In this document: piece by piece, positions 1-64,000 of the stretch | Numbering within the stretch: the stretch's first letter is position 1 | Layout of the letters: each line of letters opens with the position of its first letter | Position numbers and translations under genes: made by a program | Assembly (NCBI GenBank): GCA_963798915.1 | Contig: CAWCVB010000010.1 | Location: 32,001-96,000, forward strand | Source of the DNA: an uncultured Gemmatimonadales bacterium | Lineage (GTDB): Bacteria > Gemmatimonadota > Gemmatimonadetes > Gemmatimonadales > GWC2-71-9 | Direction: 5' to 3' | Length of the DNA stretch: 64,000 nt | The notes under the pieces: model-generated | Told to the model about the DNA's origin: nothing | The model's input: the letters and a program-made list of their open reading frames with translations, nothing else | Database searches by the model: none

Positions 1-126
1 CAGCACCATGACGCCGCGGTTGCCAGGAGTCGCAAGACAGTCGGCGACCCCCGTGCGATCGACGTAGTCGAGATAGGCATCGGCATCCGCGGCTGCCGTG
101 GCACCGCGCCAGCTTCGTACGATCAT
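1..126 (-). CDS. Antibiotic biosynthesis monooxygenase (ABM)-like protein, 5' part; runs off the window
   Basis: Manual translation from ATG 126: MIVRSWRGATAAADADAYLDYVDRTGVADCLATPGNRGVMVL. Matches the 'MIxRxWxG...Y..Y...TG......PGN.G' pattern. GAGG RBS upstream. Confidence 0.7.
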   Translation of the reverse strand, partial: MIVRSWRGATAAADADAYLDYVDRTGVADCLATPGNRGVMVL

Positions 127-133
127 GGCTGCC

Positions 134-208
134 TCACAGCAGTGTGGTGCGGGCGAGCGGGCTGGCGATCCTGGTCCACAGAGTCCACCAGCGATCGATC
201 CAGGTCAT
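134..208 (-). CDS. 24-aa Trp-rich small ORF / possible leader peptide (MTWIDRWWTLWTRIASPLARTTLL)
   Basis: AAGGAG RBS 6 nt before ATG 208 (alternative in-frame ATG at 229). Its TGA overlaps the RBS of the downstream ABM-like gene. Confidence 0.45.
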   Translation of the reverse strand: MTWIDRWWTLWTRIASPLARTTLL

Positions 209-230
209 GTGCTGCTCCTTGCGCCTCATG

Positions 231-308
231 GTATAACCACCAATATTCCCCATACGGGTTATACAATACTGGTGATCCTATAACCTGTCAAGAGTATTTT
301 GGAGGTTA
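231..308. promoter_or_regulatory. Divergent promoter with two TAACC-N18-GGTTA inverted-repeat operators and a leftward sigma70 promoter
   Basis: GTATAACC(231-238)-N18-GGTTATAC(257-264) and TAACC(281-285)-N18-GGTTA(304-308). Minus-strand TTGACA(291-286)-N17-TATTGT(268-263). Confidence 0.65.
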
Positions 309-310
309 GT

Positions 311-949
311 GTGGCGCATGCACCGCCGGAGGGATCAGAACGGAACGTCGCCAACATGGCGCTGGTGGGGGGCAAACCTGTGGTGGACTTCGTCAACACG
401 CTGAGCGACAGGGCGCTCCCCGCGCCCCTGGAGCGGCTGGCTACCTATCAGGACCTGTTGCTCTGGTGTGTCCGGTCCGAGCTCTTCGGCGAGGCAGAGA
501 AGTCGCGGCTTGAGGCGCTGGCGGCGAAGCATCCGGCAGAGGCGGAGCACGCGCTCGCGCTGGCACGGACGCTTCGTGAACTGCTGTTCCGGCTCTTCGA
601 TGCGACTGCGGAGGGACAGGATCCGCCAACAGAAGCCTTGGGGAACTTCAACACCATGCTGCAGGAGGCTGCGAGGCATCGCCGGCTGGAGTCGTCCGAC
701 GGCGACCTCCGGTGGCTCTGGTTTCGTGGCGACGACCGGCTCGACTGGATGCTCTGGCCTCTCGTCTGGTCGGCGGCTGAGTTGCTGGAAAGCGACGACC
801 GCGCGCGCCTCAAGGAGTGCGCCCAGAACGATTGCCGCTGGCTCTTCCTTGATCTCAGCAAGAACCGCAGCCGCCGTTGGTGCACCATGGAGGAATGCGG
901 CAACCGGGCCAAGGCCAAGCGGCATTATGCGAAGAGGCGCAGGGGGTGA
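311..949 (+). CDS. CGNR zinc-finger / ABATE domain putative transcription regulator
   Basis: N-terminal DFVNT motif; C-terminal C..C.WLFLD.SKN.SRRWC.MEECGNR. GTG 311 follows a GGAGG RBS. Confidence 0.93.
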   Translation: MAHAPPEGSERNVANMALVGGKPVVDFVNTLSDRALPAPLERLATYQDLLLWCVRSELFGEAEKSRLEALAAKHPAEAEHALALARTLRELLFRLFDATAEGQDPPTEALGNFNTMLQEAARHRRLESSDGDLRWLWFRGDDRLDWMLWPLVWSAAELLESDDRARLKECAQNDCRWLFLDLSKNRSRRWCTMEECGNRAKAKRHYAKRRRG

Positions 950-970
950 GGGCATGGAGGGTCGTGAGTC

Positions 971-1000
971 GGCTGGACGGCTGGACGGCTGGACGGCTAG
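971..1000. repeat. 8-mer tandem repeat (GGCTGGAC)x3 + GGCTAG
   Basis: Seen directly; same family as the (CTAGACGG)n array at 46108-46162. Confidence 0.8.
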
Positions 1001-1017
1001 CCCGAAGCGAATGATCG

Positions 1018-1104
1018 GTCATCCCGAGCAACGCGAGGGATCTTCTGGCCAGCGTCGGAACTAGGCGAGCAGATCGCTCGCTCGCCCTGCTCGCTCGGGG
1101 TGAC
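1018..1104. repeat. REP/REPIN-like inverted pair (GTCATCCCGAGC...GAGGGATCT / AGATC...GCTCGGGGTGAC)
   Basis: Imperfect inverted arms 1018-1043 and 1071-1104 in intergenic DNA, each with an internal palindrome. Confidence 0.6.
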
Positions 1105-1203
1105 ACACCTGCTCGGTCCGCGACCCACGACCCATGACTCCACCCTGTTGCGGCGCGGGCACCTGCATGTTTCTCTTGTTCCGACTCCCGATAGCGAGGT
1201 CCC

Positions 1204-1830
1204 GTGCCGCTGCCCCTCGCAGCGTGGGAAACGTTCTACGTCATTGCCGGCTCGTCTGGCGCCGTCCTCACCGGGCTGGTGTTCGTCGTCGTCTCGTTGG
1301 CGGCGGAGCGGGTTGACACCACGTCGACCGACGGCTTCGGCGCATTTTCTACACCCACCGTCACGCATTTCGTCGCCGTCCTCTTGCTCGCTGCCATCAT
1401 GACAGTCCCAGTGCAGACGATCGTGAGCCTGGCCATCTGTCTTGGCGGGTGCGCCGTCGCAGGCATTTTTGCCAGCACGCTCGCGGGCCTGCGCATGCGA
1501 CGACTGCGAAGTTATTCTGCTGGCGCCGACGATTGGACCTGGCATGTCATTCTGCCGTTCATCACCTACGTAATCCTGCTCGCCATGGCCCTGCTGCTTG
1601 CCAAGGCGGAGACCTTCGCGCTGGTGGGGGTCGCTGCCGCTGCCATGGCGCTCCTCGCTATTGGCATCCACAATGCCTGGGACGTAGCCGTCTTTCTGGT
1701 CGCCTCTGACCTTCCACGCAGTCGTGGCCCCGACGCCGCTTCGGCTTCTGCCTCCGCAGCGCCGGAGCATCCGCCGGCTGCGACATCCGTCACCCAAGCC
1801 GCAGATAGCCCACTGCCGGGGGGCGACTGA
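1204..1830 (+). CDS. Hypothetical integral membrane protein (~5-6 TM)
   Basis: Hydrophobic ORF with W..FY...G...A.LTGL.FV..S N-terminus and late HNAWD motif; GAGG RBS. Confidence 0.8.
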   Translation: MPLPLAAWETFYVIAGSSGAVLTGLVFVVVSLAAERVDTTSTDGFGAFSTPTVTHFVAVLLLAAIMTVPVQTIVSLAICLGGCAVAGIFASTLAGLRMRRLRSYSAGADDWTWHVILPFITYVILLAMALLLAKAETFALVGVAAAAMALLAIGIHNAWDVAVFLVASDLPRSRGPDAASASASAAPEHPPAATSVTQAADSPLPGGD

Positions 1831-3167
1831 GCACCACCGACGTCGCGATCATCGGAGCGGGCGTCGCGGGACTGGCTGCCGCCCGCCATCTGGCAGCAGC
1901 CGGCCTGGACGTCACCGTGCTCGAAGCGCGCGACCGGATTGGTGGCCGCGTGTGGACCGTCCATGATCCGGGCCTGGCCGTCCCGATCGAGCTGGGCGCC
2001 GAGTTTGTCCATGGGGCCGCGCCACCGGTCGAGGAGGTGGCGCGCGCCGCGCGCCTGGAACTCGTGGATATCAACGGGAGCTTTCTTACCGGAACTGGCG
2101 GAAGACTGCATCCGGCCGATCGCCTCTGGACGCGGCTCGGCCGAGTGTTCCAGCACCTCGATGCGCAGCGGCAGCCGGACCGGTCATTTGCCGAGGTGCT
2201 CGCCAGCATTCCCGGCATGCGGCCCGCCGACCGGCGAATGGCAACGCAATATGTCGAGGGCTTTGAGGCCGCCGACCCCACCCGAATCAGTGAGCGCGCC
2301 CTGGCCCGCTCGCTGAATCGCCCCGACGGCGACGGCAACGATAGTGCGAGGGTGCAAGGAGGCTATGACGGAATCGTGAATGCTCTGGCGGCGCCGGTGG
2401 GCCCGCGCATCAAGCTCCAGCACATCGTGACCGCGGTGAGGTGGAGGCCAGGGGAAGTGGAACTTCGGATCCGGTCGCACTCTGGCAGGCCGCTACTGAC
2501 GCTTTCGGCGCGGGTCGTGCTGGTCACCGTGCCGCTGGGCGTGCTCACGGCGCCGCCCGAGGCGGCGGCGCGAATCGCGTTCGATCCCCCGCTGCCCTCG
2601 CAGGAGCGCGCCATGCAGTCGCTGGCGGTGGGTGCGGCGATACGCGTCTCCCTGGTACTCGACGAGCCTTTCTGGCTGTCCCGGCGGTTTGCCGCGCGGC
2701 GGGGTCATCGCAACTTCAGCAATATGTCATTCGTGCTGGCGGGCTCGGTCGTTCCCTTCCCTGCCTGGTGGACGGCCTATCCCACGCAGGCACCGTTGCT
2801 GGTCGGATGGCTCGGCGGCCCGAGGGCGCGGGCGATGTCGAACCAGCCGCGCGCCGCGATCGTCCGTGACGCCATCCACTCGGCCGCGGTGCTGTTCGGC
2901 ATGTCGCCCACGTCCGTCGCTCGGCAAGTGCGGCAGGTCCACACGCATGACTGGAACAACGACCCGTTTTCGCTTGGTGCCTACAGCTACGCCTGCGTCG
3001 GTGGGGCAACCGCGGCGGCCTCCCTGGCGCGTCCGGTCAAGGACACGGTGTATTTCGCCGGCGAGCACGTATATGGCCGAGGCCGCGAGGGTACGGTGGA
3101 TGGCGCGATCGCATCCGGGCGTCATGCCGCGGAACTGGTGATACGGGCAGCGGAGCGATCAAAGTAG
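1827..3167 (+). CDS. Flavin-containing amine oxidase family FAD-dependent oxidoreductase (probable CTG start)
   Basis: DVAIIGAGVAGL lies upstream of the track start (1917). Also EARDRIGGR, ELGAEFVH, W..DPFS.GAYS and FAGE...GTVDGAIASG. An in-frame TAG at 1806 leaves CTG 1827 as the best start. Confidence 0.9.
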   Translation: MSTTDVAIIGAGVAGLAAARHLAAAGLDVTVLEARDRIGGRVWTVHDPGLAVPIELGAEFVHGAAPPVEEVARAARLELVDINGSFLTGTGGRLHPADRLWTRLGRVFQHLDAQRQPDRSFAEVLASIPGMRPADRRMATQYVEGFEAADPTRISERALARSLNRPDGDGNDSARVQGGYDGIVNALAAPVGPRIKLQHIVTAVRWRPGEVELRIRSHSGRPLLTLSARVVLVTVPLGVLTAPPEAAARIAFDPPLPSQERAMQSLAVGAAIRVSLVLDEPFWLSRRFAARRGHRNFSNMSFVLAGSVVPFPAWWTAYPTQAPLLVGWLGGPRARAMSNQPRAAIVRDAIHSAAVLFGMSPTSVARQVRQVHTHDWNNDPFSLGAYSYACVGGATAAASLARPVKDTVYFAGEHVYGRGREGTVDGAIASGRHAAELVIRAAERSK

Positions 3168-3296
3168 GACCGGGCGACGCAGGTCGACCCGGCCACAGGT
3201 GCGCCACTGGCGCTGGTGGTCGCTGGTCTCAGCATTCTCACACGGCTGAAGCCGTTGCTTGGCCCGTGTCGCCGGCGGCGACATCTCTCCAACGCA

Positions 3297-3623
3297 TCAG
3301 TTCGTTTCTTCGTCCACCGCACCCAGGAGTCGCACGTACAGAGCGACCGCCGCGAAGAGCCCCAGCGTCAGTGGACCGATAACTACCACCTCGGGTTGAG
3401 CTCCAAGAACGAGGAAGAGCACGCAGCCAATCACCAGGTGTGCCCCCCAGTTGACGCGCGGTGAGTGGATGGCCAGAAGCGTGCGCGCCTCGATGCGTGA
3501 CCGCATGCCGAGCGGCAGTGGCGCCTCCTCGCGGAGGGCGGCGCGCAGCGTCTCCACGTCGTCGGGCGTGAGCGGCTCTGGGCTCGCGATCGGAGCGTCG
3601 GGATGAGAGCGGTCAGGCATCAT
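3297..3623 (-). CDS. Small membrane protein, putative anti-sigma factor
   Basis: 108 aa with two C-terminal hydrophobic helices. ATGA overlap with the stop of the upstream ECF sigma gene. Confidence 0.6.
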   Translation of the reverse strand: MMPDRSHPDAPIASPEPLTPDDVETLRAALREEAPLPLGMRSRIEARTLLAIHSPRVNWGAHLVIGCVLFLVLGAQPEVVVIGPLTLGLFAAVALYVRLLGAVDEETN

Positions 3624-4165
3624 GGTACATCCGAGGGACATGGGTTTGCGGCCGGCGGCGTCTCCAGAACAGTCAACTCCCCGCGAAGCCGATGAAGCGC
3701 GCGTGACAGCGAGGCTTTGACGGTGCCCTCCGCCCGATCGATGGCCACCGCCGTTTCGGCAGTCGAGAGCCCCTCGAGCACACGAAGCACCAGCACCCGT
3801 CGCTGCAGTGGCGGCAAGCGCGCTACGGCGCGCCAGAGCCGTGACCGGGGGTGCAGGTTTGCGAGCTCTCCTTGCTCCGCGACCGGAGTGGGCCACGCCC
3901 AGATGCGGCGCAGCCGCTCGCGTCGCTGAACACGGCGTTGATGGTCTCGCGCCACGTTCAAGGCAATCACGATCAGCCATGCGCGCACCGGGCTCTCGAT
4001 CCGGCGGGCAGGTGCCGCGTCATAGGCGCGGAGCCAGACCTCCTGCAGCAGGTCCTCGGCCTCCACGGCGCCAGAGGCGTATGAGGACACAACCGCGAGC
4101 AGGTGGCCGCTGTACTCCCGCATCCAGCGCCGCAGTTCATGCTCGGCGAGCTCTGGACCGGGCAT
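3620..4165 (-). CDS. ECF RNA polymerase sigma-70 factor
   Basis: AEDLLQEVWLRA and AWL..IA.N.ARD (region 2); LPP.QR.V..LR..EGLS..ETA......EGTVK..LSRA (region 4). Confidence 0.92.
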   Translation of the reverse strand: MPGPELAEHELRRWMREYSGHLLAVVSSYASGAVEAEDLLQEVWLRAYDAAPARRIESPVRAWLIVIALNVARDHQRRVQRRERLRRIWAWPTPVAEQGELANLHPRSRLWRAVARLPPLQRRVLVLRVLEGLSTAETAVAIDRAEGTVKASLSRALHRLRGELTVLETPPAANPCPSDVP

Positions 4166-4170
4166 GAAAT

Positions 4171-5029
4171 TCAGGGCTCCGCCTCGCGCACGACACGAGC
4201 CGCGGCGCGCCAACCGAACGCGGCGAGAACGACTGCGGGCAGCGCGGCGAGTGGAATCCAGAACATCGAGCTGTGACCTGCGCTCATGCTGACCATCCGG
4301 TTCTGATTCAGCTCGCCGAGGTAGTCGACGGTGTACAGGACCACCATCCAGGCAATGACCACCAGCCCGATTCGTTTCACGCGCCTTGATCGGAATGTGA
4401 CGTGCTTTGCGCTCAACGCGAGCAGCCCAAGCACCAGTCCGCATGTGATGAACGGCCGAAGGAAACCGGCCAGCTGCATGGCAGTCCGCACGGCCTCAAT
4501 GCGAACCAGGACATCAGGCGCGACCGGCTCGAACGCCCTCAGTCGATACTCTGGCCTCGTCGTGTCAGGCGGGGCCCAACTCGGCTGAATATCATGGATG
4601 GTGACTTGGCCTCGCGCGAAGGCCGCGGCCCTTTCGAGTGTGCCGATGGTGTCGTGGATCGTGAGAAATGGTGGCTTGCGTGTTGGGCCACTCCGAGTCG
4701 CCAGCGTGGGCGTATTCGGCGCGGTTCACTTGCGGACCGATCCAGACGTCGTAGACAATCATGGCGCCAATGGTAAGGACAGCTATGATGACGGCCGTCC
4801 TCATGGCACCCCGGTGCAGGTCCAGCACGGCAAGTGAGATTCCCGCCGCCAGCGGTAATTCGCCGATCAGAAGCCAAGGCAACCGGAAGCCCAGCGCGCG
4901 TGCCACCCCGAACCAGGGCATTGGACTCGGATGGGGCACGTGGATATAGCTGTTGAGCTGCCACACAAGATCGTACAATACCAGCAGGAGGAGTACCAGC
5001 GCGAAGTGCTTCCACACGGTCCGTTGCAT
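4171..5029 (-). CDS. Hypothetical multi-pass membrane protein (one frameshift near 4670-4700)
   Basis: ORF 4592-5029 continues in another frame (IHDTIGTLERAAAF...RTAMQLAGFLRPF) into ORF 4171-4491. TM helices in both halves. Confidence 0.6.
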
Positions 5030-5140
5030 GGTGGCTCCCGGGAACAGGTACCTGACGGCATCACGATATCTTATCGCCAGAACGTCAGGAACCGGCCGAC
5101 CGGTTTACACGATCATCTCGGGAGCGGAAGCACCCTGCGC

Positions 5141-6805
5141 TCAGAATCCCCGGAAGGGTGGGCTCGCAAAATTGTAGTGGTAAGTCAGGAAGAAGGGCCC
5201 GTAGGCCAGGGCGATGAGGACGATGAGCACCAGGGCCCAGAGCCAGATGCGATCGAGGTTTCGTTCCCAGCCGGTGGTGGCTGGCGCGGTGAGCTGCTCG
5301 GAAATCGGGATATCCACCGGGGCACTGCCAACGCGCCCCCGCAGCACCGTCATGGCGACAACAACAAAGAAGAGCAGGATGCCCAGGAACATGAGTGATC
5401 CGCCGACGCCAGTCAGGATCCCACCCAGGTGCCATGCCGGATCGTCGTAGGTCGCGCCAGCCCGGAAGATCCGGCGGGGCATGCCCGCCAGCCCAGCCGA
5501 GATCATGCCACGCGCGAAGATCATGATGCCGATGCCATAGATCCACGATGAGGCGAGTGCCACCTTCCGGCCCCACAGCCCCTTGCCGGTCAGATAGGGC
5601 ACGAGCCAGTAGGCCACGCCCATGAACGTGAGCGTCACGGCGCTGCCGACCGTCATGTGAAAATGGCCCGGCACCCAGGTCGTGTTGTGGATGACCTGGT
5701 TCATGGTAAAGCTGGCGTTCACGAGACCGGTGGCGCCGCCCAGCACGAACGTGAGCATGGCCAGCAGCTGCGCCGTGACCGACGGGTCGCTCCACGGCAG
5801 GGCCCGGATCCATCCGAGCAGGCCGGTTCCGCCTCGCCGCCGTCCGCCGATTTCAAGTGATGCCATGACGGAGAACGCCGTGGCGAGACTCGGAAAGAAC
5901 ACGCCGAACGTGAGCACCAGCTGCACCGCCTTCATGCCGGCAGGGATGCCCGGGTCGGTGAACTGGTGATGAAGCCCGGTGGGCTGCGAGAGCAGCAGAA
6001 AGAGAATGAACGTGCCACGGGCATACTGGTCGCTCACTACGACCCCGCCCACCTGGCGTGGGATGAGGGCATACCAGCTCACGTAGGCCGGCAGGAGCCA
6101 GGCATAGACGATGGCGTGGCCGGTGAACCAGAAGAGGGTCCGGGTGAACAGGGGATCAATGTAGGTGCGAAGTCCCAGTGACCAGGGAAGCAGGAAACCG
6201 AGAAAGGAGACAGCAATGGGCAGGGAGGCGAAGAACCACATGACCCATGACACGATCGAAATGAACGCCAGCAGCGGCACCCGGGCCCCGGCGTGTTCCC
6301 GCTTCCAGGCCCGCAACGCCAGCAGCATGTTGAGCAGCGCCAGCCAGGTGCTCACCACCACCAGCGCCAGGCCCAGGTAGAACGTCCAGTGGGCCTGCAG
6401 CGGCGCATAGGCCGTGTAGAGCACGCTGGCCTGGTTGCTCACCACCGCGTAGATCACCAGCACGTTCCCGATCACGAGCGTGCCGAGCGTGGCCCAGAGC
6501 AGTTGCAGGCTGAGCGGCCGGCCCAGCGAGCGTCCGCACATCAGCGGCAGGAAGGCATTGCCGAACGAGAAGGTGAAGATGATGGCGTTGGCCACGCCGT
6601 GCGCGGTGAGGCCCTGGTAGTATGTCTTGAGGGCCGGGAAATAACCCAGCACGTTGATGTGGGCGTAGCTCAGCGCGTTGGCCAGTCCATGGAAAATCCC
6701 GGCGGTCAGCGCCAGGTATCCCACGTACAGCGTCCACCGGATCACGCGGCGATGCGACGCCGGCAGCTCGTAACCGGTGGGATCGAAGACGGTGGTCGTG
6801 GTCAT
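5141..6805 (-). CDS. cbaA: Cytochrome ba3-type (B-family) heme-copper oxidase subunit I
   Basis: YYQGLTAHG, LFWFTGHAIVY, GLHHQF.DP, HNT.W.PGHFH and G.PRR motifs. Start MTTTTVFD overlaps the subunit II stop. Confidence 0.95.
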   Translation of the reverse strand: MTTTTVFDPTGYELPASHRRVIRWTLYVGYLALTAGIFHGLANALSYAHINVLGYFPALKTYYQGLTAHGVANAIIFTFSFGNAFLPLMCGRSLGRPLSLQLLWATLGTLVIGNVLVIYAVVSNQASVLYTAYAPLQAHWTFYLGLALVVVSTWLALLNMLLALRAWKREHAGARVPLLAFISIVSWVMWFFASLPIAVSFLGFLLPWSLGLRTYIDPLFTRTLFWFTGHAIVYAWLLPAYVSWYALIPRQVGGVVVSDQYARGTFILFLLLSQPTGLHHQFTDPGIPAGMKAVQLVLTFGVFFPSLATAFSVMASLEIGGRRRGGTGLLGWIRALPWSDPSVTAQLLAMLTFVLGGATGLVNASFTMNQVIHNTTWVPGHFHMTVGSAVTLTFMGVAYWLVPYLTGKGLWGRKVALASSWIYGIGIMIFARGMISAGLAGMPRRIFRAGATYDDPAWHLGGILTGVGGSLMFLGILLFFVVVAMTVLRGRVGSAPVDIPISEQLTAPATTGWERNLDRIWLWALVLIVLIALAYGPFFLTYHYNFASPPFRGF

Positions 6806-7269
6806 TCGACGATCACCTTTCCGTACATGGTCTGGTGGCCAAGACCGCAATACTCATGGCAGATGAGGAGATACTCGCCGGGCTCGCTGAAGTGGTGGGT
6901 CGCGCGCGAGACCTGGCCGGGAATCAGCATCATGTTGAGCCGGGTGCGCTCCACCTCGAAGCCGTGGATGATATCGGCGGACGTGGCGATGACGGTCAGG
7001 TCCGAGCCGGCCGGGATCCGGATCTCCCGCGGCATGAAGATCCAGGCCTGGGCGACCACGACCGCCTGGTACTGGTGGTCACCGACCTGCGTCACGCCGG
7101 GATGATCGAATGGCGGCGTCTTGTAGACCTGCTTCGGATCCAGCTCACCGACTGCCGTCGGCAGGTGCATCCCCCGAACGGTGGTGGCGTAGATCAGCGC
7201 GCCGAGGCAGGCGAGCAGCAGCGTCGCGCCCACGCTCAGGAAGGCCTTTTCGTAGGTATGGACGCGCAT
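6802..7269 (-). CDS. cbaB: Cytochrome ba3 oxidase subunit II (CuA)
   Basis: Single N-terminal TM, D.IHGF, and CHEYCGLGHQTM CuA motif; true start MRVHTYEK. Confidence 0.95.
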   Translation of the reverse strand: MRVHTYEKAFLSVGATLLLACLGALIYATTVRGMHLPTAVGELDPKQVYKTPPFDHPGVTQVGDHQYQAVVVAQAWIFMPREIRIPAGSDLTVIATSADIIHGFEVERTRLNMMLIPGQVSRATHHFSEPGEYLLICHEYCGLGHQTMYGKVIVE

Positions 7270-7274
7270 GAGGC

Positions 7275-7412
7275 TCAGCGGTTGAGGAGCGTGGAATACA
7301 TGACGATCCAGATCGCGAAGATGATCATGAGCAGAATGATCATGAGGAAGAGCGTGCCGGTCACGACCGGTTCCTCGTCTGGCTCGAGCGGCCCGCCGGG
7401 CTCGTCGCTCAT
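7275..7412 (-). CDS. cbaD: Cytochrome ba3 oxidase subunit IIa (45 aa; missed by the ORF track)
   Basis: MSDEPGGPLEPDEEPVVTGTLFLMIILLMIIFAIWIVMYSTLLNR: single TM with GT....W...Y....R pattern, immediately upstream of subunit II. Confidence 0.85.
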   Translation of the reverse strand: MSDEPGGPLEPDEEPVVTGTLFLMIILLMIIFAIWIVMYSTLLNR

Positions 7413-7663
7413 GAGACCCCCCTCTCGTCATGGGCTGTTGCCGGGCCACCCTGCCGGGCCGCCCAGCGGGCAGCGAACCGCCAGACCAGCAGCAGTGCGA
7501 TCAACAATGGCACGGAAATGAGCAGGCGCGGCAGGTTCACGTGCCCGGCGAGCAGCTGGTTCAGCGATTCCCACACATAGGCAAGGAGGGGCGCTCCCAG
7601 CAGGGCAAAGCCGGCTATCCCAAGCATCAGCGGCAGGGCACGAGGGGATCGGGACTCAGCCAA
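7409..7663 (-). CDS. Small 2-TM membrane protein leading the ba3 operon
   Basis: 84 aa, two hydrophobic helices, TTG start after GAGGA, ATGA-coupled to subunit IIa. Confidence 0.7.
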   Translation of the reverse strand: MAESRSPRALPLMLGIAGFALLGAPLLAYVWESLNQLLAGHVNLPRLLISVPLLIALLLVWRFAARWAARQGGPATAHDERGVS

Positions 7664-7732
7664 GGCAGTCCTCTGGGTATCAGCGATTCAATCTGGATCG
7701 AGGCATGCGACCAGCGAAGGCAACCTGGCCAA

Positions 7733-7785
7733 ACTATGACCGGTCGGCGGAACAAGCATGAAGATTCCATGAAGAATGGATGAGG
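7733..7785 (-). promoter_or_regulatory. Putative activator-dependent promoter of the ba3 operon (11-bp-period direct repeats at the -35 position)
   Basis: CATGAAGA at 7757 and 7768 plus a degenerate third copy at 7779; minus-strand CATAGT (-10-like) 18 bp downstream. Confidence 0.35.
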
Positions 7786-7805
7786 CCGGCCGGAAGGGGC
7801 TGGGG

Positions 7806-8359
7806 CTAGAGTTCAGCCTCGAGGCAGACCTGGCAGATGCCGTGGCTCAGCCGGATCCGGCTGTGAAGGTTCACGTACCGTTCAACGCTCCAGGACGCGT
7901 CATCGTGCAGGATTTCCCGGCAGTAGCCGCAGACCGACAGCACAGGCCCCGCACGCTTCAGCTCGGCCACGGCCTCGGCCAGTTCGCGCCGCTGGCGCTC
8001 GCGTTCCGCGTCGGCCAGCTTGAGCGCCGTGATGTCGGAGGCTACCGAGTAGATAGCACGTTCGCCGGTATCGGGCGCAGCATGCCACAGCAGCCACCGG
8101 TACGATCCGTTCTTGCAAAGGTAGCGATTCTCGAACGCGACCGCCTGCCCGCCCCGTCGCACTTCGGCATTCTGCCTGCGGGTGCGCTCGCGGTCGCCAG
8201 GGTGCACGAACGCGGTAAAGGGCCGGGACATGAGCTCGTCCCGGCTGAAGCCCAGGACCCGCTCCCAAGCCGGATTCAGCCGCGTGAAGTGGCCGCTGAA
8301 ATCCAGCCTGCAGAGCAGGTCAACTGCGATCGCAAAGCTGTGGTCGTCAAGGGCCTCAT
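7806..8359 (-). CDS. PAS/PAC domain protein with C-terminal Cys/His motif (likely 1-nt indel just after the start)
   Basis: The frame extends upstream of the track start: DLLC.LD..G.F.R.NPAW...LG....EL....F..FVHP.D. Also FENRY..KNG.YRW, C..C and SHGIC..C. ATG 8359 is one base out of frame. Confidence 0.8.
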
Positions 8360-8363
8360 CCGT

Positions 8364-8418
8364 CGGCCGCAGGCCGGGGGCGGCCGCAGGCCGGGGGGCG
8401 GCCGCAGGCCGCCCCTAC
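8364..8418. repeat. GTAG-type REP with tandem reiteration of CGGCCGCAGGCC
   Basis: Three CGGCCGCAGGCC units. The last forms GTAGGGGCGGCCTGCGGCCGCCC on the minus strand, identical to the copies at 13340-13434. Confidence 0.8.
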
Positions 8419-9617
8419 TACTGGATCGCATTCATCATGTCGAAGATCGGCAGGTACATGGCGACCACCATGCCGCCGACGATCACGCCGAGTACCACGA
8501 TCATGACCGGTTCCATGAGCGACAGCAGCGCGCCCACTGCCACGTCCACTTCCTCATCGTAGAAGTCGGCGATCTTGGAGAGCATCTCATCGAGGCCGCC
8601 GGTCTGCTCGCCCACTGCAATCATCGAGATGACCATGGGCGGGAAGACCGCTGACTTCTCCAGCGGGGCGGCGATGGTATCGCCGCCGGCGATGCTCTGA
8701 CGGCTCTGCATCACCGCGTCATGAATGACGCGGTTGCCCGCGGTCTTGGCGGTGATTTCGAGGCCGTCGAGGATGCTGACGCCGGAACTGATCAAGGTGC
8801 CGAGCGTCCGGGTAAATCGGGACACGGCCGACTTCCGGAGCAGGTCGCCCAGTACCGGGGCCTTGAGCAGCAGCGTGTCAATGTGCTTCCGGCCGCCGCT
8901 GGAGGCGTAATAGCGCTTCACGGCAAAGATGGACAGGCCGATCGCCGCCAGCATGGCCCACCAGTAATGGATCAGCAGCTGCGACATCCCGATCACGATA
9001 CGGGTCGGCAGCGGCAGCTCCATGTTCACCGAAGCAAACATGCTCTGGAAGGTCGGAATGACGAAGATCAGCAGGACGGCCACGGCTCCCGCTGCCACGG
9101 TCAGGATCACGCCCGGATAGATCATGGCACTCTTGACCTTCCGGATCAGCGCATCGCTCTTCTCCAGGAACGTGGCGAGCCGCAGCAGGATCGTGTCCAG
9201 GATGCCGCCGGCCTCGCCGGCGGCGACCATGTTCACATACAGGTCGCTGAAGGCCTTGGGATGCTTGGCAAAGGCGTCGGCCAGGGTGTTGCCGCTCTCC
9301 ACGTCATACACCACCGCCTTGGTGACTTCCTTGAGCGCCTTGTTTTCCGTCTGCTGCGCCAGGATCGTGAGCGACTGCACCAGCGGCAGGCCCGCGTTGA
9401 TCATGGTGGCAAACTGTCGCGTGAAGATGACGATGTCGCGCGTCTTGGGCCGTGACCCGCCGCCCAGCTTGATGGACTTGGGCGCCTGGCGCACGCTCAC
9501 CAGCATCATGCGGTTCTTGCGCAGGTGCGCGTTCACGTCCTCGGGACTCTGGGCCTCGAGCTGGCCCTTCTGGATCTGTCCCGTGGTATTGCGCGCAGTG
9601 TACTCATAGAGCGGCAT
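8418..9617 (-). CDS. pilC: Type IV pilus platform protein PilC (T2SS F family)
   Basis: FTRQFATM..AG.PL, AGE.GG.L, SAMIYP and GEQTG.L motifs; start MPLYEY. Confidence 0.96.
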   Translation of the reverse strand: MPLYEYTARNTTGQIQKGQLEAQSPEDVNAHLRKNRMMLVSVRQAPKSIKLGGGSRPKTRDIVIFTRQFATMINAGLPLVQSLTILAQQTENKALKEVTKAVVYDVESGNTLADAFAKHPKAFSDLYVNMVAAGEAGGILDTILLRLATFLEKSDALIRKVKSAMIYPGVILTVAAGAVAVLLIFVIPTFQSMFASVNMELPLPTRIVIGMSQLLIHYWWAMLAAIGLSIFAVKRYYASSGGRKHIDTLLLKAPVLGDLLRKSAVSRFTRTLGTLISSGVSILDGLEITAKTAGNRVIHDAVMQSRQSIAGGDTIAAPLEKSAVFPPMVISMIAVGEQTGGLDEMLSKIADFYDEEVDVAVGALLSLMEPVMIVVLGVIVGGMVVAMYLPIFDMMNAIQ

Positions 9618-9693
9618 CGTGTCTCTCCTCGTGGCGACGGGCCGCGGCCCGTCCAGTATGCGCGGCCCGCGGGCCGCCCCTTCCTCTACCTGC

Positions 9694-10833
9694 CTACCGC
9701 CGTCCGCCCGCCACGGCGGCCATCCGGGCGCCCTTGTCGCCAAAGGCGCCGTCGGCCTCATCCAGCGGCTTCTCGCCGATGGCACGCAGGAACTCGTTCG
9801 GCTCGGGCGAGACGCGCAGGCACTCGTCCGATGTGACCTCGCGCGACATGTAGAGCTGGTACAGCGCGTCGTTCATCGTCTGCATGCCATGCTTCTTGCC
9901 GGCCTGCATGGCAGAGTAGATCTGGTGCACCTTGTCATCGCGAATCAGGGCGCGGATGGCCGGCGTGGCCACCATGATTTCCGCCGCCATGGCGCGGCCC
10001 CGGCCGCTCGCCTTCTGAAGCAGCGTCTGGGTCAGCACCCCTTCCAGCACAAACGCCAGCTGGGCTCGCACCTGCGGCTGCTGGCTGGACGGGAAGACGT
10101 CGATGATGCGGTTGATGGACTCGGCCGCGGAATTGGTATGGAGCGTTGCCAGGGCCAGGTGGCCGGTCTCAGCGATGGTCAGCGCCGCCGAGATCGTCTC
10201 CAGGTCCCGCATTTCGCCCACCAGGATCACGTCCGGGTCCTCGCGCAGCGCGTACTTGAGCGCGCTGCCAAAGCTCTTGGTGTCGGTTCCCACCTCGCGC
10301 TGGTTGACGATGCACGACTGGTGGCGGTGGATGAATTCGATCGGGTCTTCCACCGTGATGATATGGCCCTTGCGTTCCTTGTTGATCTTGTCGATCACGG
10401 CGGCAAGCGTCGTGCTCTTGCCCGACCCGGTTGGCCCGGTCACCAGGATCAGCCCGCGTGGCTTTTCGGCCAGCTTGGCAACCACCGGCGGCAGGCCGAG
10501 GTCCTGGAAGGTCCGCACGTTGAAGGGAATCATCCGGATGACCACCGCCACGCAGCCACGCTGCTTGAAGACATTGCCGCGGAAGCGCGCCAGGTTCTGG
10601 ATGCCGAAGCTGAAGTCCAGCTCGTCCTCGGTCTCGAACCGTTTCTTCTGGTTCTCCGTCAGTACGGAGTAGGCAAGCTGCAGCGTATCCTTCGGTGTCA
10701 GGATGTCTGGCACCGACGAATCCGTGATATCACCGTCGATGCGGAGCTTGGGTCGCTCGCCCGCGGTAATGTGCAGATCCGAGGCCTCGCGCTCGATCAT
10801 TTCTTCGAGGAGCGCACGAAGGTTGAAACTCAT
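9694..10833 (-). CDS. pilT: Type IV pilus retraction ATPase PilT
   Basis: ASDLH, GPTGSGKSTT, TVEDPIE, REDPDVIL.GEMRD, AETGHL, AIRALIRD and GMQT. Confidence 0.97.
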   Translation of the reverse strand: MSFNLRALLEEMIEREASDLHITAGERPKLRIDGDITDSSVPDILTPKDTLQLAYSVLTENQKKRFETEDELDFSFGIQNLARFRGNVFKQRGCVAVVIRMIPFNVRTFQDLGLPPVVAKLAEKPRGLILVTGPTGSGKSTTLAAVIDKINKERKGHIITVEDPIEFIHRHQSCIVNQREVGTDTKSFGSALKYALREDPDVILVGEMRDLETISAALTIAETGHLALATLHTNSAAESINRIIDVFPSSQQPQVRAQLAFVLEGVLTQTLLQKASGRGRAMAAEIMVATPAIRALIRDDKVHQIYSAMQAGKKHGMQTMNDALYQLYMSREVTSDECLRVSPEPNEFLRAIGEKPLDEADGAFGDKGARMAAVAGGRR

Positions 10834-12545
10834 GCCGCCGTCTCCTTCACAACTTCCTCAAGGGTGGTCACGCCCCGCTCGATTTTCTTGATGCCGTCCA
10901 TCCGCAGCGTCAGCATCCCTTCCCTGACCGCGGTATCCCGCAAATCGGCCACCGAATCGCCCCGGAGAATGGAGCGCCGCAACTCGGGTGTCAGCGCCAT
11001 CACTTCATAGAGGCCAGCCCGGCCCTTGTAGCCCAGGCCGCCGCACGTGTCGCAGCCCTTGCCCCGCCGGAACTCGATGTGCCCGATGGCGTCGAGATCA
11101 TCCGACAGCGACTTGAGCTCTTCCTGCCGATAGGTCACCGTCTCCGCGCAGCCCTTGCACACCCGGCGCACCAGCCGCTGGGCGACCACCAGGTTGACCG
11201 CGCTCGCGACGTTGAATGCCTCGACGCCCATGTCGATCATGCGGGTGATCGTGCTGGGCGCGTCGTTGGTATGCAGCGTCGAGAGCACCAGATGGCCCGT
11301 GAGCGCCGCCTTGATCGCGATTCCACCCGTCTCGAGGTCGCGGATTTCGCCGATCATGATGATGTTCGGGTCCTGCCGCAGGAACGCCTTGAGCGCGGCG
11401 GCAAAGGTCAACCCGATCTCATTCCGCACCAGGACCTGGTTGATCCCGTGGAGATTGTACTCCACCGGGTCTTCCGCGGTCATGATGTTCACTTCCTCCG
11501 TGTTGATGCGCTGAAGGCAACTGTACAGCGTCGTCGTCTTGCCCGAGCCAGTCGGCCCGGTGACCAGCACCATGCCGTACGGATTCAGGATGGCCTTCAT
11601 CAGATTCGCCTCGGCCTGGGGCTCGAACCCGAACTTCTGGAGGTCCAGTGTCAGGTTGCCCTTGTCGAGGATACGGAGCACGATCTTTTCGCCGAACAGC
11701 ACCGGCAACGTCGAGACACGGAAATCGATCACTCGCGTGCCCATCTTGAGCTTGAGCCGGCCGTCCTGTGGCACCCGCCGCTCGGCGATGTTGAGGTGCG
11801 ACAGGATCTTCACCCGGCTCGTCAGCGCCGCCTTCATCTTGAATGGCGGCTTCATGATTTCCTGCAGGGCGCCGTCAATGCGATAGCGGACCCGGATCTC
11901 GTGCTCAAAGGGCTCGATGTGGATGTCGCTCGCGCCGCGCTGGACCGCATTCTTGAGGATGCCCTCGACCAGCTTGACCACCGGCGCGTCGTCAATCTGG
12001 GCCTGGGTGGCGGCTTCCTCTTCTTCTTCGTCCACGACCTCGACGTCGCCATCCTCCTGCTCCAGCTCCTTGAGGATGTCGGCAAACTGCTGGTCCGCCG
12101 GGCTGCCGTAGTGCTTCTCGATCAAAGCCCGAAGCGTGAACTCGCCGGCCAGCACCGGGAACAGGTCGTACCGGGTGATGAACTTCAGGTCCTCGAGCAG
12201 GCCGATGTCGGTCGGGTCGGCCAGGGCCACGGTCAGCGTGCGCCCCTCCCGTTTCAGCGGAACGACGATGTGCTTCTGCGCCACGTCCGGCGGGATCAAC
12301 TTCAGGATCCGCGCATCCACCTCGAAGCGCTGCAAGTCCACGGCGGGCATCCGATACTGCCGGGCCAGCAGCTTGGTGACCTCGATTTCCGACGCCAGGC
12401 CCAGCTTGACCACCGCGTACGGGAGGCGGCATTTCGACGAGCGCTGCTCGACCTGGGCCTGGACCAGCTGCTCACGGGTGAGCAACCCCTCCTGGACCAG
12501 AATCTGGGCAAGCCTGTCACCGTGCTGCGCCGCCGCAGTTGCCAT
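10830..12545 (-). CDS. pilB: Type IV pilus assembly ATPase PilB
   Basis: MshEN-like N-terminus, ASDIHIEP, GPTGSGKTTT, RQDPNIIMIGEIRD and tetracysteine motif. Confidence 0.97.
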   Translation of the reverse strand: MATAAAQHGDRLAQILVQEGLLTREQLVQAQVEQRSSKCRLPYAVVKLGLASEIEVTKLLARQYRMPAVDLQRFEVDARILKLIPPDVAQKHIVVPLKREGRTLTVALADPTDIGLLEDLKFITRYDLFPVLAGEFTLRALIEKHYGSPADQQFADILKELEQEDGDVEVVDEEEEEAATQAQIDDAPVVKLVEGILKNAVQRGASDIHIEPFEHEIRVRYRIDGALQEIMKPPFKMKAALTSRVKILSHLNIAERRVPQDGRLKLKMGTRVIDFRVSTLPVLFGEKIVLRILDKGNLTLDLQKFGFEPQAEANLMKAILNPYGMVLVTGPTGSGKTTTLYSCLQRINTEEVNIMTAEDPVEYNLHGINQVLVRNEIGLTFAAALKAFLRQDPNIIMIGEIRDLETGGIAIKAALTGHLVLSTLHTNDAPSTITRMIDMGVEAFNVASAVNLVVAQRLVRRVCKGCAETVTYRQEELKSLSDDLDAIGHIEFRRGKGCDTCGGLGYKGRAGLYEVMALTPELRRSILRGDSVADLRDTAVREGMLTLRMDGIKKIERGVTTLEEVVKETAA

Positions 12546-12632
12546 CGTGTTCCGTCGTTCCGGGACAAAGTGATTACGAGAGGACCGCATGGATAGCCAA
12601 CCGTGGGCCACGCGCCACAGCCGCGGCCGGCA

Positions 12633-13262
12633 TCACCGTATGTCCAACATGTGGCGCAACTTGGCCACGGTTGCAGGGCCAATGCCCGGAACGTTCGTCA
12701 GGGCCTCGATGCTCGCAAACGGCCCATGCGACTCGCGATACGCCACAATTGCAGTCGCCCGGCCAGGTCCGAGTCCCGGCAATTTCGCTAACTCGTTTGC
12801 GGACACAGCGTTCACATTAAGTGACCGAATCTGGGACGTTGCAGGCCCAGGTACAACTTTTGGCGCGGGTATGCCCGAAAACCGGACATGCCCGGACAGA
12901 CGGTCGAGCAGCGAGGGTCCGACGCCCGGCACCTGGTCCAGGCGCTCGATGCCGCCAAAGGCACCGTGAGCCTCGCGATACTCGACCAGCCGCCGGGCGA
13001 GGCCCGGGCCAATCCCGGGGAGGCGAGCCAGCTGGGCAGCCGGCGCACGATCCAGATCGATCAACTCGCCCTCGCGGAGCGGGGCGGCGGCCGCTCGAGC
13101 GCTGTCACGGTGTGCGAGCGCCGCGGCCGAGTCCCCACCGGGCCCACCCAGGAGCACGATGCTGCCCGGAGCGTCGCCAGGATCGAGGATCAAGGTGCGC
13201 ACCGCCTGCCCCGCCACCGCCAGCCCGACGAGCAGGAGCACGGAACGGTATTCAGGGGCCAT
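12633..13262 (-). CDS. comEA: ComEA family DNA-binding protein (two helix-hairpin-helix modules)
   Basis: N-terminal TM plus two repeats of 'N.A....L..LPG.GP..A..IV.YRE.HG.F...E.L..VPG.GP'. Confidence 0.9.
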   Translation of the reverse strand: MAPEYRSVLLLVGLAVAGQAVRTLILDPGDAPGSIVLLGGPGGDSAAALAHRDSARAAAAPLREGELIDLDRAPAAQLARLPGIGPGLARRLVEYREAHGAFGGIERLDQVPGVGPSLLDRLSGHVRFSGIPAPKVVPGPATSQIRSLNVNAVSANELAKLPGLGPGRATAIVAYRESHGPFASIEALTNVPGIGPATVAKLRHMLDIR

Positions 13263-13339
13263 GACGGCAATGTCGGGCAGGAAGGAGCGGAGGGTGGGAT
13301 CGGGAAAACGCGGGGAGGGGCGAAACAGGCCGGGCGTCT

Positions 13340-13434
13340 GTAGGGGCGGCCTGCGGCCGCCCATTGACATCCCGATGCCAGTCGAGCGGCGTGGGGACCG
13401 CGATGTAAGGGGGGCGGCCGCAGGCCGCCCCTAC
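13340..13434. repeat. REPIN: two inverted identical 23-bp GTAG-REPs
   Basis: GTAGGGGCGGCCTGCGGCCGCCC (13340-13362) and its exact reverse complement (13412-13434). Confidence 0.85.
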
Positions 13435-13505
13435 AATGACCTGTTGAGATCCCGACGCCTGCCGTCTCCACGGCCCATCCGTCCGTCTGTCCGCCTGTCC
13501 ATGTC

Positions 13506-14435
13506 TTATTCCTCTCGCGCCACCAGCGCCAGCGCCAGCCGCCCCACAATGCCGAGGCTTTGCGCGCTGATCTTGTCCATGGTATCGCGCGGGGTATGCC
13601 AGTAGGGATAATCAAAGTCCACCACGTCAATGGCGCGGATGCCGGCCTGCTGCAACTCGACGTGATCGTCGGTGAGCGTTACGTTCTCATAAGGCACGAA
13701 CACCGCGCCATACCCGAGCTTGTGCGCCGTGTCCCAGACGAGGTCCACGACCTCGCCCGCTCCGATCATCGAGTTGCCCTCCTGCGAAATGCGCAGGTCC
13801 TTGTCGCCCACCATGTCGAACAGCACCGCGTACAGTGGCTTGGGACCGAGCTGGTGCTGGCCGTAGTAGCGGCTGCCAATGAGCACGTCGCCCCGTTCGG
13901 TGAAGAAGTCGCCGTAGTCTTCGCCATCCGCAAAGAGCAGGTCGACGCCAACACCGGGAGCGGCGGCCTTGAGCGCATCGGCCACGCCCAGCAGCACGGC
14001 CACGCCGGAGGCGCCGTCATTGGCGCCGGGCACCGGCTGGGCGCTGTCACCCGGTTGCGCATGGGTGCCATCCGAATAGGGACGCGTATCCCAATGCGCC
14101 ATGAACAGGAGCCGCTTGGTGGCGCCGGGATTGAAGCGGGCCACGAAGTTGGTCAGCGCCAGCGAGTCCCCACGCACATCCACATGAGTCCAGCGCTGGT
14201 CAACGACGGTGTCGGCGCGGGCCCGCAGGAGGCTGTCGAGCCAGCGCGCTTCAGCGGCGTGACCTGGCCTGCCCGGAATGCGCGGCCCGAAGGCGACCTG
14301 CGCGGCCGCGTACTGGAGCGCAGCATCCGCGTCGAAGGCGCGCGGCTCGGCCAGCGGCTCCTCGCCGCAGGCCGCCACACTGGCGAGAGCGAGCACGAAC
14401 AGCAAGGCGACGCGGCACGTTCGCGGAACGATCAT
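13506..14435 (-). CDS. M28 family lipoprotein, probable glutaminyl-peptide cyclotransferase
   Basis: Lipobox VAAC; FGPR.PG..GH, AHWDTRP, GANDGASGV, DGEDYG, FDMVG, DDH and WHT..D motifs of M28 / animal-type QC enzymes. Confidence 0.85.
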   Translation of the reverse strand: MIVPRTCRVALLFVLALASVAACGEEPLAEPRAFDADAALQYAAAQVAFGPRIPGRPGHAAEARWLDSLLRARADTVVDQRWTHVDVRGDSLALTNFVARFNPGATKRLLFMAHWDTRPYSDGTHAQPGDSAQPVPGANDGASGVAVLLGVADALKAAAPGVGVDLLFADGEDYGDFFTERGDVLIGSRYYGQHQLGPKPLYAVLFDMVGDKDLRISQEGNSMIGAGEVVDLVWDTAHKLGYGAVFVPYENVTLTDDHVELQQAGIRAIDVVDFDYPYWHTPRDTMDKISAQSLGIVGRLALALVAREE

Positions 14436-17400
14436 CGCAGGTCCCCGGCAAAAAGACTGAGCCGGAAGCTGACGGTCATGTAGAGCGTCGATATCCGGCG
14501 ATTGAGGTGCTCGGCTTCGTTCACAAGATAGCCGAAGTCCAGCGCGCCCTCGAGCAGGTTGGCGAGGTCGGTCCGGAACGTGGCGCTGAATTCCTGGGTG
14601 CGCGTGTCACTGACCGGCACGCACTCGATCTGGCTCTGGGCCTGCAGGCAGGTTGTGCTGTGATCGGTCCGCGCGGTGACGGTGGAACTGATCCGCTTGC
14701 GTGAGCTGCTGATGCTCTGTGGCAGACGGAAGTTGTAGGACAGGGTCGTCAGCAGGTTGTTCTGGTCGAGCAGTGTCGAGGAGCCATTTCGATCGTTGCG
14801 CTGGCTCAGATCCGACATGGTGGCGGTCAGGGCCATGCCATTCCGGAAACCAACCTGCAGGTCAGGCGATAGCGTACTGGACCGGATGGCGCTGCTCGCC
14901 GCGATCACGTCAGACGAGGGTTGGGAACTGATGCCGCTGCGCTTACGGAACGTGGCACCCATGGCCATCAGCGTCACCGGGCCGCTGCTGAAGGTCTGTG
15001 ACCAGCGCAGCGAACCGGACGGCCATTCAGTCTGATTGGAGATGAGCGGCTGCAACTTACCGTTGATCCGCTGATAGCGGGTGGCGTCGGTCTGGCCGTA
15101 GCTCAGCGAGAGCGAGAGGCCAAAGGGCAGGTCGGCGCTGCTCGTCAGCGTCCGGATCCTCACGTCGCTGGCCCCGATCGCCTGCTTGCCGTACTGTGTG
15201 AGAAAATCGTTCAGCCCACCCAGCGCGAACTGGTAGGTCAGGCTGGGGTCAAACGCAGCAAGGTCAAAGCTCGAGGACAGCATATGCCGGGAACTGACGT
15301 CGACCGGTCGAATGTGGGAAAGCCCACGGCTCACGGCGCTCGAGTCGCCGGCCAGCAGCCGGACGAGGCGCGACAGGTCGAAGAGGCGCCCAGCTCGTCG
15401 CTGCGGCTGTTGTTCAGCGTTTTGGGAAGCACGAACATGCCCACGCTGTCGCCGCCCACCTGGATGGGCGGCCGGCTGGTGAGGTAGCGCGAAAGCGTAA
15501 AGCCACCCCGATGCACCAGCCGGGGACGGAACCAGCTCGACACCACCGGTGTCAGCGTCATCGACGTGCTGAGCTGCCGGTCCCGCTCCACGCCGGCATC
15601 GATGCCCAGAAAGCTTCGCCGCGAGAGCGACGCCAGCCGACCAATTTCGGTGGAGTCGGAATAGTGCCGCAGGTCCCGCGTGCTGCTGAGGTCACCGCTC
15701 AGGGTGAGCATCCCCAGCGGCTGCCAGCTCACGCCGGCATTGTTGCGCCAGACCTGGTTCAGTGACCCGGTCGGGTGGACCGCCGTATCCTGTGCAGTGA
15801 AGATTGGAACCTGGTACGCCGTCAGCGTGTTCGCGTCGCGCGCCAGACCGGACGAGAGCCGGATGCTGGTAGGTGCCAGGCCGAATCGTGCCTTGGCCAG
15901 CGCCTTGCCCATCTCGCTCTTGCGCAGAAAGCCGGGCAGCAGCCCCTCGAAGGTCGACGGTTGGCCCGCTGCGCCCAAGCGGCAGGTTGTAGGTCACGGC
16001 AAAATTGTTGTTGCTGCTCTGCGCGCGGCTCAGCTCGGTCAGCGCCAGGCCGCGGGCGAAGGCGGCCCGTCACTGACACCGGATCGATCAGGCCCTGGGT
16101 CAGCCAGTCCTTGCCCCGCACCGAGCGTCGGAGCGAAAAACTGTATGCGGTCGACCACGACCGCGGTCGGCGAAGGCCCTCGAGCGAGCCGCCGCGAATA
16201 TCGGTGCCGCTGATCAGCTGGGGATCGACGGCCTGCCGGGACAACGAGATGCTCACCGGAATGGCGATGCCCAATGACGCCGGCAGGAAACGATCCAGCC
16301 GCATGCTGCTCGACAGCCGCACCGTGTTGGTAGTGCGGAAACTCGGCGACTGTCCGATCTGGCGGAACTGGCCATCCTGGCCAATCAGCGAAACCGAAAT
16401 ATCGCCCACGTCGGATGCGGAAAGCCGCGCGTCCAGTGCATAGGCCTTGCCAAGTTGCGAAACCGGGTCCGTGACCCTGATATCATCGATCCAGACCTCG
16501 GCCTCAGGAAGGGGGCCATGATCCGCTACCCGGTACACGCCGGCCGACAACTCCTGGATCGCGGCAAGGTTGGGCGGGTTGATGCCGGGACTGCCGACCT
16601 GCACCATGTACCCACCGTCGCAGGCAACGTACGCGTTTGGGTCGCCGCCGCACTCGGCCGAGCCCGAGGGTGCTTCGCCGCGGAGCCAGCGCGCCTCGAT
16701 CTCGGCTCGCAGCGTCCGCCAAACCTCGAGATCGATGATCATCTCCGGCTCCCAGGAGGTCGTGCTGGCCGGCGCGCGGTACAGATAGAAGTTCCGGTCG
16801 TCACTCCCGAGCTTGATGAATGCCTCCAGGTCCCCGCGTTCCCACCCCGGACCATGTCCCCTGGCCCAGACGCGAAGTTGGCTGTAATTGAGCAGGCTCT
16901 GCGGCCCCGCACCAAAGCGAAGATACGTTTCGGCGCGCTCGTTCACCTCCAGGTCGGTGGCGAGGATGCGCAGCGACTTCTCGTTGATCTGCTGGGTCAG
17001 CTGGCCGGAGCCGGCATTTTTGTCATTGAGCGAGTTGATGGCGCCGGGCGGTGGCGTGTAGCCAAGTTCGACGTTTTCGGTGGAGACGGTCGCGGCCGCC
17101 ACCGAGCCATGCGGCTGGCCGGTTGAACCGCTCAGTCCGGCGATCGGAGTCTCGGCGCGCCGATTCCACGGGGCCCCCACAAACCGCATGCGCGCCAGCC
17201 CGAGCCGCCCAACGATATCGGGCCCGCCGTCGTCCGGCGGCGCGACGAAGGTAAGGCGCAGTTGCTGGATGAGCCGGATATTGGGCGAGCCGAGCTGTGC
17301 CGCGTTGGAGCCTCGCAGCGGGATCCGGTACAGTGTCCAGCCGGCCAGTCCCGCGCCATCGAAACTCTTCTGGCCCCGGCCCTTGACGATGTACGTGCTG

Positions 17401-20400
17401 TCGCGAAGGTCCACCACAAAGCGGAACACGTTGTCGTTGCCGCCGCTGGCGTTGAGAAGGTTGTCGCCGTTGAGATCCTCGGTATCGAGATGGCCGTTGC
17501 CGCTGGTGCACCGTGCCCCCAGGTCGCCCCACGGAAACACCGCCACGACGGATTGCAGCTCCCGGTGACAGAGCTCGAGGTCGTGCACGTAGCCGCTGCC
17601 CGTCTTGATGGAGTCGGGCCGGTCACCCAGGATACCGATATCATCGGTGGCAGCGTTGAAGATGCCATCGGCGCCCCGTTCGGTGTTGAGCTGGCCCGTG
17701 CCGACCAGCTGCCGGCCAAAGTAGGTCGTATCGGTGCCATTCACCGCCAGACTGTCGGGGGCAAGGCCAATGGCGTCCTCGTTCACGCTTCCCACGTCAA
17801 TCACCATCTGCATGCCGGCCGAATCGGCGCTATGGATCCCCGATTGGTAGACGTAGAACTCGAGATACTCCGAGCGCGACAAGTCCACGCCGGTGGTGCT
17901 GAGGGAGGACACGATGGAGCGCCAGCGCGGCCGCATCGGACGCGGTTCCATGGTCCAGTGCGCTGTGTTGTCGCGCTGCACGATGCCGCCGGCCGTGTCG
18001 GCATGGAGCGTGAGCCACAGCAGCGTCTCGAACTGGTCGCCCCGTCCTGCCAGCACGACGGTCGAATCGATGTCCTGGGGCCGGTACTGCGTCGCGTGCC
18101 CGCTGCCGTCGATGACCAGGTTCTGCCAGGTGAGCTGCACGGCGTCGGCCGGGTCGAAGCCTGCGGCAAAGCCGAGCGCCGGATCCAGTCCGTCGGGGCG
18201 CTGAGGCGCGCTACCGAAGCCCCACACCTGTTCCGTCGAGCGAGACGGGTGTGCCGAGTTCCCGCTCGAATTCCTCAAGGTAGGCAGCCCCGGAGCGGTT
18301 GGGATCAGGCTTGGAAACGGCGACTTCAGCGTTCAGGTCCAGCCGGGAGGGTGCGGACGACGGGGAGCTTACGAGGCCGTTCATCATGCGGGTCAGCCCG
18401 TCCGAGCGAAAATGCAGATCCGCGGTCGCGCCCGCGACCAGGTTGGCCTTGGCCTCGAACCCGAGCTGCGGCCGGTTGAAGGCGCTGGCTTCACGCTGGA
18501 AGACACCGATAAGGTTGACCGAGCCCACCTCGCCAAGGGAATAGCGTGAACTGAGCCCGATGATCGAGGTCGGCGCGACCGCAAACAGGTCCTGCTGCTC
18601 GAATCGCGCCTGGACCGTGGCCGTGCCCGAGCCGAAAAGCGCATCCGGATCGTTAAACGTCACCACACCGGTGCTGTAATCGATCGCATAGTCGACGCCG
18701 CGAACCAGCAGGCGGCTGTTCACCTCGATCTGCTCCGACCCGTCCTTCAACTGCAGTGCGTTCAGGTTGAGCTGCGACCGGTCTCCCCCCGACGCGGCGC
18801 TGTACTGCAGCCGGAACTGGAAGCGCGAGGGCGGGCCCTGCGGGGACAAGATCAGGTATGCCGGCGTCTGGTAGAGCGAGTCACTGATCTCGCTGGGTGA
18901 CAGGTTGGCTGGGTCCGCGAACGGCCGGACGTTCGGAAACACGATGTACGATTCGCGCAGGACGCCACTGGTACTGATCGAGTCGCGGTCTCGCGGGAAG
19001 AGCCGGTTGGTGACGTCGAAGGACGCGGGGTCGGAGGGAACCGCGAGGCCGAGCTGGGCCAGGTACGTGGCGGCTCCGCCCTGCGGGACGCTCGGACTGG
19101 TTCAGCGTGATCGCCACCTTCAGGCTGCTCCGCTCGAGGTCGCTCCCCGCCACGCGGTAGATCTGCCGCATCTCATGCCGGAAGGTGCCGGCATCCGGAC
19201 CGCGGCGCGGCTCGACAATAAGCTCGAGTGAATCAACCACCGCCGGCTGGTCGACCGCAGGGAAGGTCCCTACCCGCCCTCCGTCGGCCGTCGTATAGCT
19301 GACGGCCAGATAATCTGCCGGATCCAGTTTCGATGCCAGAACGAACCAGAGGCCCGAAGGATCGAGGTAATAGTCGCGGCCCTGGAGCAGCAATTCCCAC
19401 TGCGCACCTTCGTCCGGTGCAACCTGGCCAAGCCGCTGGGTGGGATCGGCCGTATTGGACGCGAAGGCCTTCACGCCCCCAAGAATGGGCGTGGCATTGT
19501 TCCCGGCTGCTGCCGGCCGGTAACGATAGACGCGCACCTGCGCCGGCCGGGTGGTCGGCGGCAGGCCGGTCTCGTCGAGGCTGAGGATGTCGACGGCGGG
19601 ATACCCTGCGATGATCGTGGGATCCACGACCCAGTAGAACCGGCCCGACTCGAAATCCAGGTCCCGCATGAGCCGATCCTGCGGCGTCGATGTCGCGCCC
19701 GTCCCGACCTGGAAGGTACGTTCGTTGACCGAACTGCCCTTCTGGGTGGCAAACAAGGCCTGGAACTGGAGAGGCCCCACTTCAAACAGACCATTGATGC
19801 CGAAGTTGCTGCGAGGAACGGCGGCAGTCAGGAATCGCGACGGGGGTGGCTGGAAGGTCACCGTTCCGACTTCCACGCGTCGCACGATTTCGTCACTCAA
19901 TCCCTGGTAGTAGACCTGGATATTGTTGTTGGCGTCGAAATCGCGCGCCGACTGGTAGTCCACATTGACGTGCACCCGTCGTCCGATGAGCCCGGACGAA
20001 CGGACATCGATGTTGTTCTCGAGTTGCGGCGCCTTGATACTGCCGCCGCAGTTGGAAGCCGGACTGTTCAGCTCCGCCGGCGTGCACCGCTGGTTCTTGA
20101 CCCGTTCCGTCCGGATGTCGAGTGTCGCCTGCCCATCGATCGCCAGATCAGCGTATTTTTCATCCAACCCCAGGATGCCGCGGCGCTGCGCCGCCGTCCG
20201 GATCGTATCGGCCTGGTCGCGCCCGTAGATGGTCCGGGCCCGCCGCGCCAGCGCTCTCGCGGTCCGGGCCGAGTCGAGTGCCTGACTGACGGCGCTATCG
20301 AAGGCCACCAGGCCGCTCCTGCCCGCCCAGCCAGGGCGCCCGAAGCACCGATGGCTCGCGCAGCTCAGGGATGGGCACATTGAAGCGGGCGGGCGGGAGC

Positions 20401-20492
20401 GGCAGCGTGGAGTCAGGGACCTGCGCCAGCGCCACCCCTGGGAGGGTGAGCGCCATGAAACCCACGATAGAAGCAAGCCGGGAACAGGCCAC
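14432..20492 (-). CDS. sprA: SprA/Sov-like type IX secretion outer-membrane translocon (~2000 aa; split by several frameshifts)
   Basis: Consecutive fragments 20295-20492, 18881-20476, 18211-18942, 15822-18278, 15331-15978 and 14432-15334. Signal peptide; G.IG....VNVDY, Y.G..DEI...VE.G.V.F, QKG, GSE.I......L.RGVDY.IDY..G.V.F, LDTEDLNG, NEKSL and W.DDIR motifs; beta-strand-rich C-terminus. Confidence 0.85.
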
Positions 20493-20535
20493 GCGAACTC
20501 GGAATCGGGACCGGGTATAAAGGAAGGTCGGGCAG

Positions 20536-20564
20536 AATATAATGTTACGTCGAAACCCTTACAA
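20536..20564 (-). promoter_or_regulatory. Sigma70-like promoter for sprA in the AT-rich sprA/lptF divergent gap
   Basis: Minus strand TTGTAA-N17-TATATT; overlapping plus-strand TATAAT at 20538-20543. Confidence 0.5.
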
Positions 20565-20580
20565 CCACGTTACTTAGACC

Positions 20581-22059
20581 GTGCGACGCCTGACTCGCTA
20601 CGTGCTGGGCCGGCTGGTGGCGCCGTTCGGATTTGCGCTGGCAGCACTGACCGGCTTCATGCTCCTCAACCAGGTGGCCCGGCAGTTTTCCAAACTGGCC
20701 GGCAAGGGCCTCGACTGGAAAGTGATCGCCGAGGTGTTCGTGCTGGCGTTGCCGTTCATCCTGGCGCTTACGCTGCCCATGGCAGTGCTCGTGGCGACGC
20801 TCTACGGCTTCAGCCAGCTGGCGGCGGAGAACGAAATCACGGCGATGCGCAGCAGCGGGGTGAGCGTCGGCCAGATGCTCGGTCCGGTGCTGCTGGTCTC
20901 AGTGCTGGTTGGCGTGGCAACGTTCGGCTTCGTCGACCAGGTGCTGCCCCGAAGCAATGCCCGGCTACGCACGCTCTTTTTCGATATCGCGCGCAAGAAG
21001 CCGACGTTTGAACTGCACGAGCAGGTCCTCAATTCCATCCCCTCCTCGCAATACTTCCTGCGCGCCGCCAAGATCGACCAGGCAGAGGGGCAGCTCCGCA
21101 ACGTGACCATCTTCGACATGGGTGGCCAATGGAGTCGCCGTGTCATCTACGCTGACAGCGGCTCCATGGCCGTCGCCGGGCCAGCCGGCGCCGACCTGCT
21201 GCTGACCCTGCACGATGGCGTCGTGCACGAGTTTCCGGCCGCGGCGCCGGCCGACTTCCGCCTGGTCCGGTTTCACGAAAATCAGGTGGTACTGCGCGGC
21301 GTGTATGACCAGTTCCAGCGCAATGAAGGCACGATCGCCCGCGGCGATCGCGAACAGAGCACTTGCGAGATGCTTGGCGTGGTTCGCGCGGCCGATCGAG
21401 ACGAGCGCCAGGCCGAGCGCGACCGGGATGCCCTGCTCGACCGCGACCTGCGCTTCCTGCTCGGCGTGCCAGCCAGGCCAGCCCCGGCGCCGGTCGAGCA
21501 GGCGCCGGCCCGGGGCTACTGCAACTGGGCCAGCCGGATCCGGGACCTCATCCTCCCAGAGACGGCCAAGGCGCAGCAGGCTGCACAGCTGCCGGCAAGC
21601 AAGGTACGGAGCGCGCCACCGAGCCGCCTTTCGGGTCGGGGTGAGGTCACCGGCACGGCCAGCCGCATTGAGTCGGCAGAGCGCCAGAGTGATCGGTTTC
21701 TCGTCGAAGTCCACAAGAAATGGGCGATCGCCTTTGCCTGTCTTCCCTTTGCCCTGGTCGGCATCGTCGTCGCGCTGCGCTTTCCTCGCGGCGGCATGGG
21801 CCTCGTGATCGGCGGTGCAATGGGCGTGTTCGCGATCTTCTGGGTCGGGCTCACCGCGGGCGAGGCCCTGGCGGACAAGGGCATCCTGTCGCCCTGGCTG
21901 AGCATGTGGGCCCCGGACCTGGTGCTCTCGGTGCTGGGACTCATCGGCCTGGTCGTCGTGAGCCGGGAGATGGGCTCCACTCGAGGCGGCGACTGGCAGG
22001 AAATGGCCGACTGGTGGGGCGACCGCTGGCGGCGTGCGTGGCGCCGGGTGCGGCCATGA
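20581..22059 (+). CDS. lptF: LPS export permease LptF
   Basis: L.RY N-terminus, LPMA.L...L, NEI.AMRSSG.S, E.HKK.A and W.PD motifs. Confidence 0.9.
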   Translation: MRRLTRYVLGRLVAPFGFALAALTGFMLLNQVARQFSKLAGKGLDWKVIAEVFVLALPFILALTLPMAVLVATLYGFSQLAAENEITAMRSSGVSVGQMLGPVLLVSVLVGVATFGFVDQVLPRSNARLRTLFFDIARKKPTFELHEQVLNSIPSSQYFLRAAKIDQAEGQLRNVTIFDMGGQWSRRVIYADSGSMAVAGPAGADLLLTLHDGVVHEFPAAAPADFRLVRFHENQVVLRGVYDQFQRNEGTIARGDREQSTCEMLGVVRAADRDERQAERDRDALLDRDLRFLLGVPARPAPAPVEQAPARGYCNWASRIRDLILPETAKAQQAAQLPASKVRSAPPSRLSGRGEVTGTASRIESAERQSDRFLVEVHKKWAIAFACLPFALVGIVVALRFPRGGMGLVIGGAMGVFAIFWVGLTAGEALADKGILSPWLSMWAPDLVLSVLGLIGLVVVSREMGSTRGGDWQEMADWWGDRWRRAWRRVRP

Positions 22060-23135
22060 TACGCCTGCTTGATCGGTACCTGCTCGGTTCGTGGATCAAG
22101 CTGTTCATTGTAACCGCCATCGGCTTTCCGATCGTGGCCGTGGTCACCGAAATGATTCAGGAACTCCATGACCTGCTGGGCCGAGGGCTGACGCTGCGCC
22201 AGGTTGCGGTCAGCTACGTGTTCGGGATTCCCGCCTGGGCGTCGCTGGTGATGCCGGCCGCTGTCCTGTTCGCCACCATTTTCACGGTGGGCAACATGGC
22301 GCGCCATTCCGAGCTCACCGCGGCCAAGGCAGGCGGCGCGAGCTTCCATCGCCTGGTCCGACCGCTGTTCCTCGCCTCGCTGGCAGCATCGGGCCTCGCA
22401 ATCCTGGTGGGCGAACTGGCCGTGACAGCCTCTGCCCGGCAGGCGGATATGCAGAAGGCATCTGCCCTGGTCAATTCCGGCTCACGCTTCAACTTCGTCT
22501 ACCGCGCCAACCTCGGCTGGATCTACACCATCCGCGCGCTGGATGTCGCCTCGCATACACTGCGTGAGCTGGTGCTGGAGCGGGCCGGTACCGGTGATGA
22601 TTACCCGACGCTGGTCATTCGTGCCGACAGCGCCACCTGGGCGGATTCGTCGGCCCAGTGGACGCTCTGGAACGGCCAGAGCCGGGTACTGGGAGACGCC
22701 GGCCGCCTGGCCACGTTCGGCTTTGCCACCATGCAACTGGCGGCCTTCTCGCAGGATCCGTCCGAACTTCTGCTCAAGGACAAGGCGCCCCAGGCGATGC
22801 GCTACGCCGAACTCGGCCGATACATCGAATCGATGCATCGCGCCGGCAACCCGACCGGCGAGCTCGAGGTCCAGCGTGCCCAGCGCATCGCGATCCCGAT
22901 GGCCTGCCTGGTCATCGCGCTCTTTGGCGCCCCGCTGGCGATGGCCGCTCCGCGCTCCGGCACCGCCTTCGGCATCGGCGTGAGTCTCGCGGCCACGGTC
23001 GTCTACATCCTGCTCTCCCAGATTGCCACAGCAATGGGCGACAGCAACTTCCTGAGCCCCACCCTGCTGGCCTGGCTGCCCAACGCGCTGTTCCTGATCG
23101 CGGCGCTGGTGTTGCTGGACCGGGTGAGGTCGTAG
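22056..23135 (+). CDS. lptG: LPS export permease LptG
   Basis: MIRLLDRY start (ATGA overlap with lptF), SELTA.KAGG.S and AWLPN.LF. Confidence 0.9.
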   Translation: MIRLLDRYLLGSWIKLFIVTAIGFPIVAVVTEMIQELHDLLGRGLTLRQVAVSYVFGIPAWASLVMPAAVLFATIFTVGNMARHSELTAAKAGGASFHRLVRPLFLASLAASGLAILVGELAVTASARQADMQKASALVNSGSRFNFVYRANLGWIYTIRALDVASHTLRELVLERAGTGDDYPTLVIRADSATWADSSAQWTLWNGQSRVLGDAGRLATFGFATMQLAAFSQDPSELLLKDKAPQAMRYAELGRYIESMHRAGNPTGELEVQRAQRIAIPMACLVIALFGAPLAMAAPRSGTAFGIGVSLAATVVYILLSQIATAMGDSNFLSPTLLAWLPNALFLIAALVLLDRVRS

Positions 23136-23257
23136 GGGTTGGGGAATAGGGGTTGGGGAATAGGGATAGGGGAACAGGGGTTGGGAGAAGCGGAAAGGGC
23201 CGAAGCTCACCTCGAGCTCCGGCCCTTCCCTAACCCCTAACCCCAATCCCTAGCCCC
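23135..23257. repeat. G-tract / C-tract short tandem repeats flanking a hairpin between convergent genes
   Basis: Eight G3-4 tracts at 23135-23185, including (TAGGGGTTGGGGAA)x2; five C3-4 tracts at 23228-23257. Confidence 0.8.
23192..23229. terminator. Stem-loop between lptG and the TonB receptor gene
   Basis: GGAAAGGGCCGAAGCTC-acctc-GAGCTCCGGCCCTTCC imperfect hairpin. Confidence 0.55.
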
Positions 23258-26200
23258 TCAGAACGAATACTTCGCGCCGAACTGCATGCGCCAGCGTGAG
23301 GAATTCGGACCGAGGATGGTCCGCTCAATGGTGGCCGGCGGCGAGAAGTTGTAGATCGGCCGGTTGTTGACCACATCGTAACCGACGGCGCGGAGGAAGG
23401 ACGGGCCTTCCTCGAACCCGCTCACCTGCTTGAAGGCGCCCCACTCGTTGTCAATCATGTTCAGGACGTTGAACACGTCCCACGAGAGCAGCAGGCTCTG
23501 CCCGGCCGGAAGCGGCAGGGTGGTCGCCAGACGGGCGTTCAGCAGGTTGGACCACGGGTTCCGGCAGGAGTTGCGCTCCAGGATCTTCCCGCGGCTGTCG
23601 GCCAGGCACGGCTGGCTGTTGATGAAGTCATCCAGCGCACTGAACTGCGTCGGGTCGGCCAGCGTGATGTCCGAGGCGCTCGCCGGAACGTACGGCAGGT
23701 CGTTGCCGCTGATGCCGTCGGCATTGACGTCGCTGCCCACCGTCCAGCCATAGGGCGAGCCGGAGAAGCCCTGGTAGATCAGGGAGAACTGGCCCCGATA
23801 CGGCAGGTTGGCGGTGCCGCTGATGGTAATTTTGTGCGGCACGTCAAAGGCCGAAGTCGTTACGTTCCGGTCGAACAGCGACCCGTCCAGCGACGCAAAC
23901 TGGTAGTTCGAGAACGCGATGCTGCTCGTCAGGGAGATAGATGTCCTTGGTCTTCGAATAGGTGTAGCCGGCATTGAAGGCCAGCCCGTTATTGAAGCTC
24001 TTGGACAACTGCGCCGTGATCGAGACACTGTTGCCACCGTTGGCGTTGCGGTGAAACAGGGCGTTGCCAATGTCGGACCGGACAACGTTCTTGCTCGCCC
24101 GGCCGTCGGCCGGGTTAAAAGTGCCATACAGGTAGCGGCCCTCACCCGAGGTCGTCGGGGATTCCACCAGGTTGTTGTCCTGGATGTAGAGACTGTTCCG
24201 GTTGGTGGTGTAGAGGAAGTCCACCGTCCCGATGATGCCGTGCGGGAGCTGGTGATCAAGACCCAGTGCCGCCCGGAAGTTCTGCGGGAACTTGAAGTTC
24301 GGGTCAAAATACACCGGGTTGGCCCGCGGCAGCGATGGCGTTCCGCCGCCCACGCACGCGGTCGGCTGGTCAGCCAGGGCCGTGCCCGGGAAGGTCGGCA
24401 CCTCGGCGCCGGTGCAATTCAGCGTGACGCTTTCGAGGCCGGTGCCGACATAGGCATTGGACAGCCACACGTATGCCGGACGCCCGGTGAAGATGCCGGC
24501 GCCGCCGCGGAGCACGGTGGTACCGCGCCCGTCCACGTCCAAATTGAAGCCCAGCCGCGGCGACCAGAGCGCGTTGCCGCTGGGGAAGTCGCCGGTATTG
24601 ATCGGGAGGTTTGGGTCGCTCACCAGGTTCGGGTTGGTGATCGGGGCATTGAAATACGGCACGTCCACGCGGACGCCCGCCGTCACCGTTGCCCGGTTGC
24701 TCAGCGTCCACTGGTCCTGGACGAAGCCGCCAATCTGCTTCACCGAGAAGTCGGCCACCGGGCCGTTCGGCGCCAGCGAAGGATCGCCCGGCAGTGAGCG
24801 CTCGTACACTTCGGCCATACCCTGCTGCAGGCTGTCCAGCGAGGCGAACATCCAGTTTCCGTAGGAGCCCTGGGCAAAGACGTTGTGGAAGGTGAAGAAC
24901 TCGTCGCTGGTACCGACCGTGAGCCGATGCTGGCTGGCCACGTTCCAGCTCAGGTTGTCGGCCACCGAGTAGATGTCCTGATTCAGCAGGTTGCCCTGCG
25001 AGAACCGGTCGGCACCGGCCGCAAGCCAGGAATCACTGGAGCCGACCACGCCGGCATCGAGCAGGATGAGCGGGGCGTCATTGGCGATTTCGCGATGATC
25101 GCGAACCCACTGGCCGCCTCCCAGGAACTCGTTGGACATGTTCTGGCCAAACGTGGTGGTCCACTTGAGCCGGGTGGTATTGGTCCGGTTGGCCTGGCCA
25201 TAGCCGCTGTTGGAAAGCTGATAGCCATCACGCAGCCGGGAGGAGAAGCGCGGGCTGGTGGGGTTTCGAATCAGCTGGTCCTGGGTGGCATCCACCCAGT
25301 TGTGCGACAACTCCAGCCGGCTGTTGGGCGCGATCTGCCAGCTGAGCTTGCCGAACAGATTCTTGTCCGGATTCTTGATCGGCGGCGCCGTACCGTTGCC
25401 CGGATCACCGAGGTTGTACGTGTTGACCAGGACGTCCCGGAAGTCCTGCGCGTCGGCCAGGGTGAAGCCGACGTTGGCGATGTCCTCGGCGTCGTTGCCG
25501 GTCAACTGGTTGCTGCTGGAGAACGAGCTGCTGCTGCTCTGCAGGTCGGCCGAGACGAAGAACTGCAGCTTGTCCCGCATGATGGGACCGCTGAAGGTGC
25601 CGCCGTACTGGTACACGTTGAAGGAGCTGAAGGTCGGATCGTCCCGCTGGCCGGCCAGGCTCTTGCCCCGGTAGTAGCCAAACAGCGAGCCGTGGTAGTC
25701 GTTGGTGCCTGACTTCGTGACGGCGTTGATCAGCCCGCCAGTGAAGTTGCCCTGGCGCACGTCGAAGGGTGCCACCTGCACCTGGAATTCCTGGATCGCT
25801 TCGAGCGAGATCACGGTGGCGTTGGCCTGGCCGCCCGGAGTGCCGCTGGCAGCCAGCCCGAAGAGGTCGTTATTGACGCCGCCATCCACCTGGATGTTGT
25901 TGAACCGATTGTTCTGGCCAGCCACCGAGTTGCCATTGACCTGGGGAGCGGTCTGGATCAGGTCGGTGAAGTTACGGCCCTGCAATGGATAGCGCTGGAT
26001 GGCCGTGTCGGACACGACGGTAGAGGCGCCGGTCCGGGAGACGTCGGCGAGGATGGAGGTCTGGGTGACGACGTTGATATCCTCGAGCTGCACCGTGGTG
26101 CGCTTCAGGGTGACATCGTGCGAGACTCGCTGCCCCAGCGTAAGGTGGAGGCCTTCATCCCTGAGCGGCTGGAATCCGATGGCGCGTACCGACAGGGTGT

Positions 26201-26450
26201 ACGGGCCGCCCGCGGAGGCGTTGTCCACCACATACCGGCCATCAGACCGGGTGGTGACAACGTGGGTCTCGCCCGTGGCGGGCTTGATGAGCGACACATC
26301 CGCCCCGCCGACCGGCGCTCCATCCTCGGCCATCACGGTTCCGACGATTGCCGCTGAGGTGACGCCCTGCGCCTCAGCCCGGCTTACCAGCCCGGCCGTG
26401 AGCGCAAGCGCCAATACCGCCGCGCCTGCCCTACCTGACCATGATCTCAT
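23258..26450 (-). CDS. Oar-like TonB-dependent receptor with carboxypeptidase-regulatory N-domain (frameshift near 23935)
   Basis: Signal AEA-Q, P..GRNF, G.NNRFN...DG..NND.FG, GG.INAVTKSGTN, SPRLGF and C-terminal FGAKYSF. Confidence 0.92.
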
Positions 26451-26517
26451 ACCGACTCACCTCTCGGAAGTGGAAACTGTGGAAGCGCGCCCAAAGTTAC
26501 CGCCGCGCCGGAAGCGG

Positions 26518-27879
26518 TCAAGCACTCGGATTGGCCGTGACGGAACCTTTACCTCCGAACCGCCGCCAGAGGAGATAGGCCGGCACGCCGGCCAGGATGA
26601 TCGAGAAGGTGATGCCGGTGTCGATCGGCTGGGTCCACAGCGCGTTCAGCACCATGGCCAGCGACGCCAGGAGAAATAGCGCGGGAACCACGGGGTACCC
26701 CCAGGCCCGGTAGGGTCGCTCCAGCTCGGGCCGGGTGCGGCGAAGCACATAGACCGCCGCCACGGCCAGCGCGTAGAAGGGCCAGATCCCGAGAATGAAC
26801 TTCTCGGCCAGCTGCTGAAAATCATTGAGCAGGACGTAGATCACGCCCAGAATGGTCGCAAGCCAGATGGCGACCGACGGACTCTGGTACCGAGGGGATA
26901 CCCGGGCAATGCGTTCGAAGAAGAGCCCCCGATCGGCCATCGCGAAGAAGATCCGGGGTCCGGTCATCATGGAACCATTGAGTGTCCCGAAGCACGAGAT
27001 CATCACCATGGCCGCCACAATGGACGCTCCGGCAGCACCGAGTGCTGGAATCCGTTCGGCCGCGGTCGAGGCAATCAGGGCACTGCCCGCCATCTGGGGC
27101 AATGGTACCAGGTACACATAGGCCGCGTTGATCAGCAGATAGACCACCACGATGGACGCGGTGCCGATGATCAGTGCCAGCGGCAGCGTCCGCCCGGGAT
27201 TCCGGACCTCACCACCCATGAAGGAAAGATCCGCCCAGCCATCATAGGTCCACATGATGGTGATCAGGGCAGTTCCCATGAGCGACAGGTCCAGGCCGTG
27301 CGGCCAGACCGGCACGAAGTGGGCACCACTCCCCTGCCCCACGGCGAACGCGAGCACCGCGAGGCCCGCAAGAGCCAGATACTTGACCACCGTGGTCAGG
27401 TTCATGACCAGGGCCGCGACGTTCACGCCGGTCCAGTTGAAAATCCCGACCAGAACGATCCCCGCGGCCGCCACCAGACGAACCTGCATCGGGCTCATCG
27501 GAATGAAATGGCCGAGGTATTCGGCGAAGATCGTTGCGATGGCGCCCAGCGCCGAGGCACGGATGACACAAAGCTCTGACCAGCCAAAGAGAAAGGCCGG
27601 CAGCGGGCCGAAGGCCTCGAGGATGTAGGCAAAGACTCCGCCTGAGCGCGGCAGGGCCGCCGCCAGCTCGGCATAGGTCAACGCTCCGAACAGCGCGATC
27701 AGACCACCCAGCACCCAGGCCAGCAGGACCGGGCCCGGATCGCGAAGCTGGCCCGCCACCGTCGCCGGCACCCGGAAGATGCCGCTGCCGATGGTCGAAC
27801 CCACCAGAACGGCGACAGCACTCCAGAGGCCCAGGTGTCGGGGCAACCGTTCGCCCCAGGCATCGCGCTCTTGATTCAT
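26518..27879 (-). CDS. APC family amino acid permease
   Basis: GS.IGSGIF, YAEL....P.SGG and W.YDGW motifs; ~12 TM. Confidence 0.93.
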   Translation of the reverse strand: MNQERDAWGERLPRHLGLWSAVAVLVGSTIGSGIFRVPATVAGQLRDPGPVLLAWVLGGLIALFGALTYAELAAALPRSGGVFAYILEAFGPLPAFLFGWSELCVIRASALGAIATIFAEYLGHFIPMSPMQVRLVAAAGIVLVGIFNWTGVNVAALVMNLTTVVKYLALAGLAVLAFAVGQGSGAHFVPVWPHGLDLSLMGTALITIMWTYDGWADLSFMGGEVRNPGRTLPLALIIGTASIVVVYLLINAAYVYLVPLPQMAGSALIASTAAERIPALGAAGASIVAAMVMISCFGTLNGSMMTGPRIFFAMADRGLFFERIARVSPRYQSPSVAIWLATILGVIYVLLNDFQQLAEKFILGIWPFYALAVAAVYVLRRTRPELERPYRAWGYPVVPALFLLASLAMVLNALWTQPIDTGITFSIILAGVPAYLLWRRFGGKGSVTANPSA

Positions 27880-28019
27880 TACCACCACGGGGAGTTTGAG
27901 GGGGGATTCAACTGGGAAAATCGACCGCAATCGTATGCTTGACAAGGGGGGAGCCGCTCCCGTTCTTTCGCTCGCCGCAGGGCCCCGCAGGTCCGCGCGC
28001 CCTCTCTGGAGATCTATTC

Positions 28020-30038
28020 ATGCACCAGTCGCAGCCCGATCCAGCCCGGTCACTCCGCCGCCTTGCCTGGGCAGGCGTCATCCTGGCGATCGGGCTGGTG
28101 GTCCTTGGCGGGGTGGTTCGAATCACCGGCTCCGGGCTGGGCTGCGGCAACCACTGGCCTCGGTGCGATGGCGCATGGTTCCCCCCGCTTGACCTGGCCA
28201 CGGCCATCGAGATCGGTCACCGCTGGGTGGCTGCCCTGCTGAGCGTGCTCGTCGTTGCCGTGGCAGTCCAGGCCTGGCGCCGCCATCGGGATGAACCCAG
28301 GCTCCGGCGTCCGGCATCGCTGGCGTTGCTGCTGCTGGTGGTCCAGGTCCTCCTGGGCGCGGTGACGGTCAAGCTCGACCTCCCGGCTTCGGTGGTCATC
28401 ATTCACCTGGCCAACGCCATGTTCCTGCTGGCCGCCCTGCTGGTCACCGCCATGCGGGCGGGCACCACGGCGATGCCGCTGCCCCGGCCGGACAGGCACC
28501 CTGACCACCGCCTCATCCTGGTGACCACCGCGGCCTCGCTGCTGGTGGTACTGCTTGGCGCCCATGTCGCCAACCTGAATGCCGGGTGGGTCTGCCTCGG
28601 TTTCCCGTTCTGCCGCGGATTCGGCCTGGGCCCGCCACCGACAGCGCTCGGCGCCCTGCACTGGACCCACCGGATCCTGGCCTACCTCTTCCTCGCGCTT
28701 GTGGCCGTGACCTCGATCCGGCTTTCGGCCCGGAGGGACGAGGACGCAGCGCCAGTCCGAACGGTGGCCAATGCCCTGCTCGGCCTTACCGTGCTGCAGG
28801 TCATCGTGGCCGCCACCATGGTGCTCGCAAGCCTGCCGACCGCGCTGCGGGCGGCGCACCTGATGCTCGGAACGCTGATCTGGACCTCCGGAGTGATGCT
28901 GGTGTTCCGATCCCGCCGTCTTGGCAGGGCAATCGCGGCCGTTCCGGCAGGGGATCTCGGGGCGTCAGCGAGCTTTGCCGACTTGGGTAGGGGTGGCCTG
29001 CGGTCCACCCCTACCGTTGTCGGGCGGGATTCAGAAACAGATGGAGTTATCCCGGATCACGCCGAATCGCTTGCCGTCCCGGCGGCGCCGTCGTTTGTCC
29101 AGGACTTGGTCACCCTCACGAAACCCCGAATCATTTCGCTGCTGCTGGTCACCACGGTCGCGCCCATGTTCATCACTCCGGCCGGGCTGCCTTCCATGCG
29201 GCTGGTCTTGCTGGTGGTCGTCGGCGGGTATCTGATGGCGGGCGGCGCCAACGCCATCAACATGTGGTTTGATCGTGACATCGACACCCGGATGGCACGC
29301 ACGCGCCTCAGGCCGATTCCCGCCGGGCGGGTCAGTCCCGGCGCTGCGCTCGTCTTTGGCGTCGGGCTGGGGGTCATCGCATTCTTCATCTTCTATCGCT
29401 TCGTGAATCCGCTGTCGGCGTGGCTTGCGCTGGGTGGTCTGCTTTTTTACGTGTTCATCTACACGATGTGGCTCAAGCGCACCACCACCCAGAACATTGT
29501 CATCGGCGGGGCGGCCGGCGCCTTCCCGCCGCTGGTTGGATGGGCAGCCATGACCGGCCGGCTCGATCTCGCGGCCATTTATCTCTTTGCCATCATCTTC
29601 TATTGGACCCCTCCCCACTTCTGGGCCCTCGCACTGATCAAGCAGCGTGACTATGCCAAGGCCGGGGTCCCGATGATGCCAGTGGTCCGGGGTGAGCGCC
29701 GCACCAAGGTGGAAATGCTGCTGTATACCCTGTTCCTGCTTCCCCTCACCCTGATGCCGTCACTGTTCGGGGCCCTGGGATTGGTCTATTTCGTTTCAGC
29801 TCTCCTGCTTGGCGCGAGACTCTTGTGGTACTGCGTGCAACTACTACGAGAATCCGGCGTAACACCAACGGCCTGGCGGATGTACAAGTATTCGCTGCTA
29901 TATCTCTTCCTCCTGTTCCTCGCGATGGGCGTCGACCGACTGGTGCCCATTCGCCGAGCGCTGCCACCTGCCCGACTTATGCTCGACAACGCTGACCCCC
30001 ACCCGGGGGCGGCCGGACTCCGTGAGCTGACGCACTGA
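28020..30038 (+). CDS. ctaB: Fused heme A synthase (CtaA/COX15) - protoheme IX farnesyltransferase (CtaB/CyoE)
   Basis: N-half: GLGC..WP.C, E..HR, H..HR. C-half: LTKPRI, N...DRDID..M.RT..RP, YT.WLKR, WTPPHFWAL. Single open frame. Confidence 0.93.
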   Translation: MHQSQPDPARSLRRLAWAGVILAIGLVVLGGVVRITGSGLGCGNHWPRCDGAWFPPLDLATAIEIGHRWVAALLSVLVVAVAVQAWRRHRDEPRLRRPASLALLLLVVQVLLGAVTVKLDLPASVVIIHLANAMFLLAALLVTAMRAGTTAMPLPRPDRHPDHRLILVTTAASLLVVLLGAHVANLNAGWVCLGFPFCRGFGLGPPPTALGALHWTHRILAYLFLALVAVTSIRLSARRDEDAAPVRTVANALLGLTVLQVIVAATMVLASLPTALRAAHLMLGTLIWTSGVMLVFRSRRLGRAIAAVPAGDLGASASFADLGRGGLRSTPTVVGRDSETDGVIPDHAESLAVPAAPSFVQDLVTLTKPRIISLLLVTTVAPMFITPAGLPSMRLVLLVVVGGYLMAGGANAINMWFDRDIDTRMARTRLRPIPAGRVSPGAALVFGVGLGVIAFFIFYRFVNPLSAWLALGGLLFYVFIYTMWLKRTTTQNIVIGGAAGAFPPLVGWAAMTGRLDLAAIYLFAIIFYWTPPHFWALALIKQRDYAKAGVPMMPVVRGERRTKVEMLLYTLFLLPLTLMPSLFGALGLVYFVSALLLGARLLWYCVQLLRESGVTPTAWRMYKYSLLYLFLLFLAMGVDRLVPIRRALPPARLMLDNADPHPGAAGLRELTH

Positions 30039-31807
30039 TGGCATTGCCGTCTCCCCGGCGGCTGAATCGCCTGTGGGTCAGAGTTCGACCGTACAGGGCC
30101 GGGCTCTTCTGGGCCGTGGCGGCGCTTCTCGCCTCGAGCGCCATCAATCTCATGTTTCCCGGGATTGTCGGATACCTGCTTGATGCCGCCTTTGAGAAGG
30201 GCAACCGCGACCTCCTGAACCGCATAGCGATCGGCCTGGTGGGCCTTTTTGCCATCCAGGCGCTGCTGAACTACGCCCAGACGTACCTGCTCTCGGCCAC
30301 GGGCGAGCGGGCTGTGGCCGGGCTGCGACGGGAGCTCTTCAACAAGCTGCTTACGCTACCGCCCGGCTTCTTCACGGAGCGGCGGACCGGCGAGCTCACC
30401 AGCCGGCTCACGACCGACATCGGCCTGCTGCAGGGCGTATTGAGCCACCAGATCGCCGAGTTTTCGCGCCAGGTCATCATGCTGGTGGGTGGGCTGGTGC
30501 TGCTCACGATCATGCAGCCCACGCTTACGCTGACCGCCGTGGCCGTCGTACCGGTCGTGGTCCTGACGGCCATGTTCTTTGGCCGGCGGCTGAGGCGGCT
30601 GACCACGGGAGTGCAAGACAAGGTGGCAGAAGCCACCGCGGTCGCGGAAGAGGCGATGAGCCAGATCCGCACCGTGCAGGCCTTTGTCCAGGAAGACATG
30701 GAGCGCCGGCGCTATGGTGCCCGCATCACCGAGAGTGTACGGGAGGCGCTCAAGCGGGCGCACTTCCGTGGCATCTTTTTCGGGGTGCTGACGCTCGCCT
30801 CGTTCTGCGGCATCGTCATTGTGCTCTGGCAGGGCGGGAGGCAGGTACTGGCAGGTGGCCTTACTGCCGGTCATCTGGTGTCGTTTCTTCTCTATACCAT
30901 TTATATCGCGGCGGCGGTGGGCTCACTTGCATCGTTCTTCAGCGCCTACCAGGAGGCGGTGGGGGCAGCCGAGCGGGTCTTCGATCTGATAGAGACGCCG
31001 GTGGCCATCGCCGATCCTCTGCACCCGGTGCCGCTGCCTCTGCCGGTCAGGGGAGCCGTCGCCTTCGACAAAGTGTCGTTCCGCTACCATCCTGAGGACG
31101 AGAATCGGTGGATCCTCCGGGACATCAACCTTGAAATCCGGCCGGGCGAGGTGGTGGCGCTGGTTGGCCCTTCGGGGGCCGGCAAGACCACGCTGATTTC
31201 GCTGCTGCCACGATTCTGGGATCCTACAGAGGGCGTGATCCGACTGGAAGGTGTGGACCTGCGGGCGCTGGCGCTCAGCGATGTCCGCCACGCAGTGGGC
31301 ATCGTCCCGCAGGAGCCGGCCCTGTTCAGCGGGAGTGTGCGGGACAACATCGCCTATGGCCGGCCTGACGCCGCCCACGCCGCTGTCGAGGCGGCCGCCA
31401 AGGCGGCGCATGCCCATGAGTTTGTCATGGCTCTTCCGGCCGGATATGACACCCTGGTCGGGGAGCGTGGGGTCAAGGTCTCCGGGGGCCAGCGCCAGCG
31501 GATCGCGATCGCCCGTGCCATCCTCAAGAATCCCGCTGTCCTGGTGCTCGATGAGGCAACCAGCAACCTGGATACCGAGAGCGAGCGGCTGATCGAAGAC
31601 GCTCTGGAACGCCTGCTGGTAAACCGGACCACTCTCATCATTGCGCATCGGCTGAGCACCGTCCGCCGGGCCGACCGGCTTCTGGTGCTGGACCAGGGTC
31701 AAATGGTTGAGGAAGGGACCCACGCCAGCCTGCTCGAGCTGGGCGGGCTGTATGCCCGGCTGTATCAGCGGCAGTTCAGGGACGGGGAGCTGCTGCTCGA
31801 GGGATGA
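30038..31807 (+). CDS. ABC exporter, fused permease/ATPase (MsbA/ABCB type)
   Basis: 6-TM domain, GPSGAGKTT, SGGQRQR, LDEATS.LD and IAHRLST. Confidence 0.95.
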   Translation: MALPSPRRLNRLWVRVRPYRAGLFWAVAALLASSAINLMFPGIVGYLLDAAFEKGNRDLLNRIAIGLVGLFAIQALLNYAQTYLLSATGERAVAGLRRELFNKLLTLPPGFFTERRTGELTSRLTTDIGLLQGVLSHQIAEFSRQVIMLVGGLVLLTIMQPTLTLTAVAVVPVVVLTAMFFGRRLRRLTTGVQDKVAEATAVAEEAMSQIRTVQAFVQEDMERRRYGARITESVREALKRAHFRGIFFGVLTLASFCGIVIVLWQGGRQVLAGGLTAGHLVSFLLYTIYIAAAVGSLASFFSAYQEAVGAAERVFDLIETPVAIADPLHPVPLPLPVRGAVAFDKVSFRYHPEDENRWILRDINLEIRPGEVVALVGPSGAGKTTLISLLPRFWDPTEGVIRLEGVDLRALALSDVRHAVGIVPQEPALFSGSVRDNIAYGRPDAAHAAVEAAAKAAHAHEFVMALPAGYDTLVGERGVKVSGGQRQRIAIARAILKNPAVLVLDEATSNLDTESERLIEDALERLLVNRTTLIIAHRLSTVRRADRLLVLDQGQMVEEGTHASLLELGGLYARLYQRQFRDGELLLEG

Positions 31808-31865
31808 CCTGGCGGAAGCCGAGCCCACCGAAGTGGCTGACTTGCATCGTGGGCATGTGAGGGCA

Positions 31866-31903
31866 AACGAACCCCCCGGGGAGCACTCCCCGGGGGGTTC
31901 GTT
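31866..31903. terminator. Bidirectional terminator-like hairpin
   Basis: Perfect 18-bp inverted repeat AACGAACCCCCCGGGGAG-ca-CTCCCCGGGGGGTTCGTT between convergent genes. Confidence 0.85.
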
Positions 31904-31919
31904 CTGGTGAACAGCCGGC

Positions 31920-33574
31920 TTACTGGCCGATCATCCGGAAGAGGTAGTGCGCAGCAGGCTTTGGCGATGCCGAGTAATTGAAGTAGACGATCGCCACGTA
32001 GTATGTGCCGGCAGTCAGCGCGACGTCCCCAGATTCGGCATTGGCCGTACCAGAGGCACCGCCGCCGCCCTTGGAGTCAACAGCACTGCTGAGTGCCGAG
32101 AAGCTGGCATCGTAGAAGTAGACCCCCAAGTCTGCACCGTCGCTGATGTACGGCAGCTGGAACTTGATGGTCTGGTTGGCTCCCAGAACCAGCTTGTACA
32201 ACCGGGCACCACCGCCAAAGTCGGCGCTCGCGTTGAAATCATATGGCGCGCCGTCCCAGAACGCCGTGGTGTCACCAACCGCCGGGTCGGTAATGCTCGG
32301 AGCGGTCGCAAAGGCGCCCGTTCCCGCCAGGAACGCCACTTCGTCGGCGGTGATCGTCTGGTTGCTCGGCAGGTCGCCCATCTTGAACAGCGATACCAGC
32401 CCGCTGTCGACGCTCATGTTGCCATCAACGCCAGGCTCAAAGAGGACCGAAGCGGAGTTGCTGTCCGCGGCGATGGTCCACGCGAGCGCCGGACGTCCAT
32501 CGACCGCAAACGTGGATTTAGGTGAGAAGCGGAACAAGGCACTTCCGCCCGTGACCGTGACGAACTGGCCCACCGCTGGCGTATTGTCGGAAACTGCGGC
32601 CTGGAACGTGTCCACCACCGCGCTCACGAGTGTGTCTTCCGACGTCAATGAGAACGTGAACGTCGGGTTGGCAGCATTGATGAGATTGGTGAAGGTGGTC
32701 GGCCCGACGCTGTTCGGCCCCGCCTCCAAGTCCATGCTTGTGCCATCCCCGGCAATAACGAACCGCGGCGTCGGCCCGGCCGAGTCAAATGAAACTTCGG
32801 TCGAGTCCGTGAAGATGACGCCGGCGGGCGCAGTGACCGTAATGTGCTCGCCCAAGGCCGGCGTGAGATTGCTGAAGGTGAAAGGCTGGGTTCCGGAAGG
32901 GCTGTTGAGCGTGTCGCTGGCAGTAACTCCGAAGACCACGTTCTTATTGTATGTCAACGTGACATTGGTGAACTTGGCCGGCCCAAGGAGATCGGGCCCG
33001 GCATTGAAGGTCAGCGTGGTGCCGTCGGGCGCGACGCTGACGGGCGTCAATGTGTCGCCACCGAAAATCACCAGGGTGGAATCGGTGAACAGCAGGTCGG
33101 ACGTCACCGATGCGGTCACGACCTCACCCAAGGCCGGTGTCAGAGTCGAGAATGGAAAACTCTCGGCACTGTTGGGGGTCACCACCACCGGCACGTCCAG
33201 CGTCAGATCACCGCTGGTGATGGAAAATGACGAGTTGTCGAGCTCGCTGGTGCTCACCCAGACCCGAAGTTCCGTCGTGTTCGGGTTGAACACCAGGGTA
33301 TCGCCGTGGTAGATCGGCCGGAACGCCGAGTCGGCACGAACGCTGATGCCGGGTCCCACGGTCGAGATCGAGATGGGCTGCAGGACTGACGTGCCCTGCT
33401 GATCCACGACCCGGATGCGAACATTCTGGCTGTCCGTTCTCGAGACGAACACGACGGCGGGTTCGGCCACGATGTGGTCAGCCGATCCGGGACTGACCTG
33501 ATCGGGCTCGGTGCTGCATGCCCCGAGCGACACGTCACGGCGAGTAGAACAGCACCACGCAAGATACGATTCAT
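31920..33574 (-). CDS. Lipoprotein with three internal beta-rich repeats and a C-terminal PPC-like domain (indel in the signal peptide)
   Basis: MNRILRGAVLLAV joins VSLGA-C after a 1-nt shift near 33535. Repeats TPALGEVVT / TPALGEHIT / TPAVGQFVT; D....Y and L.AGTYYV.I motifs. Confidence 0.7.
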
Positions 33575-33660
33575 GTCTGGCACCTCATTCCAATCGAAAT
33601 GTGGACACGCGCCCGGAGCCGCTTCGAGGCGAATGCTCACCCGCCGTGCCGGCAGGCGGG

Positions 33661-35159
33661 CTAGAAGGGGCTGTCGGAACCACCGGTAAAATCAATGCCC
33701 AGATAATGGCAGATATCCTGCACCGCCGCCTTACCCAGGATTTCCTTCCAGGCGGCAGCACCGTGCTCAGTGACAGTCGTTGGTGTAATCAACTGGTACG
33801 ACCCGAACCCGTTACGATCCGCAAAAATATAGTATCGCGGCTTGCCACGGGTGTATCGCCACACCTCATATGGCGGCGCGAAGCCAGTTGGCACCCGCGT
33901 GAGCTGGTCGGATGCCGCGCCATACTTGGCATAAATCCGGCCCCGGTCAGTCCGCCACCCCGGCTCCTGCCGGCCTCGTCCCAACCCGAAATGCCTGGTC
34001 CGCATAGGCAATGGCCTGGTAGAACCGCTCGCGCTCCTCATTCGCCGGCGTTTCCGGCTTGAGCGTCGAACTGCTTCCAGAAGGCCACCAGGAAGCGGCG
34101 CTTGGCACTCACCGACAATTTGTCGTAGCCGCGCAGCTCGTTCGACTTGGCAATCAGCAGCAGTGGCGCCTCCGCAGAATCCAGCTGCGCCTCGTCCATC
34201 GCCGCGAAGTATGCCTCGTCTCCCGCGGTCGCTACGCTGCCGGCGCTCATGCCGCCCCGAGCGCTGTCCTGCGCCAGTGTCTCCTGCATGCTGGCCATGC
34301 TGAACGGTGCCCGCCGCTCAATCCGCTGCCCATTGAGATCCAGCGTGACCACAAACTGATATCGGTCCTGGCGGAAGTCCATCAAGATCCAGCTGCCCCT
34401 GCAGCGTCCCGCCTCCTGCCGGCACCGGGACCGCCGATGGTGCTGTTCGGAAGAATGACTTTCCCCGACGAATCCACCACCGAAACCTGCATCGCGCCCG
34501 AGGTTTCGTCCGGTCTGTCCCGTGTAGGTTTCCAGCAGGTAGAACGCCTTGGTGCGCATCGGTGTCAGTCTGAAGCTCCACGGCTGGCACCAGGATGGTA
34601 TTTCCTCGCCGGATTTCGCCCGGCTGGGGCACGGTGTCGCCGTCGCCGGCCGTGCGCATGGCAGGCGACAACAGCAGGTCGCTCGCCGTCGGGCGGCGAA
34701 CTGTAGCCCAATGACCGCTGACATCCGTCTGCGCCTCCGTCCCGACACGCTGTCAGTCACGGTAACGTGCATGGTGTAGCGGCCCGCGACCACTGGAAAC
34801 TCCATCAATTCCAAGTCCGGTGGCGCCAGGCATCTTGCGCTTCGGTCGGGAACCCGCTTGCTCCAAGTCCACGGCTCCGCCAGGAGCGCAAGGCCGGTCG
34901 AGTCTGTCACCTGGGCACTCACGCTGTAGACCATGCTGCCCGTCGCCGGAACCACTTGCTGGTGCCTGCAGGAGCGAGTATGGCACACTCACGAAGACCT
35001 TGACCAGCGTCTGCGCATGCATCGGGCCGATAGTACCGGACGACCCGCATGCTCCAGCGAATCCTGGGCGCGAACTTCAGACGCGGGCCAGAGCGAAAGA
35101 AGCGCCGCCAGTGCCACCACTGAATGCAACATGCAACTGCCTCGGAATGAGTAGTTCAT
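33661..35159 (-). CDS. GWxTD domain-containing exported protein (multiple frameshifts)
   Basis: Signal VRA-Q; KRRFL..FWKQ.D; GWRTDRGRIY.KYG; E.WRY and YIF.D..G.G.Y.L across fragments. Confidence 0.85.
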
Positions 35160-35268
35160 GGAGACCCGGCCGAGAGCCGACTGCTCGACAGCCTGCCATG
35201 CCGGTGCCGGCAATCGTGGCCGGCCTCCTGTATGACGCGCAACTCATCCCGCCTTGGACAAGAAGAGC

Positions 35269-35304
35269 GATGTGGCGGACGCGGGACGGCCGCCCGCCAC
35301 ATCC
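35269..35304. terminator. Stem-loop downstream of the porV-like gene
   Basis: GATGTGGCGG...CCGCCACATC inverted repeat just past the stop; no U-tract. Confidence 0.4.
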
Positions 35305-35310
35305 CGGGTG

Positions 35311-36426
35311 TTACCAGCCGAGGCTGAAGGTGAAGAAGTTCGTTCCACCCAGGACGCCCATGTAGCGGAAGGCGTAATCCAGCCCAAGACTGAAGGTGCC
35401 GGTGTCGTAATTCAGTCCGCCACCGAGGGCCAGACCCTGCAGGCGCTCTTCATCATTGAGCGCCGTCTGGTTCACGGCGAGGTCCACATTGTTGGCCGGC
35501 GCGTAGCTGTAGCTGCCGCGCAGCGCAAATCCGAACGGGCTGCCACCGAGCCGATTGGTGGCGAACTCGCTGCCGAACGAGAAGCCCGCCTTGTTGCTGG
35601 TGACCTGGTTGAAATCACCCAGCAGCGAAAGGCGGCTGGTCTCCGCTGAAATCAGGTCGTAGGACAGGCCCACCCGGAAGGTGGTCGGGAGCGGGAAATC
35701 CTTGCTCCGGAACTGGCCCGGCTGATCGATGCTGGGGACCGGCTGCTCACCCTGGAGGGGCTCCCGTGGGATGTCCGCATTCAGGCCCGTGCCGCTGTAG
35801 CGCAGGTTGGTGCCGAGATTGGACAGGACGAAGGAGAACACTACCGGATGGTTGTTCAGCGAGGCATGGAAATTGGTGCCGAAGTCCACGGCGAACGCCG
35901 TACCGTGCGCGTCGCCGAGGTTGTCGGAAATCACCTTGCCCGTGATGCCGGCGGAGAAGCGGTCGGAGAAGTTCGACGCCAGCGTCATGCCGGCGAAGGT
36001 TTCCGTGACCGAGTACCGTGCGCCGGTGCCGTCTGGCTGATCCACGGTGTAGACCGGCTGGTCGCTGAAGCCGAAGGTGCCGAGCTGCACGCCGAACGAG
36101 CTGGTGCCGCCGTTAAATGGCAGCGCGAAGCCACCCCAGCTGTAGCGGGTGTCCGCCACATAGTTGTAGGTGCTGACCATGACACCCGGCCGGCTCATCA
36201 GCGCGGCGCCGCCCGGGTTGTAGTAGAGGGAACTCACATCGGTTGCGAGCGCAGTGAATGCGCCGCCGAGCGCGACGCCCCGGGCCCCGGCCCCAAGCAG
36301 CAGGAATTCTGCCGAGGTGGTCCCGTAGCCCGTATTGTCCGCGGCTGCCTGTGCTGCCAGTCCCGCCGGCAGCCCAGTCAGAAGCGCCGCGACCAGGGCG
36401 AAGCGTTGGGTGTTGAACTGACTCAT
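35311..36426 (-). CDS. porV: PorV/PorQ family outer-membrane beta-barrel (T9SS shuttle homologue)
   Basis: Signal LAA-Q; hallmark AEFL..G.GARG.ALG.AF.A.A.D.S..YYNP.G; A.D.G, LP..FR.G and LDYA motifs; terminal aromatic FSLGW. Confidence 0.9.
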   Translation of the reverse strand: MSQFNTQRFALVAALLTGLPAGLAAQAAADNTGYGTTSAEFLLLGAGARGVALGGAFTALATDVSSLYYNPGGAALMSRPGVMVSTYNYVADTRYSWGGFALPFNGGTSSFGVQLGTFGFSDQPVYTVDQPDGTGARYSVTETFAGMTLASNFSDRFSAGITGKVISDNLGDAHGTAFAVDFGTNFHASLNNHPVVFSFVLSNLGTNLRYSGTGLNADIPREPLQGEQPVPSIDQPGQFRSKDFPLPTTFRVGLSYDLISAETSRLSLLGDFNQVTSNKAGFSFGSEFATNRLGGSPFGFALRGSYSYAPANNVDLAVNQTALNDEERLQGLALGGGLNYDTGTFSLGLDYAFRYMGVLGGTNFFTFSLGW

Positions 36427-36486
36427 AAGCTTCCATTCTCCTGGATGCGGGGAAGGACGGGCGAGCCGCCCTCCCCCTGCTGTGGG

Positions 36487-39400
36487 CTACTGGGCGAAGT
36501 TCACCACGGTAAACCGGCCGACTCGCCGCGCATCACCTGCTTCGATGTGATAGAAGTACACACCGCTTGCGACCACCTGGTGGTTCCGGTTCTGGAGGTT
36601 CCAGCTCTCGGTACCATCGCTCTGAGCCGAGTGGTGCTCCAGCACATCCACCAGCACGCCACTCGATGAGTAGATGCGGATGGTGGCCGCGTCGGGCAGG
36701 TTCACGAACTTGAGAATCTTGACGTCCGTGCTCTGCTCCAACTCATTGGTGATGTAGTATGGGTCCGGCACCGTATGCACCGCGTCGAGGTCCGCCAGCG
36801 TCGGAGCGGCAATCGTGTTGGTGGCGGTGAACTGCACACCGATTTCGGCGCCAACGGCCGAGAACGTCCGTGGAACCTCGAAGAATGCACCGGCATCGGT
36901 GACGCCTCCGACATAGCTACGCAGCGTCCAGACCGTACCGGCCGCCGGGAGTTCAGTGGCTCCCATGAGGAATGGGAAGCCCGGCATGTAGAGCCCGAAA
37001 CCGGTCTGGCCCGGCGGAGGAGCGGCCGCGATCTTGGCCGCTGTGTTGCCGATCTGCAGCGGCGCGATTGTCGCCGTCTCGACCAGACGGTATGGATCCG
37101 CGACCGCGTCGTCACCGCAATCCATATTGGTGGCCTGGAAGCCGCTGGCCACCTGCTGCGGCGCCGGCGTGACGCAGGCAAAGTCGCCCAGGGTCACGAC
37201 CCCGGTATTGCCGTCGATGCTGGCGTCGTTGCTGGCCGAGGCCGGCGTGAGGAAGCCCCAGTTGCCGCCGAACGCGGTGTCGAACGGCACCGGCACATTG
37301 TGGGTGATGTCAATGACCGAGTCCACCGTGCCGCCCGCGCCCCAGTAAAGCTTGAAGTCGGCCGCGCGCACTGCAGCCCCGAACATGCCGTTGAAGTCGC
37401 GGAAGCCCACGCCCGCGTAGCCCTGGAGATAGGCCATCGGGTAGTGAATAACCGAGATCCCCGGCAATTCGCCCGCATTGCTGAAGTCGGCGAAGCTCGC
37501 CGGACTGATAGCGTAGTTCGCGTTCGGATTATCCTGCGTTTCGTTGTCACCCACGAACCACCGCGGACCGTTGGCGGGGGACAGTGTCGGGAAACCGGTC
37601 GTCTGTGACCCGAACGCGTCCGAGCGGCCCCACTGGGAAGTGAAGTATTCGCCGGGCAGCGTCATCTGTACATTGCCGTACAGCGCGAAGTCGCTCGATC
37701 CGCCGAAACGACTGCTGCTGGGATCCAGCGCCGCGGCCTTGAAAGGCGTCCCGTCCGCCGTAGTAGGAGCTTCAGTAAAGTTCTGCAGGATCGGGACGGT
37801 GATGTGCGCCGTGCCAGCAGAAGACGTGGCCGTCAGGTAATACGTGTTCGACATGCCTTCCACGGCATTGCCCAGGCCGATGCTGTCCAGCCGGGCCGAG
37901 AAGGAGCCGGAACCCTTCAGCACCTCCGATACCGCGCCAACAAAGCTGACGTCCCACGCGTTCGCGGCCGGAAACGGCCCGCTGAACTTGCTGGTCGCCG
38001 GGTCAAAGGCGGGCGCCGGAGCATCGGGATTCAGGTTGGTGCCACGCCCGCTGATGAAGGGCTGCGTCGCGACGTCGCTCGCACTGTTGGTGGCGGCTAC
38101 GTGCGGCGTCACTGACTTGGTGATTCGCGCCGACTCGATACTGGACGGGCCTGACGCGAATGAGTTGACATCGAAGGCGGTGACCGCGTAGAAGTAACGC
38201 AGATTGTTCCGCACCCCGCGGTCCACGTACACGAACGGCACGCCGGTGTCAGCAAGCCCGGGGAAGCCGGAGTTGCCGCCGGTGATCACGGTGTCGGACT
38301 GGAGCGGCAGGATGGTCGCCGTGCCGTCAGCCAACTCGGCGCGGGAACCGGTCTTGACCTGGACCACTCCGCCCACTAGCGGAATATCACGCGAGTGCGT
38401 CCGCGCGACCCCGGGCTCGAACTCGGTCGAATCGTAGCCGGCCGCGCATCGGTCAAAGAGACCGATGTCGGGTGCGCACACGGTGAGTTCGGTCGCATCC
38501 GTTCCAGTGTTGGCCACGAAGCCAGAGAAGTCACTGATCGAGGTGCCGCCGTAGTCGAACTGAGCCAGCAGCGACAGCGAGCTGGGGGCGTCCACCCGGC
38601 CCCGATAGACCCGGTAGCCCTCCACGTCATACTGGCGATAGTTCGGGATCATACAGGTTGTTGACGACCGGCGCGCCACCACCCTCGGGCACGCTCATCG
38701 GGCTGCTGGCAATCTCGAAGAAGGGATCGCCCGTGCTCTCAGTCGCGGATGGACGCCAGAGCACCGTCACCTGGTTATCGCCCGGCACCAGGAAGAACTC
38801 CGGCGCGTCGGGCGCAAAGGCGAGCAGGAATCGGCTATCAAAGACCTGCTGGGCCACCTTGGCCTTGCCCAGCAGTGAGCCGGGCACCACGTTGTACTCA
38901 TCCTGCTGGGCAATGCCGTCGACGTTGGCGTCGCTGTAGCCCAGGAAACCCGCCAGCGAATCCACCATGTTCACGCCACCCGGCGTGGTCAGCGTGGTCA
39001 TGTCGGTGAACACGCGGGGATCGCCCGGCGTGAGATCGGTCGCGCCGCCCGGCGAGAACGAGGCCACCGCGACCGGCGCCGCGAAGATATACGCCACCGC
39101 GATCGAGCCAAATTCGCCCGGTGCCAGCGTCAGCGGCGTCGACGACTGGAAGAACCGCATGTCGGCCGCGGCCGTATTGTTGACGTAGCAGATGTGCGTA
39201 ACGCGTCGGGTCTCCCGTGGTGCACGGGGCATCGCCGGCCGCGTCGAGATGTTGCCCGACAGGTAGCGGAACAGCTGCGTGGTGTTGCGCGGATCGCCGA
39301 ACACGCCGCCGTTGATGGTGTTGCTGAACAACTGGATTGCGCCCGGCCCGGTCGGGACTCTTCAGGTACTTGACGCCCACGAATCCGACGCCCGGGAAGA

Positions 39401-40377
39401 AGGGCGGTGCGAAGATGCCGGGATCGAAGGTCCAGGTGTTCGGCTGCCCGAAGTCCTTCTGATAGGTATTGCCCAGCGCGAACGGCAGCTCGACCGTCGA
39501 GTAGTTGTCGCCGGCGCTGCCGACGTCCATGTCCGCGCCAAACGCCGCGAACATGTTCTCGATCGTATACCCTTCGTCCGGCAGGTCGACGCCGTACTCG
39601 GCGTTGTTCAGCGCATGAAACTGCTTGCGCCTTCTCCAGCAGGATTTCGCGCATGCTGGGCCGGATAGCCGCGTAGACCGCCGGATCCAGCGACGTCACA
39701 TTGTAGAAGGTGTAAATCAGGTAGACGATGTCCTGGTTACCGGTCGGATAATTCCAGCCCATGCCGCGGGTCTCGACCGCGATGCCCATGGGGTGCGGAC
39801 GGCCGCCGCCGGTGCTCGGATCGCCTTCCCATGACATCAGCCAGACATCGCCCTGTGAGGCGCTGACCCGGTTGCGGAGCACCGGGTAGAACAGATCCTC
39901 ACTGGCATCGCCACTGGGAACCAGCGCGGCGTCCGGCCAACTGGCCACATCGTCGGGATTGGTGGCGTTGTAGATCGGCTGAACTTCCTGGCCGTGCACG
40001 TTGTCGCCGCGAGCGTTGAAGAAGAACGCGCCCGTGGTGTCGCCGCCCCAGGGGTTGGCCGGCTTGCTCCCGCCGATGATACCGGCAAGCTGAAGACCGG
40101 TGTTGAACACGTACTGGTCGCCCGTGCCCTTGGGCCAGAAGCCGCCACCGATGGTGGAGGAGTTGGTGGAATCCACGCAGATTTCTCCGCTGGTGGATAT
40201 GCCGCAATAGACGCGGTTGATGGTGAACGCGCCCAGACTGCGCGCGAACAGCCGGAATCCGCTGCGCTTGACGCCCGGCTCGGGCTTGGCCGACGCCACT
40301 GACGGCGCGAACGCCGCCATGGCGAGGGCCAGGAGCCCGCCGAGCAGGACGCCCCTCGTACCGAAACGTGAGTGCAT
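36487..40377 (-). CDS. Large (~1300 aa) secreted protein with T9SS/FlgD-Ig-like C-terminal sorting domain (several frameshifts)
   Basis: Signal MHSRFG...ASA; PGDNQV...W, GYRVYR and YFYAVTAFD motifs; C-terminus VPDPY...KF.NLP..ATIRIY..SG.LV...W.L.N......ASGVYFY.I.......F.VV. Confidence 0.82.
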
Positions 40378-40460
40378 CGTGCATCCTCTCCGATGAGAAT
40401 AGCGTAGGCCCCGGAGCCGGGAGCGCACCTGCGCGCCCACCGGCCCGGCACCCGTTGACC

Positions 40461-43400
40461 TCAGAAATTGATCTCGACTCCCAGCCGCGCCCGACGGCCG
40501 GTGCCCAGGAAGGCGTTCTCGCCCAACCCGGTCAGGTAGCGCGCCTTCGGCAATCTTGCGCTGCTCGTCCAGCGAGAACAGGTGGTCGCCATTGCCCCAG
40601 CGCTCTTCCACGCGCCGCAGGTAGATGCAGCTCGGCACGCCGCCTTCGATCTGCGGTGGTGACGTAATTGGCACATCCAGCCACGCCCTGGCCACCAAAT
40701 TGAGGTCGATGTCGCCGGTAGCGTCGTTGTAGATCGCGTTGGCCGTAGCTTCGTCCTGCCAGTTACCCAGGGTGGACTGGATCGACCGCTCCTCATTCAG
40801 GTTGTCCACGATGTCATTGGTGTTGATGAACACGCGGAGGACATTCTTGAAATTGAACAGATTGTCAACCTGCAGGTAGGTCGTCAGGTCCATGCCACCC
40901 AGGCCAAAGCCCTTGGTGAGCTTGATGTCGAACTGCTTGAAGGCCGGCAGCCGTGCGGCGTTATAGCCGCCCACGAACTGGCTCTGGATGCCGCAGGCCT
41001 GACCCGAGAGCACGCCCAGATTATCGCTGGCCGGCGTGCACTTGGTATACGCGGTGCCACTGGCGTAGCGGAAGACGCTGAACAGCCCGACGTTCTGGAG
41101 GACCGTGCCCAGCGCCGTTCCATCATGCCAGTCGCCCGGGAAGTTCACGCTGAAGGCACCCGCCAGGCTGTGTGGCCGGCTCTCGTTCGTCGGCGCGATC
41201 GCCTGCGGCGGCGGCTGGTTGCCGCCCGACAGCGAATTGATGATGCGCGAGCCGAAATTGATATAGGTCAGCGGGTCCGACCCGGTGTTCTTGGCTGAGG
41301 CGTAGCTGTACGACACCGTGCCGTTGAAGATCTGGCCGATCCGACGGTCCAGCCGGACGTCCACGCCGCGCGTGTTGCCAAAGTCCTCATTGGTCAGCAC
41401 CCGCAGGTTGTTCGGGCGAGTTGTTGCGGGTCGGGTTGCGACGGCTGACAAGGCGGCCCGCGACGTCGGCCAGCTTGTCCTTGTTGTAGGCCGCCACGTC
41501 CAGCACCATGTCGTCGCTGAAGGCATGCCGGATGCCGAACTCGAAGAGCACCGTCTTGGCGAAATCGAGGTCGGTGCCGAACACGTTGTTCGTATTGCTG
41601 AGCGTCAGGTCGCTGAAGATGCTCGTCAGCATGGCGCCGAAGTCCGGCGTCTGCACCTGGTGTGCATAGGACAGGCGGAAATTGGTCTTCTCCGTCACCG
41701 GGAAGGCCACCTGCACGTGCGGGCTCAGGTACGAGTGACGCTGGTCGGGCAGGAAGGCCACCAGCGGCAGGTCCTGGCCATTGACGTTGAACGTCTGGCC
41801 CTCGGCCCCGTAGCTCGAGAGGGCCGGATACTGCTGATACTGCCCGAAGGTCGGATTGGCCGCGCCCAGTCCCGGAAAGCGTCTGGATCGTGTCCAGCGA
41901 ATAGGGCCGTTCTGCGCGCGTGTTGTATACGTCGTAGCGCAAGCCGCCGACCACGACGACGTCGCCCAGGTCGAGCCGGTCTTCCACGAAGGCGTTCCAG
42001 TAGATGGGCTTCTCGATGTAGGCATCGGAGAAGATCTGAGTCGTCAAGCTGTGGCCGTAGAGCGCTGTGTTGTACCAGGTATGCTCGCCGCCCAGCTTGA
42101 GCCGGTTGTAGCGGTCAAACTGCCAGTCAACATTGGCCAGGGCCCGGAGGCGGTTCTCCCGGTACATCCGGAGCGTGCCGGTGGGTCCACCGGTCTCGCT
42201 GCTGCCCAGCGTGCCGTAGCCGCTGTTGCGGTAGGTGTTGACCGTATTGTACTGGTCCACGCGCGGCCAGGTCATACGGCGACCGTCGGCTGCCCTGCCG
42301 GTTGAACTTGTAGTTGTTGATGAGCTCCGAGTCCAGCGGGAACGACTTGAAGTCAAACATGAATCCGAGCGGCTGCACCAGGAACCCACCGAAGTTGTCC
42401 TGCGGTGGCCAGCGCGCTCTCGGGGGTGAGCGGTCCCTGCAATCCCCGATCCTGCTGATAGGAAAGGCTGGCATCGAGAGCCAGGGCGCGTTCAGCCGAC
42501 TTGGACAGGTTCTGGGTCCAGTTCATCTGGTAGACCCGGCTCCAGTTACGAAGCCCAAACAGATTGGACGGGTTGGAGTTGAGCGTGATCCCGTTCCGGC
42601 TCTGGCTCTGGCTACCAATGAACAACAGCGCGATGCGCGAGCCCACGCCGAAGCTGTAGTTCAGCTTGCCCTGCACGCCGTAATTGGACGACACATTACG
42701 GGAATTGCGGGCCCCGTTGCAGGACACACCGTAATTGTCGGCAATGTCAGGGTTGGTGCTGCCGGCAAACTGCTCGCACGTGCCCTGGTCCACCGCCAGG
42801 TTATACACATCCACGTACGACGTGTCGGACGTCTGGCTGCCCGGCGAAAGCGGCACCGCCACGGTGGTGTCAATGCCGGCGTACCGGAAGTTCGGATACA
42901 GTTGGGCATTCCGCCCGCCGAAGCCGTACCGGTTGCCTTCCAGGGTGCCTGACAGGTAGAACGTCAGGTCGCCCATCAGCGGGCCGCCGAGGGCGGCATT
43001 GATGCGGTTGAATCCGGTGCTGCTGGTGTTGGCGAACGGTTCGTCCGTCTCCCAGCCCAGGTGGCCACTAAACGAGGAGCCGCCGGTCTTGGTGACGATG
43101 TTCAGGATGCCGGACTGTGCGTTGCCATACTGCGACGAGCTGGCGCCAGTGGTGATCGATGCTTCTTCAAAGTCTCCCTTGCCGAAGTCAATCGAGTTGC
43201 CACTGACGTTCGAATTGGTGACCGTGCCACGGTTGCCTGGCGAGACCGGTACGCCATCGATATAGGTGGCCGCCTCGTCTGGCCGGCCGCCGCGAATGCT
43301 CAGCGTATTGCCACTGGCGCTCGCCACCACGCCCGGCTGCAACGCCAGGGCCTGGTTGATGCGATCCACCGGCAACGCCGCCGTGAAGTCGCCGCTGATC

Positions 43401-43825
43401 CGCTGCTTGGTCGTGACTTCGTCACGGGGCACCAGCGGCTGCGTGGTGGCGACGGTGATGTCGGGCAGTTCAACTGTCGTGGCCGGGAGGCTGAAGTCCT
43501 GCGTCAGCGTCTGGCCGGACAGGACACGCACGCCCTCCGTGCGCATGGCCCGGTAGCCGATGAACGCGGCACGCATGGCGTAGGTGCCGGAGGGCACGTT
43601 GTTAATGAAGTAATACCCCTGCGGGTTGGTGAGCGCGGAGAACGCAGTGCCGACGATCGTCACGGACGCGTTAGCGATGGGCGCGCCCGCCTCATCGTTA
43701 ACCCGGCCCTCGACCTTGCCAGTTGCCTGGGCCTGGAGCGCTGATGCGCCCACCACCAGAGCAACTGCGGCAAATGCGAACGTACGCGCTGCGCGAGCGA
43801 AGGCCCTGACACAGCTTTGCTTCAT
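40461..43825 (-). CDS. TonB-dependent receptor with carboxypeptidase-regulatory N-domain (multiple frameshifts)
   Basis: Signal LQA-Q, G.Y.I.NVP.GTY, L.LQPGV, IRGGR..E...YIDG, YGNAQSG..N..TK.G, SP...AFPV and C-terminal RLGVEINF. Confidence 0.9.
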
Positions 43826-44233
43826 GGAAACGTCCTCCAAAGGCGTGAACCTGCTTGGTACTGCCAGCTTGGAGCGGGGGAAGGCCTCCCCCTGCGGGCA
43901 CAACTACATCATGGGCCGCCAGCGAGAGCTGACGGACAGTATGTACCGGCGGATTGTTGAGACCGTGGCCGAATGCAAACTGTTGATGCCTTTAGAAATG
44001 CCAGAACGGAGTCCGGTCCGAAATGACCGGTCAGCTAATATGAAACGCGCCGGAACGCGTGTCAAGCAATTGTCACGGCCCATGCTCCGGTTCGTGACGT
44101 CCGCGTAACCCGCTGCAACTAGCCCGGTTACCCTCTGGAACGGAAGGCCGACCGGGGGGACCGGCTCCCGCACGGCAAGTCGAAGCGACTCACCTGAACT
44201 GCATCGTGCAACGCAAATGATTGCCTAGACTAA

Positions 44234-44249
44234 CGTGATTCAGGTCACT
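44234..44249. promoter_or_regulatory. Possible CRP/FNR-family box
   Basis: cGTGA-ttcagg-TCACt, an 8/10 match to TGTGA-N6-TCACA, in the gap upstream of the TonB receptor operon. Confidence 0.3.
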
Positions 44250-44288
44250 TGGAAAGGGGTCGATTTGGGCCAGGCCGCCGGCCCGGTG

Positions 44289-45456
44289 TCAACCGGACCT
44301 GATAATCAACATCTGCTGAGGTTGCTCGGGCGTCACCACCGGCCCATTCTGACCCCAGTACATGTTGACCTCGCTGCGCATCCCGAATTCGCCGGCAAGG
44401 TAGATCCCGGGTTCCACCGAAAAACCGACGCCCGGCATCAGCAGCCGGTCGTCATGGGTTTCATAGTCGTCCAGGTGCGGACCGCTGCCGTGAAGGTCCC
44501 GGTCAATCGAGTGTCCCGTCCTGTGGACGAAGGATTCGCCAAACCCAGCTGCCTCAATGACTTCGCGCGCGGCGCGATCTCCGTCAGCCCCCCGCACCTC
44601 ACCGCCTTCACGGGCCCGCTCCTGGATCATGCGCGCACGCCGCATCCCGGGCCCGCCGCACCGTGTCCCAGACCCGGACCACCCGCTCAGGTGGGGTGAC
44701 CCCTGAAAACCCCATCCAGGTCTGGTCGGCGAAAACCGTATCCAGTGACTTGCCTGCCCACAAGTCGAGGAGAATGACCTGATTGGGATCCAGGGTCAGG
44801 TCCTTGCCGGCAACCGGCTCGTAATGGGGATTGGCCGCATTCGGGCCAAAGCCGACGATGGGCGGATGATCAAAGACCAGCCCTGCGGCATGGATCGCCC
44901 TGACGACTCGCTCCTGGAGCGCACTCTCGGTGAGCCCGGTGCCCGGCTGCTCCACCGCCCAGCCGAGGGCTTCATTGGCCACCTTCCTGAGCACCGCCGC
45001 TGCAAAACGGTGATCCTCCAGCTCGGTCTGGCTCCACCTGGCCGCCATTGATGTCACCAATTCGCCCGATGGTACGATGGTGGCGCCGAGGCGGGTGAGG
45101 AGCTGCACCACACCCCAGGGGACCCGGTCCAGGTACGGCACGGCGTCGTCCGGAGAGATCTCCATCGCCAGCGTCTTGCCTGCCACGATCGTGCGAAGCG
45201 CGTCGTGCAGCTCCTCCCATCGGGCGTAGGGCATCACGATGCCTTCAAAATCGGCAAACGGCTGCAGCTCGATCCGGTGCACGATCGCGACCGGGTCCCC
45301 TTCGCGGGGAAGCAGAACGAAGAGCCGCCTGGTGCCCATCCCCGAGATGCCCAGGACCCGGGAAACCACCGGGTTCACCCCGTGAAAGTCGAACAGCAGC
45401 CAGCCGTCGGCCCCGGCGCGCTGCAACCCGGCAGCCAGCGCTTCGCGATCGATCAT
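44289..45456 (-). CDS. M24 family metallopeptidase (Xaa-Pro aminopeptidase-like; frameshift near 44630)
   Basis: PHY, LDLW, ADQT, HRTGHSI, FSVEPGIY and G.RSE metal-binding motifs. Confidence 0.92.
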
Positions 45457-46055
45457 TCGTAGTCCTCCACCGGCGCTCCACGCCAGACACAGTCGGGGTC
45501 GCCCCGGCCCCGGCAGGCGACATGATACAGGACGCCTTCGAAGCCGGCGATGAGTCGAAGCAGTTCGCTGAAGGACGCTCCATAGAACCCGCAGGCTTCA
45601 CCGCCCGGACAGGCGCGAATCGACAGCGGGTCGCCCAGCCGCACTTCGGCTTCGGCCTCCGGAAACCGAAGCTCGGCTCCGAAGGTTTCTTTCATGATGG
45701 CGGCGGCTCCGCGCCTCGCCGCGGGACCGCCCAGCCGGGCACGTGCACGAGCGAATGACGAGGCCGCTTCGTAGCGCGCGGCCCGACGTCCCGCATCGGC
45801 AAACACCAGATCCGCGTCCGGCCGGCGTCCCACGAGGCGGAAGACGCTGACCGCCTCCTCCACCTCCACCCGCTCGGCGCGCGTGACCTGTTCCTGGTAA
45901 CGGCGGATCTGGGCAGCCACCGTGCCCGAGAGTCCCAGGCGCCGGGCGCCGAGTTCGGGCGAAATATCGCTGAGACCGTCCGCCAGCGGCGTGTCGAGGT
46001 TGCGAATGGCTTCCAGCAGGCTGAGCGGAACGGCAGCGGGAACGTCCGACGGCAT
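45453..46055 (-). CDS. Hypothetical protein with V4R-like C-terminal Cys motif
   Basis: C.FY...F..L and H..CR.RGD..C.W pattern; ATGA-coupled to the M24 gene. Confidence 0.7.
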   Translation of the reverse strand: MPSDVPAAVPLSLLEAIRNLDTPLADGLSDISPELGARRLGLSGTVAAQIRRYQEQVTRAERVEVEEAVSVFRLVGRRPDADLVFADAGRRAARYEAASSFARARARLGGPAARRGAAAIMKETFGAELRFPEAEAEVRLGDPLSIRACPGGEACGFYGASFSELLRLIAGFEGVLYHVACRGRGDPDCVWRGAPVEDYE

Positions 46056-46107
46056 CGCGCGTGACGGCGTCAGGGGAACTCCGGCGCTGAGAGAGACGGT
46101 TGGAAGA

Positions 46108-46206
46108 CTAGACGGCTAGACGGCTAGACGGCTAGACGGCTAGACGGCTAGACGGCTAGACGCGGGAAAATTAACCGGCTAACCCACCAGCCGTCTAACC
46201 GTCTAC
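46108..46206. repeat. (CTAGACGG)x~7 tandem array plus short inverted copy
   Basis: Six full units plus a 7/8 unit at 46108-46162; reverse-complement units at 46187-46206. Confidence 0.9.
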
Positions 46207-46215
46207 TTTTCCCGC

Positions 46216-46785
46216 ATGACTACTTCGACGGGTAACGAACGGACCGCGTTCGAGCAGGAAGCGCTGGCTCACCTCGACACGCTCTACCGGGCCGCGCTGC
46301 GGTTCACCGGGGATCCCAGCCGGGCCGAAGATCTGGTACAGGACACCATGTTGCGGGCGTTCAGGGCATGGACCAGCTACCGTGCGGGTTCCAACGCCCG
46401 CGCGTGGCTGCTGACCATCCTCCGCAACACGTTCATCAACGACTACCGGCGGTCCCGCCGCGAACCGGTGGCAATGGACCTGGACATTGCGGAATCGCTG
46501 GCGTTGCCAGACCCCGCGCGCGACAGCGATCCGGAAGGAGATTTCTTCTCCCGGATCGTTGACCAGAAGGTGCTCGATGCCGTTGACCATCTTCCCGTCG
46601 AATTCCGGGAAGTGCTGGTGTTGAGCGATATGGAAGGCCTTGCCTACGCCGACATCGCCGCCATGCTGGACATCCCGGTCGGTACTGTCAAGTCGCGGCT
46701 GTTCCGGGCACGGCGCCAGTTGCAGCGGGTGCTCTACGACCACGCGGTCGAGATGGGCTACATCCGCGCGAGGGAAGAGGTATGA
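46216..46785 (+). CDS. ECF sigma-70 factor (SigR/SigH-like)
   Basis: LY..A.R......AEDLVQDT..RA, AWL.TIL.NTFIN.YR, LP.EFR...L.D.EG..Y and GTVKSRLFRAR. Confidence 0.95.
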   Translation: MTTSTGNERTAFEQEALAHLDTLYRAALRFTGDPSRAEDLVQDTMLRAFRAWTSYRAGSNARAWLLTILRNTFINDYRRSRREPVAMDLDIAESLALPDPARDSDPEGDFFSRIVDQKVLDAVDHLPVEFREVLVLSDMEGLAYADIAAMLDIPVGTVKSRLFRARRQLQRVLYDHAVEMGYIRAREEV

Positions 46786-47033
46786 GCGAGGAACGAGTCA
46801 ACTGCCGTGAGGCGCTGGAGCAGCTGCAGGATTACCTGCATCGCGAGGCGACGCCCGAGCTGGCCCGGCAGATCGAGCACCACCTGAAGGTGTGCGCGCC
46901 CTGCCTGAGCCATGCCCGCTTCGAGGAAAATTTCCAGGCGCTGCTGGGCGCCACGGCTTCCGAAATCCGCTGTCCCGACACGCTGCGCCAGCGTATCTGC
47001 GAAGCCCTCCGGCGCGCGAGCAACGAGGGCTGA
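46782..47033 (+). CDS. zf-HC2 (ZAS) anti-sigma factor, RsrA/RshA-like
   Basis: N-terminal Cys, HLKVCAPC (HxxxCxxC) and P..LR.RI; no TM; ATGA overlap with the sigma gene. Confidence 0.92.
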   Translation: MSEERVNCREALEQLQDYLHREATPELARQIEHHLKVCAPCLSHARFEENFQALLGATASEIRCPDTLRQRICEALRRASNEG

Positions 47034-47818
47034 TGAGCCCGCCGGCCGCCGTCGCCGCGGCCGGCGCCCTGGCCCTGGTCTCCGCACGGCTCCGCCTGCT
47101 GACCACCGGCGGAGGGGTCGCAGCGTTCGTGGTGGGCCTGCTCGTGCTGCTGTCGACCGGCTGGGTGGGCGGCGCGGTCCTGCTCGCCTTCTTCGTTCCT
47201 GCCAGCCTGGTGTCCCACCTTGGCCGGCCTCCGGCCGCGGGTCTCGATCCCAAGGGAGAGCAGCGCGGCGCCGTGCAGGTGCTGGCCAATGGGCTGGCTC
47301 CCGCTGCCGGTAGCACTCTGGCTGCACTGAGCGGCGCGCCTCAGCTGGCCTGGGTGATGCTCGTCACGGGCCTGGCAGTCGCCGCAGCGGATACATGGGG
47401 CACAGCCCTGGGGAGCTGGAGTCGCCGACCTCCGCGCCGCCTGCACGATTGGCGCCGTGTGCCACGGGGCGCGAGTGGCGGCGTCTCCGCGATGGGCTCC
47501 GCCGGTGCTCTGGCTGGCGCCACTCTCGTCGGGCTGGCCGGCACACTGGGGCCGCCGGGCCAGCCGGTCCTGGCGGCCGTTATCATTGGCATGGCAGGCA
47601 TGTTCCTGGACGCCATCCTGGGTGGAGCGGCGCAGGGGCGGTTCCATTGTTCGCGCTGCGACCTGCCGAGCGAATGGGCTCGGCACCGTTGCGGAGCGGA
47701 CACTCTTCACGTGGGAGGAATCCGATGGCTCAACAACGATGCCGTGAACGCCATCGCAACGGCGGTGGGCACGGCGGCCGGCATCGGCTGGTGGGTGCTG
47801 TCCGCGCGTTGGCCGTGA
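47033..47818 (+). CDS. DUF92 (TMEM19) family membrane protein
   Basis: R...QVLANG, ADTW...LG, G.SGGVS..G, D..LG...Q, C..C...H.C and NND.VN. Confidence 0.88.
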   Translation: MSPPAAVAAAGALALVSARLRLLTTGGGVAAFVVGLLVLLSTGWVGGAVLLAFFVPASLVSHLGRPPAAGLDPKGEQRGAVQVLANGLAPAAGSTLAALSGAPQLAWVMLVTGLAVAAADTWGTALGSWSRRPPRRLHDWRRVPRGASGGVSAMGSAGALAGATLVGLAGTLGPPGQPVLAAVIIGMAGMFLDAILGGAAQGRFHCSRCDLPSEWARHRCGADTLHVGGIRWLNNDAVNAIATAVGTAAGIGWWVLSARWP

Positions 47819-48231
47819 TGGTGCTGGCCGCCTGCAGTTCACCCGAGACAACCGCCCCGTCGCAGCAGGCTCCGCCGCTGGATTTTCCGGCCGGGAGCTC
47901 CGGCGGCGGACAGGTCAATGAAACGTCGGCACTGGTCGGCACCTGGCAGAGATTTGACGTGTTCTCGCCCGATAGCGGCGACGACCTCGTCACCCAGACC
48001 ACTCAGTGGCAGTTCGATGCCGCCGGCGGCTGCCAGCGCGTGATCACGACAACGTCTGCCGTGGAAGGAATTCCTCGCACCACTATCCGGGATTGCACTT
48101 TCACCCTCGGCGTCCAGGAGATCACCTTGAGCTGGAGTGATGGCGCCGTGCAGACCTTCACGCTCACCTTCGCCGCCTTCGACCCCGACCGGCTGGTCCT
48201 GGATGGCTTCGAGTATCAACGACTCAGCTGA
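47791..48231 (+). CDS. Lipoprotein, lipocalin-like beta-barrel
   Basis: Lipobox LAAC, LVGTW motif, C-terminal Y.R; start uncertain (47791 or 47818). Confidence 0.65.
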   Translation: MGAVRALAVMVLAACSSPETTAPSQQAPPLDFPAGSSGGGQVNETSALVGTWQRFDVFSPDSGDDLVTQTTQWQFDAAGGCQRVITTTSAVEGIPRTTIRDCTFTLGVQEITLSWSDGAVQTFTLTFAAFDPDRLVLDGFEYQRLS

Positions 48232-49426
48232 TGTCCTGATTGTCGGGGCCGGTCCGGCCGGTGCCGCCAGCGCCATCCTGCTCGCGCGCGCCGGCTGCCG
48301 GGTCGCCCTGGTGGACCGCGCCCACTTCCCGCGTCCAAAGCCCTGTTCCGAATTCATCAGTCCTGAGGGTGCCCGGGTGCTGGACCGCCTGGGTGTCCTC
48401 GAGACACTGGAGCAAGGCGACGCGGGGCAGCTCGATGGCGTCACCGTGCACGCCCCGGGCGGCAGCCGGCTCACCGGCCTGTTTGCGCAGGCCGCCGTCC
48501 TGCCCTGGCGCGGCTCGGGTCTGAGCATCCGCCGTACGCTGCTGGATACTGCCCTGGTGGACGCTGCCCGGCGGGAAGGAGTTGCCGTCAGCGAAGGTCT
48601 GGCCTGCACGCATCTGCTGCACACCGGCGGCGCGGTCTCCGGGGCGAGCTTTCGTGACGCTGCTGGAGAGGAGCACCAGATCCGCGCCCGCCTGACCGTC
48701 GGGGCGGATGGCCTGCGCTCCCGTGTGTCGCGTGGCATTGGCTTGACCCGGCGCGGCCGGTTACGCCGCTACGCCTTCACCACCCATATGCGCCACGTGC
48801 GAGTGACTCCAGGACAGGCCGAGATGTTCGTCTGGGGCGATGGCTACGGCGGCATCAATGCGGTTGGCGGTGGGCTCACAAACGTGGCGCTGGTGGTCCG
48901 AGCCGAGGCGGCGGCGGTTGCGCGCGGTAATCCGGCCGGATTTCTCGAAGCGCAGTGCCGGCGCGATCCACGCCTGCGTGCGCGGCTCGAGGACGCGGTC
49001 GTCGCCGCTCCCGTCTTCGCCACGGGACCGTTTGACGTCAGTGCCACCCGGGTGACGGCGGACGGGGCTGTACTCGTGGGTGACGCCGCCGACTTTCTCG
49101 ATCCATTCACCGGCGATGGAATTGTCAGCGCATTGCGCGGCGCAGAATTCCTGGCGGCTGTCGTTCCGGCCGCGCTGGATGGCACCGGCAGTGTACGCGC
49201 GAGCCAGCTCGAGCCCTACCGCCGGGCCCGTCGCGCCTTCATCGGCAAGCGCACCGTCGCCCGCCTCATTGCACACGCGATGAACTTTCCCTGGCTGTTC
49301 GACCGGCTGGTCGCCCGCCTCGGCGGTCGCGCGAACATGGCACACACCCTGGTGGGCGTGACGGGAGAGTTCGTCCCGGCGTGCGCCGTACTGAACCCTG
49401 CCTTCCTCGGGCGCCTGGTCTTCTGA
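48203..49426 (+). CDS. NAD(P)/FAD-dependent oxidoreductase (geranylgeranyl reductase/halogenase-like family)
   Basis: DVLIVGAGPAG, FPR.KPC, R..LD..L, GADG..S and VGDAA.F.DPFTG.GI..A. Confidence 0.9.
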   Translation: MASSINDSADVLIVGAGPAGAASAILLARAGCRVALVDRAHFPRPKPCSEFISPEGARVLDRLGVLETLEQGDAGQLDGVTVHAPGGSRLTGLFAQAAVLPWRGSGLSIRRTLLDTALVDAARREGVAVSEGLACTHLLHTGGAVSGASFRDAAGEEHQIRARLTVGADGLRSRVSRGIGLTRRGRLRRYAFTTHMRHVRVTPGQAEMFVWGDGYGGINAVGGGLTNVALVVRAEAAAVARGNPAGFLEAQCRRDPRLRARLEDAVVAAPVFATGPFDVSATRVTADGAVLVGDAADFLDPFTGDGIVSALRGAEFLAAVVPAALDGTGSVRASQLEPYRRARRAFIGKRTVARLIAHAMNFPWLFDRLVARLGGRANMAHTLVGVTGEFVPACAVLNPAFLGRLVF

Positions 49427-49911
49427 TGACGCCACCTCCCGACGCCAGCCCGTCGCTCTTCCGCGAGTTGCTCGGCCGCTTTGCGACCGGCGTCACCGTC
49501 ATCACCGCCACGAGCGACGACGGTGCGCCGCGCGGGATGACGGCAAGCAGCCTGGCCTCCGTGTCCCTCATTCCGCCGTTGATTTCCGTCTGCATCGAAC
49601 ATGACGCCGACCTGCACGACCTGCTGCATCAGGCGCCGCGATTTGCCCTGAACATCCTCGCCGAGGACCAGGAGGAGCTGTCCCGCCGGTTTGCCGGCTC
49701 GCAGCTGGCATCGTTTGATGGCGTGGGCTATCACACCAGCGAGAACGGCCAGATTCTCCTGGATGGCGCCGTGGCGCACATCGAGTGCGAGCAGACGGCG
49801 GCGCACGATGCGGGCGACCACACCATACTGATCGGCCGGGTGATCGGCGGCGGGGCGCGCGATGCCCGGCCCCTGCTCTACTTCCGCGGCGGATACGCCT
49901 CGCTCGGCTGA
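49426..49911 (+). CDS. Flavin reductase family protein
   Basis: FR..LG.FATGVTVIT, SVSL.PP, GDH.I.IG.V and PLLY.RG.Y. Confidence 0.95.
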   Translation: MTPPPDASPSLFRELLGRFATGVTVITATSDDGAPRGMTASSLASVSLIPPLISVCIEHDADLHDLLHQAPRFALNILAEDQEELSRRFAGSQLASFDGVGYHTSENGQILLDGAVAHIECEQTAAHDAGDHTILIGRVIGGGARDARPLLYFRGGYASLG

Positions 49912-50600
49912 TGGGCCTTACCCTGAATCCTGCCGGCGCGGAACTGCTGGATCGCCCCGATGCCAATCCTGGCCTGGTCCGCCAGTCGCTCCAGAATATT
50001 GCGCGGGCCAACCGCTGGTTCGGCGGAAGCTGGGCCGTACGGTGGGGCGTTGGACGCGCCCTGGCCTCGCTGCCGCCGGGGACCCGGCTGCTGCTGCTCG
50101 ACGCAGGCGCCGGTGTCGGCGACCTGGCCGGCGAAGCTGAGCGCACTGGCCGCCGCCATGGCATGGCGCTCACCGCCTGGTGTGTCGATCGCCACCGTGA
50201 GGCCGCTCGGCTGGCGGCCGCCAATGCGCATGTGTCGCTGCAAGCGGATGCCGGCGATCTCCCGCTGCCCGCCCGCTCCGTCGATATTGTCCTGCTGAGC
50301 CAGCTGCTCCATCACTTCAGCCCGTCGTCCGCGGCAGTGCTGCTCCAGGAGGCCGCTCGCGTGGCCCGTCACAGTGTCATCGTGGCCGATCTGCGGCGCT
50401 CTTGGCTGGCAGCACTGGCCTTCCGGTTCGGCGCTCGCCTGCTTCGGTTCGACGCTGTCACCATCGAGGACGGACTGACATCGCTCCGCAGGGGCTTCAA
50501 TCGTGATGAACTCGCTGCAGTGTTCGCGGCTGCCGGACTGCAGGCAACGGTGACGCGCCGGCCCGGCTGGCGTCTCGTCGCGCTGGCAAGCGTGGCGTGA
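49911..50600 (+). CDS. SAM-dependent methyltransferase
   Basis: E.LD......SL.NI...N..FGG, LDAGAG.GD, LHHF and DL.R motifs. Confidence 0.9.
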   Translation: MGLTLNPAGAELLDRPDANPGLVRQSLQNIARANRWFGGSWAVRWGVGRALASLPPGTRLLLLDAGAGVGDLAGEAERTGRRHGMALTAWCVDRHREAARLAAANAHVSLQADAGDLPLPARSVDIVLLSQLLHHFSPSSAAVLLQEAARVARHSVIVADLRRSWLAALAFRFGARLLRFDAVTIEDGLTSLRRGFNRDELAAVFAAAGLQATVTRRPGWRLVALASVA

Positions 50601-51088
50601 GAACGGTGGATGAGTGCCATATCGCCGCCCCGGTCGAGGCGGTCTTCAGCGCAGCCTGCGAGGTTGCCGCCTGGCCTCGCCTCCTCTCGCACTACCGCAA
50701 GGTGACCGTGAAGCCGCACGAGGCGGACGGCAGCGCCGAGGTCGAAATGGCCGCGTGGCGCCCGTTCGGCCTGGGTCGATGGCCGGTCTGGTGGGTGGCG
50801 GAGATGAGGATCGATGACCCTGCGAAGACGGTGACCTACCGCCACATCAGGGGAATCACGACAGGGATGGATGTCGTCTGGCGGGTGGTGGCTGGCGAGC
50901 ACGGGACCGACGTCTCCATTGAGCACACCTGGCGCGGGCCTGGCTGGCCCCTGATCGGGCGAGTCGCCGCGGACATGGTCATCGGTCCAGTATTCATTCA
51001 CGGAATAGCGTCGCGTACCCTGGCCGGGCTTGCGGCGGTGTTGGAGACGCAGGTCCGCCATGGCGAGATCGCCGTGCGGCAACGGTAG
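50597..51088 (+). CDS. SRPBCC / polyketide cyclase-dehydrase family protein
   Basis: I.AP.E.VF.....V..WP..L.HY START-fold N-terminus; GTGA overlap with the methyltransferase gene. Confidence 0.85.
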   Translation: MRTVDECHIAAPVEAVFSAACEVAAWPRLLSHYRKVTVKPHEADGSAEVEMAAWRPFGLGRWPVWWVAEMRIDDPAKTVTYRHIRGITTGMDVVWRVVAGEHGTDVSIEHTWRGPGWPLIGRVAADMVIGPVFIHGIASRTLAGLAAVLETQVRHGEIAVRQR

Positions 51089-51112
51089 GGCCGGCTCGCG
51101 GGCCGGCCCTAC
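51085..51112. repeat. GTAG-bounded REP-like palindrome
   Basis: GTAGGGCCGGC-N6-GCCGGCCCTAC, overlapping the SRPBCC stop codon. Confidence 0.65.
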
Positions 51113-51142
51113 GCATCCACGTTTGGAATCAGGAATCCACAG

Positions 51143-52387
51143 ATGACCGCATTACGCCGCGTCGTTGTCACTGGCATCGGGGCAATCACGCCCATCGGCA
51201 TCGGCCGGAGCGGATTGACGGCCGGCCTCCGGGCCGGCCGGTCTGCCGTCCGGCCAATCACCAGGTTCGATCCCGCTCCCTTTCATTCCCAGATCGCCGC
51301 TGAAGTGACCGACTTCTTCGCCAACGATCACATCGAGGCGCGGAAGGTCAAGCGGCTCGACCGCTTCTCGCAATTCAGCGTCGCAGCGGCGCGGCTCGCG
51401 CTGACCGACGCAGAGCTCGATCTGGGCCGCGAAGATTCTGACCGGGTCGGTGCAATGATGGGCACCGCACTCGGCGGCGTGGCACACGGCGAGGCGCAGT
51501 CCCGGAAGTTCTATGCTGAGGGGCCGCGAGCCGTGGACCCGGGCCTGGCCCTCACGGTCTTTGCCGGCGCGGCAAGCTGCAATATCGCCATCGAATTCGG
51601 GGTCTGCGGACCCAATGCCACCAACGGCATGAGCTGCGCTTCCGGAACGATCGCGATCGGCGAGGCATTCCGGGCCATCGCCCTGGGGGATGCCGACGTG
51701 ATGATCGCGGGCGGCGCCGAGGCGCCGCTGGCCCCGCTGTGCTTCGGCGCGTTTGCCATCATCCGCGCCATGTCGACGCGCAACGATGACCCGTCCCATG
51801 CCAGCCGGCCATTCGATGTGGCGCGCGACGGCTTTGTCATGGGAGAAGGCGCGGCGATCCTCATTCTTGAGGAACGCTCCCGAGCCATCGCGCGAGGCGC
51901 CCCCATCTACGTTGAACTCTGCGGCTATGGATTGACCAACGATGCCCATCACATGACGGCGCCTCGTCCCGATGGCCGGCAGGCCGCCCGCGCCATGCGG
52001 CTGGCCCTGGGGCACGTGGCGCCAGCCGAGGTTGGTTACGTCAACGCGCATGGCTCCTCCACGCCGCTCAACGATCCTACCGAAAGCTCCTCGGTGCGGC
52101 AGGTATTCGGTGACCACGTGGCGGCACTGCCGGTCAGTGGCACCAAGGGCTACTATGGCCACGCTCTCGGCGCGAGCGGCGCCATCGAGGCGGCCATCTG
52201 TGCCCTGGCGAGCCGGGAGCGCTGGCTGCCGCCGACCGTCAACCTGGACGTGGCCGATCCCGCCTGCGACCTCAACCATGTTCGCGGCGCGGGACAGGAT
52301 GCCGATCCCGAGTACCTGCTGAGCAATTCCTTCGGCTTTGGCGGCATCAACGCGGCCCTGCTGTTTCGCCACGCCGACGGCCGCTGA
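51143..52387 (+). CDS. fabF: Beta-ketoacyl-ACP synthase (FabF / type II KS family)
   Basis: RRVVVTGIG, catalytic Cys (MSCASG), His residues (NAHGSST, GHALGA), SRPFD..RDGFVMGEG and NSFGFGG.N. Confidence 0.9.
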   Translation: MTALRRVVVTGIGAITPIGIGRSGLTAGLRAGRSAVRPITRFDPAPFHSQIAAEVTDFFANDHIEARKVKRLDRFSQFSVAAARLALTDAELDLGREDSDRVGAMMGTALGGVAHGEAQSRKFYAEGPRAVDPGLALTVFAGAASCNIAIEFGVCGPNATNGMSCASGTIAIGEAFRAIALGDADVMIAGGAEAPLAPLCFGAFAIIRAMSTRNDDPSHASRPFDVARDGFVMGEGAAILILEERSRAIARGAPIYVELCGYGLTNDAHHMTAPRPDGRQAARAMRLALGHVAPAEVGYVNAHGSSTPLNDPTESSSVRQVFGDHVAALPVSGTKGYYGHALGASGAIEAAICALASRERWLPPTVNLDVADPACDLNHVRGAGQDADPEYLLSNSFGFGGINAALLFRHADGR

Positions 52388-52453
52388 GCGCTTGTCCCTC
52401 GGCCCGGTCGCCCGTAGATTCGCCCCGACTCAACCTTCTCGCGAGGTCACTGC

Positions 52454-53158
52454 ATGCGCGGTCTCAGTCGTCGGTTCGTCGCCGAGATGCTCGGCACATT
52501 CACGCTGGTGTACTTCGGCAGTGCGGCGGTCATCGCCAATGCCTATCCGGGGGCCGGCTTCGGGCTGCTCGGCATCGCACTGGTGCACGCACTGGCTCTT
52601 TCCATCGGCGTGACTGCGACCATGAACATTTCGGGCGGCCACCTCAACCCGGCCGTGACCATCGGGCTGCTGGCCGGCCGGCGGGTGGACTTCACGACGG
52701 CCCTGGTGCATCTCGCCGCGCAGGTGGCGGCGGCGCTGCTGGCAGCCTTGGCGCTCAAGGCCTCATTTCCGCACGGCGTGGCCAAGGTCGTCGGCTATGG
52801 TGTGCCCCAGCTCAACATCAACATCTCCATGGGCCAGGGCATCTTCCTGGAGGCCATCGGCGCCTTCTTCCTGGTGAGCGCGGTGTACGGCACCGCCGTC
52901 GCGCCGACCGCCCCGAAGGTGGGAGGCTTCGGCATCGGCCTCTCGCTGGTCTTCATCATCATGGCCCTCGGCCCGCTGACGGGTGCCGCGGTGAACCCGG
53001 CACGCGCGTTGGGACCGGCAATCGCATCGGGACAGTGGACCGCCCAGCTTGCCTATTGGATTGGCCCCATCCTGGGCGGAGTGCTGGCGGCGCTGGTGTG
53101 GGAGTTTTTCCTGATGGGCCGGCGTGGTGAGGAAGAGCACCTGAGGGCTGAAGGCTGA
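52454..53158 (+). CDS. Aquaporin (MIP family)
   Basis: SGGHLNPAVT and NPAR.LGP motifs; YW.GP..GG. Confidence 0.95.
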   Translation: MRGLSRRFVAEMLGTFTLVYFGSAAVIANAYPGAGFGLLGIALVHALALSIGVTATMNISGGHLNPAVTIGLLAGRRVDFTTALVHLAAQVAAALLAALALKASFPHGVAKVVGYGVPQLNINISMGQGIFLEAIGAFFLVSAVYGTAVAPTAPKVGGFGIGLSLVFIIMALGPLTGAAVNPARALGPAIASGQWTAQLAYWIGPILGGVLAALVWEFFLMGRRGEEEHLRAEG

Positions 53159-53231
53159 AGGCTGAGGGCTGAAGGCTGAAGGCGAGAAGGTGCGCTTTCA
53201 GCCTTCAGCTTTTTGCCTTTGGCTTTCAGCC
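53141..53231. repeat. 7-mer tandem repeat (GCTGAAG/GCTGAGG)n and inverted copies
   Basis: About six units at 53141-53182; reverse-complement units at 53196-53231. Confidence 0.8.
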
Positions 53232-53332
53232 CGCACCCTCATCCCCAACCTCACCCAGTATCCCACCAGCACCACCGCCGTGATGACATAGGCCGCCACC
53301 ATGTATCCGCCGTTCTGCGGCGTCTCATGCAT
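53198..53332 (-). CDS. ccmD: Heme exporter protein CcmD-like (44 aa; missed by the ORF track)
   Basis: MHETPQNGGYMVAAYVITAVVLVGYWVRLGMRVRAESQRQKAEG: Y..AY..T TM plus basic tail, GGAGG RBS, overlaps the ccmC end. Confidence 0.75.
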   Translation of the reverse strand: MHETPQNGGYMVAAYVITAVVLVGYWVRLGMRVRAESQRQKAEG

Positions 53333-54035
53333 CGGTGTTTCCCTCCAGTTCCGTCTCGCGCGATCTCGCCAGCAGGCCCAGCCCGTAACGGGTGGTCACG
53401 AAGCCCACGAAGAGAACCAGGTCAACCAGGAACGCAATCAGCAGCGTCTGCAGCATTGAATCCGGCAGCGATGGCGCGCTGGGCTTGAGCACCACCGGCA
53501 TGGGATGAATGGTCCGGAACAGGTAGACGCTGAGATGCACGAACGGCACCAGCAGGCACCCCAGGATCGCCACCACCGCACCATAGCGTGCCCGCTCGTC
53601 CGGATCGGCAATTGCCGCCCGGAGGGAGAGATAGCCGACAAAGAGGAAGAACAGGAACAGCGTAAGGGTGAGCCGCGCATCCCATTGCCACCATGCGCCC
53701 CAGATCGGCTTGGCCCAGAGCGGACCGGTCGTCAGCATCACGATGCTGAACACCACCCCGACCTCCGCCGCTGAGGACGCGAACAGGTCGAGGCGCTCAT
53801 CCCGCAGCCAGAGGTAAAGCGCGCTGGTGATGCCAACGATGGAGAAGACGAGCAGCGACGTCCAGGCCGCGGGAACGTGCAGGTAGAAGATTTTCTGGGC
53901 CAGGCCCTGGCTGACTTCCATGGGCGCATACCGCTGGGCCAGCAGGTAGACGCCCGCCAGCAGCACCAGGCCGATGGTCGTGATGACCCGGCCCCGGCGC
54001 GCGATCGTGAGCCCACGGACTCTCTCGGCGATCAT
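53325..54035 (-). CDS. ccmC: Heme exporter protein CcmC
   Basis: IFYLHVP.AW, WAKP.WG.WW.WD.RLT (WWD domain) and R..HP. Confidence 0.96.
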   Translation of the reverse strand: MIAERVRGLTIARRGRVITTIGLVLLAGVYLLAQRYAPMEVSQGLAQKIFYLHVPAAWTSLLVFSIVGITSALYLWLRDERLDLFASSAAEVGVVFSIVMLTTGPLWAKPIWGAWWQWDARLTLTLFLFFLFVGYLSLRAAIADPDERARYGAVVAILGCLLVPFVHLSVYLFRTIHPMPVVLKPSAPSLPDSMLQTLLIAFLVDLVLFVGFVTTRYGLGLLARSRETELEGNTDA

Positions 54036-54712
54036 TCGTCGGCCACCGCGGGAAAAATGAGAATGGAGACTGTCACGAACACCACGTCGTACACGGCGAG
54101 TAACCTAAGCCAGCCATACACTTCGCTCAACGGACGATCCGCGAAGAGTCGTGCCGTCACCTGCACCGCGCCGATCAGTGGCGGAAGCATGAACGGCAGC
54201 AGCAGCAGCGGCAGCATGAGTTCGGCGAACCGGGTGCGGACCGCCATGGCGCTGAACAAGGTGCCCACCGCGACGAACCCCACCGTGGCAAGCACCGTCA
54301 CCAGCGCGATCGGTCCCAGAATGTGCCAGACCGGGCGGTTGAAGAACACCACGAACAGCGGCAGCGCCACGAGCTCGACGGTAAAGACAAACGCAAGGTT
54401 GGCCAGCAGCTTGCCCGTGAAGATGGCCTCTCGCGCCACCGGAGCCAGCCGAAGCAGGTCGAGGGCCGCGTGCTCCTTCTCCATCCCGAACGCACGGTTC
54501 AGCGTGGTCATCGCCCCGAAGGCGAAGGTGATCCACAGCGCGCTTGGCGCCAGGTCCGCCAGGCCAAGGCGGGTCGGGTCCCGGGCAAAGTTGAACACCA
54601 CCAGCACGAGGGCCGCGAACACCAGTGCCGACGTGAGCGCCGTCCGATTCCGGAACTCGACGCGCATGTCGCGTCCGGCAAGCGCCAGCGCCGCCCGCAG
54701 CGCCTCAACCAC
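54032..54712 (-). CDS. ccmB: Heme exporter protein CcmB
   Basis: RD...E.R, LW....F, F..E.E...LD.L and LLLPF..P; GTG start overlapping ccmA. Confidence 0.93.
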   Translation of the reverse strand: MVEALRAALALAGRDMRVEFRNRTALTSALVFAALVLVVFNFARDPTRLGLADLAPSALWITFAFGAMTTLNRAFGMEKEHAALDLLRLAPVAREAIFTGKLLANLAFVFTVELVALPLFVVFFNRPVWHILGPIALVTVLATVGFVAVGTLFSAMAVRTRFAELMLPLLLLPFMLPPLIGAVQVTARLFADRPLSEVYGWLRLLAVYDVVFVTVSILIFPAVADE

Positions 54713-55424
54713 TGCGCAGCGGCTCGAGCAGGAGATCCATGGTGGCAGCGCCGGCCGCACTGGGCTCGTCCAGCACGATCCTGCCCGCCCGCAGGCCGAC
54801 GACACGGGTCGCCACCGCCCAGGCTTCGGCGGGCTGGTGCGTCACGATGATCGTGATGCAGCCATCGGCCGCCGACGTGGTGATGAGGTCGCGCAGCGCG
54901 CCGCCGGCCAGCGCATCGAGACCGGTGAACGGTTCATCCAGCAGCAGCAGTCGGGGACCATGCAGCAGGGACCGGGCGATCGCTGCGCGCTGCTGCATGC
55001 CCCGGCTCAGCGCGGGGGGGCGGTCGTGCTGTCGGCCGGAGAGACCGGCGCGACCAATTGCCTCCTGCGCGACATCGCGTGGATGCGAAAGTCCGTGCAG
55101 GCGGGCGGCGAAAGTCAGGTTTTCGAGCAGGGTCAGGTCGTCGTGCAGCCAAGTCTGGTGCGCCACGAAGCCGATCGAACGGCGCGAGGCCGGGTCGCCG
55201 CTGCGCACCTTGCGTCCGTCCAGCAGCACTTGACCGCGGGTCGGGCGGGCCAGACCGGCGAGGCAGCGCAGGAGCGTCGTCTTGCCGGCGCCATTCGGTC
55301 CGACCAGCAGCAGCGTCTCGCCGGCTTCGGCCATAAGCGAAACGCCCGCCAATGCGCGGCGGGCGCCGAATGCACGCTCAAGGTCGGTGGCGGCGAGACG
55401 TGACCCCTCAGAGGGCCGCATCAA
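54705..55424 (-). CDS. ccmA: Heme ABC exporter ATP-binding protein CcmA
   Basis: GPNGAGKTT, LSRGMQQR and LLDEPFTGLD; upstream of ccmB. Confidence 0.93.
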   Translation of the reverse strand: MMRPSEGSRLAATDLERAFGARRALAGVSLMAEAGETLLLVGPNGAGKTTLLRCLAGLARPTRGQVLLDGRKVRSGDPASRRSIGFVAHQTWLHDDLTLLENLTFAARLHGLSHPRDVAQEAIGRAGLSGRQHDRPPALSRGMQQRAAIARSLLHGPRLLLLDEPFTGLDALAGGALRDLITTSAADGCITIIVTHQPAEAWAVATRVVGLRAGRIVLDEPSAAGAATMDLLLEPLRSG

Positions 55425-55776
55425 TGCGGGCGCCGAGCTCGTCGAGGCGGAAGGGCTTTACGATGTAGTCGGTATAGGGAACGTCGAGCAGCTGCAATTG
55501 GGGCTCGATGCTGAGGAACGCGGTCGCAATGATCACGGGCAATTCCGGCTGGGACTGATGGATCTCGCGAAGCAACGCCACACCGTCAGTGTCGGGGAGA
55601 CGCATGTCCAGGACAGCAACATCTGGCGTCTCTTCGGCCAGGCACGCCAGCGCTTCGGCGCCCGAAGTGGCAAACGTCAGATCGTACCGTGAAGAGAAAA
55701 ATCGCTTGTAATGATTACGGAGGGCGGGTTCATCCTCGACGATCAGGATGTGCCGCCGAACCGGACGCTCAGCCAT
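55408..55776 (-). CDS. Single-domain response regulator (receiver)
   Basis: ILIVEDE, LDMRLP..DG, TA and KPF. Confidence 0.9.
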   Translation of the reverse strand: MAERPVRRHILIVEDEPALRNHYKRFFSSRYDLTFATSGAEALACLAEETPDVAVLDMRLPDTDGVALLREIHQSQPELPVIIATAFLSIEPQLQLLDVPYTDYIVKPFRLDELGARIDAAL

Positions 55777-55887
55777 ATCGGGAACCCGGGACCGGGCATA
55801 TGCTCCACGTTCTGGACGCCGAGCGGATCGCAGCGGCGCCAGCCATCGTGCAACATTAATGGAAAGGATCGGCATCGTCCACCCGTT

Positions 55888-55921
55888 GTGGGTCGTGGGT
55901 CACGGGTCGTGGGACGTGGGC
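55888..55921. repeat. Degenerate 7-mer repeat (GTGGGTC)n
   Basis: GTGGGTCGTGGGTCACGGGTCGTGGGACGTGGG; the reverse-complement family also occurs near 1121-1140. Confidence 0.55.
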
Positions 55922-55929
55922 CTCATGAC

Positions 55930-56229
55930 TCACGTCCGTCCCGGCTCCAGTTCGAAGAGATCGGCCAGCTTGGTCAGGGCCAGGAGAAACCGGAGCTCAT
56001 CGTTAGGATTCCGGAGCACCACCGGCAGCCGTCGCCGGGCAGCATGGCGCTGCGCCAGCATGAGTGCTCCGAGTCCGGCCGAATCCACGGTCCGGGTCCC
56101 GGCAAGTTCAATTACGAGCGGCCCATCCCCCTCCGGAAGCGCATCCAGGGCTTCCACGGCGGCCCGCAGAAATTCGACGCGGGTATCGAGGCCCAGATTG
56201 ACTGGGGCCGTAAGCGCACGCGCTTCCAT
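55930..56229 (-). CDS. STAS domain protein (anti-sigma factor antagonist)
   Basis: VDSAGLG.L phospho-Ser motif and L.LTKL..LF. Confidence 0.9.
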   Translation of the reverse strand: MEARALTAPVNLGLDTRVEFLRAAVEALDALPEGDGPLVIELAGTRTVDSAGLGALMLAQRHAARRRLPVVLRNPNDELRFLLALTKLADLFELEPGRT

Positions 56230-56590
56230 CTGGCTGGCCTTCACGCTACCTCCCAGGCCCGATGAAAGCATCGCGCTGATCCTGCAAGCGCGGCCGGTCT
56301 GCGTTCGGCACCGAGCTATCCTGCGGCATACTTCCTGTGCCGTCAGGACCTCTGGTTTTGCGGCCCCGGATTACTCCGGGTGTGCTCTTATCGGGCAGAT
56401 CAGATTGTCTGCGTCCGCAAGTGCGGGCGCACCGACCCTGAAGGCGAGACCAGTGCCAGCATCGTAATCTATTGACAGGCAAGGGATTGCAAGCGGTCCA
56501 TGCGAGAAGTTGCAGATCGCTCCGCCGCAGCGTGCGGCAGGAATTGGAGATTCGCACTAGTTTCCCTGCTTCCTCACCCCGACGCCGATC

Positions 56591-58537
<1,947 letters not shown>

Positions 58538-58545
58538 GGGGCCGC

Positions 58546-60492
58546 CTAGATCTGGATTTGCGCCCCCAGCTCGACCACCCGATTGGGCGGCAGCCCGAAG
58601 AAGGCCGTCGCCGAGCGGGCATTCCGCGTCATGACCACGAAGAGCCGCTTCCGCCAGTAGGTCATCCAGCGATCGCCGGCCGCGCCGCTGGCCCCGTGGC
58701 GGAAATGCGTGGCGATCAGCGTCTCCCGCCCAAGAAAGAACGAGGTCTGCATGATGCTGACCAGCCCCGGTGAGCCCTTGATGTCGCCGTCATCAAGCCG
58801 TCGGAGGACGGCCGGCACATTGGGCGTTTCCATGAAGCCGGTGCGCACAATAACCTGGAAGAAGCCTGCGCCGAGATCCCGGCTCTCGATGCGGTCGCGC
58901 TCGTAGACCGTCGGTACTTCCTCGGTGATGACGGACATGAGAATGACGCGCTCGTGCAGCACCTTGTTGTGCTTCAGGTGGTGCAGCAGCACCGGCGGCG
59001 CCACACCGGTGGCGCTGGTCATGAAGACCGCGATCCCGGGCACACGGGCGGGCTTGCGCCGCTCGATGTCCTGCAGGAAGAGCGAGAGCGGGAGGCTGTT
59101 CTGCTGCACGATGTCGCCCAGCTTGTCCCGGCCGCGTTTCCAGGTAGTCATCAGGGTATAGACCGCAGCCGCAACGGCCAGCGGGAACCAGCCACCTTCC
59201 TCGATCTTCACAATGTTTGCCGAGAAGAAGGCAACGTCCACGACCAGGAACAGCCCGGTCAGCAGCCCCGCATTGAGGCGGCTCCAGTGCCAGCGGTCCC
59301 GCGCCACCCGATGAAACAGCAGGGTGGTGATGATCATGGTGCCGGTCACGGCAATGCCGTATGCCGCGGCCAGATTGGACGTGTTCCGGAAGCCGAGCAC
59401 CAGGAGGATGCAGGCCACGCCCAGGGCCGAGTTGACTTCGGGAATGTAGATCTGGCCAACCTCGGTATGCGAGGTGTGCACAATCGTGACCCGGGGACTG
59501 TAGCCGAGTTGCACGGCCTGCCGCGTGAGCGAGAAGGCGCCCGAGATGAGCGCCTGCGATGCGACGATCGCGGCGAACGTCGCGATGACAATCATGGGGT
59601 ACTGGAACCAGCCCGGCACCAGTTCGTAGAACGGGTTGACCGCCAGTGCCGGGGTTTCCAGCAGCATGCCCGCCTGGCCGAAGTAGTTGAGCAGCAGCGC
59701 CGGCAGCGCGAGGCCGAACCACGCCACCCGGATGGGGCGCTTGCCGAAGTGACCCATGTCGGCGTACAGCGCCTCACCACCGGTGACGACGAGCACCACC
59801 GCGCCAAGGATCAGGAAGCCCGCGAGGCGGTCCCGAATGAACAGGTCAATGGCGGCCCACGGGTTGAGGGCGGCCAGCACGCCCGGGTGCATGGCGATGC
59901 CGCGCACGCCGAGGCACGCGATCGACACGAACCAGACGATCATGACCGGGCCGAAGAAGCGTCCGATCCGCGCCGTCCCGTGGCGCTGGAACCAGAACAG
60001 AGCTCCCAGAATCATGGCGGCAATCGGGATGACCAGGTGCTGGAGCGCTGGCGCCTTGACCCGCAGGCCTTCCACCGCCCCCAGCACCGAGATCGCGGGC
60101 GTGATGACGCCGTCACCGTAGAGCAACGCGGCGCCGAACAGGCCGATGCTGATCAGCACCCAGTGCCCCTTGCCCCGTCCGCCACGCGGGCGCACCAGTG
60201 CCAGCAGGGCAAGGATGCCACCCTCGCCCCGGTTGTCGGCCCGCATGACAAATCCGATGTACTTGAACGAGATGACGAAGGCGAGCGACCAGAACACCAA
60301 TGAGAGCACGCCGAGGATGTTGTCGGGCGTCGGCGGAATGCTGTGATGTCCGGTGAACGCTTCCTGCAGCGCGTACAATGGACTGGTCCCGATATCCCCG
60401 TACACGACGCCGAGCGCCCCGAGCGAAAGTCCGGCCAGGGCCTTGCCGGTAGGATGCTCCTTCTCGTGAGCGTGACTGACGGAGTGGCTCAC
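58546..60492 (-). CDS. kup: KUP/HAK/KT potassium transporter
   Basis: GVVYGDIGTSPLY, DNRGEGG, GEALYADMGHF and GQIYIP; GTGA overlap with the VKOR stop. Confidence 0.97.
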   Translation of the reverse strand: MSHSVSHAHEKEHPTGKALAGLSLGALGVVYGDIGTSPLYALQEAFTGHHSIPPTPDNILGVLSLVFWSLAFVISFKYIGFVMRADNRGEGGILALLALVRPRGGRGKGHWVLISIGLFGAALLYGDGVITPAISVLGAVEGLRVKAPALQHLVIPIAAMILGALFWFQRHGTARIGRFFGPVMIVWFVSIACLGVRGIAMHPGVLAALNPWAAIDLFIRDRLAGFLILGAVVLVVTGGEALYADMGHFGKRPIRVAWFGLALPALLLNYFGQAGMLLETPALAVNPFYELVPGWFQYPMIVIATFAAIVASQALISGAFSLTRQAVQLGYSPRVTIVHTSHTEVGQIYIPEVNSALGVACILLVLGFRNTSNLAAAYGIAVTGTMIITTLLFHRVARDRWHWSRLNAGLLTGLFLVVDVAFFSANIVKIEEGGWFPLAVAAAVYTLMTTWKRGRDKLGDIVQQNSLPLSLFLQDIERRKPARVPGIAVFMTSATGVAPPVLLHHLKHNKVLHERVILMSVITEEVPTVYERDRIESRDLGAGFFQVIVRTGFMETPNVPAVLRRLDDGDIKGSPGLVSIMQTSFFLGRETLIATHFRHGASGAAGDRWMTYWRKRLFVVMTRNARSATAFFGLPPNRVVELGAQIQI

Positions 60493-60920
60493 GCCCGAGC
60501 GCCTGCCAGACGTCGCAAGTCCAGGATGGACACCAGGAAGATGAGAGTGATGAGCACCGCAGAGCCCACGCACCACCGGCAGATGGCGTGGATGACAAAG
60601 AGTTCGAGCGCCGTCAGGTAGAGGGCAAACAGAGTGCCCGCTCCGGAGAGCCCGGCCAGCCAGCGACTCGGCCAGCGCGCGAACTCGAGCGCCGGGCGGG
60701 CGGCCGCGAGGGCCAGCGCCAGCAGCACCAGATAGCCCAGCAGGCCGATGAGTGAGACCTCGACGCCAAGAAACCGGCTCCATGGTGACAGCTGCACCGT
60801 CTCGCAACTCCCGGTACCGCAGACCATGGTGCCAATCCGGCCGATCTTGTACAGATAGAGGTAGGCGGCCAGGAAGACACCCCCGAGCGCCAGCACGGCC
60901 GCAGCCATGCGATACTTCAT
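60489..60920 (-). CDS. Vitamin K epoxide reductase (VKOR) family disulfide-bond formation protein
   Basis: Loop CGTGSC..V..S.WS and active-site C.WC; 4 TM. Confidence 0.93.
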   Translation of the reverse strand: MKYRMAAAVLALGGVFLAAYLYLYKIGRIGTMVCGTGSCETVQLSPWSRFLGVEVSLIGLLGYLVLLALALAAARPALEFARWPSRWLAGLSGAGTLFALYLTALELFVIHAICRWCVGSAVLITLIFLVSILDLRRLAGARA

Positions 60921-61600
60921 TGTGCGGACTTGGCCGCAGTCAGCGAATCCACCAGCTGCTTGAGCTGGTCATAGCTCATCGCGTTGTAGAGGCGGCCTCC
61001 GATGAGAAAGGTGGGCGTGCCGTTCACGCCCAGCGCCACTCCCTCCTGATAGCTCGCCTCGATCCGCCCGGCGAAGCGGGCCGAGGTCATGCAGGCGTCA
61101 TACTTGTCCACGTCGAGCCCGATGATATCAGCATACTTCCGGAACTGCTTTTCGGCCCCGCCGCCCGACCAGTCGGTCTGGCCCTCGTACAGGAGCGTGT
61201 GCATGGGCCAGAACTTGCCTTGCTCATTGGCGCAGGCCGCGGCATGATCGGCCAGGCGCGCGAACGGATGAATGCTCGAGAGCGGAAAGTCGCGATACCG
61301 CCAGCGGACCTTGCCGGTCTGGATCAGTCGCGCGCGGACGTCTGGAAAGGTCACGATGTCGTAATTGGCGCAGCCGGGGCACTGGTAATCGGCGTATTGC
61401 GTGATCTCGACCGGCGCCGAGTCGGAGCCCAGCAGGTAGCCCCGGAATCCGGCTGTGTCCGACGGGAGCACCACCACGTTTGCCGGGATGCTGGTTGTTG
61501 ATCGCCTGGACATCTGCCAGCCGAGAAAGCCGAGACCGATGACCCCCACCGCGCCGATCGTAAGATAGAAGCCCTTCATTCCGTTGGGCGCTGCCGCCAT
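60917..61600 (-). CDS. DsbA-like thioredoxin-fold protein, membrane anchored
   Basis: DYQCPGC, RDFPL and GTPTF; N-terminal TM. Confidence 0.92.
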   Translation of the reverse strand: MAAAPNGMKGFYLTIGAVGVIGLGFLGWQMSRRSTTSIPANVVVLPSDTAGFRGYLLGSDSAPVEITQYADYQCPGCANYDIVTFPDVRARLIQTGKVRWRYRDFPLSSIHPFARLADHAAACANEQGKFWPMHTLLYEGQTDWSGGGAEKQFRKYADIIGLDVDKYDACMTSARFAGRIEASYQEGVALGVNGTPTFLIGGRLYNAMSYDQLKQLVDSLTAAKSAQ

Positions 61601-61881
61601 GGTTCGTCATCCTCCGGCTCATCAGTGAGAAAATCCGGCTCTCGGGTCGCTTCATCGACGATCCGACGATTGTCCGCCGTCTCGGGCGTGTCGTAGGTCT
61701 GCCGCACTTCGTAATGAAACAACTCGCTGCGGAGCTCGCCCATCAATCGGAGCAATTCGGGAACTGCCGCGAGCAGTTGATCGTTCTTCTCAAGTTCGGT
61801 AATGCGTCCCGACAGCCGCCGCAGCAGTTCCTTCAGTCGTTCGGCCCGGTCCTTGCCATAGATTTCGTCGTGTTCGGTCAT
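61576..61881 (-). CDS. Hypothetical helical protein (101 aa)
   Basis: MTEHDEIYG start, coiled-coil character, acidic tail, overlaps the dsbA-like start. Confidence 0.7.
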   Translation of the reverse strand: MTEHDEIYGKDRAERLKELLRRLSGRITELEKNDQLLAAVPELLRLMGELRSELFHYEVRQTYDTPETADNRRIVDEATREPDFLTDEPEDDEPWRQRPTE

Positions 61882-61947
61882 GGGATCTACCGCCTGATGG
61901 GCACCAAATGTAACCGAACCGGGCAGAAATCGCCGTTTCCCACTCGT

Positions 61948-61977
61948 TTGCACCAAAAGGTGCAACCTCACTATATT
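61948..61977 (+). promoter_or_regulatory. Promoter TTGCAC-N18-TATATT with a perfect palindromic operator over the -35
   Basis: TTGCACC-AAAA-GGTGCAA at 61948-61965; TATATT at 61972-61977. Confidence 0.55.
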
Positions 61978-62016
61978 GCGGCCTCGAATCATCAGTCTCA
62001 AAGAAAAGGAAGGTGC

Positions 62017-62283
62017 ATGAGCAAGAAGACGAATCGACGTGCAATGCCCTCGGCGTCCCCCTCGGTGTTCGAGCAGGCCCGGGACGAGTTATTCAGCCAT
62101 ATCCTCCGCTGCGGCGTCATCGACGCGCTGCCGGAGCACCAGAAGGACTGGTTCGACGATACCATGGGGTATCTGACCGACCGGTACGAGGAGCTGACCG
62201 CCGAGGAATTGAACCAGCTGCGTGTGCTGGGTGAGCGCTACTGCCAGCCGGTGCGCCGGGCCGAGCCCGTCGGCACCGCCTGA
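62017..62283 (+). CDS. Hypothetical small protein (88 aa)
   Basis: AGGAAGG RBS, ATG 62017, upstream promoter and downstream hairpin; high-GC codon usage. Confidence 0.78.
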   Translation: MSKKTNRRAMPSASPSVFEQARDELFSHILRCGVIDALPEHQKDWFDDTMGYLTDRYEELTAEELNQLRVLGERYCQPVRRAEPVGTA

Positions 62284-62303
62284 CACTCGCCACGATCGTC
62301 GAA

Positions 62304-62351
62304 GGCCGGTGAAGCCGGGGCGCGACCCGTTGCGCCCCGGCTTCACCGGCC
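62304..62351. terminator. 20-bp perfect hairpin between convergent genes
   Basis: GGCCGGTGAAGCCGGGGCGC-N8-GCGCCCCGGCTTCACCGGCC. Confidence 0.75.
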
Positions 62352-62354
62352 GCT

Positions 62355-62795
62355 TCATTTCCGGCCCGGAAACCATCGCGTCCGCCATCCCACGGCAAGG
62401 CGCACGCCTCCGCCCAGTCCCGCCTCCACTATCCAGCCGTGCGAGGCCCCCGGATTGGTCTCTGCCCCCACGATCAGTTCCAGATAACCGCGCGTGGCGT
62501 TCTGCTGCTCCACCGCCAGGCCACCGCCGCCATACATCCCCACGCCATGCAGCAGCCCCGGGTTGAGCAGAAAGTGTCCGGTCAGCTCCGCACGAGCGCC
62601 GACACCTCCGGCCCGTCCACCGAGCGCGGCGGCCAGGTTCACGCGAGTTCGATGGGTGACGCGCAGCGCACCAACAATGGCGCCACCGACCAGCGACGAG
62701 TCGCGAAGCAGCGCGAGCGTCTCGATCCCGAACTCCCGCGGCGCCTGCGCGGAAAGCATCGCGGGGAGCATGAGCAGGGTAAGCCAGGGAATCAC
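62355..62795 (-). CDS. Small exported protein, probable outer-membrane beta-barrel
   Basis: Signal LSA-Q and alternating Gly/hydrophobic strands (YGGGGLA, VEAGLGGG.R..VGW). Confidence 0.6.
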   Translation of the reverse strand: MIPWLTLLMLPAMLSAQAPREFGIETLALLRDSSLVGGAIVGALRVTHRTRVNLAAALGGRAGGVGARAELTGHFLLNPGLLHGVGMYGGGGLAVEQQNATRGYLELIVGAETNPGASHGWIVEAGLGGGVRLAVGWRTRWFPGRK

Positions 62796-62864
62796 GAAGA
62801 GACGAAGAACACGAAAGCACGAACGGTGGCCAATTCGTGTTTTCGTGCCCTTCGTGTATCCGTG
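62793..62864. repeat. (CACGAA-core)n / (TTCGTG)n inverted short-repeat element
   Basis: Four ACGAA-core units at 62793-62824 followed by four TTCGTG/TCCGTG units at 62834-62864. Confidence 0.7.
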
Positions 62865-62865
62865 C

Positions 62866-63273
62866 CTACACCAGCTGGATTTCATGCGTCACGGCGATGT
62901 CCGGCGCGAGCGATGCCAGCACGGAACAATATTTTTCGACGGAGAGATTGACCGCGCGTTCAGCCTTGAGCATGTCCAGCCCCTCGCCGGCGATCTCGAA
63001 GACGTAGTGCATTTTTTCGAATCGGCGCGGCTCGCGTTCGCGGCGTTCCCCGTGGGCGAGCACCCGCAGCGACGTGAGCGTCACGCGCATTTTCTCCAGG
63101 ATCAGCACGACATCGGTCGCGGCACACGCGGCACCGGCAAGCAACAGTGCCACCACGGGGCTGGGTGCCTCCTTGGCGTTGCCATCCAGCAGGATGGTCG
63201 GACGGTCAGGGGCGCCGCCGCGGAAGCGCAGCTCCCCTTCCCAGGCGATTTCAGCATCGCGTGTCAGGCTCAT
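62866..63273 (-). CDS. OsmC family protein
   Basis: PSP...LL...AAC...DV..IL.KMR and KYCSV..SL. Confidence 0.93.
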   Translation of the reverse strand: MSLTRDAEIAWEGELRFRGGAPDRPTILLDGNAKEAPSPVVALLLAGAACAATDVVLILEKMRVTLTSLRVLAHGERREREPRRFEKMHYVFEIAGEGLDMLKAERAVNLSVEKYCSVLASLAPDIAVTHEIQLV

Positions 63274-63295
63274 TGTCGGTTTCCCTGTGACAGGA

Positions 63296-63853
63296 TCAGT
63301 GCCCAAGCGGGTGGCGCGCGCTGGGGGCAGCACGCTGGTAGTCCCAGATGGCGTAGAGCGCTACGGCCGTCGTGGCCCAGGCCATCGGCCTCAGGTAGCT
63401 CGAGTTCAGCAGAAAGGCGAGCAGCGTGAGGACCTGCGCCACGGTCACCGCCTTGCCCCCGGCGCGAGCGGGAATCGCCGCCGGCCGGCCACCGGCCATG
63501 GTCATGACGAAGGCCACGGCCGCTACGATATCGCGCAGCAGGACACCGCCAATCTCGAACGGTTCCAGCCGGCCGGAGAGCGCCACCACGGCGAAGGCGC
63601 ATCCCATGAACAGCTTGTCGGCGAGCGGGTCGATAAATGTCCCGAAACGCGAGGCTCCGAAGCGCCGCGCGATGAAGCCATCAAGCAAGTCACTGGCAGC
63701 GGCACCCGCCAGAATGACCAGCCGCACTGCCTGACTGGGCACCAGCAGAAAGCCCAGCGCCATGGGAATCCGGAGGATACTGAGGATGTCCGCCACAGTG
63801 ATGCGACGCTCTTGCTCGCCCTTCCGGGCCGGACTAGCTTCTGCCAACTTCAC
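63296..63853 (-). CDS. CDP-alcohol phosphatidyltransferase (PgsA-like)
   Basis: D..DG..AR....S.FG...DP.ADK signature and RD motif. Confidence 0.92.
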   Translation of the reverse strand: MKLAEASPARKGEQERRITVADILSILRIPMALGFLLVPSQAVRLVILAGAAASDLLDGFIARRFGASRFGTFIDPLADKLFMGCAFAVVALSGRLEPFEIGGVLLRDIVAAVAFVMTMAGGRPAAIPARAGGKAVTVAQVLTLLAFLLNSSYLRPMAWATTAVALYAIWDYQRAAPSARHPLGH

Positions 63854-64000
63854 CCTCGCGGGTCATGGAACGTCGCTCATGACGACCTGTCGTGAGCGTG
63901 CCGAGCGACAACGATACCCGTGTCCGGAAGTACTCTTCAAGGCGGGATGCGCGCCGTGGCCTGGACACAGCATTTTGGCGAACTGAACGACCTGCCGCCC

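Follow-up and report, generated by a model that had tools for sequence, protein, structure and literature searches.

Does a Gemmatimonadales bacterium carry a type IX secretion system (T9SS) that works without the T9SS motor? The question was raised by a stretch of 64,000 nucleotides, referred to as the window, in which an earlier note had reported a SprA/Sov-like gene, a PorV-family barrel and a protein with a T9SS C-terminal domain (CTD). According to reviews, every studied T9SS needs a proton-driven motor, and a motor-less version is therefore without experimental precedent. The proteins already have names at NCBI; orthologues of the CTD protein, for example, are named 'T9SS type A sorting domain-containing protein'. 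In a literature search, no analysis of T9SS components from Gemmatimonadota came up.

The genome containing the window is 84.8% complete. Comparisons were made across a sample of 151 Gemmatimonadota genomes, with G115 (same genus, 100% complete) as the intact reference and G122 as the outgroup.

Layout of the locus and its host

Profile searches placed all three genes where the earlier note had put them. On the minus strand, the sprA/sov homologue is followed, 15 kb off, by a five-gene cargo operon in the order TonB-dependent-transporter-like barrel, 1,300-aa type-A CTD protein, PorV/PorQ-family barrel, GWxTD protein and PPC-domain protein (Table 1). Position 43825 is the start of the transporter-like gene heading this operon. 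Between 14432 and 43825 there are also unrelated genes, identified with Pfam as lptF, lptG, an Oar-like transporter, an amino-acid permease, ctaA-ctaB and an ABC exporter.

Table 1. Features of the window, with positions counted from its first nucleotide.
Feature	Position	Strand	Evidence and remarks
comEA-like HHH protein, pilB, pilT, pilC	8418..13370	-	Pfam HHH_3, T2SSE (twice), T2SSF; same strand as sprA, downstream of it
M28-fold type II glutaminyl cyclase homologue	13506..14435	-	Pfam Peptidase_M28 and PDB matches; its start codon directly adjoins the stop codon of sprA
sprA/sov homologue (T9SS outer-membrane translocon)	14432..20516 (upper end about)	-	TIGR04189 and tblastn; split by 4-5 frame changes into six collinear segments
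lptF and lptG	20581..23135	+	Pfam LptF_LptG; conserved neighbours, transcribed divergently from sprA
PPC-domain protein, last gene of the operon	31920..33685	-	Pfam PPC on the G115 orthologue; 1 frame change
GWxTD-domain protein	33664..35132	-	TIGR04514 on the G115 orthologue; frame changes (at least 2), and stretches out of frame that contain 2 stops
PorV/PorQ-family 14-strand-type barrel, intact	35311..36426	-	NF033709, 140 bits
Protein of about 1,300 aa with type-A CTD	36487..40380 (upper end about)	-	TIGR04183; four frame pieces, 3 frame changes
TonB-dependent-transporter-like barrel, first gene of the operon	40450..43825 (lower end approximate)	-	CarboxypepD_reg and Plug (Pfam); 4 frame changes

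Judged by sequence similarity, the host is a soil member of the Gemmatimonadales. The five closest SprA loci all came from Gemmatimonadales MAGs (68-79% identity), in agreement with the Gemmatimonadota-like host proposed earlier.

Translocon, carrier barrel and cargo

Five minus-strand frame pieces of sprA matched positions 97-1726 of the 2319-position model TIGR04189, and one window piece alone scored 214 bits (cut-off 200). The intact G115 orthologue, an open frame of 2380 aa stop-to-stop, scored 449 bits on the same model and matched F. johnsoniae SprA (PDB 6H3I_A) with an E value of 1.6e-18. With this orthologue as tblastn query, the window gene was recovered in alternating frames as the segments 20516-20322, 20419-19079, 19086-18238, 18302-16029, 15978-15382 and 15391-14435. 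SprA was found in 121 of the 151 phylum genomes. By our own reading of two tables, a PorV-family match accompanied it in 120 of these 121; among the 30 SprA-negative genomes, a PorV-family match was lacking in 17, weak only in 10 and strong in 3.

The barrel in the window exceeded the cut-off of 90 bits for the PorV/PorQ family model and fell below the specific equivalogs for PorV (45.8 against 250) and PorQ (63.7 against 220). It is the sole strong NF033709 copy in the genome. Its intact G115 orthologue (395 aa) matched PorV (PDB 6H3I_F) with an E value of 6.8e-4. Across the phylum, the family was present in 133/151 genomes at E<=1e-5, with 116 over the cut-off. The gene order cargo, PorV, GWxTD was seen in at least 14 genomes of family f1, and six examples from the deep families have the gene of a large CTD protein immediately upstream of a PorV paralogue.

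The last 70 residues of the CTD protein gave 24.1 and 28.5 bits on TIGR04183 (cut-off 23), a borderline pass as type A; the corresponding domain of the G115 cargo, which is intact at 1307 aa, reached 21.9 bits and thus stayed under the cut-off. Pfam PF18962 and CHU_C matches were also below their cut-offs. One CTD-bearing ORF was returned from the genome by each of TIGR04183, PF18962 (sub-cut-off) and a lineage CTD HMM, and the type B model (TIGR04131) gave no match in the genome. With four CTD models combined, the predicted cargo count of this genome is one.

With 1,637 relatives, the cargo forms a separate conserved family, the profile of which gave no sequence match in the PDB. It resembles PorU and PorZ models only over its last 60-70 residues. 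The family was found at full length in 41/71 f1 genomes and is thus not tied one-to-one to SprA. A structure model of 1,200 residues was poor (pLDDT 61.7), with no Foldseek match at E<=0.001. The 436-residue C-terminal part was modelled well (pLDDT 85.5, pTM 0.88); it likewise gave no Foldseek match at E<=0.001, and VIA-align against 48,161 chains returned a best Z of 4.4, under the level that the program treats as meaningful.

For the transporter gene, CarboxypepD_reg and Plug were over their cut-offs and no Pfam barrel model matched the barrel part. Its product begins MKQSC, and the G115 orthologue (1160 aa) is collinear with it in five frame segments. The G115 GWxTD orthologue scored 74.7 bits on TIGR04514; GWxTD proteins are multi-copy and occur in SprA-negative genomes too. 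No paper mentioning GWxTD was found in the literature.

Searches for the motor, ring and attachment complex

The earlier note had recognised no PorK/L/M/N, PorU or PorZ homologue in the 64 kb, and this held for the whole genome: models for K/L/M/N gave nothing over cut-off in the 84.8% complete assembly, nor in any of the 151 phylum genomes. GldM (TIGR03517) and GldN (TIGR03523) were found in 0/151 with Bacteroidota-trained models run on sets without a genome known to carry gldKLMN. GldL (TIGR03513), searched in the same sets, was over cut-off in 0/151, with 9 weak C-terminal matches. GldK (TIGR03525) was also over cut-off in 0/151; the model picked up FGE-sulfatase domains in 92/151 genomes, in each case the generic half only and never full length, and gave no match of any kind in the genus of the window. 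Pfam GldM_1st (PF12081) was found in 0/5 genomes, four of them PorU-positive. A tblastn search for Bacteroidota gldK on plasmids, using an FGE-sulfatase domain query, returned generic FGE enzymes only.

A MotA/ExbB match was given by 19 of the 21 genomes searched and was absent from the 84.8%-complete genome studied here, one of the 21. An extra MotA/ExbB-type stator as substitute motor was rejected; the fully complete G115 has two MotA/ExbB/TolQ-family genes only.

These results could also be explained by a full T9SS whose motor and ring proteins have diverged past the Bacteroidota-trained TIGRFAM and Pfam models. As the searches covered no genome known to carry gldKLMN as a positive control, a divergent motor may have been missed. 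The low scores of SprA, PorV and the CTD on Bacteroidota models fit such divergence, as does the failure to match any Gld protein even in PorU-positive, many-cargo deep families, which could mean that the models are insensitive. We nevertheless consider this explanation unlikely. The GldK model was able to reach distant FGE-sulfatase domains, PorU was readily recognised in deep families at 480-636 bits, so not all T9SS parts are beyond recognition, and across nine loci no unassigned gene is conserved beside either sprA or porV.

PorU was over cut-off in 18 genomes, all of families f10-f12. PorZ-like genes were present in 19/19 genomes of f10-f12 and elsewhere gave just two tag-only matches to the C-terminal domain (f1: G037 and G065). 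Apart from such tag-only matches, the window, its genome and its class gave no PorU or PorZ. Besides PorU (18 over cut-off) and a PorZ-like gene, the 19 deep-branching genomes carry 4-14 PorV paralogues and many CTD matches. The suggestion that this is an ancestral T9SS is therefore not upheld; with PorU and PorZ-like genes restricted to these 19 genomes, the one-cargo, PorU-less set of the class looks, from gene content, reduced.

Frame changes in sprA and the cargo operon

The genes for SprA, the cargo, the transporter, the GWxTD protein and the PPC protein contain about 15 frame changes in 16.6 kb. The genome background, taken from 185 orthologue pairs, was 11 in 231.9 kb, or 0.047 per kb; 176 pairs had none and no pair had more than two. 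The genes of interest were thus enriched approximately 20-fold. Assembly noise as a general cause was rejected, given this low background and a homopolymer density that did not differ. A further cluster of frame changes was seen in an accessory pair encoding an alpha-galactosidase and a symporter.

The earlier note treated the frameshifts as errors to be repaired; an enrichment in exactly these genes may instead reflect real decay. From the enrichment it follows that this copy is either a decaying or recently dead system, or a badly assembled or poorly resolved, strain-variable locus. That the genes are real pseudogenes, with loss of the system in progress in this strain, has a little under an even chance and would be compatible with the main reading, as it concerns this copy. 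Besides the enrichment and the unremarkable homopolymers, it is favoured by sprA being one open frame in 9/9 other genomes of the genus, by the absence of SprA from 30/151 phylum genomes, by internal stop codons in the cargo copies of G023 and G107, and by the other frameshift cluster lying in an accessory gene pair. Against it, substitution-type stops within the in-frame SprA, cargo and transporter segments numbered 0, GC3 was high in all pieces, and divergence from the outgroup G122 was no faster than that of G115 (SprA 51.8% vs 51.3%, transporter 54.2% vs 53.5%). Indel-only damage at strain-variable loci is, moreover, expected from the long-read consensus of mixed strains.

Neighbours of sprA

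The comEA-like gene, pilB, pilT and pilC are conserved neighbours of sprA that may or may not belong to the secretion system. Such neighbours allow for SprA serving some other envelope process, either LptFG-dependent LPS export or a ComEA/PilBTC competence pilus, with the CTD operon unrelated. Divergence of sprA from lptF-lptG was observed in five loci of other families, four of them tested with Pfam and the fifth (G009) from ORF pattern only, and also in the window, G115, G045 and G122. The order sprA, cyclase, comEA, pilB, pilT, pilC recurs in f1, f11 (G012) and f12 (ORF pattern), and partly in f2 (G067). This role is very improbable: SprA and PorV-family genes co-occur, SprA is homologous to a protein translocon, f7 and f10 have no pil or comEA genes beside sprA, and the pil genes of the window have 0 frame changes, unlike sprA and the operon.

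The glutaminyl cyclase homologue adjoining sprA matched glutamine cyclotransferases in the PDB (6QRO at 4.9e-50, also 6QQL, 7CJE and 4FUU; E 1e-47 to 1e-51). Gln directly followed the predicted signal-peptidase site in 5/6 envelope proteins read by eye, and in 84/545 crude signal-peptide candidates against a background of 3.2%. Both features are as in the type II glutaminyl cyclase and 'Q-rule' of Bacteroidota. The 'Q-rule' is given as typical of Bacteroidetes, not of the whole FCB group, by Bochtler et al. 2018 (PMC5837995), from the main text of which Gemmatimonadetes are absent.

Comparison with known systems and proposed mechanism

Features shared between this locus and the translocons of Flavobacterium johnsoniae (SprA-PorV; PDB 6H3I, 6H3J, 8GL6 and others) and Porphyromonas gingivalis (Sov/PorV) are the giant-barrel family, a PorV/PorQ-family barrel and a type-A-like cargo tag. 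By contrast, SprA is about 2,030 residues here rather than 2,403, the barrel is under the PorV equivalog cut-off, there is one cargo instead of tens, no GldK/L/M/N was found, and the class is without PorU and PorZ. As in the P. gingivalis attachment complex (PorU-PorV, PorZ-PorQ), a PorV/PorQ-family barrel gene adjoins that of a large CTD-bearing protein, although its neighbour here is neither PorU nor PorZ; porU and porV themselves lie side by side in the deep families of the phylum (e.g. G012:C15). Oar of Myxococcus xanthus is a TonB-dependent transporter required for PopC secretion. The operon-heading gene has the same architecture of CarboxypepD_reg, Plug and a putative barrel; it is tied to the cargo by gene order alone, and a role in moving protein would be speculative.

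The reading that we prefer, at a probability of roughly 0.65 from sequence comparison, is that the locus represents a Gemmatimonadales form of the T9SS outer-membrane core that lacks the motor and ring spanning the envelope as well as a sortase-type attachment complex. It is directly supported by the homology of the three parts, their phylum-wide conservation and co-occurrence, the operon order and the failure of the K/L/M/N searches. Counting against it are the incompleteness of the genome, which misses even the common MotA/ExbB match, the K/L/M/N searches without a positive control, the borderline CTD scores, a barrel recognised by the broad family model and not by the PorV equivalog, the loose tie of cargo and GWxTD families to SprA, and the broken state of the genes in this strain. 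The transport steps we infer as follows. Sec would carry the 1,300-aa protein over the inner membrane. In the periplasm, SprA and the PorV-family barrel of the adjacent gene would recognise the C-terminal Ig-like tag, and the cargo would then pass through the SprA barrel and exit bound to the PorV-family barrel. Because PorU and PorZ are absent, the tag would probably be neither cut nor joined to LPS. The cargo would remain at the cell surface, still paired with the PorV-family barrel, and might serve the TonB-dependent transporter whose gene lies upstream.

A broader proposal is more doubtful, and is offered tentatively. SprA, a PorV-type barrel and a tagged cargo may form a self-sufficient outer-membrane export module without GldLM/PorKN, an older core kept by Gemmatimonadota and, in the class of the window, reserved for a single giant and highly conserved protein of the surface that partners a TonB-dependent transporter; Bacteroidota would have added the rotary motor later. 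If so, the fact that sprA and the far-off cargo operon are broken together would be natural evidence for one functional unit.

Implications

The clustered frameshifts are a warning: real gene loss can be masked when such genes are repaired automatically. Translocon, carrier and tagged cargo kept phylum-wide with no detectable motor would mean a second way to drive SprA transport, transport that is undriven, or new motor proteins. The one-cargo form lacking a sortase would offer a simple system for what SprA and PorV do alone, and cultured Gemmatimonadota strains exist, making the motor question testable.

Secretion elements and host genome

The genome under study (G000) comprised 3.31 Mb in 17 contigs, with 84.8% completeness, 0.82% contamination and approximately 65% G+C; the window spans positions 32001-96000 of its contig C10. 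An earlier note had placed a SprA-like gene, a PorV-family barrel and a protein with a C-terminal sorting tag (CTD; the cargo) in this window. All three are real and correctly located, as judged by matches to TIGR04189, NF033709 and TIGR04183 respectively. The host is a member of the Gemmatimonadales, as, among species representatives in the collection searched, the five nearest SprA loci were all titled Gemmatimonadales bacterium (68-79% identity). The SprA pieces covered positions 97-1726 of the 2319 in TIGR04189, and a single piece passed the cut-off alone (214 versus 200 bits). The barrel ORF stayed below the cut-offs of the PorV-specific and PorQ-specific models. The last 70 residues of the cargo narrowly exceeded the TIGR04183 (type A sorting domain) cut-off of 23 bits, scoring 24.1 bits as protein and 28.5 bits in the genome scan.

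Frame changes were counted from the alignment of proteins from G115, a relative of the same genus, to the window. G115 protein lengths were counted stop-to-stop.

Features of the window, with frame changes and G115 operon counterparts
Feature	Position	Strand	Frame changes	G115 operon protein	Remarks
sprA/Sov homologue	14432 to ~20516	minus	5, first weakly supported		5 ORF pieces in alternating frames; NCBIfam equivalog TIGR04189
TonB-dependent-transporter-like, heading operon			4	gene 1, 1160 aa; CarboxypepD_reg + Plug	
Cargo (CTD protein), ~1,300 residues	36487 to ~40380		3	gene 2, 1307 aa	4 frame pieces; directly upstream of PorV-family gene
PorV-family barrel	35311-36426		0	gene 3, 395 aa	intact ORF; PorV/PorQ family model NF033709, 140 bits (cut-off 90)
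GWxTD-domain protein			at least 2; further out-of-frame stretches contain two stops	gene 4, 574 aa; TIGR04514, 74.7 bits	
PPC-domain protein			1	gene 5, 594 aa	
Second Oar-like transporter	23261-26456	minus	1		CarboxypepD_reg + OMP_b-brl_4; between lptG and permease
M24 peptidase			1		
Close bacterial type II glutaminyl cyclase homologue, M28-fold	13506-14435	minus	0		adjoins sprA stop; PDB 6QRO at 4.9e-50
ctaAB	27900-30038	plus	0		one 712-residue ORF; COX15-CtaA + UbiA (CtaB) domains
pilB, pilT, pilC, comEA, lptF, lptG, permease, PAS gene			0 each		
sprA and lptF-lptG, divergent	14432-23135				
sprA, cyclase, comEA-like, pilB, pilT, pilC	8418-20516	minus			head to tail, gaps short or none

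Intact orthologues

Contig C38 of G115 was collinear with window positions 7800-47500, and each gene there lay in one frame. G115 SprA scored 449 bits on TIGR04189 and matched Flavobacterium johnsoniae SprA (6H3I_A) at E 1.6e-18; its PorV-family barrel matched PorV (6H3I_F) at E 6.8e-4. The gene order of the G115 operon was also found in the outgroup G122.

The cargo family

TIGR04183, PF18962 and a custom CTD profile built from 26 orthologues each found one ORF in G000, always the one adjoining the PorV-family gene, and the type B sorting-domain model found no match in this genome. The cargo family proved large and well conserved. Cargo relatives numbered 1,637 at E<=1e-3; the best 120 were approximately 1,290-1,350 residues long, with 52-70% identity over 95-100% of their length. 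NCBI already names these proteins, several relatives being entered as 'T9SS type A sorting domain-containing protein [Gemmatimonadales bacterium]'. Of the 71 genomes in the window's family, 41 contained full-length members, as did a few genomes from three other families. Elsewhere in the phylum the match was limited to the last 100-190 residues, within other proteins of 1,000-1,440 residues encoded directly upstream of a PorV paralogue (six examples in the deep-branching families, plus G099 of family f2). The repeated occurrence of large tagged proteins in this position therefore defines a recurring phylum module, a big tagged protein with its own PorV-type barrel.

In an Atlas look-up, the clusters closest to the cargo were unnamed ones of Gemmatimonadota and Ignavibacteriota. 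The nearest named cluster was from Fidelibacterota, with Por_Secre_tail in 61% of members. This neighbourhood is taken as a lead only. The C-terminal 436 residues before the tag of the G115 cargo (locus L028:9308-10615, minus) gave a confident predicted model (pLDDT 85.5, pTM 0.88), for which Foldseek and VIA-align returned no clear solved counterpart. In some relatives the cargo gene was duplicated (G023, contigs C5 and C9; G107, C5 and C2), one copy carrying stops or frame changes. In G045 (contig C2), a member of the window's family, the sole copy lay in five pieces and sprA was intact.

Frame changes in the secretion genes

SprA, the transporter heading the operon, the cargo, the GWxTD protein and the PPC protein together contained approximately 15 frame changes in 16.6 kb. 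The genome background was measured against 40 further G115 contigs (185 orthologue pairs of at least 200 aa, 231.9 kb aligned) and contained 11 frame changes; 176 of the 185 pairs had none and no pair had more than two. A first background sample had given 3 frame changes in 100.9 kb (78 pairs). The rate in the secretion genes was therefore roughly 20 times background, and homopolymer density failed to explain the excess. In 9/9 further members of the genus SprA formed one open frame, as far as contig extent allowed.

The frame changes may represent real decay of the system in this strain or consensus error at strain-variable loci, and these readings stand near even. Decay is favoured by functionally linked genes at two loci being struck together, by the loss of SprA from 30/151 genomes of the phylum sample, by the cargo copies broken by stop codons in G023 and G107 and the five-piece copy in G045, and by a further frameshift cluster in an accessory gene pair. 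Consensus error is favoured by zero substitution-type stops within the in-frame SprA, cargo and transporter segments. Divergence from G122 points the same way, showing no excess over that of G115 (SprA 51.8% versus 51.3%, transporter 54.2% versus 53.5%, cargo 48.7% versus 52.1%). The earlier note was too quick in treating the frameshifts as errors to be repaired. The selective breakage of the secretion system in this strain is a new observation.

The further cluster, encountered in the background sample, lies outside the window on G000 contig C5 (~10685-13800), where an adjacent alpha-galactosidase and sodium:solute symporter contain three frame changes.

Neighbours of sprA

Divergence of sprA from lptF-lptG was found in the window, G115, G045, G122 and four Pfam-tested loci (L041-L044; families f2, f7, f10 and f11); in G009 (f12, L045) it was recognised from the ORF pattern alone. 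The pair was seen in every locus examined, and its conservation is unusually deep. Downstream of sprA on the same strand, the order M28-fold gene, comEA-like gene and pilB-pilT-pilC was found in the window, G115 and G012 (f11). G009 showed it by ORF pattern alone and G067 (f2) in part, and f7 and f10 lacked it. The pil, comEA and lpt genes were regarded as context and not as parts, because the pil genes are intact where sprA is broken and two families have no pil genes at the sprA locus. The ctaAB ORF apparently fuses the haem A and haem O synthases.

Read by eye, SprA, both transporters, the GWxTD protein and the PorV-family barrel had glutamine after the predicted signal-peptidase site; the cargo did not. 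A crude signal-peptide pattern gave glutamine as the commonest +1 residue in G000 (84/545, 15.4%, versus 3.2% after the same tripeptide elsewhere). This Q-rule has been described in print for Bacteroidetes.

Motor and ring search

The phylum sample comprised 151 evenly drawn Gemmatimonadota genomes, of which 145 had a completeness of 90% or more. Tallies include two unpublished genomes, G057 (SprA, GldL, PorV, GldK, cargo, GWxTD) and G097 (GldK only), each counting as 1/151; no statement depends on either. SprA (TIGR04189) was found in 121/151 genomes (120 over cut-off) and the PorV family (NF033709) in 133/151 at E<=1e-5 (116 over cut-off). The two tallies were compared side by side, with 10 unlisted SprA-negative genomes deduced by elimination from family tallies. 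A PorV-family match was present in 120 of the 121 SprA-positive genomes; among the 30 SprA-negative genomes, 17 had none, 10 had only weak matches (E 5e-6 to 4e-14) and three had strong matches. sprA and the PorV-family gene shared a strand and were separated by 17-20 kb in at least 12 members of the window's family, which is also the arrangement in the window. Four genomes of f2 genus g41 (G067, G136, G092, G103) had SprA scores of 818-1251 bits on this Bacteroidota-trained model, versus summed matches of approximately 400-570 bits in other families of the phylum, which may reflect slower divergence or transfer.

Models for GldK, GldL, GldM and GldN gave no match in G000 at E<=0.01. Across the phylum, GldM (TIGR03517) and GldN (TIGR03523) were found in 0/151 genomes and GldL (TIGR03513) in 0/151 over cut-off, with nine weak matches to the C-terminal part of the model; these three negatives stand without a positive control, as the 14 control genomes contain no motor-bearing T9SS and no Bacteroidota genome was searched. 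GldK (TIGR03525) was found in 0/151 over cut-off, 92 genomes matching positions ~219-406 only, the generic FGE-sulfatase fold. The GldK negative is firmer because its model detects remote FGE domains, yet finds none in the window's genus. Pfam GldM_1st had no match in the five genomes searched, of which four were PorU-positive. From these profile searches the motor appears absent from the whole phylum, within the limits of the uncontrolled GldL, GldM and GldN models, and the earlier note was right about the kind of system, its host and its missing parts. MotA/ExbB/TolQ (PF01618) had no match in G000 and 1-4 per genome in 19 of 21 genomes searched, G000 among the 21; the TonB and Tol stators of G000 are probably encoded in the 15% of the genome that is missing.

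Published record

According to passages of Abby et al. 2016 (PMC4793230), T9SS was detected in Bacteroidetes alone, and passages of two reviews place it loosely in the FCB superphylum (PMC9127263, PMC11205867). Text from Mizgalska et al. 2024 states that T9SSs 'may also be present' in Gemmatimonadetes, among other phyla (PMC11285876), and text from Bochtler et al. 2018 gives BLAST hints in Chlorobi, Fibrobacteres and Ignavibacteriae (PMC5837995). The available passages of Emrizal and Nor Muhammad 2020 (PMC7323717) do not mention Gemmatimonadetes. A literature search found no paper analysing which T9SS parts Gemmatimonadota possess. The quantified absence of GldK, GldL, GldM and GldN across the phylum is new.

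PorU, PorZ and probable reduction of the system

PorU (NF033707) was over cut-off in 18 genomes, all within the 19 genomes of the deep-branching families f10-f12; in the 19th it was split across two contigs. The same 19 genomes each contained one PorZ-like ORF of 780-870 residues, scoring below cut-off at 71-121 bits (G026, 44.7), with 4-14 PorV-family paralogues and tens of first-look CTD candidates. In the window's class, the PorU and PorZ models matched the tag region only, and in the cargo itself. The suggestion in the earlier note that the system might be ancestral is, on this distribution, wrong. From these gene contents the window's lineage seems to have been reduced from a richer system, and this apparent reduction to a single cargo, with neither PorU nor PorZ, is a new finding.

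What the first reader, a model, noticed from the sequence alone, without database searches (positions are those of the whole stretch)
35311..43825. TonB receptor - giant CTD protein - dedicated PorV cassette: a SusCD-like uptake unit whose 'lid' is a T9SS cargo
Seen: three tightly co-oriented genes (gaps ~83 and ~60 bp) in the order TBDR, signal-peptide protein with a C-terminal sorting-like domain, PorV. The large protein has no lipobox and no catalytic motif I can recognise. Established: SusC receptors pair with SusD lipoproteins, and PorV binds T9SS CTDs. Inference: a private PorV paralogue may permanently anchor the uncleaved cargo beside its cognate TBDR as a substrate-capture protein. 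I do not know of a characterised system with this architecture.
Basis: partly seen in the sequence, partly recalled or inferred. Interest (0 to 1): 0.82.

Follow-up and report, generated by a model that had tools for sequence, protein, structure and literature searches.

The report
TonB receptor with PorV-anchored surface partner
A soil Gemmatimonadales bacterium encodes, side by side, an outer-membrane import channel, a 1,300-residue secreted protein with a type IX secretion tail and that protein's own PorV-type barrel, a trio that is copied and inherited as one unit and is probably an undescribed way of giving a nutrient receptor a surface partner.

Summary
In this assembly the receptor and the large gene are broken by 5 and 3 single-base insertions, which look technical: relatives carry intact genes.

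The order receptor, CTD protein, PorV-family barrel is kept in 60 of 61 and 60 of 60 related loci. A GWxTD-domain gene follows in 57 of 58. More distant copies occur in other families of the phylum, at least five in one genome. Among paralogous copies the three proteins show the same groupings, so the trio duplicates as a unit.

The barrel belongs to a cargo-linked clade, separate from a stand-alone PorV-like gene that other genera carry. In this genus it is the only PorV-family gene found, and the cargo is the only CTD protein found. SprA lies 15 kb away. No PorU or GldK/L/M/N was detected.

The cargo's N-terminal half models as a galactose-mutarotase-like beta-supersandwich, not a PorU-like protease.

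Best reading (about 0.5): a TonB-dependent transporter whose surface partner is exported through SprA and held by a private PorV-type barrel.

Earlier notes of this scan report the same module in other genomes. I found no paper describing it.

The parts
40461..43825 (-). TonB-dependent receptor, about 1,120 codons. It has a signal peptide, a CarboxypepD_reg domain, a plug and a long barrel ending ..RLGVEINF. It is broken by 5 single-base insertions near 42405, 42263, 41868, 41416 and 40548.
   Evidence: Pfam hits. Frame pieces aligned to the intact 1,152-aa orthologue of G009 at 72-88% identity in most pieces, 58% in one 53-residue piece. Insertions. Start and stop. It is not SusC-type (TIGR04056 23 bits vs 368). 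Its intact orthologues have no hit to the Oar-type barrel PF25183.
36487..40377 (-). Secreted partner ('cargo'), about 1,296 codons. It has a signal peptide without a lipobox, an N-terminal beta-supersandwich half, an unfolded C-terminal half and a type IX C-terminal domain. It is broken by 3 single-base insertions near 39626, 39357 and 38648.
   Evidence: Intact orthologues of 1,282-1,363 aa in 12 of 12 fetched loci. 1,235 related protein clusters at E<=1e-5.
38820..40255 (-). Approximate span of the cargo's galactose-mutarotase-like beta-supersandwich domain. Coordinates are mapped from the G009 orthologue.
   Evidence: AlphaFold2 model of orthologue residues 30-600: pLDDT 83.5, pTM 0.85. 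VIA-align Z 18.2, 17.8 and 17.7 to the N-terminal domains of dextran dextrinase 9ju0, glucodextranase 1ulv and glucoamylase 1lf6, with 238-252 residues aligned at rmsd 3.1-3.9. Foldseek finds the same families at E about 1e-5 but TM only 0.2-0.3.
36511..36726 (-). Type IX secretion C-terminal domain (CTD) of the cargo.
   Evidence: TIGR04183 at 28.5 bits, the only hit in the genome. CHU_C at 24 bits, below its cut-off. The best NCBIfam matches are the tail regions of the PorZ and PorU models. An HMM of this tail finds no other ORF among 37,730 six-frame ORFs of the genome.
35311..36426 (-). PorV/PorQ-family outer-membrane barrel, 371 aa, intact, of the cargo-linked clade.
   Evidence: NF033709 at 140 bits. 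The only family member above cut-off in G000 and G009. Tree. 84% identical to the G009 orthologue.
33664..35261 (-). GWxTD-domain protein with a signal peptide, fourth gene of the operon. It has 2 single-base insertions near 34058 and 33984.
   Evidence: It follows the PorV gene in 57 of 58 loci. The domain itself is multi-copy and also occurs in genomes without SprA.
31920..33533 (-). Lipoprotein of about 537 aa with a C-terminal PPC domain, a likely fifth gene. The orthologue has the lipobox ..VFGAC|SS.
   Evidence: Present further downstream in 45 of 50 loci.
14435..21423 (-). SprA/Sov translocon gene. It is not part of the operon but is the presumed export route. It is read in at least 7 frame pieces here and is intact (2,330 aa) in G009.
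   Evidence: TIGR04189. Coordinates. It lies on the same contig 12-22 kb from the cargo gene in 12 of 19 cargo-bearing genomes.

Best explanation
The locus is an outer-membrane operon of five envelope proteins. Its core is a TonB-dependent transporter, a large all-beta surface protein, and that protein's own PorV-type barrel.

The most likely working order is as follows. The 1,300-residue protein crosses the inner membrane by Sec. This is inferred from its signal peptide. It then passes the outer membrane through the SprA translocon encoded 15 kb away, using its C-terminal domain. This is inferred from homology. No sortase is present, so it keeps that domain and stays bound through it to the co-encoded PorV-family barrel, as PorZ stays on PorQ. 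This too is inferred. Held at the surface, its sugar-binding-type N-terminal domain captures or processes a substrate that the neighbouring TonB-dependent transporter imports. This step is inferred from linkage, co-duplication and fold.

The frame breaks in this window are most likely errors of the assembly, so the genes are probably functional in the organism.
For: Linkage:
- Receptor upstream in 60 of 61 loci, PorV gene downstream in 60 of 60, GWxTD gene next in 57 of 58.
- Gaps of 9-83 nt, all on one strand.

The trio is an evolutionary unit:
- Distant cargo homologues elsewhere in the phylum again sit between a receptor of the same family (236-550 bits to my receptor HMM) and a cargo-linked-type PorV (199-287 bits, against 43-64 for the stand-alone type). 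This holds in 7 of 10 loci, five of them in one genome.
- Paralogue groupings agree in all three proteins. Over 78 pairs, r is 0.895 to 0.927. Within one genome, r is 0.85-0.91, and 4, 1 and 2 of 120 permutations reach the observed value.
- A second cassette type has an unrelated passenger. Only the roughly 100-aa tail is shared (hhalign probability 96%). It keeps the same architecture.

TonB link and regulation:
- In one relative a TonB_C gene ends 1 nt before the receptor gene, with an ExbB gene just upstream.
- Another copy has a TonB_C gene 260 nt upstream.
- Two copies are preceded by a histidine kinase and a sigma-54 regulator and followed by beta-helix proteins.

Export and anchoring:
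- SprA is present in 19 of 19 cargo-bearing genomes.
- The cargo-linked PorV clade has SH-aLRT support of 99-100.
- No PorU above cut-off in 5 of 5 genomes.
- A review states that the PorU and PorZ tails stay bound to PorV and PorQ, and that type B cargo uses cognate PorP/SprF barrels (PMC10202324, passages read).

Fold: the N-terminal half is a galactose-mutarotase-like supersandwich.

Frame breaks are technical:
- All 10 breaks in three genes are +1 insertions.
- Identity to G009 equals that of an intact relative.
- Multi-frame receptor, cargo or fifth-gene copies occur in 10 of 22 loci from records titled 'MFD...contig_', and in 0 of 56 other loci.
Against: - No physical contact between any two of the proteins was tested or predicted.
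- The C-terminal half of the cargo could not be folded, and no ligand site is known.
- A shared supersandwich fold does not show sugar binding.
- In this lineage the neighbours include no glycosidase, peptidase or sugar-metabolism gene.
- Of the 8 extra cargo copies examined, only one has a full cassette of its own. Two have a PorV gene but no receptor. Two lie upstream of another cassette's receptor, and three lie elsewhere without a receptor or PorV gene.
- The cargo family was not found in 16 of 35 SprA-bearing relatives.
- The usual motor and ring of type IX secretion (GldK, L, M, N) were not detected, so export through SprA is itself unproven here. Those searches had no positive control.
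- The higher receptor-cargo distance correlation among orthologues may only reflect the length of the proteins.
Confidence: 0.5

Rival explanations
1. The cargo is an independent surface protein, such as an adhesin, surface-layer component or enzyme. It is exported by SprA and anchored by its PorV-type barrel. The receptor is only co-regulated with it and forms no complex with it.
For: The cargo-PorV pair is the tightest unit: 60 of 60 loci, plus two pairs that stand without a receptor (L111, L137). Some cargo copies stand alone or in tandem (L139, L140, L148). No uptake-related enzymes lie nearby in this lineage.
Against: The receptor co-duplicates and co-diverges with cargo and barrel among paralogues. 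Its family is specific to these cassettes. Mere co-regulation would not be expected to keep that pattern in 60 of 61 loci.
Confidence: 0.2
2. The cargo and barrel are part of the secretion machine itself. They would be a lineage-specific counterpart of the PorU-PorV or PorZ-PorQ attachment pairs, and the receptor is incidental.
For: The tail matches the tail regions of the PorZ and PorU models best. In this genus the cargo is the only CTD protein and the barrel the only PorV-family gene. sprA is 12-22 kb away in 12 of 19 genomes. porU-porV adjacency in Bacteroidota is recalled, not taken from a call.
Against: The cassette is multi-copy, at least five in one genome, which is unlike a machine part. 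It was not found in 16 of 35 SprA-bearing relatives. With no other CTD protein in the genome there would be nothing to attach. The N-terminal half is not a C25 protease fold. The PorU model matches only the tail, at 10.7-14.4 bits against a cut-off of 420.
Confidence: 0.1
3. The receptor works in export rather than import. It would couple TonB-ExbBD energy to the release or secretion of the cargo, standing in for the missing PorLM motor.
For: No GldK/L/M/N was detected in 5 of 5 genomes with five models. TonB and ExbB genes lie directly upstream of the receptor in a relative. The PorLM motor is homologous to ExbBD-type motors (PMC10202324, passage read). A TonB-dependent transporter needed for protein secretion in Myxococcus (Oar) is recalled, not taken from a call.
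Against: The receptor lacks the Oar-type barrel family, while a different receptor near sprA has it. TonB genes next to a receptor are equally expected for import. The absence searches had no positive control.
Confidence: 0.08
4. In this particular organism the cassette and sprA are decaying pseudogenes.
For: There are 5, 3, 2 and at least 6 frame breaks in the receptor, cargo, GWxTD and sprA genes. Yet 17 of 26 syntenic genes, including pilB and pilC, have none. That is more uneven than a uniform error rate predicts.
Against: All 10 mapped breaks are single-base insertions with none deleted. There are no in-frame stops or large deletions. Divergence from G009 is no higher than in an intact relative. 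The same kind of break is seen only in one class of assemblies.
Confidence: 0.12

Closest known systems
SusC/SusD (RagA/RagB) pairs of Bacteroidota polysaccharide utilisation loci
   Same: A long TonB-dependent barrel with an N-terminal CarboxypepD_reg domain is encoded directly before its surface partner. The pairs are multi-copy in some genomes and duplicate as units. Some copies have regulators upstream and candidate glycan-active proteins downstream.
   Different: The receptor fails the SusC/RagA model (22-25 bits vs 368), although true SusC-type receptors exist in the order (412 bits). The partner is a 1,300-aa beta protein with no lipobox and no SusD domain. It is held, by inference, by a barrel rather than a lipid. 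A third gene, the barrel, is obligatory.
PorZ-PorQ and PorU-PorV pairs of the Porphyromonas gingivalis type IX attachment complex
   Same: A CTD protein whose tail is retained and bound by a PorV-family barrel (PMC10202324, passages read). The tail here matches the PorZ and PorU tail regions best.
   Different: The passenger is unrelated, with a supersandwich N-half. The cassette is multi-copy and linked to a TonB-dependent receptor. The barrel does not reach the PorV or PorQ equivalog scores.
Type B CTD cargo with cognate PorP/SprF-like shuttle barrels in Flavobacterium johnsoniae
   Same: The cargo gene is genetically linked to its own specialised barrel, and orphan cargos share a barrel (PMC12618676 and PMC9143113, abstracts read). 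Orphan cargo copies are seen here too.
   Different: The tail is nearer type A (TIGR04183 at the cut-off) than type B (CHU_C 20-24 bits vs 27). The barrel is PorV/PorQ family. No receptor is part of the Flavobacterium pairs.
BamG-BamH of the Bacteroidota BAM complex
   Same: A 14-stranded FadL-family barrel holds a surface-exposed protein by its extracellular loops in a stable complex. The authors compare this to PorV (PMC12578637, passages read).
   Different: That is a different barrel family and partner, the partner is a lipoprotein, and the function is in barrel assembly.
Receptor plus surface lipoprotein systems (BtuB-BtuG, TbpA-TbpB)
   Same: A TonB-dependent transporter works with a dedicated surface capture protein encoded beside it. 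This is recalled, not taken from a call.
   Different: Those partners are lipoproteins. None uses a type IX tail and a protein barrel as anchor.

Membership tests
SusC/SusD (RagA/RagB) pair | Receptor matches the SusC/RagA subfamily model TIGR04056 | tested here: not met
   23.4 bits (window fragment) and 22.5-25.1 bits (intact orthologues) against a cut-off of 368. A true member in the same order scores 412.
SusC/SusD (RagA/RagB) pair | Partner is a SusD-like helical lipoprotein with a lipobox | tested here: not met
   The signal peptide has no cysteine. No SusD Pfam hit at E<=1. The N-half model is mostly strands.
SusC/SusD (RagA/RagB) pair | Receptor and partner genes adjacent and co-inherited | tested here: met
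   60 of 61 loci. Paralogue congruence.
Type IX secretion type A cargo | C-terminal sorting domain TIGR04183 plus a Sec signal peptide | tested here: inconclusive
   Window copy 24.1 and 28.5 bits against a cut-off of 23. Four orthologues score 18.6-21.9, below the cut-off. A signal peptide is present.
Type IX secretion system (whole machine) | SprA/Sov translocon present | tested here: met
   TIGR04189 above cut-off in G000, G009 and 35 of 41 relatives. The tallies include the unpublished genome G023.
Type IX secretion system (whole machine) | PorK/L/M/N (GldK/L/M/N) motor and ring present | tested here: inconclusive
   No hit above cut-off with TIGR03525, TIGR03513, TIGR03517, PF12081 or TIGR03523 in 5 of 5 genomes each. 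No control genome holds these families, so sensitivity is unknown.
Type IX secretion system (whole machine) | PorU sortase present | tested here: not met
   NF033707: no match above 20 bits against a cut-off of 420 in 5 genomes. The weak hits are tail regions.
PorV/PorQ family barrel | Matches NF033709 above cut-off | tested here: met
   140 bits vs 90.
PorV proper or PorQ proper | Reaches the equivalog score of NF033710 or NF033711 | tested here: not met
   45.8 vs 250 and 63.7 vs 220.
PorV/PorQ family barrel | 14-stranded FadL-like barrel that binds a CTD | not tested
PorU-PorV / PorZ-PorQ attachment pair | Passenger homologous to PorU (C25 peptidase) or PorZ | tested here: inconclusive
   The PorU and PorZ models match only the tail. 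The N-half is a supersandwich fold. The C-half was not folded.
Oar-type TonB-dependent transporter | Barrel matches PF25183 OMP_b-brl_4 | tested here: not met
   No hit at E<=1 for two intact orthologues. The other receptor near sprA scores 170 bits.
Type B CTD with PorP/SprF barrel | Tail matches CHU_C (PF13585) above cut-off | tested here: not met
   13.8-24.2 bits against a cut-off of 27.

The most novel reading that the evidence does not exclude
These Gemmatimonadales run a stripped-down type IX pathway with SprA and a PorV-type barrel but no PorK/L/M/N and no sortase. In this genus it serves a single substrate. The cassette's TonB-dependent barrel, fed by TonB-ExbBD, supplies the energy link that the PorLM motor gives in Bacteroidota. 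On this reading the receptor is part of delivering or releasing its own surface partner as well as, or instead of, importing a nutrient.
Probability: 0.1. Interest if true: 0.9.

Novelty: new variant of a known kind. Interest (0 to 1): 0.68.

Why it matters
Receptor-plus-surface-partner machines such as SusCD explain how Bacteroidota take up complex nutrients, and all known partners are lipoproteins. Here the partner would instead be delivered by the type IX translocon and held by a private protein barrel.

The three genes duplicate together, up to at least five times in one genome. That would make this a general, undescribed building plan for outer-membrane uptake in Gemmatimonadota. Earlier notes of this scan, not tested here, place it in other phyla related to Bacteroidota as well.

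It also gives a concrete role for SprA and PorV homologues outside Bacteroidota. It raises the question of how SprA works without the PorLM motor.

The claims are testable in cultured Gemmatimonadota.

Tried and rejected
**The idea that cargo-PorV is a diverged porU-porV pair.** The PorU model matches only the tail. The N-half fold is a supersandwich. The cassette is multi-copy. I rejected this as the main reading.

**An Oar-type receptor.** No PF25183 hit.

**GWxTD as a type IX marker.** The domain is present at 1-7 copies per genome where found, and occurs in 5 of 6 SprA-less relatives. Rejected.

**Reads to check the frame breaks.**
- One run held 6% of the sampled words.
- Its 151-nt contigs cover none of the break sites.
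- Three of them are identical to the window at 43149-43299, 43608-43758 and 43830-43980.
- This gave no information on the breaks.

**Sequence motifs at the breaks.** There are no long homopolymers, apart from one run of five C. I did not test for methylation motifs.

**ESM Atlas on cargo residues 600-1210.** Only unnamed clusters, with scores of 0.86-0.88.

**Sequence search of solved structures.** The receptor, barrel and cargo profile found nothing apart from a CarboxypepD_reg-type match.

**Complex prediction of barrel plus tail.** The queue was full, then the tool was declared unavailable. It was not run.

**Fold of the cargo's C-terminal half (alignment A3).** It was not done.

**Orthologue mirror-tree.** Receptor-cargo r was 0.895, and the partial correlations were 0.67 and 0.77. 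I kept this only as weak evidence, because longer proteins give less noisy distances.

**Promoter scan.** One TTGACA-17-CATATT site lies upstream of the receptor (44065-44037). The number of sites equals the chance expectation.

**Cross-phylum survey.** Not possible with the genome tools, which reach only this phylum.

Full report
**What is in the window**

The window is G000:C10:32001-96000, from a 3.3-Mb, 17-contig assembly rated 84.8% complete. GC is about 65%. Names attached to homologous proteins and loci place it in the order Gemmatimonadales.

Five genes with short spacers lie on the minus strand:
- a TonB-dependent receptor, 43825 to stop 40461-40463;
- a large secreted protein, ATG 40377 to 36487;
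- a PorV/PorQ-family barrel, 36426-35311;
- a GWxTD-domain protein, about 35261-33664;
- a lipoprotein with a C-terminal PPC domain, 33533-31920.

That was my error.

**Domain evidence**

- The receptor has CarboxypepD_reg and Plug domains and a barrel fragment. It ends in ..RLGVEINF.
- The large protein starts with a signal peptide (..VASA|KPEPG) without a lipobox. It ends in a type IX sorting domain: TIGR04183 at 24.1 and 28.5 bits, cut-off 23.
- The last gene of the three passes the PorV/PorQ family model (140 vs 90 bits). It does not reach the PorV or PorQ equivalog scores.

**The genes are broken here, probably by the assembly**

Neither large gene is an open frame. The receptor aligns to the intact G009 orthologue in six frame pieces, the cargo in four and the GWxTD gene in three. 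Every step moves the frame in the same direction.

Aligned to the DNA of relative L050, all ten breaks are uncompensated single-base insertions in the window. There are no internal stops other than those the shifts create, and no large deletions. Identity to G009 (receptor 77%, cargo 69-73%, barrel 84%) equals that of the intact relative L050.

In the 78 related loci, receptor, cargo or fifth-gene copies read in more than one frame occur in 10 of 22 loci from records titled 'MFD...contig_'. They occur in 0 of 56 other loci. Natural decay would give deletions as well. I put about 0.85 on technical error.

One thing stays unexplained. Within the 47-kb syntenic block, 17 of 26 genes have no break, while sprA, both large receptors, the cargo and the GWxTD gene carry nearly all of them. 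Public reads did not help.

**Conservation**

A fragment of the cargo finds relatives in 19 of 41 related genomes. The count includes G000, and the unpublished genome G023 is among those without a match. All 12 loci fetched have an intact cargo of 1,282-1,363 aa followed by the barrel. Eleven have the receptor upstream, and the twelfth starts at a contig end.

A scan of one genome per species found 572 stretches encoding a relative. Of the 78 loci kept, 76 carry Gemmatimonad- names. Two carry other labels (Bacillota and Saccharibacteria MAGs) that I take for mis-binning. Several of these loci are the same contigs as the first twelve.

Where the flank sufficed:
- the receptor was upstream in 60 of 61 loci;
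- the barrel was downstream in 60 of 60;
- the GWxTD gene was next in 57 of 58;
- the fifth gene followed in 45 of 50.

The exception (L111) is a second cargo-barrel pair flanked by unrelated genes.

In a sample of the phylum, the cargo profile hits 139 of 401 genomes at E<=1e-20. That is 99 of 166 in the window's family and 0 of 93 in a sister family. This tally includes the unpublished genome G086.

**The trio is a unit of evolution**

Weak profile hits in other families and classes turned out to be 1,070-1,370-aa proteins. They match the cargo at its N-terminus, its middle and its tail.

I fetched ten such loci and scanned them with HMMs built from my own alignments:
- Seven have receptor, cargo and cargo-type barrel in the same order. 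Five of those are in one genome.
- One is cut by a contig end.
- One is a lone cargo.
- One has the cargo before a receptor.

For 13 trios I compared pairwise distances. The same groups appear in all three proteins: (a,b,c) against (d,e) within one genome, a 'second type' shared by G106 and G018, and the main family. Correlations over 78 pairs are 0.895-0.927.

Among the five paralogous trios of one genome, where the species tree cannot contribute, correlations are 0.895, 0.909 and 0.853. Only 4, 1 and 2 of 120 label permutations reach the observed value. The three genes therefore duplicate and diverge together.

The second type has a passenger that shares only the roughly 100-aa tail with the first, yet it keeps the architecture.

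**The barrel**

In a tree of 66 PorV-family proteins (quick IQ-TREE, SH-aLRT support), the trio-linked barrels form one clade (support 99). The second-type barrels are their sister (100). Eighteen shorter stand-alone PorV-like proteins form a separate clade on a long branch (100).

The stand-alone genes that I checked follow the era gene. This genus has none of them:
- one PorV-family hit at E<=1e-10 in G000 and one in the 100%-complete G009;
- no tblastn match outside the trio.

So 'dedicated barrel' is right as a clade. In this genus, however, it has no general counterpart.

**The secretion context**

sprA lies in the window at 14435-21423, also frame-broken here and intact in G009.
- All 19 cargo-bearing genomes have SprA. 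In 12 of them it is on the same contig, 12-22 kb away.
- 16 of 35 SprA-bearing relatives lack this cargo family.
- No PorU was found.
- No GldK, L, M or N was found with five models. None of the control genomes holds those families, so the absence is not proven.
- The cargo is the only hit to TIGR04183 in G000, G009 and G026.
- It is the only weak hit to CHU_C in G000 and G009.
- It is the only hit of a tail HMM among 37,730 six-frame ORFs of G000.

**The cargo**

No Pfam or NCBIfam family covers the passenger. No solved structure matches by sequence.

An AlphaFold2 model of orthologue residues 30-600 is confident (pLDDT 83.5, pTM 0.85). Residues of about 37-513 align to galactose-mutarotase-like supersandwich domains:
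- Z 18.2, 17.8 and 17.7 to the N-terminal domains of a dextran dextrinase, a glucodextranase and a glucoamylase (238-252 residues aligned, rmsd 3.1-3.9);
- then GH116 and GH94 N-domains;
- the YidC periplasmic domain at Z 12.

Foldseek agrees on the families but with low TM-scores. The domain has about 200 residues of insertions. A shared fold does not show sugar binding. The C-terminal half was not folded.

**Hints about use**

In this lineage the neighbours are uninformative. In more distant copies:
- a TonB_C gene ends 1 nt before the receptor gene, with an ExbB gene upstream (G132);
- another TonB_C gene lies 260 nt upstream of a receptor;
- two trios are preceded by a histidine kinase and a sigma-54 response regulator and followed by beta-helix proteins;
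- one has a glucosamine-6-phosphate isomerase-family gene nearby.

These fit a regulated, TonB-powered uptake locus. They are not proof.

**Against a strict lid model**

Of eight extra cargo copies examined:
- one has a full cassette;
- two have only a barrel;
- two sit just upstream of another cassette's receptor;
- three stand elsewhere without a receptor or barrel.

Partner and receptor are therefore not always one to one.

**Comparison with the known**

The logic resembles SusCD, but both defining proteins fail membership. Anchoring of a CTD protein by a cognate PorV-family barrel is known for PorZ-PorQ, PorU-PorV and type B cargo with PorP/SprF (PMC10202324 passages; PMC12618676 and PMC9143113 abstracts). 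A FadL-type barrel holding a surface protein is known from BamG-BamH (PMC12578637 passages). SprA is reported as specific to the FCB superphylum and present in most of its phyla (PMC12611786 passages). One paper says type IX systems 'may also be present' in Gemmatimonadetes (PMC11285876 passage).

Seven full-text searches (and 55 for GWxTD) found no description of a receptor, CTD protein and PorV cassette. Subscription journals are not covered.

**Earlier notes of this scan**

Nine notes report the same kind of module in other genomes. One concerns the same cargo family in another Gemmatimonadales genome. I saw them after forming my reading.

I did not test their cross-phylum claims. One note calls the receptor 'Oar-type', and my test does not support that label for this family.

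**Verdict**

The module is a new variant built from known parts, and its physical assembly remains to be shown.

Noticed in passing
window 14435-21423 (-): An SprA/Sov translocon gene lies 15 kb from the cassette. It is read in at least 7 frame pieces here and is an intact 2,330-aa ORF in G009.
   Followed up: partly
window 8000-55000 (syntenic with G009:C38): Frame breaks are very unevenly spread. sprA, two large receptors, the cargo, the GWxTD gene and two others carry all of them, while 17 of 26 genes (pilB, pilC, lptG-like and others) have none. No explanation was found.
   Followed up: partly
window 23261-26381 (-): A second large TonB-dependent receptor lies between the lptF/G-like gene and the heme O synthase gene. 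Unlike the cassette's receptor, its G009 orthologue matches the Oar-type barrel family PF25183 at 170 bits.
   Followed up: no
L117:2922-3893, L125:5290-6258, L118:4760-5740 and others: Other genera of the order carry a shorter stand-alone PorV/PorQ-family gene (322-346 aa). In the two checked it lies directly after the era GTPase gene. It was not found in this genus.
   Followed up: partly
L115:5832-16955 (G018) and L150:2303-13585 (G106): A second cassette type has a receptor, a 1,369-1,386-aa protein sharing only the tail, and a PorV-family barrel nearer the NCBIfam 'PorV2' model. A small OMP_b-brl barrel (238-258 aa) and a gene of about 600 aa follow.
   Followed up: partly
L149:12680-14635 (G132): A TonB_C-domain gene ends 1 nt before the receptor gene of a distant cassette. 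A MotA/ExbB gene lies 0.5 kb further upstream on the same strand.
   Followed up: no
L145 and L146 (G041): Two sister cassettes are each preceded by a histidine kinase and a sigma-54 response regulator. Each is followed by a beta-helix protein of about 700 aa.
   Followed up: no
window 8421-12632 (-): Type IV pilus genes pilC and pilB are intact and about 90% identical to those of G009.
   Followed up: no
L032:5331-8852 (G009), window about 27990-30000: One long ORF carries both COX15/CtaA and heme O synthase (UbiA) domains. It may be a real fusion or an artefact of my ORF calling.
   Followed up: no
L140:1125-8699 (G372): Two cargo paralogues lie in tandem with no receptor or PorV gene within the 17 kb fetched.
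   Followed up: no
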